From: Bilabrum cf. latius
Taxonomy: Eukaryota
Length of the DNA: 64,000 nucleotides
Reading direction: 5' to 3'
Assembly: GCA_965178125.1 (NCBI GenBank)
Contig: OZ237761.1
Location: 124,001-188,000, forward strand
Shown piece by piece: positions 1 through 64,000 of this stretch (within the stretch, counting starts at the first letter, position 1; each line of letters begins with the position of its first letter). A model generated the notes under the pieces. The model was given only the letters and a program-made list of their open reading frames with translations, was not told the origin of the DNA and did not search any database. A program made the position numbers and the translations under genes.

Positions 1-2672
1 CGGTGCGCGAATCCCTTGTCGCAATTGCCTTCGATAGCCCGCTTCGACGAATGTCGGATGACCAGCTCAGGCCAGAGTTTGCGGAGGCATGGTCCCTGCT
101 CATGAGAGGCATGCAGGCCGTGCGGCTTGGCACCTTAGTGACCGTCGACCTGTCTCTGGTGTCATCTTCGTTCGTCAGATCGATGTCTTCTCATGGGCCG
201 GCACCAAGCCCATCCGATGGTCTCGGGGGTTCAGATCTGCAAGAGCTTTGTCGCGTCTTATTGCAAGAAGGTGCTGCCACTGCTGCAAATGGTGACAATC
301 CGATAGGCCAGCATCGACCGGCATCTCAAGTGCAGCCTTGCGAGGCACACCGACTTCCTGCGACTGTAGAGTTGCTACTGCAGTGCAAGCAGCCATTAAC
401 TTTGCAGGAGGCCATGGCAAGAGCGGCGTTGATTGGCAAGGCAATGAACCCACCACAATCAGGTAGAGTTGGACAGGGGAGCGGTGCAGCATCCGCCCCC
501 CGGCCAAGCCCATTCGAGATGGCCGTCCGATGGAACTGTTCGGAAACGATTCGGGCTTGGTTGCGCGGAACACTGCAGACGACTAGCAGCTCCTCGAGGA
601 TGGATCCGGGTACTTTGCTCGTTATTCAACTCGGCTTAATCGATGCTACTTTGCGCGATGCTGGTGCAGTAGTAGCTTGCATTCTGCAAGAGTGTACAGA
701 ATTCGTGGAGGTGCTTTATATGGTCGACAACCATTGCCTTCAGTAGCTGGCATCACCGAATGGTGCATCTGAGGGCGAATCACCTACCAGGGAGCGGAGC
801 GACACAATGTGCAGGGATGATTGGAAGCAGCTCATTTCGCAGCGCAAGTGGGAAGAATGGCTCCCAAGCATCAATACATCACACTTCTCCTGCTTGGAGT
901 CAACAGCTTGGAGTATGCACTCTGCTGACGAAGCAAAGGAATCGGTTCGGTTGTTGTGGGCTCTGGTGAATCGCAAGTTCAGCGTCGCTCGTGTCTTCTG
1001 GAGGTACTGCTCCGAGCCTCTGCGGATGGCTCTGTACGCGGCACAGGTTCTGCGGAAGCTAGCAGGCACGGATGATGCAGCGCGCACCATGCTGCTGAGT
1101 GAAGCGGACTGGTACGAACGGTTTGGTATATAGGTGCTCGAGCACGGTGGTACTAGCAGGGACTTCCGTGGGTGGGACAAAAAGGATCGGCAGAACGTTT
1201 CACTGTGGCTTAGGTCCACAGCACCGAGGTCTCAAGTGATATGCGATGCCATTCTTCAGTAGTACTCGGTGTCAAAACACATCGAGCATGGTAGGTGCTG
1301 TTGGTACATGTGTTGGTCTTGCTGTCGGGATATGCCGTCTTGCTGTCAGAGTTGTTTCTGCTGTCGGGATGGCCTGACTCAGGTGACCCGCCTCCACCGC
1401 GGCTCAAACATCATCCGATTGGCTCAACGCTCTGAGTCAATGGAGTTTATGGGCCATCCGGTGGTGCAGAGGCAGCTGCGATGTCTTTGGCGACACAACA
1501 CTTGGGAGAAGCCATCGGGGGGACTGACCACAGTATGGGGATGCTGCCGAGTATGGGACTGCTGTGCAAGCTAGGACTATTCTGCTAGGAACAACTGGTT
1601 TAATGCACCACGCACGCGGTGCTGGTTGCATTCGATTTCTCGGGTTGCCCTCACTATCCTTCATGCTTGGGTGGTTCTTCAACACTACGATGAGCCGCGA
1701 GCTCGGCTATTTCTTCCCATTCTCTTCTTCGTATGGAAGGGCCTGCAGCTTTTGGAGGACAGTCTAGTTGCTGCTAGGCTGGGCATCCACGACATCTCCG
1801 TGTGGGATGCGCTTGGTACTCTTGATTACGCGGCAATGTTTGTAAGCCTAGGGCTGTTCACGGCTGCTGGCATTGGTGACAATGGTATCTTGCACGACTA
1901 TTCGATGGATGTGCTTAGCGTCTCGTTCATTGTGGCGTGCATCCGTCTCCTGGACATCCTCGCAGTCATAGAGTTCTTTGGCCCGATGGTTATCACCATC
2001 AATCGGATTCTCTTTCTGGATATCACGCTGTTCCTTGTCCTCCTGGTAGTATTCGTGGGGGGGTTCGCAGTCACGATCACGGCGATCTTCGTTGTTAGGA
2101 ATCCAGACGCAGGGAACGGTGGGGATTTTTCGGGTCTGGAAGACTTGCTATGGTCCATGTTCGGGGATTGGACCCTACCGCTGTCGAACGCAGACAGAAA
2201 TGAGCACGGCAGTGACTTCTACCTCGGTCTTGGCAAGGCTCTGCTGGGTCTACACATGCTGCTGTCCACCATCGTGATTGTGAACTTGCTCGTGGCCCTG
2301 ATGACCTCCTCGTACGAGAACACGCACAGAGGCGCCCAGCTCCGGTTTAACTTCTCTATGGCGCTGCATGTGCGCAAGCACCGTCTCCTGTCTGCTCTCC
2401 CTGCTCCACTCAATCTGGTTGGTTGGATAGTTGGTAGGTCATGCTGGGAATACGGTTGCAGTTAGAACACTGAAGAAGCAGAGGTGGATGCATCAAGTGG
2501 TGGTCCATCCATCAGTTGGAACTAGGTCTCTCTCGAGACAGGGCAGCAGCTACCTGTCATGCGGGCCCTCAAGGAAGATGAGAAAACCAAGGTCAGGTTC
2601 ACGAGGTATCGAGCCTAGCGGAGGCTTGTGGCGAGACTAGAGGCAGAGGAGAAGAGACAGGAGACCCTGTGA
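1..2672 (+). CDS. TRPM-like cation channel, copy 1 (5' part outside the window); read through 7 in-frame TAG codons
   Basis: Track ORFs 3-746, 807-1133, 1269-1574 and 1626-2465 share one frame and are separated only by TAG. First TGA is at 2670-2672. TRP-type features: LLWALV..AR.FW, TM segments, FFGPMVITI, pore LLWSMFG, S6 IVIVNLLVALMTSSY, LPAPLNL. The terminal TGA overlaps a possible GTGAGT donor. Confidence 0.85.
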
Positions 2673-3436
2673 GTCCATCCGAGGCGCGCCAGGCAGTCAT
2701 GCGGGCGGAAATCAGCAGGGCCAAGCCAGCTGCATTTCAGGCGTAAGACCACTGCGGCAATTGGATGATCGCGCGTGCCCAGCACTCCCCGCACGTCTTC
2801 CTCGGTCGGGACTGGCAGGTCGTCGCACACCGCATCTGTCCAGCCTTTAGTACGCGTTTGATGCCCCCGAAGTCCGCCGCACCTGGATTGGCCTGGTAGT
2901 GCAGATTTTCGGTGGAGCAAGCATGGTGACCTAGACCTGGCAAGTTCACTTGCACATCAGGATTGAAGGGACGAGAGCGGCTGTAATCCGGACGTGGAGG
3001 TGGGCACCGACAGCAAGAGAGATTGGAGAGATGAGGCTCGTTAAGGATTGGGACACCGGCACAGGCGACGATAGTGCGGTGTCAATGAAAGGAAACAAGG
3101 AAACAACGGGAGGGGACTTTGGGTACAAGGCACATCTGAATTCCGGATGGGAGACAGGTGGCATTCTCAGAGGCATCGGGCGTAGCCTATATATATCGGG
3201 GGGTATAGCCAGCATCCCAGATTGAGCGGAGCAGATTGACCCAACAGGCAATGGTACCTAGTTACGGGTATTACGTGAATTGAGCAAGTGAAGAAGATGC
3301 ATTTTTTGCTATGTCAGCTATACCCAATCCGATCTGGGTTACAACGTTATTGCGTAAGGGGCAAGGTAAGAATCACTCTTTTTATAGCATGCCCCCCCCC
3401 CCCCCCCCTCCGCCTGCCAGCCCTCAAGTAGACTTA

Positions 3437-3671
3437 TCAGGAATCCGGATCATGCGCGGTACTTGGCCTGACCGTGGGCCAGCAGGCACACAGGTAGCCT
3501 CTTTGCACGAGACTGTTGCTGCCCACGTCTGGCTTCATTGATTCGCCTCCGCCAGCACTCTTTCTGCTGGCACCCTGCAAAGACTTCCTGAGCTCGAATT
3601 CGATGCGGGCCACGGTCCATTGCACTCCCCCCGACCCCGCCTGCACACTACACGAAGGCTCCTTTACCTGC
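3437..3671 (-). pseudogene. 3' remnant of the MaoC-like gene, truncated at the LINE junction
   Basis: Matches the last ~78 codons of the gene ending at 56467. The upstream part is replaced by LINE sequence. Confidence 0.85.
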
Positions 3672-6600
3672 CCGAGGTGAGTTGTGTAGCTAGGATAGCT
3701 ATGCACAACTGGCAGGACTACAACCCCTCGATGGCTCGTCCGAAGCTCTCATTGGCCCTTTGCTACAAGCGTCGGATTGCACGTCGGCACCGTTCTTGGA
3801 GTTGTTCGAGGGTGCCCTGGACGATTGAGAGCTCCAGGGAGTCTGTGTCTCCTCTTTGGACTTGTGTCAGCACCTGCTCCGTTTTGACGTGTTCCATCCT
3901 TAGTGCTCTCCCCACTGCCGTGGGTGCCCAGGGTACGTCCGTGTGCGTGGCTTCCGCGCGCATCATTTCGGCCTGTACCAAGCGTTCTCCACTGTGGTGC
4001 ATGGTCCCTTCCCTAGGGTAATGCCCAGTGAACCATCGTAAGATGAGTCGGCCATCTTGGCCTCGCCAGGTGCTCCGTGCTGTCGCTGGCATGGCCGATG
4101 GACCGAGGATCCGGGAATTGTCCAAACCGATGCAGCTCTGTAGGTGCCTCATGCCTACAGAATCCTCTCGAACTTTGCCCAGGCGTCTGTCGCTACCGAA
4201 TGCATCGTTTCTGCTTCGCGCAGTATACCGGCAGCGTGCGTGCTGGAGCTCGATTTCAGCAGTGCAGTCGCGTCCCGTAGGATATCCCATATACGGGCAC
4301 AGCCACGAGGTGAACGTTCGTTGCTTGCGGTTCTTGGTGTTGAAGATCATCTGCAAGGCGGACTGGTCTCGTGCGCCGTGTTGGCGCCTGTAGACTGCGG
4401 CCATGTTCGCCATAGGTCCCTGGGCACTAGGTTCGTGCTTGACCATGTACCACGCGGTTAACTGCATATGGGCAGGTGTGTCTCCGCTCAGCAGCACCAG
4501 TGAGCACCAGTGAGCACCAGTGACAGCTGTACGCCTGCGAGATTGCTCTGGCCATCGCGTCGGCCGGCCAGACCAGCGCCCTGACCGTGGCCTTCGGCAA
4601 GAAACGGCCGTCTCCTTTCTTAGGAAGTCGGGGGGATGCTTCGACCAGGGCGGCCCTGGCACAGTCTAGGACCTCGTTGACAAAGTTCAAAGCTGCCTTG
4701 TTCCAGACTATACCTGGTACGTAGGTGCATTTCACTGTCTTGCGTTTTAGCTCCTGCTCGAAGCCTGCTGGTGCCGCTGAGAGGTAGAGGTCTTGCAGGA
4801 CCGTCCCGTAAACTGCACTGTACAGGATCGAAGACAGCTGTGCAAGGCTCCAGTCGGAGTTCACGGCTGCTTGGCAGATGTCCGCAATGCTTCGTCTTGC
4901 CTTGCCAGCTTGCCTCTCCACGTGCTTCACTGGGTCCAGGACGTGGAGCTGTCTAGTACTTCCGTCAGCCATTTTGACCGGTGCCCGCCTGGTGTGCAGA
5001 CGGAAGCCGAGGTAGTCGTACTTGTGGACCAGTCGGATTGGCTCAGGTGGGGCCGCGGCTAAAGTACCAGGAAGTTGCTCTTGGATCCTGACGTTGAGCT
5101 CCTCTGGGGTGAATGCAACTGCACGTCCGCTTTCCACGTCGTCGTCCGTTGCTTCGAACGCCTCACGCGCCAGTCCGGTCGCCATTACGGCTGTCTTGCT
5201 TGTGTAGCCATTGTTGACTGCTCTTACGCCCAACTCATGGCCAGACTCATGGTGTCCGATGGAGAGCACTGCTACAGCCGTTAGCGAGCCGCTCTTGCAC
5301 AACATAGTGACGCAGGTGTCGTCCGCGTACAGCGTCTGTGGCTTCTTCTGTGCGATGTCCCAATCGGCTGTCAGCGGTGCCGCTTGCGGTCCTGCGCACG
5401 CCTGCCTGACGTACTCGTTCGCAGGTACCATTGATACCGCGAAGCCATCTGGGGAGATGGGATCTCCCTGGCATGTCCCCTTTCCTCGCTCGAATGGTTC
5501 CGATCGGGTGTTGCTTGGGCGGTGGTACACCTCCGCTTTAGCTTTCATACTGTTGACGAATGCGCTCGAAGCGGTCGCGCTCAGTCCAGCCTTCTTTAGC
5601 GTATACCGCATGATGGGTCACTGGACTCGGTCGAATGCTGCTTTCAAGTCTCCGAACATGAGCACGAGGCCCTGCTTCCCCGCGGTGAAGGTCTGCTGCA
5701 GAATCTTCAGGATCGCGATCACTCGGTCACGGCGCAGCGTGAAGCCAAACTGCGAGGCTCCTTTCGTTTGACGTTGAGCCATAACTTCCTGGCAGTTGCC
5801 GAGCAGAATGTTGCCCAATACCTTTGCAATCTCGTCTGCGTACTGGATGCATCTGTAGTCACTGCATCGGAAGTCACGGTCGTCCGGCTTGCCTTTGAAG
5901 GGTGGCGCAATGAAAGTGCGCAGGAGGGTCAGTGGGTACTATCCGCACACCATTGCGCAGTTGTGGATAGCTTGAAGGGCCTTGAGGAGTGTGTCAGGGT
6001 ACTTGCGTTCTCCGTCGGCGAAATCGAATGTGAGTCTGATTGCGCGTGTTGGCACCCCGCTCGGCCCCGTAGCCTTTCCGGACTTCAACTACTTGATTGC
6101 AGTCGAGATGTGTTCCTCGGCAGCGTCATCGGTCACCAGCATGCCAATTTTCGGGGATGTTGACATGTGTTGGCCCAGGACCTCGATGAATCTTGAGAGA
6201 CCCTCATCAGTGGACGTGTCCACTGTGTTGGCCGTTGCGTTGGTAGCGCTACTGGAGTAGTACGCCGCCTGGGCGTCCACTGCCTCCTAGGCATTGGAGG
6301 TCCGTGTCCCGTCTTCGCGGTCCACCGTTGCAATAGCTCGTTGCTTTGATCTTCTGGCCCCGAGTTGGCTCGATATCGTGCGGTACGCCTCGCGGGCAGG
6401 TAGGACCTTCAGAGCCTGTTGGAGTGCGTGGGCATCGCAGCGGATACGATCTCTGGTGAGACGTGTCACTGATATCGTGTCACTTCCTGCAGCCGCAACT
6501 ACTCGTTGAAGCACCATCTTGTTCGCGAGGTTGCTCGGTTGTAGGTCTGCGGGGGCCAGGGAGACAGTGCAGTCGGGAGCAGATGCTTGCCCCAATCGCA

Positions 6601-9330
6601 ATTGGTCGCTACCCTAGCCTGTACCCGTCGTCGCAGTTTGCTGATCCTTTTGATCATGGCGTTGGCCTCTGGGCACTTGCCAGACCCAATCTCCCTTAGT
6701 AACGTCTCGCGCCTGTCTGCGTGCTTGCTTTTGATCTTACGCAGCAGGGAGGCAGCTGTGTCCCGGATACAGACAGTCTCAGTCAGAAGGGATGCGTCCT
6801 TGTGTCGCTGGAGTCTTGCTCTTTGGGCCCTTTTTACCATGCGAGAGATCTTCGCACGGTGCTGGAGGCGGCTGCGTGGGGCTGCTTGTTGGCGCTGGGC
6901 TGGTCCAACCGCGGCCCCGCAGGCTTTGGAGTCACAGACTGCCAGCGTGGAGACCAGATGTTCCAATACTGTCGTGGCTTGGCCAAGGATGCTGGCCTTT
7001 TCATCTCCTCCCGCTCCCGAGTCTCCACCTAGTGTCAGGGCTGCTGTGCTCGCCTGCTTGCTCAGGTCCATCAGCTATGGCTATTCGGCCAGCAACTGTG
7101 CCATCTTCCTGCGGTATCGGCGGACTTGGGCTTTGGTACGTGGTCTCCGTAGCTTGTCTGGCGCCGTGTCTAGGGTAGCACTTGGATCGTTGTAAACTTG
7201 TGACCTGGTAGTCTCTACCCTCATGGCTACGGGTGAGTGATCCTAAGATCCGGGATTTCGAAGGACTGCACCTCCTGTCCAGAGCGCTGACCCAGCGAGG
7301 CCCACGTCTAGGCAATTACCTCCGCCATGTGTTGGCATCCACGGGGTCCGAAGGCTCAGACACGGTTCACCGTCCTCCCTGGTGGGGGCGTCCTCCATGA
7401 TGTCCGCTTCTCGGTGCGTGTTCAGGTCGCCAATCAAGACGGTCTGATCCAGGTCAAACTCGAACCTTTGCCCATTGCTTGTAGTCCAACCTGTTTGCAT
7501 GCACCTAAGTAGGCGCTTATAGTCCCCGCGATGCTCGCCGTCGAGGGGGTTGTAGCATCCAACTGCGTGAACTGTGCGGCTCCCTGCGACTGTCACATTG
7601 ACGATGAGGCAGTCCCGGATGTCCTGGGGCATATCTGCTGGCTGAATGGGGCAGAACTTGGTCATTAGTCGTGGGTTTGTGTTCCAGACCGCTGCAACCC
7701 CATGAGTGCCTCCTTCCGTGGGTGTTAGCCACACGCCTCTGTACGTCAGGTTTGGCACTGCAAGTGGCAGTAGCTTCTGGTCCATGGACGAGTCAGAGCT
7801 TCGGCCGTACTCCGTCATGAACAGCAAGTCAGGGGCTTGCGTTAGTTGGAGTGCACGCTCGATGGTACTCAGTTTCCTCGACTTGTTGACGTTCAGGTGG
7901 CCGCAGCGGAATTCTTGGGGGCGATGTGCCGCTTCCCAGGTAGTGGTCTAGTGCTTGGCAAGAGTCATTTCGTTCTCAGGAGTCATCTACTTGTGTGAGA
8001 TGGCACGGACTGTCTAGGCTGGGTCATCTCGGGCTTCTATCTCATGTCGCCGGTACTCTCGGTGTTCCCTGATGCGTCGTGATGGTGTGATGGTCCGTCT
8101 TGTCCCCGCGTATCCGACTGTGGACCGGTTCAGGTAGTCGCGGTTGCCGATCGCCGCTGTCTCCGGCCGACCTCGGCGGTCAGAGGAGAAAGCTGGCACC
8201 TCCAGTGTGCCGTTCTTACATTGTCTGTATAGTTCTCTGTCGTGCTAGTCCACGAGCTCGGACTCGCTGCCCTCGCAAAGGCTCTTGAAGAGGCTCTCCG
8301 AGGGGAACATGTCGTATGCCACTCTTGGTAGTTCCCGTCCGGCAATCTTGTCGAATGATCCTGCGTTGATCGACTTGGCCAGGGCTGCACGTTGCGCCTT
8401 CGAAGGGCTGCCCCAGAATCCTACTGCTGCGATGAACTTGTGTCCAAGACGTGGGCCTGGAGCTTTGTCGAACTTCGCCGGTGCGTAGGAGCCCAGGGTT
8501 AGACGTCGGAGTGTATTCGCAGAGATGTCCTCCCTGGTACCGTTTGCTACGCCGTCGACGTACAGGTATGGAGTCCTCTGTTCGCTGGCCATGGCCGTCG
8601 GCGAGGCCTTCATCGTGATGATCGAAGCGGCGTGGTCTATGCTGAGCAGGAGGACTCGAGAGGGAAGCTTCAGGTCAGGACCGTCGATGGCCCTTCTCAT
8701 GCTGTGTAGGAGGCTGGATACGCCCATGTCTGGGCTGGCCACCATTGGTCTGCACCACGTGTGGTCGTATCCATCCGCCGAGGCAAGGCGGGCCACTGCT
8801 GTCAGCATCCTCCCAATGGTGGTGCACCTATTTGCCGAGACGATGCAGTTGTCCGAGTCCTACAGGCGGCATGCCTACTGCATTGAGAGGGGGACAGCGC
8901 TGACGACCTGAAGGGCAAGCGTATGACACTGTTTAGCTGGGAGCCTGTACGATCCGACGACATGGTCTCCGGAGCTCTACCAATCCAGGAGGGCCTCTCC
9001 AGACGGGATGGGGCCCCCGTTGAGCTCGGCCATCGTCTCCACTGCGGACTTCATGTCCTCATCGGATGGGTGCTGGCTCGCCAGGGTGTCTTCTGTTGCA
9101 GCCTTTTCTGCCACGTTGTAGTTGGTGCCCAAAGTTCTGCACTTGACGCTGGGACAGGCGGTGCGTCGTCGTGTGTCAGGGCCACTGGTTCGTGCGGGAG
9201 GTCGAGCTCAAGTCCGTGTCTTGCGTAATCCAGAGCAGTTGAGTCTTGGGCAATGCACGCGGCCGAGGGTTTGCTCAGCAATATCCGGGGCATCGTTCGA
9301 GCGTTGACCAGCGCCTGAGGTCCTCTACGT
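3672..9330 (-). mobile_element. Non-LTR retrotransposon (APE endonuclease + RT), degenerate, 3'-truncated; 5' boundary approximate
   Basis: With TAG read-through one frame runs from ~9200 to ~6600 and contains APE motifs HLNVN, FMTE, IGDLN, CLD, DHSPV. RT motifs follow: KSGKATGPSG, DYRCI, DLKAAFDRV, QGDPISP, YADD, YLG. Lesions: frameshifts near 6600 and 4500, and a TGA at 5618-5620. Confidence 0.9.
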
Positions 9331-9341
9331 GGCTAAACTGA

Positions 9342-11649
9342 TGTTGTCTGCATTCCCATGAGGAAGTAGTGACCTCCAGTGGTATCAGTCCCATCGAGAG
9401 TCTGGGCACGCATGGCTACGCGAGCACGGCGGAGCGCAACATGCAGGCACTTCCGGTTTGGCTCTTGCAACCGGCTACTGGGCACCTGGTGTCCTACGCA
9501 GATGATGAAAGAGCCATTGTGCAAGACAAGCGAGGCGCTGCTATCGCTACGGTCGCCGCACAACTCAATCACGAACTGTCCGGGGGAAAGCTCGGGTATC
9601 GAAAGCCCAAGAACGGCAAGGGAAGCAAGACGGCCATCCTTGCCACAGGTAGAGCATTCAACTCATTCGGACTCACGGAGGACCAAGTCCGCTCGGGAGC
9701 GACTGCTATCTCCATCGAGGACCAGAAGCAGGCACTGGAAGAACTGAATGCGAAAGGCCTGAACCCAGCCCAACTCACGCCCGTCTTCGAAGAGATCCCG
9801 ATGGTGCTCTCATACGACTACCTAGGCGTCCTCATCTCTACCAAGCCGGTGGAAGTGAACCATACCGATGGATCCCAAGAGACACTGCGGCTGCTTGACC
9901 TCATGCCGCACGTGCATAGGCGCTGCGCGATGGCTGAGACCAGCATCAAGAGAATATCCAATGCTGCAATCAACAGCGACTGGAGCATCGAGCAGTTCTC
10001 CACCATCCTCTTCCAAGCAGTAGTGGGAACTGCCCTAGACGGCATCCACGCGGTGGCCGCGTGCACGGACCCCCCCGAGGTGCGAAGACCAGAATCTTAC
10101 AAGGACTAGCAAACTGGTACGAAGAAGGACGGCTCACACAACTACAAGCCAAGGTACAACAGCAAGGCTATCAGCAGGATTCAGAAAACTCTGGACACCG
10201 CCCGCCATGCCATTGCCTCCGGCATGGGCTGTGAACGCCCACAACGTGTGGACACCATGTTCCTTGGGGCCACCATGCTCCGACACCTCATCTGGGCACC
10301 GAGCGCCCTGACAAGAGCGGATCTCGCTACATACCGGGCAGCAGTGGACCGGATCAGTGAGGACTCCTTCGACCTCATTAGATACTCACTGTGGAAGTTG
10401 ATGGAAACGAACGAAATCTAGGGGACCAACCTTCCATGTGGGCCCCTCAGAAACATGGCAGCCATCCTCGTGCAGACACATGGCAATGCCCTGTAGGTGC
10501 TCAATCTAAGGACAACCACCAAGACAGACCGAGCGGTCCATACCGAGAGCTTCAAGGCCGTGCTGCACCATCGCAGTCTGGACAGATAGTGCCCGAAAAT
10601 GCACGAGACAAGCTCGCATGCTGAAAAGTACGCAAGGCTCTTCGATAAACACCCAGGTGGAAGGCGTGCGGGACTAAGCGACCTACTTGGAGTCTCCCAT
10701 GCACAGTGGTTTGGACCGAAGTGCATCCCACGAACGGTACGTACGGGACTGCCGGGAGCCGATTCTCGCCGTCTCCTCCGAAGACTGACAGGATACTACC
10801 CTAGGGCCTGCAGTGCCTCGGACAAGACCAAGGAACACGTCCTGGAATGCATGACGCAAGCAGAGTCCCTGCACAGCGCTTCAACAATTCCATGGCAGGC
10901 CACTGAGGCAGGCAGGAAAACGTGGATCAACAGTGTGACAAGCACGGACCCATGGCTCGCGAATGAACCCACAATCCGGGAGAAGCTGAGTGAGGTGGAT
11001 CGCCGCAGTACGTGGTCTCTGAAACGTCTCATTCGACACTTCCTCGCAAGGAATCCGGAGCTGGACACTACTTGCCCGCAGATTGCAGCTGTACAAGCCT
11101 TCCTCGAGGAGTCTCCGACTGTTCGCCGCAAGGCACTCTCCCTGGGAATACCCTTACCGCTGGCTATCTCCTGCCAGATACCCGGGGTGGAGACAAGCAT
11201 TGGATCGTGGTCCTCTGGCTCTACCTAGCGCAAGGTGCTCAGACGCCTAGAACGCCGACTCGACAAGGCATGGACAGTTCGGCTCGCCTCGGCAGCACAT
11301 GCCACCTCACAACTCAGAGACGAATTCATGGCCACTCTATCACGCCGACGTGCGTGGTGGCGGCGACCTGAAACATTGACGGTGCAGGCAGCATCAATCG
11401 CGATCTGCCCATCACCGTTCGCGTTCCCCAGATACTAAAGCAGTTTTGGGGGATACCGGTGCCACAGCGACCGCTGTGGTTGGGTGCGAGGGCTTGTCCC
11501 GCAACAACCCGCCTGTTTGGAATTCTGCTTTTACTATGTTAGGTGTTCTACCGCACAGTACGAGTAGTTTTTCGGATTTTCGAGTTGTGTGTTTGTACAC
11601 TATCGTGAATTGCATCTTAAACCAGAATTTCCTTCCTTCCTTCCTTCCT
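9342..11649 (+). mobile_element. 5'-truncated non-LTR retrotransposon of a related family (RT C-terminal half), with (TTCC)n tail
   Basis: Single frame 9342-11438 with 5 TAGs, ending in TAA. Contains YADD and YDYLG and is clearly similar to the minus-strand LINE (AINSDWS vs AVNSDWS). TTCC repeats at 11629-11649. Confidence 0.85.
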
Positions 11650-14600
11650 GACCAATGGCGAACATGGCCGCAGTCTACAGGTGCCAACATGGCGCACGAG
11701 ACCAGTCCGCCTTCCAGATGATCTTCAACACCAAGAACCGCAAGCAGCTGAAACGAACGTTCACCTCGTGGCTGCTGGAACTTCCGTGGTTTGGTTCGAT
11801 TTTTTTCCCCAAGTGCAGCATATTTGAGGCCACTCGTAGAGCCACTTTCCATCATTTAAGCCACAATATATCCACAGAATTGTTAATATCAACTATATTT
11901 ACATCTTATCACGGCACTAATATTGATGCTGCGCAGATCGAAAGCGTATTTCTGGACCAGCCAGTAGGTCCTGCCCTGGGCGGCAAGATCGCTGTCCTGT
12001 ACATGAACATTTTGTCCCTCTAACCCGCCTACAACACATGCAATATTCTCATAGAATCAAATGGGGCGCTGCATATTCACTGCATCTGGATTTTAGGCTC
12101 ATAAATGGACCAGCCACAACTGCTTCTCCAAACTGCAATCGCGTACCTGTAGCTCTAATAGAAGTGTTTCTACACTAAATGACCATCTCGTGGAGATATC
12201 TATATACTTTAAAATAAATCGTGCCATTATGAAGTGATTTGCTTCATACGGCGTCGCTTTTCAAGGCAATAATCGACCTGCGAGATTGAACTCTATGCTG
12301 CTGTCTAGCGCATTCATCTTGTGTCCAGCAGACTCATATTGCAGATATATCGATAACTCAGAGTATATTTCGTCATATTAGATCTACAATGCACCATTGT
12401 ACGGTCCAGCTGGTGAATTCAGAGTGAAGTGGTGACGAATTTTTTGGCTGTAGCTGCCGTCAAATAATCGATATTGGGTGTAACACCAGCTAATTACATA
12501 AATAAATAATATTTAAGTTGTATTATGCCAATGATTATCACGTCTAGGCCTCCAGAAGCACTCGAGGGTGGTGTCCAGTGTCGTCGCAAAGATCCAGTGC
12601 TCCGACCGGATGTCCAATAGATGGGCCACATACGGATTAAATGGCCACAAAATGGATTTGCATGCTTATTAGCTACATGAATTGGGGATGCAGTAGTCGG
12701 TGATACAAGTATGTGGTGTGCAAGCGGTAGATTATTTGAAGTGTCGTACTGGCACGAAGTCCCGATTTCTGCCATACAAACGGCACATTTCATATTATGG
12801 CCATCGTTGTGGTATGTAAATACTAAAATTATACCTATTCAGCATAACGTAAGATATTTTACTGTAACGTGAATCGAGCAATACACGATTGTCCATCTTC
12901 ATACAGCCACGCTAATCTCGCTGTTGTCTTCGAAATATGATTCATTTACTCCCACACTGCCGAGATTATGAATAATTAAGTACATTTCTTTAGTTTGGTG
13001 GCAGCGATCATGCACGTCACGTTTGGAACTGCAGTATGTGCAGCTCCGGTTGCAGATCAGTTTCAGCCGAGCCGCGTGCGTAAACTAGCACCTAAATTGA
13101 GAATGATATGCACAGTCTGGCGAGCTTCCTGTATTGCAGAATACATGAATATATAGCAGAGCCGATAAATTCATCAGTTTAAGGCTGGATACTTGCATGA
13201 ACTCAACCGGGGCTTGCGCGGTGCCATGGGTTCAACCAAGCCAGTCATAGGTGCTATGCGACTGAAAGTTGCCAAACCCACATTTTTATATCAATACATA
13301 CCAGATGGGACAGAAGGAATTTCGACATCGTCAGAATCAAGCAGCCCATTGGCGCCTATGCTATTTGTTCAAAAAGCTCCAGCGTACTCACGCCATATTT
13401 CTGGACACAAACAACACGAAAGCCAGCGCAATACATAAATACGTCATATTTCATTTCATCTATAGCAGTTTTGGCGATGAACTGTCACTGTTGGTCGGGT
13501 GAATTGCAAAACGGGGGATTTTTCCCGGGATTTTTCCCAGACTGGCACAACCTGACGAGTGCCTATATCCTACGGGACGCGACTGCACTGCTGAAGTCGA
13601 GCTCCAGCACGCACGCTGCCGGTATACTGCGCGAAGCAGAAACGATGCACCCGGTAGCGACAGACGCCTGGGCAAAGTTTGACGAGGACTCTGTAGGCAT
13701 GAAATACCTACAGAGCTGCATCGGTTTGGACAATTCCCGGATCCTCGGCCCTTCGGCCATGCCGGCGATAGCACGGAGCACCTGGCGAGGCCGAGACGGC
13801 CGCCTCATCCTACGATGGCTCACTGGGCGTTACCCTCGGGAAGGGACCATGCACCACAGAGGAGAACGCTCGGTACAGGCCGAAATGATGCGCGCGGAAG
13901 CCACGCACACGGACGTACCCTGGGCACCCACGGCAGTGGGGAGAGCACTATGGATGGAACACGTCAAAACGGAGCAGGTGCTGACACAGGAACACCGAGG
14001 GGACGCAGACTCCTTGGAGCTCTCAATCGTCCAAGGCACCCTCGAACAACTCCAAGAACGGTGCCGACGTGCAATCCGACGCTTGTAGCAGAGGGCCAAT
14101 GAGAGCTTCGGACGAGCCATCGAGGGGTTGTAGTCCTGCCAACTGTGCGTAGCTGAACAACTCAGCTCGGGCAGCCCAACAGCCCGAGACCTTGCAATCC
14201 GAGCCCACCCGCTCGGACACATACTGAATCCCTCCGAGAACTAGTTCATCGGAGAGTGGATGACAGGAACGCTGGGCCGTTGCGCCCTCAGCAAGGAGCT
14301 TCAGGTGCTAGAACGCATCTGGGCGAAGGGAACGGCAAGGCTAGCACGCTCCCGGATCTGGAGCAGGCAACAAGCCCTAGAGGCGGACTATGTGGCGGTC
14401 TGGTGGCGAGAGGCTGAACGCCTCACGCCTCGCCAGGCCTTCCTCGCGCATGCTCCCTCACTGCGGACGTTCGACTGGGTCTGACTCCCAGGAGATCTCA
14501 ACGCGATGCGCTCAGGACACGGGTCCTAGGCATGTATCGGTCTTAACCAGACCAACTATTTCTTTAGAGGCCTTTTCAGGTCCTGACTGGCTCCGCCAAC

Positions 14601-14714
14601 GCGGGTACAGCTGGGTCCCCTGTTAAGGTGCGCGTTACTTTGGTGGCAGTCCTCGGATTGTCTCTGGTATTGAATTGCGTGCGAAAACTCTATTTTCTCT
14701 CTCTCTCTCTCTCT
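11650..14714 (+). mobile_element. 3' fragment of the same LINE family as 3672-9330, interrupted by an AT-rich insert; ends in (TC)n
   Basis: 11650-11773 and 13558 onward match the reverse complement of ~3672-4415. The ORF runs through 3 TAGs to TGA at 14484. TC repeats at 14696-14714. Confidence 0.85.
11774..13557. mobile_element. AT-rich insertion of unknown type, possibly a DNA-transposon remnant
   Basis: Splits the LINE ORF and is much lower in GC than its flanks. Right end ctggcacaacctg resembles a hAT-like terminus; no matching left TIR was found. Confidence 0.45.
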
Positions 14715-15309
14715 GGAGTGGCCGCAGCAGGAGCTGGTGGTCAAGTGGACGAGCAAGTGGCAGCGGAGGCTGCGCAGCTCGGAGCGGCACTGCAGCAGGC
14801 TGGTGGGGCTGGCGGTGCGTAGGGCATGGGTTTGGAGGCAGCTGAAGAGCCTGTCATACCACCAGTGAACGTCGCACCTGCGGCAGGAGCTGATGGTGAG
14901 GCAGCAGATCAGGCAGCTGATCCGGACGCGATCGAACACGAAGGCAATGCGAACGCCGAAGGATTGCAAGCAACGCAGAACCCCCACGGAGGAGCAGCCC
15001 AGCTTGCGAACCCTGCGGCGTGAGCCTGCTGATCCGTTCGACCTACCTGATGCGATTGCCCCACGGGGTGGTCGTTGCAGTTGGGTAGTGTGTGCTTTGA
15101 TACAGATATATCTATTCTCTCTCTCTGACCGCCGGCGCACCCACTTGCTTGTCAAAAACAGAGAAATCCTACCAGGAAAGTTGGTTAGTATATATACCTA
15201 CCCAAAAGTCCAGGCAATTCGGCCCTGTGCTGTGATCTGAGAGAGCAAGAGAAAACTCGGACGGAGGCGCACCCTGGCCCGACGAGCTGTCCTGGCAACG
15301 GGTCCTACC

Positions 15310-16372
15310 ATGGAGACCCGGCGGAAAACGAAGCTTCAGTGTATGCAACAACTCGAAAAATCTGCAGTTGAGGATGATAAGCCTGCGATCAAGCGGTACG
15401 CGTGCGATTCCTGCACGCTTGCACGGGTGAGGCACGATCGGCCGGGCGCGCATCCAGCAACCAGCCATGCTCGACTGCTATTACACTGCCATTCGTTCTT
15501 TTATATCGTAGGTAAAGTGTGTGTACCCTGGAACCAGCGGAAAGTGCCAGCGTTGCACCGATCGTTGGCTCGATTGCAGTTTCGTGTGCAAGCATCGTAA
15601 GCTGGCGCGCGCGCCGGCCCAAAACAAGACGCCATCGTGTCCCGACCATGTCAAGATCGGAAAAGGATATCCTGAACGCCTACGAGTGGCACTGAGACGC
15701 GACAGAAGTAATTCCCATGGTCTGGACCTGCGCGGGGGCTGGCTTGTGGATGCACTTGATGCTGAAGTCGCCAGAGAGGCAAGCAGGAAGGCATACGAGT
15801 ATTTCGGACGGGATCCAGCCAAGAAAGGAGTGGCAACAACGTCGGAGTTGGAGGATGGGAAGCCTAAGCACCGCTTGATGGCCGACATCGTACCTGGGAC
15901 TCCACTGCACCGTGCACTGGCCCCTGCACTGCGCAGATTGGGCAAGGCGGTGCGCGAGCTGATCGGTGACCCGAAGGCTATGCTGGTGAAGCCCATTCTG
16001 TTGCTGTCATTGCCGGGGTGCCCGCCTCAGACCTTCCACCGTGACCTGATGCCAAGCAAGCAGTGGGCCAGCCCGGGCACGGGAGAGTGGTGCGGTGGCG
16101 TAGTGATGGCACTGGATGAGGGCGCCTACCTGGACTGGTTCCCGGGGTCGCACTGCCTGGTGAGTCCACACAAGAAGGTCAAGCCGGTACGCGAGTCGAT
16201 TCCTGTGGGCGGTTGCTTCGTATTCCACGCCAGCACGGTGCATGCCGGTGGGAGCTACGAGCGGGCCAACCTGCGCATCCATACCTACCTCAAATGTGGT
16301 CAGCGCGGGGTGAATGACGCTCGTGTAGCTCGCCGGGTTCCCGATCAACTCGAACCCAGCAGTGGCGTGTGA
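15310..16372 (+). CDS. Zn(II)2Cys6 cluster fused to a PhyH-like 2OG/Fe(II) dioxygenase; intron 15427-15511
   Basis: Removing GTGAGG...CGTAG gives ACDSCTLARVKCVYPGTSGKCQRCTDRWLDC (C-x2-C-x6-C-x8-C-x2-C-x6-C). Downstream are HRD and HAGG (HxD...H triad) plus a distal R in NLRIH. Confidence 0.8.
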
Positions 16373-16376
16373 GACC

Positions 16377-17060
16377 ATGGACAGGTTCGTCCAAATCGTG
16401 CATGTCCTGGCTGAGCGATGGGTCCTCATGCGCCAGAAGAGAGATGTCACCAAGATGATCGCATACATCGAGAAGAGCCCCAAGTTCAAGCAAGTCGACA
16501 AGCGTGCTTCGAGGCTCTTGGACAGCATCGATGCATCCATCGTTCCGACAGGCACGGACCCCATGGCCCTACTCACTGCTGGAGACCCAGGCAACTCTAA
16601 TGGCCAGACGACTCTGCAGTGGCAAGACCAAGCACCAAGGCAAGGACAGCAAGGTACGGCCCGGCCAGGTCCACAGCCCTCTGCGCCCCGTCCTCAAGTC
16701 GCGCCACAACCAAGGACACAAGCAGAACCAAGACCAGCGCTACCGGGACCACGGCCAGGGCAAAGGCCAACGAGAACGCGTCCGGCTCTACCCCCTCCAA
16801 CGGGCGGTACTGGTATCGACCTCGTGCCGTACAAGCCAGGCGAGCAAGCGCCCATGTCCCTCGCTGGGGGGGATGCTGTCGGTGGTCTGGCCACCTTCAC
16901 CCCCTACAGTGTTCGCGAGTAGGATAATACTGATTGGGACGAGGAGGATGAGGAAGTCCCGGACGGTGAAAGCGACGATGATCAGGCCGATGCAGACGAG
17001 GACAGCGACGAGAGCTCGGATGGCGACCTCACGTACGAGTCCGTGTACCGGAAGCCGTGA
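16377..17060 (+). CDS. Hypothetical protein with Pro/Gln-rich middle and acidic C-terminus (1 TAG)
   Basis: ATG at 16377, TAG at 16920-16922 read through, TGA at 17058-17060. Starts 4 nt after the dioxygenase stop. Confidence 0.55.
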
Positions 17061-17205
17061 CAGTTGCATGGGTCGGGTTGATTGCACAGATTGAACAGAC
17101 TGTATTGACTGAATTGATGCCAGCAAATCTTTTAATGTGCTCAGGCGATGGTGCATCTGCCTCCATCTGCGACGAGGATCTAACTCGTACCTGCTCAACA
17201 GCACC

Positions 17206-18336
17206 TTATGGAACGTCACCCTCCTCCCCACTCCCCCTGCCTGCCGGCCCGGCTCGCTTGGCGTCTTCGAACTTCATCGCCATCGGCGAAACTCCGGCTT
17301 CCCCACCTTGGCTTCTGCCAATGGAGCGACCTGTTCCAACTGCAGAGCTCGGCGGTGCATGTCCCGGCGTAGTGGCTGGATTAGCCTTTGCGTATTTCGC
17401 CCATTCACTATGCCGATCATCCAGGACACGTGTTAACCCGGCTGGCACAGCCCTGCTATCAGATTCCTCTTCGTCGGTAGAGGTACTCAGCAAGTTTCCC
17501 TCCAAAGCTCGCAGAGACTCCACACCGCTGAACAGTGGAACTTCAACTGCCACGACAGCCGCCTTGCTATCCCCGTACTGAATCACGACCTCTGGTACTT
17601 TCACCATTGGTTCACTCTGAACAACTCCAAGACATCCCAATGAAAACTCAGGTCCAACAGCTCGGAAACACTTCTGAACCCTCGATGCAGTTGATTGATG
17701 GACGAGAACGTATTCCGTAAGTTCCGCAGAAGCCTCAGGGAAGAAATGCCCAATAAGCTCTGATCTGAGGCGAAGACCAATAAGATCGTTCACAACGGAC
17801 TCCCTTTGCAACAGCTCGTTCTCTTTGGCCGGGATCAAGCACACGATGTTGTCGTCCTTAACAGCTTCCGTCACATACTCGCGCAGATACTGTTGCCCCT
17901 CCAAAACTCTCTTCGGAAGATTCGTGGCTTTATCCACCGCTTGCCCTGCGAATGTTCTGTTGTACTTCTTGATGAATTCGACGTTTCCCCTGAAGGTCAT
18001 CGATCCGCAACCAGTAGTGGTTTGCTTCTAGTTGCAAACAATTCCGACTTGCTAGAAGGCCTCTTGAAGACGCTGCAGAGGGACGACTTGTTTTGGGGGG
18101 GCCTTCTTCTTGCCCTTTCCCTCCGAAGTGATACCCATCCAGCCAACCTTAAGGATGGAGAGATCACTTCGACGAATGCCTGAAGGAAACCTCACACGTT
18201 CTGATTTAATGTCTGCAACCCATACAGCATATACATAACCATGGAGGTCGCTTTCACCCCCAGTTCCAGCTCCAGAAGACGCCATACCTGGAACAGACTG
18301 TGAGTGGTTTTGTGGTGATCGGATCAGAAACATCAA
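17206..18336 (-). CDS. Hypothetical protein (2 TAGs, TAA stop); start uncertain
   Basis: Track ORFs 18052-18336 and 17206-18000 are in frame and separated only by two TAGs. Confidence 0.55.
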
Positions 18337-18822
18337 CGAAGGTTCGTCTAATAACGAACCGGTGAACAGACCTCACAGCGATCTAGGGTGCGCCTTGGGT
18401 GCGCCTTGGGTGCGCGGGCCTCTGAAATAGGCCCATAGGCGCACCCTAGATATCTCTAAGGGAAATGTATATATATACGATCTGAGGGCACCAATCGACA
18501 GATCTCAGCGAGCAGAATCCAAAAATTTCTTCAGCGACCTCGTTTGCGAAGGTTCTTTTGCTGTCATTTTTGTGCACCTTACCTCCAATTCTTATATATT
18601 TGCACCAAATGCTAGCACGTCGCACTGAAAGCATATCCATACCAAAAGTGCATAATGATTGAATGATATCTTTGTTATTCTTGATACGCCGTCATGTAGT
18701 GATGATAGTGTTGTAGACGTTACAGAATCCCCGTTGCACACTATTGTGGATCTCACGGGACAAAATGGAAAGCTAGTGGAGTCCATGTGCCCACTTCTTC
18801 GAACACAAACGTACACAATTTA

Positions 18823-21800
18823 TTAATCAAGCAAAAATTCTGCTTCGACACACTCCGCAAGGGTAACGTCCCAGGCACTCACGTCTGAGCACTGTACAGC
18901 GCGATGAGCAGTTGGTGAGGCCAGCAAGGTCTCTGAGATTGAGGTCGCTCGGTGGGCGCAGGACCCGCTCGAGGAGCAGGCTCAGATGCGACGTAGCGAT
19001 GCGGAGGAGTGCGAGAGAGAGAGAATAGATATAGCGAGAGAGAGAGAGAGAGAGAGGGCAGCTAGGGGGGGGAGGGTAGAGCAAAGGGAGGGGGGGACGA
19101 CGGTTCACCGGGACGGGGGAGGAAATGGTGGAAGAGAAGATGATCGGTGGGGTCATTGGGTTGATGAGGCGGATAGGAAGGGGGAGGCACAGGCCGGGCA
19201 GGTGTGGGTTGGGCATGTGTGACGAGTGACTCGGATCAGGGGGATCGGATCACCGACCACATGCGGATGTGGAAGTTGAGAGGTCACAATTAGACTCGAG
19301 CGGCAATCAAGCCGCGTGCTATTCGGGCGCTGAGGGGCAGCGTTCGCCAGTTTTCGCTTTATTAACCTCTTGCTCTACTATGGATTCAAGTTAGGCATCA
19401 CAGAAGCGCACAGAGCGCGCTGAACGTCGGGCGGCATCAAAGAGCCGGTCCAATTCTGTATCTTCTGGCGGGGCTCCGGCGTTCGCCAGTTTTCTTTTTT
19501 TGGTAACTTTGAGGATGGGCTCTCGGAGGAAACCAACTGCAACCATGTGTGACTGTCTGCGAGATTAGGGTGCTGTGTACAACGTGTGATCTCAGTTGGT
19601 GAGGCCAGCAAGGTCTCTGAGATTGAGGTCGCTCGGTGGGCGCAGGACCCGCTCGAGGAGCAGGCCTCCACCTCGCGGCCGACAGTCACCGACCCCGGAG
19701 TGAGCAAGGTGTCCAAAGTCTCCAGCAACTGCGCCTGCTTGTGTGCCGTCAGGGAGACCCGCATGGCCTCACCATCCACATGATATCCCACGAACTCGGT
19801 AGACGGGCTCAACAGTGCCTAGTTGCATCTGCTGGGGGGGGACCAGCTGGCGCCATGGTTGGCGGTGTCGGTGTTGCATCGGACGAGTCAGTGGGCGGGG
19901 GTGCTGCGGGCTGGCGCGGTGTTCAAGGCCAGCGGTATCGGCCTGCGCCGTCTGACCGACGCCTTGCGGGGCCGGCTGCACCGTGATTCGCGGGCGGGTC
20001 ATCGTGCCCAGGCGTGGGCAGGGTTGGTGGCTTTGTATGGCTCCCGGGGGGGCAAGGGGGCCTCGCAGGCGGCTGCCTCGGCCATGTTCTCGCTCGCTTG
20101 GGATGCCATTCGTACCGAGGCGCTGTCCGCCTGCCCGACCTCCATGGCAAATGTCCGCCGTCTTGGTGGTGGCTGGGTCCGCGTGTTCGAGGAATGGGAG
20201 TCCGGCTCTCCTTCTCCTTCCTCTGGCTCGGAGATGACTTCGACCCGCCGGCTGGTGTTCCCTTCGTGGGGTCTGCATGGGGCGGACGCCGTGCAGGAGG
20301 CTGGTGACGCCGGCGTCCTCGGCGACGTGGCAGTTCGGATGCGCACGGAGGCATCGCGGCGCGACTCGGAGTCGAAATGCCGGTGGGACGCGCTGTTCCC
20401 TGGGTCCCCTTCCCATACCTAATCGGTTGGGGGTCCAGGGGCTGACGGGATGACGCAGGTCTCGTGTTCCTGGGCCCCCGCGTGTGGCTCTGTCTCTCCG
20501 GGTGGGAGGCGGCGCGCACGGTCGGTGGGGAAGGGCGAGGGCTCGGTTCGGGGGCCTGCGCATTCACAGGGAAGGGCTCTGTATCGGTCTGAGTCGACAG
20601 GCCGGGCAGGGCAGGCGGGGGTGCAGATACATTCTTGGTAGTCGGTTGGTAGGCCAGTGCGTGCCGGGGCACGGCTGCAGAAGGTTACTTCGGGCGGATA
20701 GGCAGGAAGGTCGGCCACACTCGCAAGTGGTGCGGCATCGGGTGCAGAGACGACTCGGAGTGGGCGGCAGGCGTCGTCCTGGCGTTCTCATTCCGGTGGG
20801 AGGGAGCGGTGTGTTTCGGGTGCAGGGCCAGGTGGGGGCTCTGCGGGTGGTCGTACGTCGGGTCTCTATGCGGAGGGGCTCGGCGGGGGTGGGCGAGGTG
20901 GCCTCGAGGGTAGGATGGGTTCGGACCCGCGCCTCGGGGCTGCTTCGTGGCGGTGTGGTGCTATTGGGCGGGGTGGTGTTCGTGCGCGTGCGATTGGTCG
21001 CTCTGGTGCTGCTGCTCGTGGGCGCGTGGTTGCTGATGGGGCGGCCGGTGTTGATGCTGGTGCTCGGGCCCGTGCTCGGGCTCGTGCTCGTGATCGTGCT
21101 GGTGCTGGAGATGGTGCTGGTGCTGGTGCTGGTGCTGGTGCTGGTGCTGGTGCTGGTGCTGGTGCTGGTGCGGGTGCTGGTGCTGGTGCTGGTGCGGGTG
21201 CTGGTGCTGGTGTTGGTGATCGTGCGGGTGCTGGTGCTGGTGCTGGTGCTGGTGCTGGCGCTGGTGCTGGTGCTGGTGCTGGTGCTGGTGCTGGAGATGG
21301 TGCTGGCGATGGTGCTGGTGCTGGAGATGGTGCTGGTGCTGGCGATGGTGCTGGAGATGGTGCTGGAGATGGTGCTGGTGCTGGTGTTGGTGACCGTGCG
21401 GGTGCTGGTGCGGGTGCTGGTGCTGGTGCTGGTGCTGGTGCTGGTGCTGGTGCTGGTGCTGGTGCTGGTACTGATGCTGGTGCTGGTGCTGGTGCTGGTG
21501 CTGGTGCTGGTGCTGGTGCTGGTGCTGGTGCTCGTGCTGGTGCTCGTGCTGGTGCTCGGCGGGCCTCGGGTGGTCTTACCTGGCAGGCGTGTTAGGGGCG
21601 GCGTCGCGCGGCGGTTCTCGCTCCGGGCGCTGCGCGCGTGCTGCGGACTCGCTTGCCTCGGCGTCGTCAGGCGCCCTCGCCGTGGTCCCCATTCAGCCAA
21701 GGTCAGATCCGCAGCTGGCTCGGCGCGGGCCTCGATCGCCTCGACGTCGTACCAGTGCCGTGGCACGAAGCTCCGGAGCCTCGTCATCATCCTCGGTTGT

Positions 21801-24800
21801 CACGGTGGACCGCCGGTGGTCCGGAAAGCCAAGAGTGTCCTCCACGGCTGGGTGTGCACGGCCGCTTCACGCATCCGCTCGACGCTGACGTTGCTGTGGC
21901 GGCCGCTGATCCTCTGGGTCGTCGGTGTACGATGGAGATGGCCTGGAGATGGATCCGTTATTTCCGCTGCTGGATGGGCCGCCGACGACGGCTGGTGGGT
22001 GGAAGTCGCTGTCGGATGGGGAGAAAGCCGTGGCCATTCGGCTCTGGGGTGCCCCTCTGTGTTTGGATGGTTCGCCATTGCCTGCTCCGGTCCCGGCCCA
22101 TAGTGGTTCCGGCAGCTCGTCAGGGGAACAGCTCCTTGAAGGGGGTCTGGCCCTTGGCCGCGGGTGGCGGATCGCGGTGCCCGGGGCGGTGGCTCCTCGC
22201 TGCCGCGCGAGTCGTACCATCATGATCCCCAAGGCCCACGGTGCTGGTTCACGGAGCATCACGGACATGTCGGCATTTGACTCCTCGGGTCTGCGGCAGG
22301 GCCCCAATCGGCAGATCAACCCGGAGCCGTACGCGGAGGCTGTCATGGACCGCATCGACGTGCTCGGTTCCAAGCTCCGGGCCATGGAGGCGGCGTGCCT
22401 GCGGCGGGGTGAGCCGGCTGAGTTCACGTTGTTCGTGCTGGACTGGAGCAAGTTCTTTCGGTTGCTCCCTACCGACCTCACTGAGGCGGGGGCGGTCTGG
22501 GGTTCGTTTGGCCAGGTCGCGATGATAGACGTGACCGCCTCCATGGGTTCGCGCTCGAGTCCTGCATTTGCGTGCACCCTAGGCCGAGGCTTCCATCAGG
22601 CCTTCCGGGATCGGCTGCGGGAGGTGACTCCACAACAGCTGTGTGACATGGGTACCTACGTTGACGACTGCGCGGTCATCTGTATCACCCGGCACGCGGA
22701 TTGGCTTCTGGCTCGTCTGCACCATGACTCCGAGGCGTTGGGCCTGCGGGTGTCCGTGTCAAAGGCTCGGACGCAGGATCTGAGCCCGTCTACCGAGTTC
22801 GTGGGATATCATGTGGATGGTGAGGCCATGCGGGTCTCCCTGACGGCACACAAGCAGGCGCAGTTGCTGGAGACTTTGGACACCTTGCTCACTCCGGGGT
22901 CGGTGACTGTCGGCCGCGAGGTGGAGGTTGTCACCGGTCGGCTCCTGCACGCGGCAGATGCGTTGTGGGTGCTGCGGCCCTTGTTGGCCCCCCTGTTATC
23001 GCTGTACCTCCCTTTACGGCGTCAGGGTCGGCTGGTGCAACGGGTGGCGGTTCCTCCATCGGTCGTGCCTTCCCTTCGGCTCGTGCGGGAGGTGATCGCC
23101 GCTAACCCGGGTCGCAGCTTCCCTCGCCGGTTCGATGTCGACAGAGACTTCTCGGTGTGGTGTGACGCGTCGACCACAGGGTTCGGCGCTGTCTTGCGTC
23201 ACGGGCGGCGGCGGGCGGTGGCGGCCTGCTTTTACGGGACTTGGGCTGTGACTCTGGGCCCGGGGGATATGCCTGCTGCGGAGCTGGCCGTGGCTGTGAT
23301 GGCGGTGGAGGTGTGGGGCTCTCGCCTGCGGAACCGGATCGTGGAGGTGCACTCAGACTCGTCGGCTGCCGTGAAGGCCCTCAGGAAAGGTAGATCTGAC
23401 TCGGAGCGCATGAATGCCTTGTTGCATCACGCACTCCGTCATTCAGCTTTGCTCGACTTCGCCATCTACCCGCAGCATTGTCCGTCCCGGTTCAATCAGC
23501 TCGCCGACCGCCTGAGCCGGATGTCCCAGCTTTCCTCCAAGCAGAGGACAGCTTCGATGACAAGATTGGGGCAGCCCGCTCACCGGCAGATCTGTCCGTG
23601 GCCGATTTGGCTGGTGCTGTAGCGCGACGTGTCCTTGGCGGCGGTGGACGATCCGGGTTCTCCAACCTCCGCCTAGGCTGGCGGCGGCTCCGTGACTTCT
23701 TCGGTGCCCTCTCCGCCGACCAACGTGCGGAGCTCCGGTCCATTGCGGCCGGCTCCGGGTTCAGCGGCGGTTCCTGCAGCTTCGACGCGGGCGGTATCTG
23801 GCAGAATGGCCCTCAGTCACTCGGGGTCCTCTGCCAGTGGTGGGCCCTCTGGCTCGACAAGAAGGACCCAGAGCTCCAGGGGTCCTCGATCGGGACCTAC
23901 GTCAGGAATGCCTGGCGCGTCCACGCGGTTGCCGGGCGCTTCGAGCGGGGCATGCCCTCGTGGCTCTCCACGGCTCTCCTCCAGATCGGGTAGTCCAAGC
24001 GTCGGCCCCTCGCTGGTCCGGGTTCGGAGCTCGTCTCCAAGGCGCTCATCCCACTCCGGGCCTTGGGCGAGTGGTTCGCCGGCGACACCTGGAGCGCGGC
24101 CCGGGCCGCCGCTGGCCTCTGCTGGGCAGGGGGCTTCCGGTTGGGCGAGCTTGTTCCGGTCGACCCGTCCGATGCCAGCCGGGGCATCTGTCGGGGGTTC
24201 TGTCAGCTCACGTGTGACGAGGCCGGTCGGATCCTCAGCTTCACAGCCCGGCTCCGGACCAACAAGAGCCGGAGGAGTCGGGTAGTCTCCGTCGCGGCGG
24301 CCCTCCCCTTGGAGTGGGGCAGGCATGGGCTTGTCGGGGCTCGCACGTGCGGCCTCCGAGTCTTCCTCGAGTGGCTCCGGCGCCGTACTGGGGCGTCCTC
24401 GGCGGCGACGCTCGACGCGTGGTTGAGGTCTGGTCCTGTGGGGGGTTCCGGCAGTCCTCACGTGTTCTCGGGGTTGTCGGCGGCGCGGGTGGCGCGGGAG
24501 ATGCAGGCGGCCACTGGGCATTCCGCTGTCACAGGTCACTCTCTTCGTGGTACGGCGGCCTCGGCTCTGCATGCCTAGGGGGTTGGCATCCTGGATCTGT
24601 AGCAGTTTGGTGGCTGGGACAGCCCCAACTCCGTACGAGCGTACTTGAAGAGTGTGCAGGCCAACCTCTAGCCACTCCCGATCCCTGCCGGGATCCGCTC
24701 AACCCAGTTCCAACTCATGCTAGCAGCCGTACTCAACTGCTCCATCTCAACCAAGTAACTGGAAGAACTTGGTAACTTTGAGGATGGGCTCTCGGAGGAA

Positions 24801-27800
24801 ACCAACTGCAACCATGTGTGACTGTCTGCGAGATTAGGGTGCTGTGTACAACGTGTGATCTCAGTTGGTGAGGCCAGCAAGGTCTCTGAGATTGAGGTCG
24901 CTCGGTGGGCGCAGGACCCGCTCGAGGAGCAGGCTCAGATGCGACGTAGCGATGCGGAGGAGTGCGAGAGAGAGAGAGAGAGAGAGAGAGAGGGCAGCTA
25001 GGGGGGGGAGGGTAGAGCAAAGGGAGGGGGGGACGACGGTTCACCGGGACGGGGGAGGAAATGGTGGAAGAGAAGATGATCGGTGGGGTCATTGGGTTGA
25101 TGAGGCGGATAGGAAGGGGGAGGCACAGGCCGGGCAGGTGTGGGTTGGGCATGTGTGACGAGTGACTCGGATCAGGGGGATCGGATCACCGACCACATGC
25201 GGATGTGGAAGTTGAGAGGTCACAATTAGACTCGAGCGGCAATCAAGCCGCGTGCTATTCGGGCGCTGAGGGGCAGCGTTCGCCAGTTTTCTTTTTTTGG
25301 TAACTTTGAGGATGGGCTCTCGGAGGAAACCAACTGCAACCATGTGTGACTGTCTGCGAGATTAGGGTGCTGTGTACAACGTGTGATCTCAATCATTTGT
25401 GCCTCATGATCGCTCATGCCGCATGATGCAATCTACATCTGCAGGATATAGTGGGCTAGTACCTGCTGCGATATATTGAGGTCAAGTCTCAGTCTGGTCT
25501 CGAAGAGTCGCCCCGCAGGACTGAGGCAGCACCGGCGAGGATCAGCACCAGCTTTCACCACGGAGAATGTCCTCTCTACTTCGGCACTTGAGAGCCTCCA
25601 CAGCAGGATCATTTTAGCGGTTCGGATCGCCACACGAACAGCTGCAATTTTGCTGTTGGACAGCACCGGCAGGCCGGCTCTGTCCTCCTTGAAGACCAAT
25701 AGTCTCAGCGCCTCAGTTCCGGAGAAATACGGCTAGAACTCATCAATTATCCCAGCACCTGAGGCCGGCGCTTCTTCCACGCTTTCTCCATCCGACATAG
25801 ATTCTTGGCTGGGACCAGCGACCTGGTCTGCCTCGTTCAGTCGCGCTACTCGTAGCCCTTCTACATACAATCCGAACTGCTCATCAAGCAAGTTCCAGAA
25901 AGTAGCCGGACTGTCTTCATCAGTCGGTGTTCCTAGGGCCTGTAGAGTAGCCAAACCATCAAGTGCGTCACCTGCTTGGACAATATCCAGCCCAATAGCG
26001 CGCAAATCGGCTGCAGTCCACTCTGGTAGCTTTGCTTTCGGAAGCATGGCCTGTGTCACCATGTCAAGCTTCATGCGAATCAGCACTACTACTGGGAACT
26101 TGAGGGGATTTGTATAGTCTTGTACCGAGCTTTTGATAGCAGGAAGCTGACTGCCAAATGCCTTAGAGCGATCCTCTATGAAGCCGGTCAGCGCCACGGG
26201 CCCCAACTGTGCTGCGCAGTGTTGCCCTACGAACTTTCCCGCCCAGTAATTCTCGTCCCAGCATTGAAGTGACTCAACAACAACCAGCACTTTGCGCAGT
26301 ACGTAGTCATGCAGTATACGAGCCTCTAGCTGAATGATGGTGCTGTTGATATCCTCTAGGACCGTACACAGCACCGACATCTCCGACAGTAATTTTGTGA
26401 TGCAGGCATCTTCTCCAAGCTCGACACCGGTAACACTTCGCTGTTGCAGCAGATCCTTCAAAGGTGCTGTGGACGGCTTCACATCTGCTTTCTCCATAAA
26501 CTTTCGGAGCGCTCGTAGCCGTTTGCCACCGTCCTCAGATAGATGCAACATGGCAGAGTAGGCCCGCCCCCACCGTGTCTCAGCGAAGCAAATGACTGAC
26601 CAGCGAATTCCAATATCCAAGAGGTTTTTTCTCAGCTTGTTCTCAGCGCTTCCAAAAGCTGCATTCATAGCCTGTCGCAGCTTGTCGAAAAGCGATACGG
26701 ACAGCAGCCGCTTGACCTAGTTGTGCAGCATGTGGCACAGGCACGCCACCCTGGGCAAGCTTAGCAAGGGACAGTATAAATCCAGACGAGGTGGCGCCTC
26801 AGCTTCGCCAGGTATGGCTGCTGCGCCCTCATTCTAAGGAAAATCTGCCGGCATCTTCCGCGTCGGTCCACCCTGAAGCAAGCCAGCAAGCGCGGCATTG
26901 GCGGTGCGGTTGGCTGAGTGGTTGTCAGTCACCATACCAACGACAAAAGACCCAAGCCCTAACTTTGACTAGAGCTGCTGCATTACCACCCTTCCTATTG
27001 TATTCCCATCTCCTGCTACCTCGGGAACCAACGACAGGCAGGCCTGGGTAGGTCCATCGGGGCCCCAGTAGTGCACGACGATGGAGAGAAGCTGCTTCTC
27101 TTTCGGTAGAGAATTTGATAGAGTAGTTGCATCGAACTCTAGGAGTACGTCCTTGCCCGCGGTTGTCTTGCGCAGCACATTGTCAGCGACAGCAGCGGCT
27201 GCGAGGCGATCGCTGCTTACTGTGCTGGGGCTGGTGCCATACTCAGAATGTAAGGTCTGGGGGAGAAACTCCCATGCCTTGTGAAATATACTTCGGATGG
27301 GCATAAGCGTAAGGTCAAGCCTGAGGGTCCGCGACTAGGCCAGGGCTGATCTGCCTCTTCGAATCACCAAGCCCGCTATGTCATCAATGACTCGCCAGTT
27401 CCGGCATGCAGCAATGCACCTTGCTATTTTCTGCTTTGGCTCCGGCCCTGCTCTCTACCGTTGAAGCGATTGAATTATGCTTTGCTACCGCTCCAATCGA
27501 AGTGCCTTTTGTGGCGGCTATTCGTTTGGCTCATCTTCACCGGTTTCTTGGGGGCGGCCGGGGCCTGCACCGCTTGCAGCGCCACCCCCTGCTGCTTCTG
27601 TGCTTGGCCTACCCCGCTTGCTCCCAGCGCTATGGTCGCGGTACATATCCTTGAGTACGTTAACGTTGTATACTGTTGTTATGAACCCATCCAAACTACA
27701 CATGCCGTGTACTCCAGCAACTTCAAGCAGCAGCAGTGAGCTCACCCTCTCCCGCACGATTCCCACCTTCTGGTCTGCCTGTCGATATAGACCCACTTGC

Positions 27801-28213
27801 ACTATGTTCACCAGTTTCCGCACGAGACGTTCACCCTGAGCTACAAACGGTCTATGCTGAGGCTTCGTCAGCCGGAACTCCGCCTCCCAGACCCGGGCAA
27901 CACTGAGGTTGTGCTCTAACTGCTGCACTGCAGGGTCTAGCACATCAATCGTAGAGAATCCCGCCGCGCTGGAAGGGCTAGACGAGCTGGAAGAACTAGA
28001 TGAGCTGGAAGAACTAGATGAGCTGCTACTTGTTGCTACTGGGCGGGTAAAATCGCTTGATGCCATGGCAGCAACAGGTGAACTTGCTGTATCCGCCAAT
28101 TTATACGCTCCACTCAACGAATCAAACGCTTCCCGTGGACGAAGTACATTAGCTGGAGTATTTAGTTCATAATGAAGGGCTGGATCCCTTTTGGCACCTG
28201 CCTTGCGAGGCAT
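18823..28213 (-). CDS. hAT transposase, 969 aa once the YR retroelement is removed (segments 28213-25391 and 18909-18823); 9 in-frame TAGs, TAA stop
   Basis: Motifs LEFDATT, MVTDN, CLCH (CxxH), ETRW and SSAEVERTFS. No TAA or TGA in frame before 18823. Confidence 0.88.
21050..21557 (+). repeat. (GGTGCT)n hexamer array in the gag-like region, probably encoding (Gly-Ala)n
   Basis: About 500 bp of degenerate 6-bp tandem repeats. Confidence 0.9.
21925..23622 (+). CDS. Reverse transcriptase-RNase H of the YR retroelement (true start and stop uncertain)
   Basis: Motifs IPK..G.R.ITDMS, LDWSKFF, MGSRSSP, YVDD, FVG, WCDAS, AEL, HSDS, NQLADRLSR. Confidence 0.9.
   Translation: MYDGDGLEMDPLFPLLDGPPTTAGGWKSLSDGEKAVAIRLWGAPLCLDGSPLPAPVPAHSGSGSSSGEQLLEGGLALGRGWRIAVPGAVAPRCRASRTIMIPKAHGAGSRSITDMSAFDSSGLRQGPNRQINPEPYAEAVMDRIDVLGSKLRAMEAACLRRGEPAEFTLFVLDWSKFFRLLPTDLTEAGAVWGSFGQVAMIDVTASMGSRSSPAFACTLGRGFHQAFRDRLREVTPQQLCDMGTYVDDCAVICITRHADWLLARLHHDSEALGLRVSVSKARTQDLSPSTEFVGYHVDGEAMRVSLTAHKQAQLLETLDTLLTPGSVTVGREVEVVTGRLLHAADALWVLRPLLAPLLSLYLPLRRQGRLVQRVAVPPSVVPSLRLVREVIAANPGRSFPRRFDVDRDFSVWCDASTTGFGAVLRHGRRRAVAACFYGTWAVTLGPGDMPAAELAVAVMAVEVWGSRLRNRIVEVHSDSSAAVKALRKGRSDSERMNALLHHALRHSALLDFAIYPQHCPSRFNQLADRLSRMSQLSSKQRTASMTRLGQPAHRQICPWPIWLVL
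23478..24670 (+). CDS. Tyrosine recombinase of the YR retroelement (ends approximate)
   Basis: FRLGEL, TNKS, GHSLR, then after two TAGs QFGGWDSPNSVRAY containing the W and the catalytic Y. Confidence 0.82.
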
Positions 28214-28774
28214 ACCTGCGATTATTGAGGGCTTCAGGCGGCAAAAATCAAAATGCTTGAATCAAATTTTAAAGGCCATTTTTAGCGTACGGCTGATTTT
28301 CTAGGGTGCGCCGGATGTGTGGCCCGAAAACAGCCCTGATGGCGCACCCAAAACGACGGAACCTAGGGTGCGCCGCGGCGCACCCAAGCTGTGAGGTCTG
28401 CCGGTAAACTAGGCCTAGACAAAGCCATGAAAAACCAGTTCATTCTTCTTCCTGTTCCATGAAATCCAAAATCATTGATACGATCTTAGAGTGGCATTCA
28501 TTCAGTCCGTGTAAGCCAAGCCGGAATGTGGTCAAATCGACATGTCCTTCTGAGGGAAAAACGAATCAGCCACAATCGTAGAGGTATCCGACAGCTGCAA
28601 ATACAAGACCTACAAGACAGACCAACGTAGAATAGGTAGCGATCCTCCTCCTAACCACATCTGACTGTAGGAAGCACTGCACAGCTAGCGGACCTTTCCA
28701 ATCCGATCCACGACAACAGCCGGAAGTTGCAAGGTTCCCGGGTGGTCAAATACGCAAGCAGTCATTCTTGAAGC

Positions 28775-29791
28775 ATGTCGGGGGAAGCAAGCGTCGTTGA
28801 ATCGGACAAGAGCGAATTACTCGCCAGTTATTACTCCAGTGTCGCCAAGGGAGAGACTGAGCCGACTCTCCAGGAGCTGGTGGAGCTCGACCCGTCCGGC
28901 ATAGACCTGGACGAGATCAAGGTGCTGGCCGAGGAAGGCGTCTCCAGCGCTGTCACCATGTACAGCAAGTATAAGGCGTTCAAAGAGGCCCGCAAGCCGG
29001 AGGATGAAGCTGAGTTCGACGCCAAGTACTGCAAGAAGATCGTGCACGACATGGTCTAGCGCCAGCTCAAAGAGACCGAGGCTAAGGGCGAGCCAATCGA
29101 ACTGGTCGGTCTCCTCTTCACAAAGGAGGAGTTCATAACCATCGTCAAGATGTCCATCCCCGACGCCAAGGAGCTGGATATCGTCGACGTGGAGCAACTT
29201 CCCACGAGCAAAGGTTGGCACCCGAATGAGATCGACTTCCACTTGGTTACTTCAGACGGTGCTCCACCTCGAAGGGTGAGTCTGAAACTGGCTTACCACA
29301 TAAGGGATGATCTTCAGGAGTAGGATGATTCAGACGTCGACTCTGACTACGAGAAACCAGATGTCACCGCTCTGGATCACAAGTTCGATGGCGAGATCTT
29401 TGAGGAGTGGGTCTACAAGCCCCCGGCGACACTCTCTCGGTTCCCACTTGCATTCATCAAAGTCGGGGCTACATGGAGAAAGCCTCGGGACGACGATGAA
29501 GAGAGCGAGGCCGAGGCTGACAGCGACGATGAAGAGAGCGAGGCCGAGGCTGACAGCGACGGTGGTGCAGGAAAAGCTGGTCTTTCATTGTATGAGATGT
29601 CAAAGACAGCCCTACATAATTATGATGATTACGATGACATGTCCATCGGTGAGTTGAAGGCGCACCTCATCGACATGTACGAGATCGCGAACGAGATGAA
29701 GGAGGCCCCTGAACACCAGAAGGAGATGGCCAACGATGAACTCAAGAAGATTATGGATCTGATGAACGCGTTCGATGGCTTCATATACTGA
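28775..29791 (+). CDS. Hypothetical acidic protein, 338 aa (2 TAGs)
   Basis: Track ORFs 28775-29059 and 29588-29791 are in frame with only TAGs between them. Contains an internal 30-bp duplication encoding DDEESEAEAD/S. Confidence 0.65.
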
Positions 29792-29965
29792 GTCATGGGT
29801 GAACTAGAGATACCAGCTACAAGTGAAATCCTTGGCATAGTGGGAAAGGGGCGCCCACAACTGGATCGGATGGGATGGGATGCCGGGAGGTCGACAGGAG
29901 TTGTGTGATGGTTGGTTGATGGGTATAGATACTTCTAAATCATTGATACGATCTAAGAGTAGCAT

Positions 29966-30238
29966 TCAGTTTGTATTGGCTTTCACAGCCACCTTGCTGG
30001 TGTCCGTCTTCAAGGCATCAGCCATCATGGCAAGCACGTTCTCGTCCAACCTGCCCCCCATCCTCTTGGTGAGGGCGTTGGTCTTGTGCTTGCGAGTCTT
30101 CTCGTGTTGGCTCTTGTTGCAGTAGCTCAGCTCGACGTTGCAACATGGGCACGTGTACCTCAATTTTGCACGATCCTTGAACTTCTGCTTGTTGGCTTGG
30201 TAGTATTTCCTCATGTAGTCTTTATCGTTCTTTGGCAT
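29966..30238 (-). CDS. Small basic Zn-finger protein (virus-type)
   Basis: YMRKYYQANK followed by CPCC...H..T.KH; TGA stop. Confidence 0.7.
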   Translation of the reverse strand: MPKNDKDYMRKYYQANKQKFKDRAKLRYTCPCCNVELSYCNKSQHEKTRKHKTNALTKRMGGRLDENVLAMMADALKTDTSKVAVKANTN

Positions 30239-30308
30239 TCTATCAATATATATGATCCATTCTTTATATGGTTTTAAATAGTTTTTATTATTTAAAATCA
30301 ATTTAGGT

Positions 30309-32056
30309 TCATACACCCCGTACTTTATTGCAGTGATAGACCTTGAGCTTGCCCTCCTTGTTGGGCCCGTGCTCTTGGTACAGGGCATTCAGCTCGTGAT
30401 AAGTCTTCTTGTCCGAAACAATAGCTTCCTCACCATTGGCAAGGATAAAACTATCGGTCTGAACACGCACCACGTTGTCTGGGTCAAAATTATCCAGCAT
30501 TGAGATCATAGCATCACGACCGTATGATGTCACGAAGGGGAGGATGCGGGCGAATGATGTCTTGAATCTCTCATCTGGGTCCGTGTACATGAACTTGAGC
30601 TCATTGTTCTTCTGTACAATACAACCTACATCAGTGTAGTCAGAAATATCCGGCTCTGATCTCTCGTACTTGGCCTTGCGTTTGCGTTCGCACAGCTTGC
30701 CCCACAAGGAGTTGAGCACGAGCTTAGCATACGGAACCTTATGCCATTTCATGTCGTACAGGACACGGACAAAGTTGCGGAAGATACCAGAACCACGCAT
30801 ACATTTGATATATTGCATCGCATTTGTCTTGCCGTCTTGAATGAGCTCAGGTTCCAGGTCAAGCTCGCGGGCACACTGCAGGTCGATGTTGGTGTAGTAC
30901 TGCTTCTTGTTGAAGCGATAGAACGGATGATCGCCCTTAATCTTGGCGCGGTAGATACCCATGGGTATTTTATCAGGCAGGGACTCTAAAGTGGTAAAAT
31001 TAGGCCTGGAGATGGGGAAGTAGTGCTTCGAGTCAAGGATGTTGGGGTAGAAGGATTCGAAATCGTAGGACCGACAATCTTCATGTACACCCTTGACTGC
31101 ATGAATGACACCGCCCATGGTGGCTTGAGCTATCCAATGACCCTCTGTTGCCTCGATTGACGGGAGGTTTGGAATGTTCTTGGTGAGGTAATGGAAAATC
31201 ATCATGACCACATCTGCTGGCACTTGTTCAAACATGATAGATAGAACTCGTAGGTTGTCCTTTCGTAGTCCATGGGCACATCGATAATGTTACCGGTCTG
31301 GTTGAAGCGGACCATCTCTTCCTTGCCGTCGAAGATGACCATATCATCGCCTCGACGGTCACGGACAACCAACGGATTGGTGCGAGGATAAAAATAGCCC
31401 CGTGCTGGGATGGCCTTGAATTTAGGCTCTACATGCTCGGTCGTCTTCTTAAGATGGAGCTCTTTGAAGTAAGATGGGTGGGTCCAACTTTGGGTCTGCT
31501 CGTCGTCTCCTTCAAGGTAGAGATTGGCTTGCAGGGCATCTGACACCAACTTGAGCTTCTCGTCGGGTACTGGATCGCGTCTTCTAACCTTAAGGAACCG
31601 CTTTAGCTGTGCTGGAGTTTTCCATGGCAGATCACCATTACACAGCTGATATAAAGACATCCATAGACAATCTTTTTCGGTGGGGTCATCGCCTGAGACG
31701 CGCTTTGGAATCGCACGGATGATTAACGCCCAGTCCTTGAACGTCTTCTGATCCAATGCAGTTGCTTCATCGCCGTAGTAAATACTTGGATCCCAAAGCT
31801 GTGGTTCATCCTTGACTCCAAAGCTTTGACCATGGCGCCGGGCTCCGATCGTCTTGTCGTAGTTGCCGGTCCACTGGAACATCACATTTTCACCCTTCTC
31901 CATACCCCATCGCTTCTGGATCGACTTGATCGTTTTCAGAATCTCCTTCTTCGTCCTGCGCTTCTTATCGGTGGGGTAGAGCATAACTACGGGCTTTCCA
32001 TGGGCTTTGGCTTTGGTGACTCGTGTCGCCAACTTGAATGAGCTATTGCTCGGCAT
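30309..32056 (-). pseudogene. Compact family-B DNA polymerase, split by a probable frameshift near 31200-31235
   Basis: Motif A YDFESFYP, motif B KLVLNSLWG and motif C VQTDS lie in 30309-31235. The overlapping upstream ORF 31202-32056 is probably the N-terminal part. Confidence 0.8.
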
Positions 32057-32151
32057 CGTTGCTATATCTAAATTGAGAAGTCTTTAAATGGCTTAACATG
32101 GAAAAATGTATTTTAAACCACTTAAAGAAATATTCCTATAGCTATGGTAGA

Positions 32152-33926
32152 ATGAAGTACCTTAGCGCCGATGATTTTATGGCCTTGGTCCGCTCGCAAG
32201 ACGAGCACAACACGATCCGTATCCTGACCCAGCATGTCAAGTACCACTTCTTCGCCTATCAAGAGACCTTGTACGAGCTACACGAGCCCACTATGGTCTA
32301 CAACAAGAGAAAGCTCAACGATACCGCCATTGTGGGAATCTATTCGAGGTACCTGGCGTTGAGCATCAGCAAGTTGAATGCGGAGAGCAAACTGGAGCTT
32401 GCCAACACCAACCAGCGAAAGTTTGATTGTATCAAGAATACGAGCACATTCATCAAGTCTATGCGTGAGCATTTACGTGAGGTGTTGCTAATGAAGACTG
32501 ACTTTGTGGGTTTCGATCAAGACCGCTCGTACATCCATTTTCTCGATGGGTACGTAGATCTTGCGACTGGCAAGTTTGCCCCACGCGAGCTTGGGAAGCA
32601 CTTCGTGATGCATAATACAACGGGCTACAAATATGGCAAGTCGACTGAGAAGGAAATGAAGTTCGTGCTGAATACCTTGAAGAAGATCTATCGCGAGCCG
32701 GAGGTGATGGACTACATGTTGCACTATTTTGGTATGTGCCTGAGTGGTGAGTCAGTCAACAACTGCAGTATTCTCGTCAACATTGGTAAGGGGAGTCGGG
32801 GCAAGACAACGCTATTGAAGATGATTCAGGCAAGCATTGGCAGGTCATACTACCGTGAGTTTGACAGCGATGCCTTCAATGTCTCCAACAGTAAGAAGGA
32901 CAAGATCTACAACGAGCTCAACGACAAGCCGGTCCGCATCATGTCAGTCAACGAGTGCTCCTCGTCCCGACTTGATACTGCTGGGTTGAAGAAGATCGCA
33001 GACGGTGAGCTACAGACAACCAAGCTGTACATGGATGGTCAGTTCGATTTTACCATCCAGGCCAACCTCGTGGTGACTGCCAACCAGATGCTTAACTTCC
33101 AGTCGGACAGCGGGATCAACAGGCGTCTCGTGGGATATGAGTACAAGAACGAGTTCGTGAAGGCAGAGGATAAGGCCAAAGCCAATGGTAAGACTGTGTT
33201 TGTCGAAGACCAGTCACTGAAGGACAATTCATGACTGACGAGACCCTCAAACTTGCCGTGTTCAATCTGCTTCTCAAGTACGCGATGAGGTGGTACCAAG
33301 ATGGCAAGGTGTTCAAGTGCCCCACACCAGCCGTTATGAACGATGCGAAGTCGGATATGGTCGAGACTAACGATGTCTTTGGTGACTTCATTGACGAGTG
33401 TCTCGAGCTGACAGGATTGGATTGTGACAGGATCCACAAAGAAGACATGCTTCAGCTGTTCCATGCTCGGTACCCAGACAAGTCCAAGACTGTCAACATC
33501 CGGGTGCTCATGAACAACCTCAAGGACAACAACATCGAATACAATCGGCAAGCACGTGCGAATGGAAGAAAAGGGTCCTTCGTGGGAGTAAAAGCCAAAG
33601 ATATGATGGATGAGGACGGGCCAAATGAGTTGGATGCCCATACTGAGGTACATGGCAAGCTGACGGTGATGCAGATGCGTCTTGAGCTAATGATGAAGCT
33701 GGTCCACTCGCAGGAGAAGATGATTCAAGAACTACAGAGTGAGAACAACCAGCTTCAGAAAAGTATGGTAAAGTCCAATTTCAAGGCTAAGAAGACGGAG
33801 GAGGTGAAGGAGGAGAGCCTGGGGGACTTGATGGCTGAGTTTACAGGCAACGCCATCTTCATTGAGGGCGAGATGGAGGAGGAGAGCGAGGATGAGCTTC
33901 GTGAAGCCATGAATATATTCGAATGA
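32152..33926 (+). pseudogene. SF3 / D5-like helicase, frameshifted near 33228
   Basis: D5_N-like IHFLDGYVDL.TG, Walker A GKGSRGKTT, Walker B MSVNE, motif C VTAN, arginine-finger INRR. The C-terminal part is in the adjacent frame. Confidence 0.85.
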
Positions 33927-36239
33927 TTTAATACTGTATACTATGCAATAATAAATCTTACAGCTGACTTGCCATTCGGCGAACTGTCGTCTCACCAAGC
34001 AACTTGACCAACTCGGCTCGGGGTTTCCATTCAAAGTCGGATCGCTTTGGGTACCCTTTCCACTCCACCAGATACTCGACCCTTCTCCTTCGTGTGCGTT
34101 TGCCACGGAAGCGATATATCTCAAACTCGTCCTCAGCTAGTTCTGGCTTGGTCTGATTGCGAGCGATCAAGAGTTGGTTCTTGGTGAAGGCCACATTCGG
34201 GTAGCTCTCGATGACGTACAATGGGGGCAAGCCAGGAGTCAGCAACACATCGTCAATGACTGCCGGGTCAGACCAACGCAAGTCACCCGTCCTAAATCGC
34301 TCAGTAATGGATGTGTCACCAATGGCTCTTGGTTTGTCGAGCTGGACATGCACAACGGTGCCGACATCCAGTAGGTCACATGAGCTTCCCTTGCATACCG
34401 GTGGTCCCGATTTGTTATAATACGATGGCATAATTAATCTCTGTCCAACCTGCCGGTTGGTATTTGCTGAGAAAGACGGCGATGGGGACGGGGTGAGCTG
34501 GCCCGCACCAGCCTCACCCAAGGGCTGCCCGCCTCGGCAGCCCCACACCACCACGTCCCGGTCGTCGTCAGGGAACGTGAGCTCCCTGCCGGCAGGTTTG
34601 ATATCAATCACACATAAAACATGTCAAGCAGGGACCAGTTGGCCGGATCAGCAGGTAGCATCCTGCACCGCAGCCAGTCTGTCCTGCCGTAGACCCTCCA
34701 TGAGCTCACGGGTGGGCGGGCTTTCAACAGAACTCCAGTGCCCAGATCTTTATATCTGTGGCGCTGCGTGTTGCGTCTCAGCCTCCACTCGAGCACTTGC
34801 CTCAAGGGAAGTGCCTCGGGAGCACAAACCAGGACCCGAACGACTCGGAATCAGTCGGGCCTGATCCCAAGTCTTACCGGGTCCCGATTTGTTATAATAC
34901 GATGGCATAATTAATCTCTGTCCAACCTGCCGGTTGGTATTTGCTGAGAAAGACGGCGATGGGGACGGGGTGAGCTGGCCCGCACCAGCCTCACCCAAGG
35001 GCTGCCCGCCTCGGCAGCCCCACACCACATTGATGCTACTCGGACGGGAGGGGCGCCCGTCCGTTGTCCTCTCGCCATTCTGACTCATTCCTTAGAGCTC
35101 CGCTACTGCCTTCTTGAACGCCACAGCCAGCTTGGGCAAGTGGTCCTTGCTCATGCAGTACACGGCATTCTCCAACGACTTCCAGTCGGCGTGCTTGTAC
35201 ATAACACCCACGGCGGCAACTGTTGCCTGTTCGCCTAGAGTGCGTGCTGAAGGACTCCGTGATCTCGCTCGTGCCCGTGCAGTACGCCTCCATCATCCTC
35301 CTGATGGCTGTCGTCCAGCTTGCTTACCAACGCTTTGTTGTCTTGGCGTCCGAATTCACGAACCGATAGGTCTTGGAGTCAGCAGGGTCGTCGCCGCAGC
35401 CGGCTAGTCTACTGCAATGTCCCCCAGATCGTGGTTCGCTGATGCACCTCGTCCAGTCGCTTCAGTGCGGTCTGGCCCATTGGGATGAGCACTGCCTACA
35501 GCGTGTCCCTTACAGCTGTTGTCTTCCAGAGAGAGAACATGGCCATATATGTGCACTTGCCCTTGTACATCATACTCGCGTCATCCATGGTCCGGGACCG
35601 CAGCTCGTTGCCGCGACACGTGCCGCCGATGCCCACTAGTGGAGCCTCGAGGGCAAGGATCTCTTCGGGTTTGCCCGCCTTGGGCCCGCCGTCTGTGACC
35701 ATTGCGGTGCTCCATCTAGATGATGGGAGCACGCTTCTTCCGGTTGCCCACGTCGTGCAGCCTCTTGTCCCTGCCTACCATCACCGTGTTGGTCGTTCCG
35801 GATGTGTCGGGGGATGGAGATGCAGCCCGTCACGTCGATATATCTCGACACGTGGAGAAGGTTGACCTGAGCGTGGAGCCCTGGAGATTGCCGCGCTCCA
35901 TGCGCAGCACCATATGGGCAGGGATCCGGTCAAGATTCTTGATCGCCTCCGCAATCGTGGTGCCGTTGGGGCCGAAGTCTATCAACAGTCTACCTACTGG
36001 ACGACGCGAAGCCACTCGCGCCGGCTCGCCAGGCTGACATCAACCGCACTGCAGCGTATGGCAGGCGCACCCAAGCGCCATCGAGACCAAGCAAGCCCAA
36101 CTCTGTGGCAGCCGACGCGAAGCAGCCCACCCCGGCTCGCCTGGCTGACTTTGACAGCAAGGCGGCCACTGGCAGGCGCGCACATGCGCCATCAAGCCCC
36201 AGCAAGAGCAAGTATACCCATAATGCACTCTGATCCCTC

Positions 36240-37420
36240 CAGCCTCAGAGTCTGCACCACGATGTGCTCTGCTCTCACCAGCCTCATAGTCTGCACCACG
36301 ATGTGCTCGGCTCTCACCAGCCGCAGAGTCTGCACCACGATGTGCTCTGCTCTCACCAGCCGCCGGGCCTGCACCACGATGTGCTCTGCTCACAGCAGCC
36401 GCAGAGTCTGCACCACGATGTGCTCTGCTCACACCAGCCGCTGAGTCTGCACCACGATGTGCTCTGCTCTCACCAGCCGCCGGGCCTGCACCACGATGTG
36501 CTCTGCTCACCTTAGCCGCAGAGTCTCCTCGTCGTCATCACCATCAGATACCTCTGCCCGTTTCCCACCGGCGAGCCCTCGTTGAATAGAGCCTACGGCG
36601 TCAACCCTAGTCGCCTCGGCAGAGCTGCCCTATAAGAGGGCAAGACGCACATCCGGAGCGGGAGGAGAGGCAGCTGGCATCTACAGCGAGGCGCGCTGCT
36701 CACAGCAGCCGCCGAGCCTGCACTACGAAATGCTCTGCTCACACCAGCCGCTGAGTCTGCACCACGATGTGCTCTGCTCACACCAGCCGCTGAGTCCGCA
36801 CCACGATGTGCTCTGCTCACAGCAGCCGCAGAGTCTGCACCACGATGTGCTCTGCTCTCACCAGCCTCATAGTCTGCACCACGATGTGCTCTGCTCACAC
36901 CAGCCGCTGAGTCTGCACTACGATGTGCTCTGCTCACAGCAGCCGCAGAGTCTGCACCACGATGTGCTCTGCTCTCACCAGCCTCATAGTCTGCACCACG
37001 ATGTGCTCTGCTCTCACCAGCCGCCGGGCCTGCACCACGATATGCTCTGCTCACCTTAGCCGCAGAGTCTCCTCGTCGTCATCCCCATCAGATACCTCTG
37101 CCTGCTTCCCACCGGCGAGCCCTCGTTGAATAGAGCCTACGGCGTCAACCCTAGTCGCCTCGGCAGAGCTGCCCTAAAGAGGGCAAGACGCACATCCGGA
37201 GCGGGAGGAGAGGCAGCTGGCATCTACAGCGAGGCGCGCTGCTCACAGCAGCCGCCGAGCCTGCACTACGATGTGCTCGGCTCTCACCAGCCGCAGAGTC
37301 TGCACCCCGATGTGCGCTTCTCTCACTAGCCGCCGGGCCTGCACCACGATGTGCTCGGCTCTCACTAGCCGCTGAGTCTGCACCACGATGTGCTCGGCAC
37401 TCACCAGCCGCAGAGTCTGC
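36240..37420 (+). repeat. 39-bp minisatellite clusters (ctgcaccacgatgtgctctgctctcaccagccgcagagt)
   Basis: Tandem units in three clusters, separated by a duplicated ~200-bp spacer. Confidence 0.9.
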
Positions 37421-40150
37421 TGCCCCCTCGTCGTCATCCCCATCAGATACCTCTGCCTGTTTCCCACCGGGGAGCCCTCGTCGAATAGAGCCTACGGCGT
37501 CAACCCCCGAGGCCTCGGCAGATCTGCCCTATAAGAGGGCAGACGCACACCCGGGGCTGAAGGAGAGGCAGCCAATAGGTCTCCCGAGAGTTGATCGGTT
37601 GTACGCAAAGCAGAGCTGGGCGGGGCTCGTAAGTGCCGCACAGCCACCCCAGCGTGGGACCCGCTCGACGGTAGGAGTGTGGGTCCAAGCCCATCTTTCC
37701 CCCTACTGTCGGCTATATCCCTTCTAGGAACGGAGCTGGAAGACGATGACGAAGAAGCATTACCTGAGGCCCCGCCCCGGCCAAGTACTTGTGTCGCGGC
37801 GATGCGGCTGGCCCCACGTCTGGCAGCCAGCGTCGCCTTGGCACGTTCAGCAGCGGAATCTGGCTCACGGGTGTAGGTCACGCTCTCCTGCTTGATCCAG
37901 CTACAACCTCAGCGCTCAACGGTATAACACTGCTGCTACGGAGGCCTCGAGCGCGGCGGCCACCAGCCCCGTCGTGAGTGTGGCCTCCTCTATCACTCCG
38001 GTTTGCGCGTCCTCCAGCTTTACTGCGTGTGCCCGACACGTCAGGCCCGCCGGGCGCCCGCACTCCGTGGGTACCCTAGACAGTCTATGGCAGGCGCACA
38101 CTGGCGTTCTGAAGACCAATCAAGCCCAAGTCGATCTACTAGATGACGCAAAGCGACCCGCCAAGGGCTCGCCAGGCTGACATCCACAGCACGGCGGTCC
38201 GCAGCAGGCGCACGCTGGTGCCATCAAGACCACGTCCTCCCAAGTAAACCCAAGATGGCGCTGCACTCACCAGCCGCAGAGTCTACACCACGATGTGCTC
38301 GGCTCTCACCAGCCGCAGAGTCTGCTGCCCCCTCGTCGTCATCCCCATCAGATACCTCTGCCTGTTTCCCACCGGCGAGCCCTCGTTGAATAGAGCCTAC
38401 GGCGTCAACCCCCGAGGCCCCGGCAGATCTGCCCTATAAGAGGGCAGACGCACATCCGGGGCTGAAGGAGAGGCAGCCAATAGGTCTCCCGAGAGTTGAT
38501 CGGTTGTACGCAAAGCAGAGCTGGGCGGGGCCCGTAAGTGCCGCACAGCCACCCCAGCGTGGGACCCGCTCGACGGTAGGAGTGTGGGTCCAGGCCCATC
38601 TTTCCCCCTACTGTCGGCTATATCCCTTCTAGGAACGGAGCTGGAAGACGATGACGAAGAAGCACTACCTGAGGCCCCGCCCCGGCCAAGTACTTGTGTC
38701 GCGGCGATACGGCTGGCCCCACCTCCGGCAGCCAGCGTCGCCTTGGCACGTTCAGCAGCGGAATCTGGCTCACGGGTGTAGGTCATGCTCTCCTGCTTGA
38801 TCCAGCTACAACCTCAGCGCCCGAGGGTACCCCACTGCTGCCGCTACCGGAGTAGTGGCGCCGGCGACGTCGGAGCACTCTCCCCGCCCACGTCGGCGTC
38901 CCTCCTGAACCGGGCGCTGCTGCCGCCGCTTTCGTTTTTGCGCTATGGAGGATTTCCCCGCTGCGGAAAGCTCGAGGACGGCGGCCACTACATCATTTGC
39001 GAGTATGGCCTCCTCCATCACCACGGTCTGCACGTCCTGCAGCTTGACTGCGCCTTGAGCCCGACACGTCAGGCCCGCCGAGCACCTGCACTCCGTGGGT
39101 GCCCTTCCCACCGGCTCGCCAAGCTGCCCTCCACAGCAAGACAGTCTATGGCAGGCGCACACTGGCGTTCTGAAGACCAATCAAGCCCAAGTCGATCTAC
39201 TAGATGACGCAAAGCGACCCGCCAAGGGCTCGCCAGGCTGACATCCACAGCACGGCGGTCCGCAGCAGGCGCACGCTGGTGCCATCAAGACCACGCCATC
39301 CCAAGTAAACCCAAGATGGCGCTGCACTCACCAGCCGCAGAGTCTACACCACGATGTGCTCGGCTCTCACCAGCCGCAGAGTCTGCTGCCCCCTCGTCGT
39401 CATCCCCATCAGATACCTCTGCCTGTTTCCCACCGGCGAGCCCTCGTTGAATAGAGCCTACGGCGTCAACCCCCGAGGCCCCGGCAGATCTGCCCTATAA
39501 GAGGGCAGACGCACATCCGGGGCTGAAGGAGAGGCAGCCAATAGGTCTCCCGAGAGTTGATCGGTTGTACGCAAAGCAGAGCTGGGCGGGGCCCGTAAGT
39601 GCCGCACAGCCACCCCAGCGTGGGACCCGCTCGACGGTAGGAGTGTGAGTCCAGGCCCATCTTTCCCCCTACTGTCGGCTATATCCCTTCTAGGAACGGA
39701 GCTGGAAGACGATGACGAAGAAGCACTACCTGAGGCCCCGCCCCGGCCAAGTACTTGTGTCGCGGCGATGCGGCTGGCCCCACGTCTGGCAGCCAGCGTC
39801 GCCTTGGGACGTTCAGCAGCGGAATCTGGCGCACGGGTGTAGGTCACGCTCTCCTGCTTGATCCAGCTACAACCTCAGCGCCCGAGGGTACCCCACTGCT
39901 GCCGCTACCGGAGTAGTGGCGCGGCGACGTCGGAGCACTCTCCTTGCGCCACTTCCTGCACCGGGCGCCGCTGCCTCCGCCTTCTCCTGCGCGATTGAGA
40001 AGTTCCACGATGCGGAGAGCTCGAGGCTGGCAGCCACCAGATACTTCACGAGCTGGGCCTCCTCCAGCACTACGGTTTGATGTCCTCCAGCTCTACGGCG
40101 TCCGTGCTCGACACGTCAGGCCCGCCGGGCGCCTACTCCGTGGGTGCCGT
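37400..40150 (+). repeat. Three diverged tandem copies of a ~0.9-1.06 kb block
   Basis: Paralogous track ORFs begin at 37492, 38397 and 39458. Confidence 0.9.
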
Positions 40151-41616
40151 TCGCCTCGGCCACCCGGTGGCTGCCGCCGTATCCACTGCCCCAGTTATTG
40201 CCGCGTTCTGCAGGCTGATGAGGTGCCGCATCGCCGTCATCTGGAGGAGGTCGCACGCTAGCTGCGCACCTGTTGGCGTGCCGTCGAGCATGGTCCACCG
40301 GAACACCCGCACCATCAGTGGCGACTCGTCGCCTTCGGCGGACCGCCCTAGCTTAGGGAAAGAGTCGACCATGGCTGCTACCGCCTGTGGCCGTGGTTTC
40401 GAGCTCATTTCTGTGAAGAGAACTAGAGTGGGAGCCATGCTGACGAGAAAATGATCTCGCCGGCGTTGCTGTGCCTGGTCCGCGGTCTCGCATGACTTAT
40501 ACGCGCATTCCGGTTCCGCTAGTGCTTCCTTGCATCCACAAAAGGTAAGCTTGGCTGCGGCTGCGGCTCCCAGGCCGTCACGGATGCGGCACGAGCCGGG
40601 TCAAAATTTTGCGGTTAACTTCAGATACCCCGGGAACTCGCTACCGGCCGCACTTTGTACGCCCTCCAATAGTTCGTTAATAGTTCAAACCAACATTCGC
40701 ACTAAGAGTGATACGCTAAGCAGGCGAGTACGCATGGCGTTGAGTTGCAGCGTGAGTGTTGGCATTTCGGACCCGTCGGTGGCCAACAGTCGGTAAATTC
40801 CAGAGAATTCGTGGGCACCACCTTTCAACAGAACTCCAGTGCCCAGATCTTTATATCTGTGGCGCTGCGTGTTGCGTCTCAGCCTCCACTCGAGCACTTG
40901 CCTCAAGGGAAGTGCCTCGGGAGCACAAACCAGGACCCGAACGACTCGGAATCAGTCGGGCCTGATCCCAAGTCTTACCTGCATCAAGAGATACTTCGTT
41001 CGGCTTCCTCTTGAATTTTGCATTCATAAATCTACGCAGTCGTGGTAAGTGCTTGACCCATTCCGTGTGTCGCTTCCCCGTCTCGATTTCTTCGAGAACC
41101 ATACGAAAGTTTAGAGCCTTGCCGATGAACTGATTCCATTTCTCCACGATGGCTTGCTGTCTATTAACTATGTCTTGCTGTCTGTGCTGTTCTGACTCCC
41201 CTGTTGTGCTCCTTGACGTACTGTTTGAAATCGTCTTTGAATTCTGATCCGTCATCAACTTGAAACATGAAGGGAAGACTGAGATGTTGCCGGGAGTAGA
41301 TCTTCTTGAGTGCATCCACGATAGTTGACGACTTCTTGTCGGCTACCGGTTCAAAATCTGATGATCTGGTGGCAACATCAACAGCTACAAGCAGATATTT
41401 GTATTTGCCATCATGGGGAAGGAAAAGGAGATCAAGCTGGTGGATACCATCCTGGTTTGAACTGTGATGTGACGGCATATTGAAGCCTTTGTCACGTGTT
41501 GGCTCTCGTGTCATCAAGTGAGTAAAATGTTCAAGACTGGTCTGGCCTTCTTTCTGGCCAATGTTGAAGAATGCGCTATCACTTTGCTTAGCCATTATAC
41601 TATTGTTTCATGTTTT

Positions 41617-41948
41617 TCATACCAAGTTCAAGTACAGTTTGGCGAAATACCTGGTTCGTTCGAAGTTAGCGACAATGTCCTTTGACATCACACTCCATAA
41701 CACATTGGCATCCCAGAAGGTTGAATGGTATGGATCGTTAAGCTCGTCGGACTTGAAGCTAGCAAACTCTCTGTATCGTGTTCTTTCTCGGTTTCCTTTG
41801 ACTGCCATGTACTCAGGATCGTATCTATCGCGGTTTCCGATGACACTATGTTGCCATTGACTGAAACAACGTAGAGGTAGTCGCCATCTGTAAACCTTAT
41901 CAGATCTCCAACCTCGTTTGGTCCTTCTGATATACTTTGTGTTTCCAT
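41617..41948 (-). CDS. Small viral-type hypothetical ORF(s), possibly one frameshifted gene
   Basis: Overlapping ORFs 41688-41948 and 41617-41808 directly upstream of the integrase. Confidence 0.4.
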
Positions 41949-41959
41949 TATATAATAAG

Positions 41960-42304
41960 ATGGCAGAATCAAATGAATTCTCAGCGGTTCAGCAGATGAT
42001 GAGTCAACTGAAGGATGAGGCAAGTGCAGACGGCAAGGAAATCGTCAAACTAGCGCATGAATTCATCAAGGAGGTTGAAGATGGGAGGACAGACCCACTT
42101 GTAGCTACCCCTACTCATAAGGTGGGTGGTTGCTTCAAGGCCCTTGATAGTCGCATGCAGTTGTTCAGAGAGATGCGGAACTTTGCACAGACTTCACTTG
42201 CGGAGTTCGATGAGCACGCCAAAACCACACAGGAGCTCGTTGATAAGCTGTATAAGATGGCTGAGAGCAAAGAGAGATCTGATGACGTTGTTGCGGTGGA
42301 CTGA
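41960..42304 (+). CDS. Small viral-type hypothetical protein
   Basis: ATG lies 11 nt from the divergent ATG at 41948, across TATATAAT; TGA stop. Confidence 0.55.
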   Translation: MAESNEFSAVQQMMSQLKDEASADGKEIVKLAHEFIKEVEDGRTDPLVATPTHKVGGCFKALDSRMQLFREMRNFAQTSLAEFDEHAKTTQELVDKLYKMAESKERSDDVVAVD

Positions 42305-42344
42305 ATTTAAATGTTACATGAGATGTAGCATGTAAATAAAATGT

Positions 42345-42728
42345 TCACCGTTCCCATAGAACCGTTAGGACGTATGTCCCATTCCTTTTCTTCTTTATTT
42401 TGAATCCTTTCAACAACATATTCTCACCCGGATGAATTGCTCCATACACTCTTTCGTATCGTTGATAGAGTAAGTAGGCGAAAGACATTAGTGATAGCAT
42501 TGTTGAGTCGGATACATCCATAGCTACCTTTTCTTGAGTTGGACCCTTGAATACCATTCTTATCCTTGCACCTTCCGGCAACATATGCTTCAGAACCTTG
42601 GTATTTTCTTTGTCGGAAAGAACTTTTCCGATGTCAAGAACCGTATCCATACGCGGGACATCTTCGGTTCGATCGTAGATGATGCCGGTATACTCATAGA
42701 ATAGTTTATTGATGCGTTTCTCTGCCAT
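42345..42728 (-). CDS. Small viral-type hypothetical protein
   Basis: Clean 127-aa ORF with TGA stop. Its upstream motif is restored when 42735-51190 is removed. Confidence 0.6.
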   Translation of the reverse strand: MAEKRINKLFYEYTGIIYDRTEDVPRMDTVLDIGKVLSDKENTKVLKHMLPEGARIRMVFKGPTQEKVAMDVSDSTMLSLMSFAYLLYQRYERVYGAIHPGENMLLKGFKIKKKRNGTYVLTVLWER

Positions 42729-43297
42729 GTTTCTTATACCTAACGCCGGATGGGGTTCGGGTTTGATGCGACGATGGGAGCGCAGGTTGTTGTCGCTGTA
42801 TTGTGTCTGACGGAACCGTTCTGCCAGAATTTCTGCCAGAATTTCTGCCAGTTTCTGCCAGTTTCTGCCAGTTTCTGCCAGTTCCTGCCAGTTCCTGCCA
42901 GAAGAAAAATGCATTGCACGGCTGTTAGAATGGCTACAAGGACATGGCGAAAACTGGATACCAACACTTACTGGTTTTCAAATTTGCTAACTATCGTTCA
43001 TGTTTAGGCAGCGTGCTACAGCTATGCTTGTGTTTTCTGGTATTTAGGGAAGATATGGACTTGTTCGACTGTAAGCTATCGCAAAACCTTCAAGTTGTTT
43101 GTGTTCACTCTTGTCTTAGCGTGTCAACCGCTGACTAATTTTAACTGTTAATCTACGATAATGTAGTAGTAGTTCATGATAAGTAGCACCGGATCTGAAT
43201 ATATATGCCTTCCCTAATACAGATCCTTTTCCCGCATTGAACTCAACTAATTGTTGTACAACAACTACTCAATGGAAACGCCAACCAACAACCGATT

Positions 43298-46200
43298 GCG
43301 AGGTGCAAAGGGGGAGGGAGCCGTGTGCAGTATCGGCGTCATGTCCTCGAGGGCAGTGCGAGCTGGTGCTGTGGGCGACCAGGTGTGAGGTGGGGAGGGG
43401 GGAGGGAGCCATGTGCAGTATCGGCGTCATGTCCTCGAGGGCAGTGCGAGCTGGTGCTGTGGGCGACCGGGTGTGAGGTGGGGAGGGGGACGAGAGCCAT
43501 GTGCAGTATCGGCGTCATGTCCTCGAGGGCAGTGCGAGCTGGTGCTGTGGGCGACCGGGTGTGAGGTGGAGAGGGGGACGAGAGCCGTGTGCAGTATCGG
43601 CGTCATGTCCTCGAGGGCAGTGCGAGCTGGTGCTGTGGGCGACCGGGTGTGAGGTGGAGAGGGGGAGGGAGCCGTGTGCAGTATCGGCGTCATGTCCTCG
43701 AGGGCAGTGCGAGCTGGTGCTGTGGGCGACCGGGTGTGAGGTGGAGAGGGGGAGGGAGCCATGTGCAGTATCGGCGTCATGTCCTCGAGGGCAGTGCGAG
43801 CTGGTGCTGTGGGCGACCGGGTGTGAGGTGGGGAGGGGGAGGGAGCCGTGTGCAGTATCGGCGTCATGTCCTTCAGGGCAGTGCGAGCTCGTGCTGTGGG
43901 CGACCGGGTGTGAGGTGGAGAGGGGGACGAGAGCCGTGTGCAGTATCGGCGTCATGTCCTCGAGGGCAGTGCGAGCTGGTGCTGTGGGCGACCGGGTGTG
44001 AGGTGGAGAGGGGGACGAGAGCCGTGTGCAGTATCGGCGTCATGTCCTCGAGGGCAGTGCGAGCTGGTGCTGTGGGCGACCGGGTGTGAGGTGGAGAGGG
44101 GGGAGGGAGCCGTGTGCAGTATCGGCGTCATGTCCTCGAGGGCAGTGCGAGCTGGTGCTGTGGGCGACCGGGTGTGAGGTGGAGAGGGGGGAGGGAGCCA
44201 TGTGCAGTATCGGCGTCATGTCCTCGAGGGCAGTGCGAGCTGGTGCTGTGGGCGACCGGGTGTGAGGTGGAGAGGGGGGAGGGAGCCATGTGCAGTATCG
44301 GCGTCATGTCCTTCAGGGCAGTGCGAGCTGGTGCTGTGGGCGACCGGGTGTGAGGTGGGGAGGGGGGACGAGAGCCGTGTGCAGTATCGGCGTCATGTCC
44401 TCGAGGGCAGTGCGAGCTGGTGCTGTGGGCGACCGGGTGTGAGGTGGGGAGGGGGACGAGAGCCGTGTGCAGTATCGGCGTCATGTCCTCGAGGGCAGTG
44501 CGAGCTGGTGCTGTGGGCGACCGGGTGTGAGGTGGAGAGGGGGGAGGGAGCCGTGTGCAGTATCGGCGTCATGTCCTCGAGGGCAGTGCGAGCTGGTGCT
44601 GTGGGCGACCGGGTGTGAGGTGGAGAGGGGGGAGGGAGCCGTGTGCAGTATCGGCGTCATGTCCTCGAGGGCAGTGCGAGCTGGTGCTGTGGGCGACCGG
44701 GTGTGAGGTGGAGAGGGGGAGGGAGCCGTGTGCAGTATCGGCGTCATGTCCTCGAGGGCAGTGCGAGCTGGTGCTGTGGGCGACCGGGTGTGAGGTGGAG
44801 AGGGGGGAGGGAGCCGTGTGCAGTATCGGCGTCATGTCCTCGAGGGCAGTGCGAGCTGGTGCTGTGGGCGACCGGGTGTGAGGTGGGGAGGGGGGAGGGA
44901 GCCGTGTGCAGTATCGGCGTCATGTCCTCGAGGGCAGTGCGAGCTGGTGCTGTGGGCGACCGGGTGTGAGGTGGAGAGGGGGGAGGGAGCCATGTGCAGT
45001 ATCGGCGTCATGTCCTCGAGGGCAGTGCGAGCTGGTGCTGTGGGCGACCGGGTGTGAGGTGGAGAGGGGGGAGGGAGCCATGTGCAGTATCGGCGTCATG
45101 TCCTCGAGGGCAGTGCGAGCTGGTGCTGTGGGCGACCGGGTGTGAGGTGGAGAGGGGGGAGGGAGCCATGTGCAGTATCGGCGTCATGTCCTCGAGGGCA
45201 GTGCGAGCTGGTGCTGTGGGCGACCGGGTGTGAGGTGGAGAGGGGGACGAGAGCCGTGTGTAGTATCGGCGTCATGTCCTCGAGGGCAGTGCGAGCTGGT
45301 GCTGTGGGCGACCGGGTGTGAGGTGGAGAGGGGGGAGGGAGCCATGTGCAGTATCGGCGTCATGTCCTCGAGGGCAGTGCGAGCTGGTGCTGTGGGCGAC
45401 CGGGTGTGAGGTGGAGAGGGGGGAGGGAGCCGTGTGCAGTATCGGCGTCATGTCCTCGAGGGCAGTGCGAGCTGGTGCTGTGGGCGACCGGGTGTGAGGT
45501 GGAGAGGGGGAGGGAGCCGTGTACAGTATCGGCGTCATGTCCTCGAGGGCAGTGCGAGCTGGTGCTGTGGGCGACCGGGTGTGAGGTGGGGAGGGGGGAG
45601 GGAGCCGTGTACAGTATCGGCGTCATGTCCTCCAGGGCAGTGCGAGCTGGTGCTGTGGGCGACCGGGTGTGAGGTGGAGAGGGGGAGGGAGCCGTGTGCA
45701 GTATCGGCGTCATGTCCTCGAGTGCAGTGCGAGCTGGTGCTGTGGGCGACCGGGTGTGAGGTGGAGAGGGGGGAGGGAGCCATGTGCAGTATCGGCGTCA
45801 TGTCCTTCAGGGCAGTGCGAGCTGGTGCTGTGGGCGACCGGGTGTGAGGTGGAGAGGGGGAGGGAGCCATGTGCAGTATCGGCGTCATGTCCTCGAGTGC
45901 AGTGCGAGCTGGTGCTGTGGGCGACCGGGTGTGAGGTGGAGAGGGGGGAGGGAGCCATGTGCAGTATCGGCGTCATGTCCTCGAGTGCAGTGCGAGCTGG
46001 TGCTGTGGGCGACCGGGTGTGAGGTGGAGAGGGGGGAGGGAGCCATGTGCAGTATCGGCGTCATGTCCTCGAGTGCAGTGCGAGCTGGTGCTGTGGGCGA
46101 CCGGGTGTGAGGTGGAGAGGGGGGAGGGAGCCATGTGCAGTATCGGCGTCATGTCCTCGAGGGCAGTGCGAGCTGGTGCTGTGGGCGACCGGGTGTGAGG

Positions 46201-48240
46201 TGGGGAGGGGGGAGGGAGCCGTGTGCAGTATCGGCGTCATGTCCTCGAGGGCAGTGCGAGCTGGTGCTGTGGGCGACCGGGTGTGAGGTGGAGAGGGGGG
46301 AGGGAGCCATGTGCAGTATCGGCGTCATGTCCTCGAGGGCAGTGCGAGCTGGTGCTGTGGGCGACCGGGTGTGAGGTGGGGAGGGGGGAGGGAGCCGTGT
46401 GCAGTATCGGCGTCATGTCCTCGAGGGCAGTGCGAGCTGGTGCTGTGGGCGACCGGGTGTGAGGTGGAGAGGGGGGAGGGAGCCATGTGCAGTATCGGCG
46501 TCATGTCCTCGAGGGCAGTGCAAGCTGGTGCTGTGGGCGACCGGGTGTGAGGTGGAGAGGGGGAGGGAGCCATGTGCAGTATCGGCGTCATGTCCTCGAG
46601 GGCAGTGCGAGCTGGTGCTGTGGGCGACCGGGTGTGAGGTGGGGAGGGGGGAGGGAGCCGTGTACAGTATCGGCGTCATGTCCTCGAGGGCAGTGCGAGC
46701 TGGTGCTGTGGGCGACCGGGTGTGAGGTGGAGAGGGGGGAGGGAGCCATGTGCAGTATCGGCGTCATGTCCTCGAGGGCAGTGCGAGCTGGTGCTGTGGG
46801 CGACCGGGTGTGAGGTGGAGAGGGGGGAGGGAGCCATGTGCAGTATCGGCGTCATGTCCTCGAGGGCAGTGCGAGCTGGTGCTGTGGGCGACCGGGTGTG
46901 AGGTGGAGAGGGGGGAGGGAGCCATGTGCAGTATCGGCGTCATGTCCTCGAGGGCAGTGCGAGCTGGTGCTGTGGGCGACCGGGTGTGAGGTGGGGAGGG
47001 GGACGAGAGCCGTGTGTAGTATCGGCGTCATGTCCTCGAGGGCAGTGCGAGCTGGTGCTGTGGGCGACCGGGTGTGAGGTGGAGAGGGGGACGAGAGCCG
47101 TGTGTAGTATCGGCGTCATGTCCTCCAGGGCAGTGCGAGCTGGTGCTGTGGGCGACCGGGTGTGAGGTGTGGAGGGGGGAGGGAGCCGTGTGCAGTATCG
47201 GCGTCATGTCCTCGAGGGCAGTGCGAGCTGGTGCTGTGGGCGACCGGGTGTGAGGTGGAGAGGGGGGAGGGAGCCATGTGCAGTATCGGCGTCATGTCCT
47301 CGAGGGCAGTGCGAGCTGGTGCTGTGGGCGACCGGGTGTGAGGTGGAGAGGGGGGAGGGAGCCATGTGCAGTATCGGCGTCATGTCCTCGAGGGCAGTGC
47401 GAGCTGGTGCTGTGGGCGACCGGGTGTGAGGTGGAGAGGGGGGAGGGAGCCGTGTGCAGTATCGGCGTCATGTCCTCGAGGGCAGTGCGAGCTGGTGCTG
47501 TGGGTGACCGGGTGTGAGGTGGGGAGGGGGGAGGGAGCCATGTGCAGTATCGGCGTCATGTCCTCGAGGGCAGTGCGAGCTGGTGCTGTGGGCGACCGGG
47601 TGTGAGGTGGAGAGGGGGGAGGGAGCCGTGTGCAGTATCGGCGTCATGTCCTCGAGGGCAGTGCGAGCTGGTGCTGTGGGCGACCGGGTGTGAGGTGGAG
47701 AGGGGGGAGGGAGCCATGTGCAGTATCGGCGTCATGTCCTCGAGGGCAGTGCGAGCTGGTGCTGTGGGCGACCGGGTGTGAGGTGGAGAGGGGGGAGGGA
47801 GCCGTGTGCAGTATCGGCGTCATGTCCTCGAGGGCAGTGCGAGCTGGTGCTGTGGCTGGCCGGGTGTGAGGTGGAGAGGGGGGAGGGAGCCGTGTGCAGT
47901 ATCGGCGTCATGTCCTCGAGGGCAGTGCGAGCTGGTGCTGTGGGCGACCGGGTGTGAGGTGGAGAGGGGGAGGGAGCCGTGTACAGTATCGGCGTCATGT
48001 CCTCGAGGGCAGTGCGAGCTGGTGCTGTGGGCGACCGGGTGTGAGGTGGAGAGGGGGACGAGAGCCGTGTGCAGTATCGGCGTCATGTCCTCGAGAGCAG
48101 TGCGAGCTGGTGCTGTGGGCGACCGGGTGTGAGGTGGAGAGGGGGACAAGAGCCGTGTGCAGTATCGGCGTCATGTCCTCGAGGGCAGTGCGAGCTGGTG
48201 CTGTGGGCGACCGGGTGTGAGGTGGAGAGGGGGAGGGAGG
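43298..48240 (+). repeat. 87-88 bp G-rich satellite, about 56 tandem copies
   Basis: Unit gtgtgaggtggagaggggggagggagccatgtgcagtatcggcgtcatgtcctcgagggcagtgcgagctggtgctgtgggcgaccgg, with no unique spacers. Confidence 0.97.
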
Positions 48241-50142
48241 GCTTGCGATATATTTAGATTGATGTTGGGTTTGTAATATTTCATTACTTGTTTTTTTTGC
48301 CACTTGAGTTGCTTATTCGTGTATTGTTATCTTGTGGATCACTTGTTTTGTTTATCGTGATCTGATGGATCCTGATTGCTTTGCGCATATTAGCCGCTCG
48401 TTTAGACAATGTCTAGCACCACTTGTTTCTCGATTCCAATTCGCCTCCGCTGTAGTATCATGCATTGTACAAGGCTGGACGTCGCCACCTGAGATTCTTC
48501 TATCCGATCCTATGGATCGGATAGGCCTACGACGAGCCTACTCGTCTCGCTTGAACTGCTCTGATGCGCTGCCACTGGGCCGCATCCTAGAGTTGAACTT
48601 AGACCTAGGCTTGAGATCAGATTTGTTCCTTAAACCACAGCTAGCACGTGCAGGTCTTGGCCGACCTTCCCCTGCGCCTCGTCTACCCACCTGCCTGTTG
48701 GCCACCTGTGCGCTGCTTACCATGCAGCCCGCTACCACTCGCGTATCCCTTGTGCCTGGCGCCTGGGGCCCCATTCCTCCCGTTGTGTTCTACCTATTGA
48801 CACCGCACTATCCTCGCCTGTGCCTGCCTCGTCTTCCAGCTCATCTCTGCTCCCCGTCGCTTCAATCCTAATGTCCGAGTAAACATGATATCATTGGCTG
48901 CCTCCATCTTTGAACGTTGCGTTCCGAGAGGTCGCCCTCCTGCAATCCATTGATACTACAGTTATCTATAGACCCCAAGGGCTTAGTATCGGGCAATTTA
49001 CATGACTCAGGATGGGGATTCAGTATCGACTATCCATGATTGCAGGTTGTAACGCAGGTGGCTGGGTATCTGTCGTTGTCAACTATCCTCTTGAAATCCG
49101 CTCTACGCCCACCCGCACTAGTGCCTTGCTGCGCGCGTGAACCTACAAGATAAAGGACTAGACGGTGCATGGAGCGGAATAGGACGCCTCCGAGTATGCA
49201 CCAAACGGCAACCCAGCGCGTCTGCCCACTTCTATGATCGCGATTGAATCTACATCAGCTGGCCACCCCGGAGCTCCACCATGTTGCCGATTCCCAGAAC
49301 TACCCCCATGGCATCAAGTCTACTTACGCATCGCTCGGTAGGCACTGAACTGATTTCCCTTGCTTGAGAGGCTTCCGCAATCACCTTGGATTGGGCAAAC
49401 ACGCACACTGAAGCAGATGTCCTTCTTGGGTGCAAGACTACTGCTAGACCTCGACGCCAACATACACTGTATGATAGGTGCTAGCTTTACCTGCTTGCGA
49501 CAGTACATTTCTTCGTATGATTTGCGCGGAGTGTATGGAGAGCAAACCGCTCAACAGCAACACACACTCCAGATACTGACCATCCCACAACAGCGGCATA
49601 TGCGGTCGTCAATTGATGTTTATTAGTAATTAAAGTATTCTCTTGTAGTATGAGGATGAAGTGCTCGCAGAATTTGTCAGACCTGGCATCTTGTCAGCAG
49701 CTCGATACATCCAGCATCATCAAACAGACTATCTGCCCAGACCTGACCGCTTTGAATACAGCAATATGGTATGTACTAATAAGTGAAGCAGTTCAAGCTG
49801 TTTTGGTTAGACTTGCACTCAGCACTGTGTCAGCAGCTGGGCGCTCACGTGCTGCGGGAGAATTTGTGCTTTCGTCAATACTGGCCCCATGTATCGCCCT
49901 TGAGGGCATGTACCCGCAGCAGTGTCTTTTATTTTAGTATTTAAAGTGAATCATGTCCATCGCTGTGCAATATATGGTGTGTCTGACCACAAGTATTTCT
50001 GGCTGTACTGGCTGTCATTGACTATTTCTGGCCAGAAAAGTCCTGCCAGAATTCTGGCAGCTCTTGGCAAGAACTGGCAGAAACTGGCAGAATTTGGCAG
50101 ATTTTCGTTGGTATTATCCAGTCACAATACGTTACAAACAGA

Positions 50143-51190
50143 GGTAGCCATGTCTCCCAGTTTGTTCCGGTATAGGGTCGGTCGCAACCGTGATCGACGC
50201 GCACCGGATTTATGTGTTGCAGCTCTCTCTGTGTTCAGGAGAGGGACGGAGTTTGGGTTAACTCGTTTTGTGGGCAGCAGCAGCGGTCCTCCCAGCCCCG
50301 ACGGCTGCAGGTGCATCGGCGAGGCAGTTGGCGCTCAGCTGCCCCAAGCAAGGGCCGGTTTTCGTGGTAGGGCAGCGGCCGCTGCTCAAGGCCACTGTCG
50401 TCCGCGTGCTCCGTGGCTACTGCCAGCTCGGCGAGGCCGAAGCGGTGCACGGCCACTCCATCCGCATCGCTGCAGTGATGTGCCTGGACCGAGCAGGCGT
50501 CGTCGCCTTCGAGACTATCAGGCGATTCGGGCGGTGGAAGTCAGCTTCTTCGTGTGAGGTATACCTACGTTCAGCCAGAGAGGGCCTTCCCCCTCTTGAG
50601 CTCCGTGGGTCAGATCTCTAGTTGAAGCAGCCAGCATGGGTGCTGGCGCGCGCCCTTCTGCTCGCGGTGACGTGATTCACTCGGGCAGAGGCGTTCAAGA
50701 CATGGCACTGAAAGAATTGGCGGAGTGGTGCAGTGGCTCAGCTCGGACCTGGTGAACAGGCCCAGAGCAGCGCCAGCCTGCACAGCTTTGTCAAGGACTT
50801 GCCATGTCTGATTGATTGGGAGACTAGTTTGCGCTATCATCACGAGCATCATATACCTAACGCCGGATGGGGTTCGGGTTTGATGCGACGATGGGAGCGC
50901 AGGTAGCCATGTCTCCCAGTTTGTTCCGGTATAGGGTCGGTCGCAACCGTGATCGACGCGCACCGGATTTATGTGTTGCAGCTCTCTCTGTGTTCAGGAG
51001 AGGGACGGAGTTTGGGTTAACTCGTTTTCCCACCCTCCCAGTTCCCCCTCCTCCTCGGCGGAGTGGTGCAGTGGCTCAGCTCGGACCTGGATGAACAGGC
51101 CCAGAGCAGCGCCAGCCTGCACAGCTTTGTCAAGGACTTGCCATGTCTGATTGATTGGGAGACTAGTTTGCGCTATCATCACGAGCATCA
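50143..51190 (+). mobile_element. Third, miniature YR retroelement with split direct repeats and a YR C-terminal remnant
   Basis: A1 50143-50268 equals A2 50901-51027. B1 ~50719-50902, B2 from ~51057. Remnant GHSIR...FGRWKS...VY. Confidence 0.82.
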
Positions 51191-51601
51191 GCTCAGTAAT
51201 ATCGGCTATCCTTTAAATGGGTTTAAATAGGTTTGCCTATTTAAAGAAAAGGAGAAGACGCGCGGGTTTTCAGTCGGTTCTGATGCTGGAGTGGCTCGCG
51301 TATGGCCCTTCGTCCGGTTTGTCGTACGTCTTGCCCTCCCCTCTGACTCAACGTCGGTGTGGCTCGTCTTGTGTCCTTTTGATGGTGGCGCATTGGACCG
51401 CCACACCTTCAGTTTTTTTCCTTTTTGTAGAATTTCCCTATATTTTTATTTTTTTTCGAATGTGGCGTTCCAATGTTCCATTAGTAGGCTGTGTTACTTT
51501 TTCCTCAAATTTGACCAAAAAGAAATGTTCCAATATTCCAATTTCTAAAAATAGTTCAAAAATTTGAAAGTATATAGCCCTGAAAACAGTCCCTAACGTT
51601 A

Positions 51602-54600
51602 GATTCCTACCACTGGTGTAGTGGAGCTTTAGCGGAACGAGGGTGTCCTGGCGACATCGCCGACGTAGTCTTGGGGGGGGAGGGAGTGCTGGATCAGATC
51701 AAAACAAAATGGGACTTCAAGGATGTACCAGGCGAGTTGTACAGTATAACAGGTGGTGCCGATCTTGCAGGTATGTCTCGCGATCACCAGGCTGCTTTTG
51801 TGCACGGAATAGCAGCCGCAGTTGGCTCCAACGGATCATGGGTAATCACAGGAGGCTCGGACGCCGGAATCATGCAGCTTGCTGGAAAAGCACATTTTGA
51901 TGCAGCATTATATTCACCGTGCATTGGAATCGCAGCATTAGGCAAGGTGTTCAATACTTCCAAGGAGATCCGACAAGTCGATAAAGGCGGCGAGACTCCT
52001 ATATAGTATAAACTCTCTGAGCCCCCTTTCAGGGGTGCTACCAAGGAGGAACACAAAACCCGACTGAACCCTGATCACACGCATTTCATTTTTGTTCGAC
52101 CTCCTGTAGGACGAAAAATATCGAAGTGGGGGGACGACAACAATTTTCGCGAGGCCCTCGAAGGGGAGATCGCAAAGACCGCCTTCACGGTGCAGGTGGT
52201 CGCAAGCGGGGGCCCCGAGACCATGAAGACCGTGTCCAGCGCGGCCCATGCCAAAATCCCGATCGTGCTTTTCAAGGGATCTGGGCGAGCCTCTGACGTC
52301 CTCTGCAAACTGAGTGCCCATGCTGAGCATTTGAGCGAGTTGGACGACTCGTGCCCCCGCGGCTGGTGCCCGGATGGCGCCAAGCACACTGCAGCATTGA
52401 TGGGCAAAGATCACTATCAATACCCAAATGTCAACGTTTTCGATCCGATGAGCATCGAGGTCTGGAAAACAACGAAGCCACTCACTGCGTGCATCCCTGG
52501 CAAAGTGCTACAATGGATGGCGACGAGGTCAAATCCACCAAATCTCGACGATTTCGACAAATACTGTGCCAACGGGTGGGGAGCATGGACAACTACCAGC
52601 AGGACGTATGAAGATTGGCTGGACAGGCATGTGCGGTCGCGGCCAGTTGCTGCTAGATCTGGCAACGGTCAAGCGGCAGACGGGCAAGCGGCAGGCGGGC
52701 AAGCGGCAGGCGGGCAAGCGGCAGACGGGCAAGCGGCAGGTGGGCAAGCGGCAGGCGGGCAAGAACCAGGCGGACATCGGCATCTAACCAATTCAGATAT
52801 CGAGAATCTTTGGTGCTGGTGCGTGCATATACACCTCCTGCACATGGGTGCGATCCTTCGAGTCAAGCGTAGGGGCGATGAAGCAACGGGTACGTGGAAT
52901 TCACCGCGGCGAAGCAGTATCACCCACCGCGTTATGTCGAGAGCTGCAAGCACCCCTAGTGCTCCTTCGGGGCACTACTCAAGCATTCGCATCACGCCCG
53001 ACATGAACGACGACAGTCTCAAGGTCAGGGACACGGTGCGCGAATCCCTTGTCGCAATTGCCTTCGATAGCCCGCTTCGACGAAGGTCGGATGACCAGCT
53101 CAGGCCAAAGTTTGCGAAGGCATGGCCCCTCCTCATGAGAGGCATGCAAGCCGTGCGACTTGGCACCTTAGTGACTGTCGACCTGTCTCTGGTGTCATCT
53201 TCGTTCGTCAGATCGATGTCTTCTCATGGGCCGGCACCAAGCCCATCCGATGGTCTCGGGGGTTCAGATCTGCAAGAGCTTTGTCGCGTCTTATTGCAAG
53301 AAGGTGCTGCCACTGCTGCAAATGGTGACAATCCGATAGGCCAGCATCGACCGGCATCTCAAGTGCAGCCTTGCGAGGCACACCGACTTCCTGCGACTGT
53401 AGAGTTGCTACTGCAGTGCAAGCAGCCATTAACTTTGCAGGAGGCCATGGCAAGAGCGGCGTTGATTGGCAAGGCAATGAACCCACCACAATCAGGTAGA
53501 GTTGGACAGGGGAGCGGTGCAGCATCCGCCCCCCGGCCAAGCCCATTCGAGATGGCCGTCCGATGGAACTGTTCGGAAACGATTCGGGCTTGGTTGCGCG
53601 GAACACTGCAGACGACTAGCAGCTCCTCGAAGATGGATCCGGGTGCTTTGCTCGTTATTCAACTCGGCTTAATCGATGCTACTTTGCGCGATGCTGGTGC
53701 AGTAGTAGCTTGCATTCTGCAAGAGTGTACAGAATTCATGGAGGTGCTTTATATGGTCGACAACCATTGCCTTCAGTAGCTGGCATCACCGAATGGTGCA
53801 CCTCAGGGCGAATCACCTACCAGGGAGCGGAGCAACACAATGTGCAGGGATGATTGGAAGCAGCTCATTTCGCAACGCAAGTGGGAAGAATGGCTCCCAA
53901 GCATCAATACATCACACTTCTCCTGCTTGGAGTCAACAGCTTGGAGTATGCACTCTGCTGACGAAGCAAAGGAATCGGTTCGGTTGTTGTGGGCTCTGGT
54001 GAATCGCAAGTTCAGCGTCGCTCGTGTCTTCTGGAGGTACTGCTCCGAGCCTCTGCGGATGGCTCTGTACGCGGCACAGGTTCTGCGGAAGCTAGCAGGC
54101 ACGGATGATGCAGCGCGCACCATGCTGCTGAGTGAAGCGGACTGGTACGAACGGCTTGGTATATAGGTGCTCGAGCACGGTGGTACTAGCAGGGACTTCC
54201 GTGGGTGGGACAAAAAGGATCGGCAGAACGTTTCACTGTGGCTTAGGTCCACAGCACCGAGGTCTCAAGTGATATGCGATGCCATTCTTTAGTAGTACTC
54301 GGTGTCAAAACACATCGAGCATGGTAGGTGCTGTTGGAACATGTGTTGGTCTTGCTGTCGGGATATGCCGTCTTGCTGTCAGAGTTGTTTCTGCTGTCGG
54401 GATGGCCTGACTTAGGTGACCCGCCTCCACCGCGGCTCAAACATCATCCGATTGGCTCAACGCTCTGAGTCAATGGAGTTTATGGGCCATCCGGTGGTGC
54501 AGAGGCAGCTGCGATGTCTTTGGCGACACAACACTTGGGAGAAGCCATCGGGGGGACTGACCACAGTATGGGGATGCTGCCGAGTATGGGACTGCTGTGC

Positions 54601-55705
54601 AAGCTAGGACTATTCTGCTAGGAACAACTGGTTTAATGCACCACGCACACGGTGCTGGTTGCATTCGATTTCTCGGGTTGCCCTCACTATCCTTCATGCT
54701 TGGGTGGTTCTTCAACACTACGATGAGCCGCGAGCTCGGCTATTTCTTCCCATTCTCTTCTTCGTATGGAAGGGCCTGCAGCTTGTGGAGGACAGCCTAG
54801 TTGCTGCTAGGCTGGGCATCCACGACATCTCCGTGTGGGATGCGCTTGGTACTCTTGATTACGCGGCAATGTTTGTAAGCCTAGGGCTGTTCACGGCTGC
54901 TGGCATTGGTGACGATGGTATCTTGCACGACTATTCGATGGATGTGCTTAGCGTCTCGTTCATTGTGGCGTGCATCCGTCTGCTGGACATCCTCGCAGTC
55001 ATAGAGTTCTTTGGCCCGATGGTTATCACCATCAATCGGATTCTCTTTCTGGATATCACGCTGTTCCTTGTCCTCCTGGTAGTATTCGTGGGAGGGTTCG
55101 CAGTCACGATCACGGCGATCTTCGTTGTTAGGAATCCAGACGCAGGGAACGGTGGGGATTTTTCGGGTCTGGAAGACTTGCTATGGTCCATGTTCGGGGA
55201 TTGGACCCTACCGCTGTCGAACGCAGACAGAAATGAGCACGGCAGTGACTTCTACCTCGGTCTTGGCAAGGCTCTGCTGGGTCTACACATGCTGCTGTCC
55301 ACCATCGTGATTGTGAACTTGCTCGTGGCCCTGATGACCTCCTCGTACGAGAACACGCACAGAGGCGCCCAGCTCCGGTTTAACTTCTCTATGGCGCTGC
55401 ATGTGCGCAAGCACCGTCTCCTGTCTGCTCTACCTGCTCCACTCAATCTGGTTGGTTGGATAGTTGGTAGGTCATGCTGGGAATACGGTTGCAGTTAGAA
55501 CACTGAAGAAGCAGAGGTGGATGCATCAAGTGGTGGTCCATCCATCAGTTGGAACTAGGTCTCTCTCGAGACAGGGCAGCAGCTACCTGTCATGCGGGCC
55601 CTCAAGGAAGATGAGAAAACCAAGGTCAGGTTCACGAGGTATCGAGCCTAGCGGAGGCTTGTGGCGAGACTAGAGGCAGAGGAGAAGAGACAGGAGACCC
55701 TGTGA
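51602..55705 (+). CDS. TRPM-like cation channel with N-terminal SLOG domain, copy 2; 10 in-frame TAGs; 5' end unresolved
   Basis: One frame with no TAA or TGA from 51584 to 55702. SLOG motifs SITGGA, WVITGG.DAGIM, CIGIA, LNPDHTHFIFV, GSGRASD, followed by the TM region as in copy 1. Confidence 0.9.
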
Positions 55706-56466
55706 GTCCATCCGAGGCGCGCCAGGCAGTCATGCGGGCGGAAATCAGCAGGGCCAAGCCAGCTGCATTTCAGGCGTAAGACCACTGCGGCAATTGGATG
55801 ATCGCGCGTGCCCAGCACTCCCCGCACGTCTTCCTCGGTCGGAGCTGGCGGGTCGTCGCACACCGCATCTGTCCAGCCTTTAGTACGCGTTTGATGCCCC
55901 CGAAGTCCGCCGCACCTGGATTGGCCTGGTAGTGCAGATTTTCGGTGGAGCAAGCATGGTGACCTAGACCTGGCAAGTTCACTTGCACATCAGGATTGAA
56001 GGGACGAGAGCGGCTGTAATCCGGACGTGGAGGTGGGCACCGACAGCAAGAGAGATTGGAGAGATGAGGCTCGTTAAGGATGGGGACCAGGGGACACCGG
56101 CACAGGCGACGATAGTGCGGTGTCAATGAAAGGAAACAAGGAAACAACGGAAGGGGACTTTGGGTACAAGGCACATCTGAATTCCGGATGGGAGACAGGT
56201 GGCATTCTCAGAGGCATCGGGCGTAGCCTATACAGCCAGCATCCCAGATTGAGCGGAGCAGATTGACCCAACAGGCAATGGTACCTAGTTACGGGTATTA
56301 CGTGAATTGAGCAAGTGAAGAAGATGCATTTTTTGCTATGTCAGCTATACCCAATCCGATCTGGGTTACAACGTTATTGCGTAAAGGGCAAGGTAAGAAT
56401 CACTCTTTTTATAGCATGCCCCCCCCCCCCCCCCCCCCTCCGCCTGCCAGCCCTCAAGTAGACTTA

Positions 56467-58401
56467 TCAGGAATCCGGATCATGCGCGGTACTTGGCCTG
56501 ACCGTGGGCCAGCAGGCACACAGGTAGCCTCTTTGCACGAGACTGTTGCTGCCCACGTCTGGCTTCATTGATTCGCCTCCGCCAGCACTCTTTCTGCTGG
56601 CATCCGTCGAAGACTTCCTCAGCTCGAATTCGATGCGGGCCACGGTCCATTGCACTCCCCCCGACCCCGCCTGCACACTACACGAAGGCTCCTTTACCTG
56701 CTTCTTTGGCTTGCTCGGCGTGTCACTTTCAATACTGACCTCTTTGCCAGACTCGTCGCCAACTTCGAGCTCATCTACTCCTCCACTTTTTCCATCGCCA
56801 TTTGCAGACAGTATGCCGTCCAGCACGTGTCGTCCCACGGCTGCCCCGCGACGCATTGATTCCTCGACAGCCTCCATGGCTTGCTGCAGGCTGGGGACAG
56901 CGAGCATGCGATGCTCGCCATGTGCTCCCTAAGCCCTATTGTTCTGAGCACCGTCATCACTGCCATTGCCACCAGATCTGCTAGCACCATCCGATGACGC
57001 CGCCGAGTTCCCGCCACCTGTGGGCCCCTCCGCGGTCCACTGCGTGGCACTCCCCTCCTAGGCGCACTCGTCATCCGCAAGTTGAGCCAGGGCGAGCGCC
57101 TCCTCTCCCTCGGACCAGCGGGTCACCACCAGCTCCAGGGCACGGCCAAGGACGGCCGGCCGCCGGAACATGGTGCCGAACTGCACCACGGGTGCGGGCG
57201 CGGTGCCTCTCGACGCCATGTTGCGGCGCCACTGCGGCTTCCCCGTGCCCATCGAATCTACCCTCACAGTGCGATGCAGCCGGTCAAGCATTGCTCCGAT
57301 CAGGTGAGGCATGGCCAGGTCCGCGGCAGCCACGCCGTGCGAAATGGCGCCCCGCTGTCCCATGAGCGGAGCGAGCCAGCTGGACGTGTGGATGGGATTA
57401 TAGTCACCGCATAGCTTGGCGTATCGCCGGCCCATGTCTAGCGGAGGTTTGATGGTCGCGATAGTTTCCTCTAGGCACTTGCTCAAGCTTGTGCTCGCCT
57501 GCTCGGTCGAGGCTGGCTGACCAAACCTGTCGCGGCCACTGCCTTCCGGTTCTGGGTCAACCGAAGCGCCCTTCTTGGTTGAAAATGCACCCCTCTCGTT
57601 CGATTCGGCTCGTTTGCTTGCAGTGCTAGCATTAGATGGCGCCGACGACACCCGATCAGCGCGTGCTGGCTGCTCCTTTGGCCCAGTCTTGTTCGATCTC
57701 GAATGGAAGAAAAGGAGACGCGTGCTGCTAGCAAAAACAATGTGCTCAGCTCTTGACTTGTTCGCGCTATCGCTGGTAGCTTTTGGCGTCACGGTCGTGT
57801 TGGCGACGGCAGAGAGGATCGAGCCCCGCTTGTGGAACTTTGGCTTGGTCGCACCGACCGAGATCTGAAGGGGCGACGTGGCTGAAACTGATCCGTCCAA
57901 TGGGTGCGCAATCGCAACGCAGTGCATTCCAAGCTTTACGCTTCCCAGCAGTGGAAACTATACCATTGGGGAGCACAGCAAGCCTACCATAGCGCGCTAA
58001 GTAGCAACATCAAGCAAAAGAAGCGGACAGCCCCCATTTCGATCGCTCTGTGAGCTAGCGCCAGAATATCGTGGCGATACTGATTGCTGCCGTAGCTTTT
58101 CCAGGCAACGCTTTGCCTTACACGTCGGTACTACATCATTGGCTTGAAACTACTGATCAGGCGGGACAGGTGCTAACCTATTTGCAACCCCTGCAAGACC
58201 CCAAGAGCGCAAAATCGAAACAAGAAATGGAAGCACTATTGAACTTTGGGCCTCTCGGACAAAGCTGCCTCCGCCGCCGTAGAGGAGTTGCCGAGATTTA
58301 ATTCCAGGGTTGGGCCAAAAGCACGCCAGCAAACCCGCGAACGCCAGGCACAAACACGTTGTACCTATGGAGATATACAGTACGTCTTGCTCATCATACA
58401 T
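56467..58401 (-). CDS. MaoC-like (hot-dog fold) dehydratase with N-terminal hydrophobic segment; 5 TAGs; start 58401 or 58506
   Basis: Track ORFs 58150-58506, 57058-57927 and 56467-56907 are in frame and broken only by TAG. Motifs YAKLCGDYNPIH and ISHG; TGA stop. Confidence 0.8.
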
Positions 58402-58523
58402 GGCTTCGACTGGTCTGTGCAAAATGAAAGACCGGTCTACTCGGTGGCGCCGCGCATTACTGAAATGGTTCCGCAAAATGCCCCGATTGATTGTGTTCCA
58501 GTCCATTCTAACTCGATTTCACC

Positions 58524-59337
58524 ATGGCGATGAAAAGACTGTCAAAAGAAGCAAGGAAAATGAGAGACTGTGACGCTGATGGGGTTTCAGCCGAGCCTAT
58601 TGATGATTCTTTGGTGCGATGGACAGCCAAGATTGAGGGCCCAGAGGATACACCATACGAGGGAGGCACATTCGATCTAGATGTCCAGTTTCCAGCTGAT
58701 TATCCAATGAAGCCGCCATCAATCACGTTCACTACCAAAGTATACCACGTGAGGGCGCTGCATACATACATGCATTACCTGTTCCCGATCTCACGATTCT
58801 TGTTTGCTTTCAGTCTTCTGTGCACCTCCATTGGCGTTGTTGACATCCATTTCTCGGGCAATTTTTATTTTCTTTGTACAAGCTGGTGTGCCCTGGCTTA
58901 TCGCCCGATCTTTCTTTGCACTGTGCTGCACTCCGTGTCGTTCTCGTGCCACGCCTTCCGGAAGACATGTAGTTTGTTGCTTAAAGCTGTGTTACATGCA
59001 CCAGATCGAGGTGGTATGCGGCAGACCAAGAAGAATGCACGCCCATGTGCATGTCCATGCTGCCGGTCCGGCTCCCTAAGCTGCCCCTTCCATCTCTAGC
59101 CTTGTCTCTTCTTTGCAGCCCAACGTGACGAGCGACGGAAAGATCTGCTTGGACATTTTGAAGGACGCCTGGACGCCACAGTACTTCCTTGACAGCGTGC
59201 TCGTCTCCATCCGCATGCTGTTGGAGGAACCGAACCCCTCGGCGGCCTTGGAGCCGGATGTCGCCAAGCAGTACACTGACGACAAGGCCGCGTTTGACAA
59301 GACAGCCAAGGAGTGGGTCGAGAAGTACGCGTCTTGA
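58524..59337 (+). CDS. Ubiquitin-conjugating enzyme E2 (Ubc4/5-like); intron 58749-59118
   Basis: Spliced sequence KVYHPNVTSDGKICLDILKDAW contains HPN and the catalytic Cys. Donor GTGAGG, acceptor TTTGCAG. Confidence 0.95.
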
Positions 59338-59855
59338 GTGCATTGCAGTGCATTGCAGTGCGTTATAGTGCAGTACGCACCACTCGTTCAACACCGGCTG
59401 CTGCATGCGACACACGGTAAATCCTTAGGTTGGCTTGGGCAAGGGCAAGTGGTGGTGGGGGGGGGGTTTCTGGGGATGGGATTGAAGGGTAGGATGGGGG
59501 ATGGTGGGTGGTTGGTTGCACCGAATGAGGGCACAAATTTCATGGTTAGGCCGATGGAAGATTAACATGTCATGATGATAAGGCAGTGCCCCTGTGATGC
59601 GCAAGGCGGCTGCTGTGGTGGTGCTGCAGAGGGGGGAGGGGGGGCAATGCGCTGTCTTCTTCTAGGCAGAGGGAGCTTTGTGAGAGATAGGGCTCGCGTT
59701 GAGGTGTCCAAGATGCATGAATGTCATTTGCAGCGAAGTGCATTTCGTAGGTATCCTTAGGATGCGTTCACCCGAGAGGTGCACTGCATTCAAGCTGCGG
59801 AGCCAAATTATTCCGGCTGGATGATACGTACACAAACAACACGCGAAGTACAACC

Positions 59856-61046
59856 ATGAACGAGATCATTTGGTACGCCCCTGCCGCCTTAGTCTTAGTT
59901 ATTCTTGCATTGGTTTTGATCGTTGTAGCTGAGGGAATATACGTAGCCTTGACAACTCAGATGCTGCCGTCACCTCCGGATGCACCTCGAGGGGTTTTCA
60001 GCGAGACTGATGGCGAAATTAAGATGCAAGCCGTCAAGAATAGCCTACTATCCGATAGTCCCGTAAAGCCATCCTCGGATGTACCTGTTCGTGTTCTCGT
60101 TATCGGAGATAGCGTAGTAGAAGGGACAGGCTTGGAATCAACTGGACATCAAAGCACGATTGCACCGCACTTTGTGCGCGCATTAGGAAGGTTTCTGCTT
60201 CAACTCCGCAAAAAAGTCCGTAAGGACGCGCTAGACGCCTTGAAATAGTCAGATGAAGAGCAAAAGGTCGACTCAGATGTCCGGGCTACCTGTAGTACGC
60301 ATCTTCGTATTGCGTGGGAAGCCGTCGGAAAAGCGGGTGCCACATCTGAAAGCATTTATAAGAGGCTACGGAGGCGTATCAGTGCCGCGATTGATCGCTT
60401 GGGAGGAGATCGGATCGACTTGGTTGTGGTGTCGGCGGGAGTAAATGATGTTATTCGGGGCCGCTCGCCTGCGTCCTACGGAACAGACATGGAGCGGCTG
60501 CTTCGGTGGGTGCAGGATGAGTGTCCTAATGCCGTGGTCGAGGTGCTGGGTCGCCCTCCGTTGTACCAGTTCCCCCTATTGCCATTCCCAATGAACTTCG
60601 CGGTGTACTGGTATGCTGGCCTCTTCTTCAACCAGGCCAAGCAGGTGGCTGCCATGCTGACTGAGGAGGCCAAGGGAAGGGAGCTGAAGATGAAGGATGA
60701 GTACACCTGCTCTGACGCTCCTGTGGATTCGCCTGCGGGCAGCAACAGCAGCCTCACCCCCATCGCAAGCAAGAGCCCAATGCACGCTACCACTAGTAGT
60801 GAGGAGGAAGAAGAGAAAGGCAAGAGCAAGACCCCAAAGTGGTCGCAACCGAAGCAGGGGGTATACTATATCCCGTGCAGGCACGATGTTCCCCTGCGAG
60901 AGGGAGAGACGAGAGAGGACATCATGGCCGCCGATGGATTCCACCCGAATGTCCCCGTGCTGCGGTGCCTGGCCAAGGACGGGATCGAGACGGTCGTGCC
61001 TAGGGAGAGGTGGGAGCGGCTCATGCACGAGAAGCACTTGGCGTGA
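59856..61046 (+). CDS. SGNH/GDSL hydrolase with N-terminal TM/signal anchor (1 TAG)
   Basis: Blocks GDS, G.AG, GVND and DGFHP lie in one frame across the TAG at 60246-60248. Confidence 0.88.
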
Positions 61047-61226
61047 GGTTTAGACTGTGAGTGTGGCCCCTGCGATCAGGGTCATCCAGCCAGTGCAATG
61101 ACTGGCAGCAGTGCAGTGCTGGCCCACTTGCGGATCCGATCGTCGTCATCATCACACTAGGCTATTCAAAATAGCACAGGCATTTTCCATTACATTGAGG
61201 TGTACAAATAGGCTATTTCTCATAGA

Positions 61227-62510
61227 ATGCCAAAGCGAAGAATAAAGAATGATGCTCTGCGTGCTCCGACGAAGGTACAATGGGGGTCAGCTCCTGAGAG
61301 ACCATTTGACCCCAGCGCTGCAGTGCAGATTGATCGAAAGGAGCACCCAACCACCGAATTCCGAACAGTAGCAGACCTCCTGGAGGCACGAATGAAGGCT
61401 ATGTTCGATGGTTTGCAGGAGGCCTAGAAGCGAGATGTTGCAAACAAGACTTTGGGATCAGAATTGACTGCTCGGGGCATCGATCGAATTGCACATCGCT
61501 CGACAGTCTCGCTAGAGGCGGAGAACCCAGCGGATGCTATGCAAGCAAGTAGCGATGATGGCGGTCCGATGCAAATAGGATAGGATGCAAAGTATCTTCT
61601 GGCAAGAGCCGTCGAGCTGTTTGGAATGGACTTAACACGCCGAGCTGCAGTATTCGCTGAGTGGGCACGCCGCGTCAGAGTGCGACGGGAGCACCTGATC
61701 CGGGCGCATCGAACAGATGCTTCCTTAGATTTCTTACTTGATTGCTTCCCTGAGCGTGACGACCCAAAGTACCTGATGCCAATCCGTCGTGGGCGCCGCA
61801 ACGGCAAGTCGAAAGGCAAGGCACGGCCGGGTGTGGGAGCCTCTTCCTCTTCCGCTTCCTCTGCAGCCGATACTGCGCGCGATGGCGAAGGCACAGGAGA
61901 TAGCGATATGGGGGGATCAAGCAGTGGCAGTGACGCAGATGACGAGGAGGAGGAGGAGGAGGAATAGCACGTGGAGCATGGTGCCAGTGGAGCTGGGCAA
62001 GATTCGGCAGCTGCCAGAAAAGGTGGGGGGAGTTCCGCCGCTCCAGTCACCGCGAGCAGCAAAAACAGCAGCAAAAACAGCAGCAGAAACAGCAGCAGAA
62101 ACAGTACCACACAGGATGGGCCGTCAACGATGTCAGCCCCAGGCACCGCAGCACTGCCCCCAGGCTCTGGCAGTAGCCAAATCGCCCTGTCAGGACCCAG
62201 CGGCGCTGCAGCAGGCTCTCTAGCTGGTTCCAGGAATTCGGCCCATGTCGGGGCGGGCGGCAGTAAAGAGGAAGGCCGCAAGGTGAAACGAGCGCGAGTG
62301 GACGGAACTGCCGCTGCCGGGGCAAGTGCTCGAGGCAGTGGGCGAGCAGCCCTGGTGTCTGGTGGCAGATCATCCGGATTCGGAGGAAGCAAGCCGGAAG
62401 CTGGGCTAATTGAAGTTTAGTCCACAAAGGCGACACATGGGGCGAGCAGCAAAGTTGGTGCATCTGGAGGCATCGAAGTGGAGGAGGACTCGAGTGATGA
62501 CGGCGATTGA
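61227..62510 (+). CDS. Histone-fold protein (NF-YC/POLE4/DPB3-like) with low-complexity tail; 4 TAGs
   Basis: Sequence IG*DAKYLLARAVELFGMDLTRRA...RR.RVRREHL...LDFLLDCFP; TGA at 62508-62510. Confidence 0.72.
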
Positions 62511-62750
62511 TCGCGTGAAAATGTACCGGATCTAGATGCTCCTGACACGATTCGGTTTCACACACAACAATCATCTGTTCGCACGTGATCTGATCCAAAT
62601 CCACAGAGGAGCACGCCCCCAGCTCCCTGGGCTATTTCCCCGCGCAAACTCCAGCGATCATCCTCGTATGCCTTCCAACCAACTCGGACGACCGCTATAC
62701 GTCTACATGTACCCTTGCTTGACCGACAGGCGCAGGAGTAGACAGTAGCG

Positions 62751-63458
62751 TCAAGCCGTCTCGGCGATTCCCTCGGCGATGCGACCAACCTGCTCCTCGA
62801 GCTCAACGGCTAGTCCACGGATGACCTTCCCGAGCACTTGCTCCGCCATCCCGCAGACTGCTCGCACGTGCTCGCTTCGGCCGCTCCCAGCGGTTGCGAC
62901 CGGATGCGGAGCACCTGCCCCATCCTGCGACGCGGGGGGAGCGCCCGACGCCTCGTCCACCATCCGGAGGTGCCTGGCGAACCTTGCCGAACGTTCACCG
63001 ATCGACCGGATCTCATCGGGCCGCAGTGCCGGGAAGGAAGGGGGCGGCACGCCGTCGGCGATGTCCCGTCGAACTAGCCGTTGAGCCGAGGCAGAGGCCC
63101 GAGCCACGGCCTCCTCCACAGCCGCTGCCTGACGCTCCCTGGCGCGCGGGTCTGCCATCGAGCCCAGGCGGGTTTTGCCACCTTCTGTCCCAGCTGCTGC
63201 AGGGTCCACCGGATCGGGCCGCGCACCACTTGCGTGTCCAGAGCCTGCCAAGGCGACCGCTCCATTCTTGTTACGGTTTGGACCAACTCGGAGTCGCCCT
63301 GCGGCTCGCCTGGCGTCCTGCTCCGCCAGCCGCTGCGCTGCCTCCTCAGCGACCCTCCGGGCCTCTTGTTCCCTGGCACCCAGCTGCACCGCGGTTGCAA
63401 CCGCGGCCTCGTCGGTCCTCTCCGCCCTGTCCACGGCCTGCCGGGCCAGGGGCAGCAC
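62751..63458 (-). CDS. Last exon of a coiled-coil protein; C-terminus faintly resembles Moonraker/KIAA0753
   Basis: Acceptor-like tctcacag immediately upstream on the minus strand; TGA stop. Family assignment is only a recalled resemblance. Confidence 0.5.
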   Translation of the reverse strand: MLPLARQAVDRAERTDEAAVATAVQLGAREQEARRVAEEAAQRLAEQDARRAAGRLRVGPNRNKNGAVALAGSGHASGARPDPVDPAAAGTEGGKTRLGSMADPRARERQAAAVEEAVARASASAQRLVRRDIADGVPPPSFPALRPDEIRSIGERSARFARHLRMVDEASGAPPASQDGAGAPHPVATAGSGRSEHVRAVCGMAEQVLGKVIRGLAVELEEQVGRIAEGIAETA

Positions 63459-64000
63459 CTGTGAGACCCGGAGAGGGCTGGCGTGCTACACACTCGTCAC
63501 ACGATCTTCACTCGTCACATCGTGCATGGAATCGACGAATGGGTGCCGTGTGGCGGCAAAGGGGGATTCGGGTGAGCAGACCTCAGTCTGGCTTGAGCGG
63601 CCATCGACTGAGGCACCGTCACCATTGCGCGATCCAGCTCCCCCCACCCGAACCGCAGTGGGCTGCAGCCTGCTGGAAGCAGCCGTAGTGGCATGATGCG
63701 TGGCGTGCATCGCCAGCCACGCGGGCAGCTTTTGCTCTCCTTCCCGTCCGCTGTTCCCTGGGTGCGCGCTCTCGTTCTTGTTCCCTGGCATCCTAGCACC
63801 GCCCATGGTACTACCCACCCCACCCCCGGGGGCCCCCATGGTCCCCGTGGCCCTCGCCAATTGTTCCTCCAGCCGCCTCCTTCTTGCTCCGTGAGGATCG
63901 CCGCCCACGATCTCCAGAGGGGCCGGTTGCAACTGCCTGGCACCGGGCCCAAACAGGAACTCGGCTGTGCGGACAACATCCGGTCGTTGCGATGGCTGGA

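Follow-up and report, generated by a model that had tools for sequence, protein, structure and literature searches.

Nuclear genes on this stretch of Bilabrum cf. latius DNA have reading frames that are broken by TAG alone, which raises the question of whether TAG still ends proteins in this organism or specifies an amino acid. The window that we analyzed, 64,000 nucleotides in all, is ~56% GC; its genes are separated by long stretches, and it contains LINEs, a satellite, and a GT..AG intron of 370 nt. Very probably TAG is a sense codon in these genes, a reading supported by four independent lines of evidence: stop counts, retention of TAG in transcripts, purifying selection, and an environmental relative. 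We further consider it likely that the ribosomes of this GC-rich, intron-bearing, transposon-rich eukaryote translate UAG into an amino acid, most probably Gln, with UGA as the main terminator and UAA absent inside genes.

Reading frames interrupted by TAG

Under the standard code, the longest open reading frames (ORFs) in the window are 590, 570, and 549 codons. Once TAG counts as sense, ORFs of 1373, 1011, 913, 889, 838, 698, and 683 codons head the list, which exceeds chance; no change at the top of the list results from treating TAA in this way. Reading TGA as sense yields ORFs of 997 to 1736 codons, all of which lie inside an 88-bp satellite (43310-48239) and have flat GC1/2/3. The cellular genes of the window are as follows.

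3..2672, plus strand: TRPM-like gene, copy 1, 3' 889 codons, truncated where the window begins; 7 TAG, TGA end
51584..55705, plus strand: TRPM-like cation channel gene, copy 2; 1373 codons with TAG as sense, 10 TAG, TGA end
56467..58401, minus strand: MaoC-like (hot-dog fold) gene; 644 codons, starting with ATG at 58401, 5 TAG, TGA followed by TAA
58524..59337, plus strand: ubiquitin-conjugating enzyme E2 gene; exon 1 58524-58748, GT..AG intron 58749-59118, exon 2 59119-59334, TGA 59335-59337
59856..61046, plus strand: SGNH/GDSL hydrolase gene; 396 codons, 1 TAG (60246-60248), TGA end
61227..62510, plus strand: histone-fold (NF-YC-like) gene, HF; 427 codons, 4 TAG (61425, 61581, 61965, 62418), TGA end

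An initial annotation of this DNA placed essential motifs on both sides of the TAGs, and recognizable domains do flank them in one frame. TRPM-like copy 2, with TAGs starting at 52004, 53777, 54164, 54290, 54293, 54413, 54605, 55496, 55556, and 55649, has an LSDAT_euk domain (aa 35-249, E = 1.6e-23) and a channel region (aa 1054-1294), with Pfam matches to TRPM2 (797-865, 4.5e-07), Ion_trans (1054-1260), and YVC1_C (1116-1294, 2.4e-06); 805 library proteins match it at E <= 0.001. The SGNH gene matches Lipase_GDSL_2 (E = 1.2e-13) and has 31 distant homologues; a source gives names to 11 of these, all as SGNH/GDSL hydrolases or as esterases of lysophospholipase-like type, and labels 3 of the 11 bacterial. 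HF has a weak Pfam CBFD_NFYB_HMF match and aligns to NF-YC chains in the PDB with E = 2.2e-4, in alignments that run through its TAG at aa 119, and the MaoC-like gene has a weak match to MaoC_dehydratas (23.7 bits against a cut-off of 27). The E2 gene has no in-frame TAG.

Stops were counted without circularity in spans delimited by homology at both ends and read in a single frame. Pooled, the spans of the TRPM-like protein, a metagenomic relative (L001), and the SGNH hydrolase (2683 codons) contain 25 TAG, 0 TAA, and 0 TGA: 7 TAG in TRPM aa 35-1294, 17 in L001 aa 301-1437, and 1 in SGNH aa 125-410, with 0 TAA and 0 TGA in each. The remaining five frames of the two TRPM spans contain 137 TAG, 53 TAA, and 221 TGA. 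Because CAA is nearly as common as CAG in the homology-bounded spans (45 and 51), a sense TAA, if used, should have appeared; TAA equally common in frame, which the initial annotation had set against its own reading, is not seen in these spans. Over 1549 codons, L001, at 40-50% protein identity, carries 25 in-frame TAG and no other stop. Within coding regions TAG makes up ~0.7% of codons, conserved domains included. A larger set of ~7800 codons, half from transposons, comes from ORFs picked with TAG as sense, which are free of in-frame TAA and TGA by construction; it holds 56 TAG and no frameshifts.

The LINE copies and the 'hAT' ORF also carry TAG.

4256..9207, minus strand: LINE-type retroelement, full copy; endonuclease-like ORF 6466-9207 (11 TAG), RT part 4256-6736 (5 TAG)
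9342..11438, plus strand: diverged LINE copy, 3' fragment; 698 codons, 5 TAG, TAA at 11436-11438
25226..28261, minus strand: 'hAT' ORF; 1011 codons, 9 TAG, TAA end, TGA two codons on

Besides its 16 TAG, the full LINE copy has a single TGA in frame, at 5618-5620, which the RVT_1 match (E = 2.1e-09) spans, and its Exo_endo_phos match (E = 0.0029) falls under the Pfam cut-off. The endonuclease and RT parts lie in different frames, so this copy is probably decaying; its TGA may reflect occasional UGA read-through. The diverged fragment is 28% identical over 301 aa to another LINE 3' fragment (13201-14481). For 25226..28261, the label of hAT transposase given earlier found no support: searches returned no Pfam family and no relevant PDB match, and the sole basis of the name is a C-terminal motif. 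At least ten unrelated genes had been described as broken only by TAG; the TAG counts were reproduced for every gene, but the nameable families are six or seven, and the full LINE copy has its TGA and frame change besides.

The residue at TAG

Summed log-odds at the TAG positions favor Gln (9.9 bits), followed by Glu (6.5), Arg (2.2), Lys (2.0), Ser (-4.1), Tyr (-7.0), Leu (-11.3), and Trp (-20.7). UAG is therefore most likely glutamine as judged from the alignments, the best-scoring residue by 3.4 bits; the "probably Gln" of the initial annotation agrees with this ranking but is not settled, with Glu the runner-up. That UAG is sense but encodes a different residue, likeliest Glu (its meaning in peritrich ciliates, in Blastocrithidia, and in the ciliate PL0344), is unlikely but the leading alternative. 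TAG positions fall mostly in variable columns, and the distant homologues alone put Glu (3.7 bits) and Lys (2.2) over Gln (1.1). Glu is the commonest residue in the LSDAT column that contains a TAG (20 of 151 aligned rows). In HF, the histone-fold TAG stands opposite Ala in all five NF-YC alignments shown, and two adjacent TRPM TAGs pair with Tyr-Tyr of L001. Against Glu, TAG stands opposite Gln in 2 of the 11 TRPM-L001 pairs, in blocks conserved with L001, one of them being GHPVVQ / GHPIV-TAG; Leu, Ser, Tyr, and Trp score negatively.

The two TRPM copies bear on the same point. They differ at 26 of 2670 bases, with 10 synonymous and 14 nonsynonymous differences and 2 CAG (copy 1)/TAG (copy 2) exchanges at 54290 and 54413. 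No other difference between them involves TAG, so both such differences are CAG/TAG and none is GAG/TAG, which argues against Glu. With TAG as Gln, pN/pS is 0.37 and the synonymous excess has a binomial P of 0.012; with TAG as Glu, pN/pS is still 0.51. The TAG-bearing paralogues are under purifying selection that is weak but significant.

Termination at TGA and, probably, TAA

That TGA is a terminator is proven directly by the E2 gene, in which Pfam UQ_con covers profile positions 1-72 in exon 1 and 73-139 of 140 in exon 2 and the TGA sits 6 residues past the end of the profile. TGA also closes both TRPM copies, the MaoC, SGNH, and HF genes, and L001, and no cellular gene has it in frame; the single exception lies in the LINE RT part. 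TAA closes three ORFs (11436-11438, 17206-17208, and 25226-25228); two of the three are transposon-type, and the other has no known family. Every identified cellular gene in the window ends in TGA, and none with a homology-defined C-terminus ends in TAA. TAA is probably a terminator as well, judging from its absence in frame despite common CAA and from the three ORFs that it closes, although none of these is an identified cellular gene. Of the TAA ends listed in the initial annotation, those at 11436-11438 and 17206-17208 hold, but the TAA near 18823 closes no verifiable gene.

A further question is whether UAG, though sense inside genes, acts as a context-dependent stop for some of them, as in Condylostoma, karyorelicts, and Amoebophrya sp. 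ex Karlodinium veneficum. In several ORFs the TGA or TAA is preceded, 10 to 69 codons earlier, by a TAG (TRPM 17, LINE 10, HF 29, 'hAT' 68, LINE fragment 69), and the pattern would look alike if TAG were the true stop and a 3' UTR came after it. Codon usage speaks to the contrary, with sequence after the last TAG scoring 0.147 per codon (n = 668, pooled from 8 ORF tails), close to gene bodies at 0.156, and sequence after TGA or TAA scoring -0.035 (n = 736; Mann-Whitney P = 1.7e-8, or P = 0.004 when only the six short tails are used). The last three TRPM segments score 0.22, 0.16, and 0.29, although the 'hAT' and LINE tails are weakly coding (0.07, 0.01, and -0.11). Nor is the base after TAG biased (G 13, C 12, T 11, A 9). 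We therefore regard an ambiguous UAG as improbable, less so than decay or joint reassignment but behind glutamate as a contender.

The meanings of UAA and UAG nearly always change together, and both could have been reassigned here in the manner of code 6 (ulvophytes, hexamitids, and many ciliates), with TAA merely rare in a GC-rich genome. Of the three stop trinucleotides TAA is indeed the least frequent in the window (575, with TAG at 1061 and TGA at 1898), and the identified cellular genes all close with TGA. The homology-bounded codons, with their CAA:CAG ratio of 45:51, nevertheless hold TAG without a single TAA, the longest ORFs gain nothing from TAA as sense, and three TAG-sense ORFs are closed by TAA, all of which makes joint reassignment very unlikely.

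Transcripts, decay, and known variant codes

Spliced E2 contigs occur in runs X5, X6, and X8, from two studies. Depth in the E2 intron bin (12, 1.38, and 1.81, respectively) equals the contribution of the bin's 17 exon bases, which leaves no cover for the intron itself; read from this, the three runs would be RNA, although X5 was flagged "probably DNA." Collinear contigs with 0 differences cover all 5 TAGs of the MaoC-like gene (X5 56454-58415, X8 56454-58406), and an X5 contig (59844-62501) spans the SGNH and HF genes with their 5 TAG, also with 0 differences. For TRPM, the contigs of these runs correspond to copy 1 rather than copy 2. Across these 10 TAGs the contigs are neither spliced nor edited, which bears out, at contig level and with the runs taken as RNA, the presence of TAG in mRNA that the initial annotation had proposed to check.

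These contigs also weigh on the proposal that the code is standard and the TAG-bearing ORFs are pseudogenes or RIP-type mutated repeats in which CAG or TGG decayed to TAG. Transposons or a duplicated gene do account for half of the TAG-bearing codons, CAG and TAG are one transition apart, an exchange that the TRPM copies show at two sites, and the LINE copy shows decay. Set against this, the homology-bounded stops are TAG only, the TAG-sense ORFs lack frameshifts, single-copy MaoC, SGNH, and HF genes carry TAGs too and are present in transcript contigs, and RIP indices are negative (TpA/ApT 0.64; (CpA+TpG)/(ApC+GpT) 1.32). With the low pN/pS of the TRPM copies, no TAG opposite Trp, and a relative at 40-50% identity that is likewise broken by TAG alone, decay is close to refuted. 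Removal of TAGs before translation, by splicing of tiny introns or U-to-C editing, is the least credible explanation of all: spliceosomal introns exist in the genome, as in E2, but the frame is kept over every TAG, TAGs lie within conserved blocks, and the contigs of the E2-intron-free runs are collinear and identical across 10 of them.

With TAG read as sense, the case would be a further lineage among the known UAG-only reassignments. Passages of PMC11687900 name a handful of UAG-only lineages, those with Gln (NCBI table 15 type) being Iotanema spirale among fornicates and, among ciliates, Protocruzia tuzeti plus two phyllopharyngean lineages. As in the table 15 type so described, conserved genes here have TAG but not TAA or TGA in frame, and Gln fits best; different are the ~56% GC, long intergenic stretches, LINEs, satellite, and 370-nt intron, with Gln and the tRNA putative here. 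Ciliate macronuclei are unlike such a GC-rich genome with LINEs, a satellite, and a long intron.

According to parts of PMC11687900 and PMC8271138, UAG alone has other meanings elsewhere: Leu in the uncultured rhizarian exLh, Ser in the green alga Scotinosphaera, where TAA and TGA are stops, and Glu in the ciliate PL0344, where UAA is Lys. The sections of PMC8271138 on Scotinosphaera report no gene ending in TAG. All three, as far as these accounts go, share with our case a UAG decoupled from UAA; Leu and Ser fit poorly here, and a Glu as in PL0344 is possible. UAR is Gln (NCBI table 6 type) in Dasycladales, Trentepohliales, Cladophorales, hexamitid diplomonads, Streblomastix, Amoeboaphelidium, and many ciliates, as given in portions of PMC11687900 and PMC8271138. 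Those codes, as there outlined, likewise read a stop codon as Gln and keep TGA as a working terminator, whereas here TAA is not in frame despite common CAA and closes ORFs. Ambiguous stop/sense codes are treated in parts of PMC12005148 with reference to Amoebophrya sp. ex Karlodinium veneficum, Condylostoma, and Blastocrithidia. Shared features in that account are in-frame stops in about every second gene or more, their retention in transcripts, and inferred suppressor tRNAs; unlike those organisms, which have all three stops in frame, this one has TAG only, bar the one TGA in the decaying LINE.

Since the window contains no tRNA gene (an Rfam search of it gave no match) and no eRF1 gene, we infer the mechanism. 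UAG would be decoded by a tRNA with anticodon CUA, for which the simplest origin would be tRNA-Gln(CUG) with one anticodon base mutated, and eRF1 would have lost or weakened its recognition of UAG and kept that of UAA and UGA. Tentatively, and as something possible rather than probable, this may be a eukaryotic lineage without a previously known variant code, in which a GC-rich, transposon-rich genome with free-living or host-associated environmental relatives underwent an independent UAG-only reassignment outside ciliates and fornicates. If true, UAG can be captured apart from UAA even where UGA greatly outnumbers both as a trinucleotide, and the lineage would allow genome-scale study of how eRF1 separates the two codons. 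Another UAG-only lineage with an ordinary-looking GC-rich, intron-bearing genome would also be a data point on the separation of UAA and UAG by eRF1 and tRNA.

A practical consequence is that standard gene callers fragment these genes at every TAG, so annotation of the assembly and of its metagenomic relatives will be in error as long as the code has not been set; the ends of library proteins P0036 and P0038 coincide exactly with TAG positions 732 and 861. A resident virus-like element has zero TAG.

In-frame TAG in genes of the window

Genes of the window are interrupted by TAG alone, as the initial annotation had claimed: 2683 codons bounded by homology contain 25 TAG, 0 TAA and 0 TGA, and TAA is thus not equally common in frame. 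The annotation's TAG counts per gene are all correct, and its "ten unrelated genes" is an overcount, six or seven families being nameable. The cellular genes are as follows.

Cellular genes of the window
51584-55705, + strand: TRPM-like channel, 10 in-frame TAG, stop TGA
3-2672, + strand: second TRPM copy (3' 889 codons), 7 TAG
56470-58401, - strand: MaoC-like gene, 5 TAG; weak Pfam match, 23.7 bits against a cut-off of 27
58524-59337, + strand: ubiquitin-conjugating enzyme (E2) gene, two exons, Pfam UQ_con, no TAG
59856-61046, + strand: SGNH hydrolase, Lipase_GDSL_2 (E=1.2e-13), 1 TAG, stop TGA
61227-62510, + strand: NF-YC-like histone-fold (HF) gene, PDB NF-YC chains (E=2.2e-4), 4 TAG, stop TGA

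The TRPM-like channel carries Pfam matches to LSDAT_euk (E=1.6e-23, aa 35-249), TRPM2-like (797-865) and YVC1_C plus Ion_trans (1054-1294), and 805 proteins of a 50%-identity library match it at E<=0.001; comparison of its C-terminal half with shorter proteins gave three fragments only, all already in the earlier matches. Homologues of the SGNH protein are distant (31 matches, best E=3.5e-13, none above 40% identity), and the protein search among near lengths gave no homologue of the MaoC-like protein. Nine further ORFs of the window have no Pfam family. The two TRPM copies lie in a segmental duplication (1-3866 and 53036-56722) that shares 99% identity across the 3' half of TRPM; beyond the gene it seems to take in the spacer downstream, where 3453-3866 and 56483-56722 are 97% identical across 73 aa.

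Because ORFs drawn with TAG as sense lack TAA and TGA simply by the way they are defined, stops were counted only in spans with both ends fixed by homology, in one frame.

Stop codons in homology-bounded spans
TRPM aa 35-1294: TAG 7, TAA 0, TGA 0
L001 (metagenomic TRPM-like relative) aa 301-1437: TAG 17, TAA 0, TGA 0
SGNH aa 125-410: TAG 1, TAA 0, TGA 0
Total, 2683 codons: TAG 25, TAA 0, TGA 0

Outside the coding frame, the two TRPM spans contain 137 TAG, 53 TAA and 221 TGA over their remaining five frames. CAA is about as frequent as CAG within the homology-bounded spans (45 and 51), so A-ending codons are not avoided and a sense TAA would be expected about 20 times.

The relative, L001, was the single locus recovered when JGI metagenome contigs were scanned with the TRPM alignment; a locus scan of genome contigs gave no match. 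It is 6012 nt long with 56% GC, and its TRPM-like ORF, open at the 5' end at the contig edge, runs for 1549 codons or more, 25 of them in-frame TAG, with no TAA or TGA inside. Since the encoded protein is only 40-50% identical to the window TRPM over conserved parts, in-frame TAG is a trait common to a fairly distant relative. Two library protein fragments, P0036 and P0038, stop directly before TRPM TAG positions 732 and 861, a pattern that standard-code gene calling in a relative would give. The L001 ORF ends in a tandem TGA TGA (L001 4648-4653), and the MaoC-like gene in a TGA (56467-56469, minus strand) followed by TAA; tandem stops are a subject of discussion in organisms that have reassigned stop codons.

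ORF lengths point the same way in a sequence of 50-67% GC per 4-kb bin (about 56% overall). Under the standard code the longest ORFs reach 590, 570 and 549 codons, and they are the same with TAA as sense. Taking TAG as sense gives ORFs of 1373, 1011, 913, 889, 838, 698 and 683 codons, and in these GC over codon positions shows a coding-type pattern (for example 0.58/0.48/0.59). Thirteen such ORFs, 7776 codons in all, contain 56 TAG, 152 CAG and 114 CAA. TGA as sense gives ORFs of 1736, 1719, 1662, 1306, 1278 and 997 codons, all within 43119-48326 and with flat GC over codon positions (0.66/0.65/0.66); we reject this reading, as these ORFs are an artefact of an 88-bp satellite (43310-48239; 56 copies, 96% matches, strong GC skew of 0.46).

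Transcription, selection and termination

Eight public sequencing runs from four studies contain all or some of the TRPM stretch, and contigs from X5, X6, X8 and X7 were aligned to 51000-62600. The E2 intron is skipped, with a contig joining 58748 to 59119 (GT..AG, 370 nt) at depths of 272 (X5), 31.5 (X6) and 41.3 (X8); the intron itself is without cover, as the depths of its bin (12, 1.38 and 1.81, respectively) are the share contributed by 17 exon bases. The UQ_con profile breaks exactly at this splice site, with positions 1-72 in exon 1 and 73-139/140 in exon 2. Depth also differs several-fold between neighboring genes, and the gap between the MaoC-like and E2 genes is uncovered in X5, X6 and X8. 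On these grounds we infer that the three are transcript assemblies; no run is on record as RNA, and X5 is automatically classed as probably DNA. The MaoC-like (-) and E2 (+) genes form a divergent pair whose transcript contigs end about 90 bp apart (gap 58416-58506), a spacing that suggests a very short promoter region common to both.

Removal of the TAG codons by splicing or editing is ruled out at the contig level for 10 of them, since collinear contigs identical to the genome run across them. MaoC contigs at 56454-58415 and 56454-58406 (X5 and X8) span all five MaoC TAGs with 0 differences, and an X5 contig at 59844-62501, likewise with 0 differences, spans the SGNH TAG and the four HF TAGs. 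TRPM contigs in the runs are copy-1 variants (e.g., C at 54290) and are uninformative on copy 2.

Decay of the genes would be another source of in-frame stops. Even the decaying LINE of the window holds 16 TAG versus 1 TGA, and comparison of the two TRPM copies shows 26 differences in 2670 bases (10 synonymous, 14 nonsynonymous and 2 CAG/TAG), the last two being the only ones that involve TAG. Read with TAG as Gln, these give a pN/pS of 0.37 and a synonymous excess (binomial P=0.012); the values are 0.51 (P=0.078) with TAG as Glu and 0.50 (P=0.070) with TAG as a separate state. Repeat-induced point mutation (RIP) is rejected, as its indices are negative for the whole window and for each gene (window TpA/ApT 0.64; (CpA+TpG)/(ApC+GpT) 1.32). 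UAG thus stands in frame in transcribed genes under purifying selection, and homology-bounded counts, transcripts, selection and L001 together support the proposed reading of TAG as a sense codon in nuclear genes.

UGA terminates, as had been proposed: the E2 gene ends in TGA six residues past the end of the UQ_con profile. TAG might still serve a dual role, and we scored codon usage (in-frame versus off-frame log-odds, trained on gene bodies) from the last TAG to the TGA or TAA of eight ORFs. Pooled tails score 0.147 per codon (n=668) against 0.156 in gene bodies, and the 58-100 in-frame codons past TGA/TAA score -0.035 (n=736; Mann-Whitney P=1.7e-8 versus tails). P is 0.004 when MaoC and SGNH, whose last TAG lies well before the stop codon, are left out; transposon tails taken alone score weakly. 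Given these coding-like tails, TAG is unlikely to double as a terminator in the cellular genes of the window.

Residue at UAG and known reassignments

TAG falls for the most part in variable columns. The LSDAT column has E 20, gap 19, K 13, N 11, T 10 and Q 6 among 151 aligned rows, and the HF TAG is opposite Ala in the five NF-YC alignments shown. In TRPM-L001 pairs, TAG faces A, E, Y, Y, R and Q in one direction and L, D, Q, T and R in the other, with one Q/TAG pair inside a conserved block (GHPVVQ/GHPIV-TAG). Summed BLOSUM62-based log-odds are 9.9 bits for Q, 6.5 for E, 2.2 for R, 2.0 for K, -4.1 for S, -7.0 for Y, -11.3 for L and -20.7 for W, and are unchanged by two more L001 columns and the SGNH column. 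All-against-all comparison of the window's ORFs gave, beyond the TRPM pair, low-identity or noncoding repeat pairs only, which were left out of this scoring. Glutamine, the residue originally proposed, has the top score and is probably what UAG encodes, the best reading of these alignments; glutamate remains a live alternative at its 6.5 bits. Leu (rhizarian exLh type) and Ser (Scotinosphaera type) would fit the scores poorly.

The window's code fits NCBI table 15 (Gln type). Its genome looks unlike a ciliate macronucleus. UAG-only changes are described in earlier work for an uncultured rhizarian (Leu), Iotanema spirale (Gln), Protocruzia tuzeti and two phyllopharyngean lineages (Gln) and one phyllopharyngean (Leu) (PMC11687900), as well as for Scotinosphaera (Ser) (PMC11687900, PMC8271138); in the ciliate PL0344, UAG is Glu and UAA is Lys (PMC11687900). 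The main texts of the literature searched gave no GC-rich non-ciliate with UAG-only Gln beyond the cited cases, and the organism may already be described. The evidence supports the window as a further case of a rare, already known kind of UAG-only reassignment. By analogy with the other reassignments described in PMC11687900 and PMC12005148, UAG would be decoded by a tRNA bearing a CUA anticodon, and eRF1 would have weakened UAG recognition. Within the window, ARAGORN found no tRNA genes, there is no Rfam match, and no eRF1 gene is present.

Mobile elements, virus-like island and repeats

The mobile and virus-like features are listed below.

Mobile elements and island genes
4256-9207, - strand: LINE, 16 TAG, RVT_1 (E=2.1e-09), frame change between endonuclease and RT parts
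9342-11438: LINE 3' fragment, 5 TAG, ends in TAA
13201-14484: LINE 3' fragment
3664-4686: LINE 3' fragment
25226-28261, - strand: ORF of 1011 codons, 9 TAG, ends in TAA
30309-32083, - strand: protein-primed DNA polymerase B, two frames, DNA_pol_B_2 (E=3.5e-09)
32077-33234 plus 33192-33926: D5-like primase-helicase, two frames

The sole counterexample to the TAG-only pattern, and the sole in-frame TGA found within any domain match, is at 5618-5620 (minus strand), inside the RVT_1 match of the frame-changed LINE copy (...AFDRVQ-TGA-PIM...). In other non-LTR RTs, Trp or His is often found here. The TGA either arose by nonsense mutation of TGG in a dead copy or hints at read-through of UGA. The 1011-codon ORF had been named a hAT transposase, a label that has no backing from Pfam or PDB searches.

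The polymerase and primase-helicase genes lie in an island of lower GC (0.45-0.50, 28700-34000) that resembles the decayed insertion of a virus or polinton-like element. At the TAG rate of the host, about 9 in-frame TAG would be expected in its approximately 1250 codons, but there are 0; TGA closes its ORFs. A scan of IMG/VR viral contigs with the D5-like ORF gave no relatives. Other repeats include a 510-bp (GGTGCT)n microsatellite (21047-21556), a 39-bp tandem array (36228-37070) and units of about 1 kb at 37100-39900 that are 90-97% identical to each other. Adjoining the island, an ORF at 33958-34623 (minus strand) has a chromodomain-like C terminus (Chromo E=1.9e-05, just below the Pfam cut-off) and could represent the tail of an integrase of the chromovirus type.

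Follow-up and report, generated by a model that had tools for sequence, protein, structure and literature searches.

Gene content of the window

The window, by which we mean the whole 64-kb stretch of DNA analysed here, carries two copies of a TRPM-like channel ORF, a duplicated block that they share, a group of further protein-coding ORFs and several mobile elements (Table 1). The complete TRPM-like copy matched the Pfam families LSDAT_euk (84.9 bits, 8e-24), TRPM2-like (32.1 bits) and YVC1_C (28.0 bits), all of which exceed their cut-offs, while Ion_trans reached 22.2 bits and stayed under its cut-off of 25. Searches of PDB returned TRPM2/8/3 chains with E-values down to 1e-22 (TRPM2), and together these matches point to a member of the TRPM family with a predicted N-terminal LSDAT/SLOG domain, a TRPM homology region and a six-helix ion-transport domain. 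A search for relatives with the TRPM protein gave three weak matches. The ubiquitin-conjugating E2 gene is interrupted by a 370-nt GT..AG intron, whose joint (58748>59119) is present in contigs of the sequencing runs X5 and X8, and its second exon found four matches with an identity of at most 63%.

Among the mobile elements, the minus-strand LINE is a dead copy with a frameshift and an in-frame TGA within the RT (5618-5620); its Exo_endo_phos match reached 21.7 bits. The LINE protein retrieved three fragments in a search for relatives and no match in a metagenome scan. The 1011-codon ORF is presumably hAT-like, a name given for its C-terminal motif alone; Pfam and PDB gave no support for this ORF. 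LTR- and transposase-like elements as well as a 4.9-kb satellite are also found in the window.

Table 1. Features of the window and their positions
Feature	Position	Strand	Remarks	Support
TRPM-like ORF, copy 1	3..2672	+	889 codons, truncated by window start; 7 in-frame TAG; stop TGA	
Swap 1, CAG in copy 1	1257..1259	+	TAG 54290-54292 in copy 2; codon 903 of full ORF	
Swap 2, CAG in copy 1	1380..1382	+	TAG 54413-54415 in copy 2; codon 944	
Decayed non-LTR retrotransposon	3664..9207	-	Four frame pieces with 19 in-frame TAG in all; one frameshift	
Diverged related retroelement ORF	9342..11438	+	5 in-frame TAG (one at 10494-10496); stop TAA	
Presumed hAT-like ORF	25226..28261	-	1011 codons, intact; 9 in-frame TAG; stop TAA	
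TRPM-like channel ORF, copy 2	51584..55705	+	1373 codons, complete; 10 in-frame TAG; stop TGA	Pfam, PDB
Duplicated block, second copy	53034..56701	+	First copy at 1-3671; 98.3% identity	
Tandem in-frame TAG pair, TRPM copy 2	54290..54295	+	Codons 903 and 904; TAC TAC in relative L001	
Gln973 codon of HPxxQ motif	54500..54502	+	CAG; TAG in L001	
MaoC/HtdX-like hot-dog ORF	56467..58518	-	5 in-frame TAG; stop TGA	
Ubiquitin-conjugating E2 gene	58524..59337	+	Exons 58524-58748 and 59119-59337; no TAG; stop TGA	
GDSL lipase-like ORF	59721..61046	+	2 in-frame TAG; stop TGA	
NF-YC/POLE4-type histone-fold ORF with acidic tail	61047..62510	+	6 in-frame TAG; 61581-61583 inside fold	

TAG is a sense codon

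In this stretch, TAG clearly specifies an amino acid. When it is read through, ORFs of 1373, 1011, 913, 889, 698 and 683 codons appear outside the repeats, where the longest ORF under the standard code has 590 codons; 60 Markov simulations gave an ORF maximum of 531 codons (mean, 419). Five host-type ORFs contain 32 TAG in 3995 codons, and the 1373-codon TRPM frame is free of TGA and TAA, which make up 2.6% of the codons in its off-frames. The ratio of TAG to CAG (56/135 = 0.41) is near that of the synonymous pair TTG and CTG (88/204 = 0.43), and TAG would account for about 18% of the Gln codons in the ORFs counted. Moreover, library fragments of 73-95% identity, both on one 1889-nt contig, end exactly at the window TAG sites 732 and 861. 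The residues adjoining TAG carried no signal. The standard code splits every larger gene of this genome, and protein libraries already contain fragments that end exactly at TAG.

TAA and TGA terminate genes

TAA and TGA are non-sense codons that end genes, and TAA does not encode glutamine. Reading TAA as sense brought no gain in ORF length outside the repeats, and the long frames obtained with TGA as sense are confined to an 88-bp satellite and low-complexity DNA. The same ORFs that were used for the codon counts contain no in-frame TAA but 119 CAA, and the TRPM span matched by Pfam has no TAA next to 21 CAA. The stop of the 1011-codon ORF is TAA, as is that of one retroelement ORF and of the CDC20 gene of a related metagenome contig (L001), while TGA is the terminator of most judged genes. 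A code in which both UAA and UAG specify Gln (UAR, NCBI table 6) was therefore ruled out.

It is very unlikely that TAG is ambiguous, being Gln within genes and, depending on context, a stop at some gene ends. Such codes are described for some ciliates (PMC11687900), and ORFs delimited by TAA and TGA, as ours were, would run past a TAG stop without showing it. However, the gene ends that could be judged, those of the E2 gene, the TRPM copies and the CDC20 gene and TRPM paralogue of L001, all use TGA or TAA, an absence of TAG that is partly circular because of this way of delimiting ORFs, and in no case is a TAG stop needed.

CAG/TAG differences between the TRPM-like copies

The original prediction drew attention to CAG/TAG differences between the near-identical TRPM copies, and both differences are real and in the TRPM-like ORF frame, at sites 41 codons apart. 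All seven TAG of copy 1 are also present in copy 2. The 889 shared codons differ by 26 substitutions, of which 10 are synonymous, 14 non-synonymous and two CAG/TAG swaps, with no indels, and the 3′ flank of the duplicated block (~985 nt) has 12 substitutions and three indels. If TAG is Gln, the copies have a dN/dS of 0.37 (P = 0.012 versus neutrality). With 31 CAG and TAG codons and a neutral transition rate of 0.008 per site, 0.25 swaps are expected under neutrality (P(>=2) = 0.026) and 0.09 if the swaps were constrained like other replacements (P = 0.004). Synonymous change fits the swaps 6 to 36 times better than replacement, the factor being about 6 against constrained replacement. As evidence for TAG = Gln, the swaps are suggestive only, and of moderate weight with two cases.

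The same comparison bears on whether each TAG arose by nonsense mutation in a pseudogene or a dead transposon, with copy 2 as a decaying duplicate, which we regard as hardly credible. Transposons abound in the window, one of the LINEs is plainly dead, and contigs of three other sequencing runs (X5, X7 and X8) carry only the letters of copy 1 at those of the listed differing sites that they cover, including C at 54290. However, C-to-T decay predicts CAA->TAA about as often as CAG->TAG, and 56 TAG were seen without a single TAA. Furthermore, relatives conserve TAG positions, the TRPM copies are under purifying selection, and their frame lacks the TGA and TAA that the off-frames contain. For most sites, nonsense mutation is refuted; it may account for individual TAGs in the dead LINE.

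Residues opposite TAG in the window

The window by itself leaves the residue unfixed, since every one of its TAG sites falls in a variable column and none in a conserved one. Among the residues tried, Q scored best in all three Pfam columns of the window and ranked first of 20 over seven TRPM columns. A masking calibration, which asked how often Q scores best over seven weak columns when another residue is the true one, placed Q first in 61% of draws for true E, 41% for D, 33% for S and 30% for K. With L or W as the true residue, Q came first in 0/3000 draws, and with Y in about 1%. Because a best score for Q is unspecific among polar residues, the profile evidence of the window excludes only hydrophobic and aromatic residues, namely Leu and Trp and largely Tyr. 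Summed over five profile tests, those on the related contig L001 (below) included, Q is ahead of K by about 7.7 bits and of E by about 9.4 bits. No usable TAG column came from PDB for the MaoC-like or the hAT-like ORF, nor from Pfam for the hAT C-terminus, the end of the endonuclease or the site in the GDSL ORF.

A reading of TAG as Leu, Tyr or Trp is close to refuted, and we give it even less weight than an ambiguous TAG. Codes in which UAG alone encodes Leu do exist (PMC5304391, PMC11687900), L001 has two Tyr codons opposite the tandem TAG pair, and TAG site 141 is aligned with L or Y in the TRPM2 chains. Against this, none of the Pfam tests gave L or Y a score as high as the neutral X, the calibration speaks against L and W and largely against Y, the 255-residue transmembrane part of the TRPM protein is devoid of TAG, and it is conserved Gln columns that carry TAG in L001.

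Two further alignments had been put forward in favour of Gln. In the retroelements, both AL(TAG)VLN (TAG 10494-10496) and ALQMIFN (CAG 4351-4353, minus strand) were found, but they are weak evidence: the two elements are 26% identical there, BLASTP pairs the TAG with S, the register that would place it opposite Gln requires extra gaps, and the minus-strand element is the dead copy. In the histone-fold ORF, the motif G(TAG)DA..LARAVELF is present (TAG 61581-61583) and Q is best in the Pfam profile CBFD_NFYB_HMF (22.5 bits versus 20.3 with X), but the best solved matches have Ala at this TAG in 5/5 NF-YC alignments shown and no POLE4 chain matched at E <= 1; this argument is mixed, and weak overall.

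Gln columns in a related contig

The columns that are decisive for Gln belong not to the window but to L001, a contig from a relative or one bearing a paralogue. L001 has a GC content of 56% and carries a CDC20/Cdh1 (Fizzy) gene and a TRPM paralogue of 1550 codons, which has 25 in-frame TAG but neither TAA nor TGA. Over 473 aligned residues, this paralogue shares 50% identity with the window protein. That L001 and the window probably have one code in common is inferred from GC content, TAG-only usage and homology. TAG 2257-2259 of L001 falls on the last column of the HPxxQ motif, which holds Q in 21/21 aligned homologues and where the profile gives Q +3.75 bits, K -0.05, E -0.52 and L -1.92. 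In the variable columns of this alignment the partners are mixed, with L001 TAG opposite Q, T, L and D of the window protein and window TAG opposite E, Y, Y, R and S of L001. An hmmalign run with the L001 protein put most sites in insert states and was left out.

The CDC20/Fizzy gene of L001 (Pfam, 1e-60) contains two in-frame TAG. The first lies opposite the Q of SQVC in 4/4 solved human FZR1/CDC20 chains among the matches listed, and the second is opposite Q in FZR1 and H in CDC20. With PF24807, Q at the L001 TAG scored 209.7 bits, followed by K (206.9), E and N (206.5 each), S (206.2), R (205.8), X (205.5), Y (205.0), L (204.6) and W (203.6). The comparison of TAG sites with homologues that the original prediction called for thus brought no refutation: many partners are at variable columns, and Gln is found at two conserved columns, both in L001.

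These columns also weigh on the alternative in which TAG encodes another polar residue (Glu, Lys or Ser) and the swaps are tolerated replacements. We consider it improbable, even if less so than the other alternatives. It draws on the restriction of window TAG sites to variable polar columns, where the calibration fails to separate Q from E, K, S and D, on a run of Glu that precedes a TAG in the histone-fold ORF, and on the LINE: V and E stand opposite site 321 in two fragments of 82-83% identity, two fragments end at a window GAG, and in two CdtB alignments site 655 pairs with the Ser that is conserved in the SDH motif of the endonuclease, a column where Ser would be expected. However, its LINE evidence comes from the decayed copy, and it does not agree with TAG on an invariant Gln and on the Gln of SQVC, with the lead of Q over K (2.8 bits) and E (3.2 bits) in PF24807, with the five-profile sum, or with the better fit of the swaps to synonymous change.

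UAG as a probable glutamine codon

Very probably, UAG is an ordinary, rather rare Gln codon in this genome, with UAA and UGA as stops. This agrees with the original prediction that TAG is Gln, although most of the support now comes from L001, which lay outside that prediction. If UAG is Gln, the CAG/TAG differences between the TRPM copies are synonymous C/T transitions. A nuclear code in which UAG alone is reassigned to Gln is NCBI table 15. The window has TAG inside intact conserved genes and TAA and TGA as stops; TAG on conserved Gln columns is seen in the relative L001, the window columns being weak.

UAG would be read by a tRNA-Gln with anticodon CUA, one base from the CUG isoacceptor, and UAA may have remained a stop because this tRNA would be unable to wobble onto it. 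Recognition of UAG by eRF1 was presumably lost or weakened. A tRNA gene search of the 64-kb window found none, and an Rfam search of the same sequence gave no matches.

The DNA occurs in runs under four organism labels, as a hidden associate would. It is conceivable, though we hold this only tentatively and at somewhat less than even chances, that the window stems from a eukaryotic lineage outside the ciliates and fornicates that is undescribed or has hardly been sampled, and that this lineage independently gained a UAG-only Gln code in which the main stop is UGA and not UAA.

Comparison with known genetic codes

Codes that split UAG from UAA are rare, with two cases outside ciliates and a few inside in two articles (PMC5304391, PMC11687900). 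A UAG-only Gln code is of a rare kind with earlier examples in a few other protists, and this genome almost certainly joins them. The nuclear code of the fornicate Iotanema spirale has UAG as Gln and keeps UAA as the primary stop (PMC5304391). It resembles the code of the window in that UAG alone became Gln, with UAA and UGA terminating, in a non-ciliate eukaryote; however, here TGA ends most judged genes and the DNA is GC-rich (56%). The phyllopharyngean ciliates Hartmannula sinica and Trochilia petrani are likewise described with UAG as Gln and UAA as the preferred stop (PMC11687900). They share the UAG-only Gln code, for which the expected reader is a suppressor tRNA(CUA) blind to UAA, but differ in preferring UAA, and we judge the window to be unlike a ciliate macronuclear genome because of its GC content, its LINE-, LTR- and transposase-like elements, its satellite and the intron of the E2 gene.

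The UAR code of NCBI table 6, reported for many ciliates, hexamitin diplomonads and some ulvophyte green algae (PMC2984419, PMC11687900), also has UAG as Gln, but UAA is Gln there and a stop here. UAG is likewise uncoupled from UAA in the rhizarian exLh and three phyllopharyngeans from TARA Oceans, for which UAG is reported as Leu (PMC5304391, PMC11687900); the residue differs, Leu being excluded here by profiles and calibration. A literature search found no GC-rich non-ciliate genome with a UAG-only Gln code. Codes with different meanings for UAG and UAA demonstrate that either codon can change without the other, and a GC-rich, UGA-terminating case would add a further independent data point on the origin of such codes.

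Results

TAG is almost certainly a sense codon in this DNA. With TAG read through and repeats excluded, frames of 1373, 1011, 913, 889, 698 and 683 codons are found; under the standard code the longest has 590, and across 60 sequences from second-order Markov simulation the longest frame averaged 419 codons and never exceeded 531. Reading TAA as sense brought no gain in frame length. Reading TGA as sense gave frames of up to 1736 codons, all within GC-rich low-complexity DNA or the 88-bp satellite array, which is the source of such spurious frames; outside these regions they had at most 590 codons, which we counted as within the simulated range. Ten ORFs contain 56 TAG and 0 TAA vs 135 CAG and 119 CAA, the zero being partly built in by ORFs bounded by TAA and TGA. 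ORF delimitation does not produce the same zero in the TRPM span under the Pfam match (residues 35-1294; 21 CAA, 26 CAG, 10 TAG, 0 TAA). Decay was rejected as the origin of the TAGs, since C-to-T changes would yield TAA from CAA about as often as TAG from CAG, and TAA is absent. Two library protein fragments from relatives, encoded on the same 1889-nt contig, terminate just before window TAGs, P0013 (73-79% identical) at codon 732 and P0016 (95% identical) at codon 861.

The original prediction held that CAG/TAG swaps between two TRPM copies are synonymous under TAG = Gln. Both in-frame differences were confirmed: CAG 1257-1259 and CAG 1380-1382 in copy 1 lie opposite TAG 54290-54292 and TAG 54413-54415 in copy 2, in the same reading frame, the second site 41 codons on from the first. 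The ORF is a TRPM-type channel with LSDAT/SLOG (Pfam, 8e-24), TRPM2-like and ion-transport domains, and matches solved TRPM2, TRPM8 and TRPM3 chains (E down to 1e-22). The two copies of the duplicated block (1-3671 vs 53034-56701) are 98.3% identical, differing by 38 mismatches and 3 gaps. All seven copy-1 TAGs recur in copy 2, and the 889 shared codons contain no indels and 26 substitutions, of which 10 are synonymous and 14 non-synonymous, the swaps making up the other 2; the 3′ flank (~985 nt) has 12 substitutions and 3 indels. At the covered differing sites among those listed, contigs of sequencing runs X5, X7 and X8 carry the copy-1 letters, including C at 54290. The duplication ends (3668-3671 / 56701) within a truncated LINE copy (3664-4686) that is 92% identical to 13565-14174, and this repeat family may have mediated the segmental duplication.

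At a neutral transition rate of 0.008 per site, taken from third positions and the flank, 0.25 swaps are expected among 31 CAG/TAG codons if the change is synonymous (P for at least two = 0.026); the expectation falls to 0.09 (P = 0.004) under the constraint seen on the remaining replacements, and to 0.04 if the replacement is radical. These likelihoods therefore favour synonymous change over replacement ~6-fold to 36-fold, as predicted. The dN/dS of the copies is 0.37 under TAG = Gln (P = 0.012 vs neutrality) and 0.51 otherwise (P = 0.078). The TAG/CAG ratio (0.41) resembles that of the synonymous first-position pair TTG/CTG (0.43), whereas TAA/CAA is 0 vs 0.35 for TTA/CTA.

Within the window, all alignable TAG sites fall in variable columns: TRPM2 structures have L or Y at TRPM site 141 and G at site 861, the histone-fold site faces Ala in 5/5 NF-YC alignments, and, in the minus-strand LINE, two fragments (82-83% identical) have V and E at site 321, while site 655 aligns with the SDH-motif Ser of the endonuclease. 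This LINE copy is dead, and its TAGs are therefore unsafe as evidence for the code. Pfam profiles were rescored with each alternative residue in place of TAG.

Pfam scores (bits) by residue substituted for TAG
Profile	Q	K	E	S	A	N	R	X	Y	L	W
CBFD_NFYB_HMF	22.5	22.1	21.2	21.3	20.4			20.3	19.4	19.7	18.9
LSDAT_euk	84.9	84.6	84.5	84.3				83.9	83.7	83.5	
TRPM2	32.1	31.7	31.9	31.0				30.7	29.9	29.4	
PF24807 (L001 CDC20/Fizzy gene)	209.7	206.9	206.5	206.2		206.5	205.8	205.5	205.0	204.6	203.6

A profile of the best 150 library homologues, applied to seven TRPM TAG sites, likewise ranked Q top of 20 (Q 3.58, K 2.81, E 1.84, L -3.75 bits). As a calibration, the residue types were masked one after another and seven sites drawn at random. 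Q ranked first in 61%, 41%, 33% and 30% of draws when the true residue was E, D, S and K, respectively, in ~1% for Y and never for L or W. The window profiles thus rule out hydrophobic and aromatic readings but do not single out Gln from other polar residues, so that the predicted residue is the top-scoring one here without being distinguished.

The decisive evidence for the residue is the Gln columns, which lie not in the window but in the related metagenome contig L001, retrieved through library fragment P0014, the neighbour of P0017; P0017 ends immediately before the position of window Gln973. The L001 TRPM paralogue (50% identity to the window protein over 473 aligned residues) has TAG 2257-2259 (GHPIV-TAG-TILGNLW) on the HPxxQ column, where the window has CAG 54500-54502 and 21/21 aligned homologues have Q (column profile in bits: Q +3.75, K -0.05, E -0.52, S -0.97, Y -1.35, L -1.92). 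In its CDC20/Fizzy gene, TAG codon 231 lies opposite the Q of SQVC in 4/4 human FZR1/CDC20 chains among the alignments shown, and codon 43 aligns with a Q of FZR1 and an H of CDC20. Summed over five profile tests, Q exceeds K by ~7.7 bits and E by ~9.4 bits. Variable columns of the two TRPMs gave no consistent TAG partner: window TAGs face E, Y, Y, R and S, and L001 TAGs face Q, T, L and D, with 10 more in gaps. Several partners (GAG, TAC) are one mutation away from TAG, as expected under any meaning of the codon. Judging from TAG-only usage, GC content and homology, L001 and the window would share one code. TAG = Gln is thus well supported overall and very probably correct, chiefly through the HPxxQ and SQVC columns.

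Features of the window and of contig L001
Feature	Position	Strand	Remarks
TRPM copy 1	3-2672	+	truncated by window start; 889 codons, 7 TAG
TRPM copy 2	51584-55705	+	complete; 1373 codons, 10 in-frame TAG
LINE	3664-9207	-	in-frame TGA 5618-5620 in RT motif region; frameshift near 6466-6736
Direct repeats	18909-19355, 24862-25291		96% identical
GC-rich low-complexity DNA	19.5-25 kb		long TGA-sense frames
ORF with RT-type RNase H domain	21910-24426		between the direct repeats, along with long GA-rich low-complexity stretches
Protein-primed family-B DNA polymerase	30309-31289	-	Pfam DNA_pol_B_2, 3.5e-9
D5-type primase-helicase N-terminal domain	32077-33234	+	D5_N 22.2 bits, just below cut-off 22.4
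Satellite array	43310-48239		56 copies of 88-bp G-rich unit, 96% matching
Ubiquitin-conjugating E2 gene	58524-59337		one GT..AG intron, 58749-59118; no TAG, ends TGA
L001			metagenome contig, 6012 nt, 56% GC
L001 TRPM paralogue	1-4650		1550 codons, 25 in-frame TAG, no TAA/TGA, stop TGA
L001 CDC20/Fizzy, WD40 part	4828-6012	opposite to TRPM	Pfam 1e-60; 2 TAG, stop TAA

The polymerase and primase-helicase lie in a block (28300-34200) of lower GC (~50%) that resembles an integrated element of polinton-like or virus-like type; three of its ORFs (1004 codons) have 0 TAG vs ~0.8% in host genes. The RNase H ORF and its flanking direct repeats are probably an LTR-type retroelement. Splicing of the E2 intron is seen in contigs of two runs, the best library match of the exon is 63% identical, and in two runs the depth of the gene's contig is several times that of its neighbours; the lack of TAG is consistent with TAG avoidance in highly expressed genes. 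Near-identical DNA to 51000-63000 occurs in X1, X5, X7 and X8, runs with four organism labels from four studies. This might reflect an associate or contaminant that went unnoticed, or close kinship among the labelled organisms.

Discussion

Among described codes in which UAG alone is reassigned and UAA remains a stop, UAG stands for Gln in Iotanema spirale (PMC5304391), Hartmannula sinica and Trochilia petrani (both PMC11687900), and for Leu in the rhizarian exLh (PMC5304391) and three TARA ciliates (PMC11687900). The Leu code is ruled out here by the window profile scores and their calibration. According to PMC11687900, a suppressor with anticodon CUA is confined to UAG, whereas one with UUA would, by wobble, read UAG as well; adopting this rationale, UAG would be decoded here by a CUA-anticodon suppressor that spares UAA. 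No described organism matching the window was found in the literature searched. Like the described UAG-only codes, the window keeps UAA as a stop, but it differs from them in using mainly TGA, and its GC-rich, transposon-rich genome is unlike a ciliate macronucleus in appearance. The window's code is a further case of this known, rare UAG-only type.

Follow-up and report, generated by a model that had tools for sequence, protein, structure and literature searches.

Retroelements coding for a tyrosine recombinase (YR) are defined by a split direct repeat of the form A1-internal-B1-A2-B2, in which the internal B1|A2 joint corresponds to the joined ends of the element (passages of PMC8547959, PMC4157794 and PMC7192593). 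In the passages cited here, this pattern is described for Ngaro, PAT and VIPER elements (PMC8547959, PMC4157794, PMC13465315), and a passage of PMC7192593 describes a few bases shared between circle joint and target for YR elements.

About one quarter of the endogenous virophages of Cafeteria are reported to be interrupted by GC-rich Ngaro elements (PMC8547959, in part). Judging from the relevant passages, the Ngaro elements that Hackl et al. (2021, PMC8547959) describe in endogenous mavirus-like virophages (EMALEs) of Cafeteria burkhardae share with the locus presented here the order A1-[internal]-B1A2B2 with YR as the last gene, just upstream of B1. According to the same passages, further common features are an insert rich in GC within an integrated virus that has a lower GC content and belongs to the polinton/virophage realm, and several insertions per virus. 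PAT-like DIRS elements (Pat1, Toc3 and Kangaroo of Volvox; passages of PMC4157794) likewise combine split direct repeats with a YR. Nested retroelements in cryptophyte and ochrophyte PLVs are also GC-rich, measure 4-9.5 kb, interrupt PLV genes or spacers and are flanked by direct repeats (PMC12220804, in part). Those elements are however defined through reverse transcriptase (RT) domains, some of them with rve integrase, and the split-repeat YR type is absent from the descriptions in the cited portions of PMC12220804. Cryptons have in common with our locus YR-mediated insertion from a presumed circle without true target site duplication (TSD).

Here we describe an insert of 8.46 kb, located at positions 42735-51190 of the window, i.e. 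the whole stretch of 64,000 nucleotides of Bilabrum cf. latius DNA that was analysed. The insert is probably a degenerate non-autonomous copy of a DIRS-order YR retroelement, Ngaro-like by architecture and inserted by its circle joint.

Ends and repeats of the insert

The insert begins with a 53-nt sequence (T1, 42735-42787), the sole other occurrence of which in the 64-kb window, determined by script and direct reading, is an exact copy at 50852-50904 (T2). The 133-nt block H1 (50719-50851) lies directly 5' of T2, with the intact internal joint at 50851|50852. Its second copy, H2 (51057-51190), is 99.3% identical to H1 over 134 aligned columns with one 1-nt indel. H2 stops exactly at 51190, beyond which unrelated sequence of lower GC content follows. 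When H2 is joined to T1, the internal H1|T2 joint is reproduced without gap or overlap. The original prediction had stated that the repeat copy ending at 51190 continues exactly at 42735 and that insertion occurred without TSD, and both statements were confirmed. An exact match over 53 nt whose first base is precisely the one required far exceeds what chance would produce. No TSD was found at the two flanks (...GTTTCT on the left, GCTCAG... on the right), neither of which is duplicated, and the target has no base in common with the H|T joint.

Two features had been overlooked in the original prediction. One is a third repeat, C, present in two identical copies (50142-50269 and 50901-51028; 128 nt, 100%). 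The other is the composite nature of the insert, which harbours a nested element with terminal inverted repeats (TIRs) at 42788-50141. Without the nested element, a 1.1-kb mini element remains, in which T-C-[449]-H is followed in tandem by T-C-[28]-H. It has all components of the split direct repeat A1-[internal]-B1-A2-B2 (T1 = T2, 53/53; C1 = C2, 128/128; H1 and H2, 99.3%).

All parts of the split repeat are read on the plus strand. A1 starts with T1, whose last four nucleotides, AGGT (42784-42787), represent the left duplication copy around the nested element, and is resumed behind that element by C1 (50142-50269; AGGT plus 124 nt). B1 equals H1 and ends at the internal B1|A2 joint, while A2 (50852-51028) consists of T2 and C2 and is uninterrupted. 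A2 is followed by a pyrimidine-rich spacer of 28 nt (51029-51056), in place of which the first unit has 449 nt with a YR remnant according to the unit alignment. B2 (H2, 51057-51190) forms the 3' end of the element, joined to viral sequence at 51190|51191. This copy is rearranged, as A2 and B2 do not adjoin but are 28 nt apart and C1 abuts the YR remnant at an apparent deletion joint.

Nested element and its satellite

The nested non-autonomous element comprises 7,354 nt (42788-50141) and is terminated by imperfect inverted repeats of ~26 nt, seen by aligning its left end with the reverse complement of its right end. It also contains inverted subterminal arrays of a 10-nt unit including CTGCCAG (42819-42901 and about 50027-50106). 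AGGT is duplicated on both sides (42784-42787 and 50142-50145), and the uninterrupted T|C joint in A2 (50897-50911) represents a paralogous empty site. TIRs, flanking duplication and empty site, by which TIR DNA transposons are recognised, are hence all present. No transposase gene was detected, as ORFs 48308-48871, 49354-49626, 49617-49937 and 49904-50557 matched no Pfam family. The cargo is an 88-bp satellite (43310-48239, plus strand; 56 copies with 96% matches in Tandem Repeats Finder), which is G-rich on the plus strand (GC 0.67, GC skew +0.44 to +0.47). Other copies of the nested element exist, since a contig from public sequencing runs has a loose end before 50065 that is the reverse complement of about 42897-42925.

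We take the nested part to resemble foldback or long-TIR non-autonomous DNA transposons. TIRs, short subterminal arrays, a short duplication, noncoding character and tandem-repeat cargo are common to both, but a duplication of 4 bp, or of 5 bp if one mismatch is allowed, is insufficient to name a superfamily.

Remnant of a tyrosine recombinase gene

A YR pseudogene retaining only the C-terminal third is located at 50262-50669 on the plus strand, directly upstream of B1, in the order YR (50262-50669), B1 (50719-50851), A2 (from 50852). It was matched by tblastn to residues 242-362 of P0001, a YR of 362 aa, with 91% identity (E 2e-65). Residues 1-241 are missing and an in-frame stop is present at 50619-50621, past which homology to P0003-P0006 (42-54% identity) continues to 50669. 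The invariant residues of the family are R166, K205, H306, R309, W332 and Y341; of the catalytic set R-K-H-x-x-R-(H/W)-Y, the remnant has kept H-x-x-R, W and Y, while the region with R and K is missing. The fragment itself has no match in Pfam. The C-terminal part of Pfam Phage_integrase was recognised in six of the nine library matches scanned, with P0011 alone reaching the curated cut-off.

The YR family is known only from metagenome and read-assembly proteins. No full-length YR of P0001 type was found in the viral and metagenome contigs scanned. Look-alikes in a protein atlas are eukaryotic and 325-355 aa long; Phage_integrase is present in just 12% of one cluster. Pfam and ORF scans of 42735-51190 revealed no remnants of RT, RNase H or gag.

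Related elements in the window

Two further elements with split direct repeats are situated within 25 kb. The first (18909-25391, plus strand) encodes RT/RNase H and YR and has permuted end repeats. It is preceded on the left by an extra AB unit, comparable to the "solo AB repeats" mentioned in passages on Cafeteria (PMC8547959). The dinucleotide CA stands at both ends of the element and only once at its internal joints. RT (YVDD) and RNase H (Pfam E 8e-5) are contained in ORF 21910-23622, and a full-length YR with four stops extends over 23553-24737 (28% identity to P0001 over 394 columns, E 4e-20). This YR belongs to the same family as that of the insert, although identity does not exceed 28-32%. 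In the ORF, the match to RNase H stops near residue 538, and YR homology begins at 23553. Because YR thus follows RNase H at once, there is no room for a methyltransferase, in contrast to PAT-like elements, for which passages of PMC4157794 describe a methyltransferase-like domain between RNase H and YR. Ngaro elements differ from DIRS1 and PAT elements in lacking such a domain. Moreover, YR is co-oriented with RT, whereas that of Kangaroo is given as inverted in the same passages.

The second element (34396-40979, minus strand) is noncoding, contains internal tandem repeats and interrupts a viral rve/chromodomain integrase gene. Its split repeats pair 34396-34551 with the similar 34875-35028, and 34721-34878 with the identical 40822-40979. 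With TACC at either side, the borders can be placed only to within 4 nt. This element is absent from a collinear IMG/VR contig (L001), where 15 nt separate the aligned blocks as opposed to 6.59 kb here. The number of bases shared with the target is two in 18909-25391, four in 34396-40979 and zero in 42735-51190.

We wondered if the insert could instead be a YR-only DNA transposon, Crypton-like or of a new YR class, excised as a double-stranded circle and reinserted without reverse transcription, its split repeats being a peculiarity of the family. Such an origin would fit the lack of any RT trace in 42735-51190 and the fact that P0001-P0006 each consist of a stand-alone YR (256-421 aa), as well as the size of the atlas look-alikes. 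In Ngaro elements, however, YR is a separate ORF, and stand-alone predicted YR proteins are therefore expected for them, too. The only complete element seen of the YR family (18909-25391) has RT/RNase H directly upstream of YR. Furthermore, Cryptons as described in passages of PMC13465315 are devoid of split direct repeats and have 4-6 bp repeats reflecting target microhomology; the insert, with split repeats of 53-181 and 134 nt and no shared base, is the opposite on both counts. We thus regard a YR-only transposon as unlikely and the retroelement reading as preferable.

Viral host and its interrupted gene

According to its predicted genes, the host of the insert is a polinton-like viral element. 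Its left part (25392-34395) contains pPolB in two ORFs (30309-32056, minus strand), a D5-like primase gene (32098-33926, plus strand) and the chromodomain end of the integrase (33958-34395, minus strand). The middle part (40980-42734) contains the rve integrase core (41164-41595, minus strand), an ORF at 41960-42304 (plus strand) and a gene for 127 aa (42345-42728, minus strand). Pfam matches comprise DNA_pol_B_2 (E 3.6e-9), rve (E 9e-9), Chromo (1.9e-5) and D5_N (1.8e-4). The combination of pPolB and rve integrase, distinctive of polinton-like elements, is present, and both genes are broken: pPolB is divided into two ORFs, and the integrase gene has undergone both a frameshift and an interruption. 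The left part shares 87% amino acid identity with contig L001, an IMG/VR viral contig rated 91% complete, and is collinear with it; the middle part is collinear with L001 160-1801. No capsid families were found among the host ORFs scanned, and no inverted repeat links 51191-53100 with 11000-30000. While the hosts in the Cafeteria passages (PMC8547959) are virophages, the present one has pPolB and a D5-like primase and is not necessarily a virophage.

For the 127-aa ORF, which starts from ATG 42728, no relatives were found in Pfam, in IMG/VR or, at near lengths, in a search of 5.8 billion proteins. A promoter-like viral 19-mer motif (51211-51229, minus strand) is now 8.48 kb away from this ATG. 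It has three matches in the window at ≤3 mismatches, as against 0.01 expected. At distances of 23, 25 and 24 nt, the related sites (30262, minus; 32083, minus; 32109, plus) precede ATGs sharing the frame of ORF 29966-30388, pPolB (31202-32056) and the D5-like gene (32098-33234), respectively. Two of these sites have another ATG closer by, but only a very short ORF starts from it. Across the insert, the distance between motif and ATG 42728 amounts to 20 + 6 = 26 nt, so the spacing that the original prediction had pointed out upon deletion of the insert was reproduced, along with that at the three other ATGs. The insert is accordingly placed in the 5' leader of a predicted viral gene, where it parts the 127-aa gene from its putative promoter. 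A copy of the 42734|51191 site without insert was not found in the relatives searched, IMG/VR included.

Junctions in public sequencing runs

Contigs of four out of four runs from one study (three samples) were compared with the window; they possibly stem from its own source data and are then not independent of it. The right joint 51190|51191 is contained, with 0 differences, in 554-nt contigs (51161-51714) of runs X9, X10 and X11, of which 30 letters are on the element side. Junction-specific words at 51161-51191 occur in three runs from two samples. The junction contigs run unbroken to 51714, so that none of them offers position 51191 a different left neighbour. Of the two junctions to be checked in long reads according to the original prediction, the right one thereby has support from contigs that may not be independent.

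These data bear on an assembly artefact, that is, a virus in reality uninterrupted to which a repeat-rich block was wrongly joined by the assembler. The region is indeed rich in repeats, contigs of the runs differ from the window at several places, such as 49066, 49726 and 50498 (a 3-nt indel), and support by read contigs concerns the right junction only. On the other hand, the two junctions are exactly complementary, virus and insert have no common sequence that could mislead an assembler, and the contigs of three runs cross the right junction unbroken. An artefact is therefore extremely improbable.

The termini of the insert recur in other contexts, as seen in the few contig rows shown from this single study. 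Behind 50851, a loose end with other sequence after the H end is present in two contigs of X10, and a joint 48875->50852, where other sequence precedes the T start, is present in X9 and X10. Both X9 and X10 also have a loose end of 28 letters before 50270, which by visual reading codes for the part of P0001 immediately preceding residue 245; hence longer YR copies exist. Summed word depth, which is no copy number, is 2286/765/2391/2179 for C2-H2 and 42/10/111/75 for the viral flank.

The original prediction had envisaged reinsertion of extrachromosomal circular DNA (eccDNA), with a circle of satellite, flanks and mini YR element opened inside a repeat. The structure of the ends does fit recombination of a closed circle at a single fixed site. 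Sporadic eccDNA of satellite and neighbouring DNA, broken at random and pasted into the virus by host end joining, is a different matter. The lack of both TSD and microhomology at the two junctions would suit it, and so would the satellite that makes up most of the insert, satellites being a common source of eccDNA. Nevertheless, the break falls exactly on the joint of a repeat pair that is a terminus elsewhere too, as the loose ends behind 50851 and the joint 48875->50852 indicate; it is probably a terminus of the family rather than a random break. In addition, the YR remnant adjoins the break, two more elements of the same architecture are nearby, and the satellite is part of a nested element that has boundaries of its own, with TIRs and a 4-bp duplication. 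With the split direct repeat being that of the YR class, sporadic eccDNA is very unlikely. A circle of 8.46 kb need never have existed, since the satellite part is separately bounded and the 1.1-kb mini element may have inserted first.

Class assignment and proposed mechanism

The assignment of the insert to retroelements is based on its architecture and on the neighbouring element 18909-25391, whose YR is only 28-32% identical, and is to be read as a prediction to that extent. We therefore file the insert as a putative non-autonomous derivative of the Ngaro-like class, not as a complete member. Compared with Cafeteria Ngaro elements as described in passages of PMC8547959, it is devoid of gag, RT/RNase H and two thirds of YR, and has 28 nt between A2 and B2. 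It also differs from them, on the same basis, by the nested 7.35-kb TIR element with a 4.9-kb satellite.

Following the literature on YR elements, a circle would form by connection of the two ends of the element (B2 and A1), the joint being dictated by the internal B1|A2 region. The YR of the element would then recombine the circle joint with the target without target duplication. Such recombination would account both for the exact continuation of the 51190 end at 42735 and for the lack of a TSD.

Being without RT and with a truncated, stop-containing YR, the insert as it stands cannot move by itself. If it moved in its present form, it would have depended on enzymes supplied in trans by longer copies of the family elsewhere in the genome; alternatively, it may have lost its interior after insertion. 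The 7.35-kb foldback-type transposon with satellite would have entered A1 in a separate event, which may have preceded or followed the arrival of the YR element in the virus. A broader proposal is that the whole 8.46-kb composite moved as one unit in trans, that circles spread satellites and transposons, and that the three elements reflect active targeting of integrated polinton-like viruses. We consider it possible but rather doubtful.

Implications

Ngaro elements inside endogenous virophages have already been published for Cafeteria (PMC8547959, in part), and the insert adds a further member. It provides a second setting for that case, made up of a pPolB/rve polinton-like element and a YR family from read and metagenome assemblies only. 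Where circularly permuted ends are met without TSD, the split direct repeat of a YR element should be considered first, and eccDNA after it.

One small viral element has received two such insertions, in the integrase gene and between a promoter-like motif and its gene, and a third lies alongside. If YR elements prefer integrated viruses, this would be a recurrent route to disable them or to hitch-hike on them. If active targeting is true, the relationship between Ngaro and virophages of Cafeteria would be extended to another virus type and host. The nested satellite-bearing transposon offers a testable case of cargo in a YR element, and if the composite moved as a unit, circles of YR elements would be a vehicle for satellite arrays and other transposons.

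Permuted ends of the insert and the displaced promoter

The insert, found at 42735-51190 within a polinton-like viral element, starts with a 53-mer (T1, 42735-42787) that has a single further copy in the window, T2 (50852-50904). T2 is located directly 3' of a 133-nt block, H1 (50719-50851). A second copy of this block, H2 (51057-51190), is 99.3% identical to H1 over 134 aligned columns, and unrelated sequence of lower GC follows beyond 51190. Since H2 ends at 51190 and T1 starts at 42735, the two ends of the insert together reproduce the internal H1|T2 joint with neither gap nor overlap. This is in agreement with the original observation that the sequence broken off at 51190 is continued at 42735, T1 and T2 being exact copies. 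Absence of target-site duplication, part of the original inference, was confirmed in both flanks, which are not duplicated. No base is shared between the target and the H|T joint.

The original argument from a promoter-like motif, the 19-mer at 51211-51229 (minus strand), holds as well. With up to 3 mismatches allowed, three matches to the motif occur in the window (0.01 expected). Related sites precede ATGs in frame with a conserved small ORF, the viral DNA polymerase gene (pPolB) and a D5-like gene by 23, 25 and 24 nt, respectively. Counted across the insert, 26 nt separate the motif from ATG 42728 of the 127-aa viral gene (42345-42728, minus strand). With the insert present, the motif faces the antisense strand of H2. 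On the minus strand the motif is present twice (51212-51224 and 51222-51234); just beyond it, the plus strand carries a similar word.

Organization of the insert

When the nested unit described below is set aside, the insert is reduced to 1.1 kb with the order T-C-[449 nt]-H-T-C-[28 nt]-H. In standard notation for split direct repeats, this corresponds to A1 (T+C) - internal part - B1 (H) - A2 (T+C) - 28 nt - B2 (H). According to PMC8547959, PMC4157794 and PMC13465315, A1-internal-B1-A2-B2 organization, with internal B1A2 representing the joined element ends, is found in Ngaro, PAT and VIPER elements. In the DIRS-1 model, as outlined in PMC7192593, ends are restored and joined on the internal template and a double-stranded circle is then integrated by the tyrosine recombinase (YR); the same paper reports mostly linear single-stranded cDNA for DIRS-1, so that the circle itself is still a model. 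The 28-nt spacer was considered as a polypurine tract and ruled out, being pyrimidine-rich on the coding strand. Rfam search at gathering threshold and a tRNA scan detected no RNA genes in 18000-53500, which argues against an RNA-gene target.

Alignment of the left end of the nested unit (42788-50141, 7,354 nt) with its reverse-complemented right end reveals imperfect terminal inverted repeats of about 26 nt. Inside these lie arrays, inverted relative to each other, of a 10-nt unit that includes CTGCCAG. AGGT borders the nested unit both on the left (42784-42787) and on the right (50142-50145). Since T2 passes into C2 via one AGGT (50897-50911), the insert carries a built-in empty site for the nested unit. 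The unit is non-coding, and its cargo is an 88-bp satellite in 56 copies (43310-48239). No Pfam families were detected in its ORFs.

The 449-nt internal part represents the end of a tyrosine-recombinase gene. Using 50346-50618 as query against 1.84 billion representative proteins, 11 matches were retrieved at E <= 0.001. Two of these, P0009 and P0010, were dismissed as TPR proteins. The best match, P0001 (362 aa), shares 91% identity over residues 242-362. P0003-P0006 share 42-54% identity, and their homology continues beyond the in-frame stop at 50619-50621 up to 50669. Alignment of the family reveals invariant R166, K205, H306, R309, W332 and Y341, of which H-x-x-R, W and Y are all that the remnant retains. 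In a Pfam scan, the C-terminal part of Phage_integrase was matched by six of the nine matches scanned; the curated cut-off was reached by P0011 only. Patterns derived from the alignment yielded no further confirmed relatives, neither among 31 matches in viral contigs nor among 597 in metagenome contigs. A weak similarity between the end of the C repeat and the P0001 residues preceding position 242 had suggested that C is part of the YR reading frame; this was rejected, as tblastn gave no support for it.

Insert copies in public sequencing runs

Contigs of public runs (X1-X12) were compared with the window. Four runs of one study (three samples) contain 0.84-0.88 of the words of 48300-53000 and may be the source data of the window; X1-X8 contain only 0.05-0.06 of these words and were left out. 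The comparison covers contigs only, at 90% likeness and over a satellite-free stretch; joints skipping the whole insert could not appear in it. The results rest on the contigs considered here, beyond which there are 417 further pieces and 101 further loose ends; uncovered parts in X12 and the lack of an empty-site contig therefore do not count as evidence of absence.

At the right border, 554-nt contigs covering 51161-51714 with no differences were found in X9, X10 and X11. They begin at the first junction-specific word and thus reach 30 letters into the element, one below the bridging criterion. They continue unbroken into the flank, so that no alternative left neighbour of 51191 exists in these contigs. 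In X12, the contig considered begins at 51214. Contigs of all four runs end at 51685-51714. Relative to the next contig (51685-52575), the depth of contig 51161-51714 is 0.57-0.70, and X11 shows 8 differences in the former and none in the latter. The viral block may have its right end here and be present on one haplotype only.

Within the insert, other sequence follows the H end (50851) in two contigs of X10, and other sequence precedes the T start (50852) in X9 and X10 (joint 48875->50852). Summed depth over C2-H2 is 20-50x that of the viral flank, which is not a copy number. All compared contigs differ from the window at 49066 (G>A), 49726 (A>G) and 50498 (3 nt fewer), and the extra codon at 50498 is missing from all contigs over 50270-50614, as it is from P0001. 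The contigs over 50270-50614 therefore represent other, majority copies. Several copies probably exist, with the window copy as a minority variant, or else the window contains small assembly errors. In X9 and X10, a 28-letter loose end before 50270 encodes, on reading by eye, the P0001 stretch preceding residue 245. Longer YR genes therefore exist in these samples, and the C1|YR joint seen in the window arose by deletion.

As to the nested unit, a contig loose end before 50065 is the reverse complement of the inner flank of the left arm, and the unique part 48839-50042 has a contig depth about 2-3x that of the viral flank (depth not being equal to copy number). Both are consistent with further copies of the nested unit elsewhere. 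Separately, summed contig depth over 48771-48927 ranges from 1351 to 7383, compared with about 40-220 nearby; many differing continuations lie behind 48880-48883, and a conserved differing sequence lies before 48769. This region looks like the 3' end, about 110 nt long, of an element present in many copies; a piece of 29 nt recurs at 56099-56127 and 3058-3113.

Sibling elements and the viral host element

Permuted end repeats also occur in two other blocks, revealed by self-comparison of the window. The first one (18909-25391) contains an ORF that has a YVDD motif and matches RNase H in Pfam (E 8e-5), directly followed by a full-length homolog of the same YR family (23553-24737; 28% identity to P0001 over 394 columns, E 4e-20, 4 stops). 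PDB sequence search and NCBIfam gave no match for the RT ORF and YR. No space is left for a methyltransferase domain, hence the Ngaro type fits better than the PAT type. CA is present at both ends and only once at internal joints, the short shared-base pattern reported for the class of YR retroelements. On its left side, the block also carries an additional AB unit (18909-19592) and, immediately inward of the left repeats, an inverted 147-nt duplicate of part of its RT gene (19665-19811 = 22927-22781, 100%).

The second block (34396-40979, minus strand) is non-coding, with A1-int-B1-A2-169 nt-B2 organization and TACC at both borders; long internal tandem repeats occupy about 36.0-40.2 kb. It splits the viral integrase into the integrase (rve) core (41164-41595) and the chromodomain (33958-34395). 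Between 42337 and 30003, the window is collinear with L001, a related IMG/VR viral contig (pPolB 87% aa identity); L001 has 15 nt between aligned blocks at this site versus 6.59 kb in the window. As L001 crosses the site without the block, it provides an external empty site that demonstrates the insertion. The L001 frame is recovered when 6,584 nt are removed, but not when 6,580 nt are removed and one TACC is kept. In any case the integrase (40980-41948, minus strand) has a frameshift at another place, with a frame change near 41165 relative to L001. Together with pPolB, which occupies two overlapping ORFs (30309-32056, minus strand), this frame change indicates that the viral element has decayed apart from the insertions.

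We searched for an uninterrupted copy of the 42734|51191 site, and none was found in IMG/VR, L001 or metagenome contigs; the exact 24-nt left-flank pattern had 0 matches in metagenome contigs. No relatives of the 127-aa viral protein were retrieved from IMG/VR or from the large protein search, confined to near lengths. L001 ends before the 127-aa gene, and its end ORF shows no similarity to the protein. Neighbouring ORF 41960-42304 gave no additional IMG/VR locus. On the other side, 51191-53033 matched L001 only over 56 nt (74%) at another promoter-like site, which was rejected as a flank homolog. Viral terminal inverted repeats were not detected between 51191-53100 and 11000-30000.

Outside these elements, a direct duplication (1-3671 / 53034-56701, 98.3% over 3.68 kb) begins at window position 1, may extend to the left and spans host genes including an ion-channel-like ORF (54869-55498). 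It could represent a segmental duplication or two haplotypes in series. Inverted repeats of 92% identity (3668-4285 with 14174-13565; 4300-4418 with 11774-11650) bracket about 10 kb that include a low-GC kilobase (12-13 kb, GC 0.41), with no Pfam family in the ORFs tested there.

Relationship to Ngaro elements

The closest known case for the insert is that of Ngaro elements in endogenous virophages of Cafeteria. As described in PMC8547959, these interrupt about one quarter of the virophages and are GC-rich, about 6 kb long and organized as A1-[ORFs]-B1A2B2. Nested GC-rich retroelements are likewise described in PLVs of cryptophytes (PMC12220804), and a 2026 preprint on Halocafeteria describes MULE and LINE insertions and states that Ngaro is absent there (10.64898/2026.07.28.741278).

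As the insert lacks the RT of a complete member, it is classed as a degenerate Ngaro-type derivative. The core of the original inference, integration of circle type without target-site duplication, was right in kind; the cause is probably a known transposon class and not sporadic extrachromosomal circular DNA. The circle may have measured no more than 1.1 kb, and the insert works like a non-autonomous Ngaro-type element.
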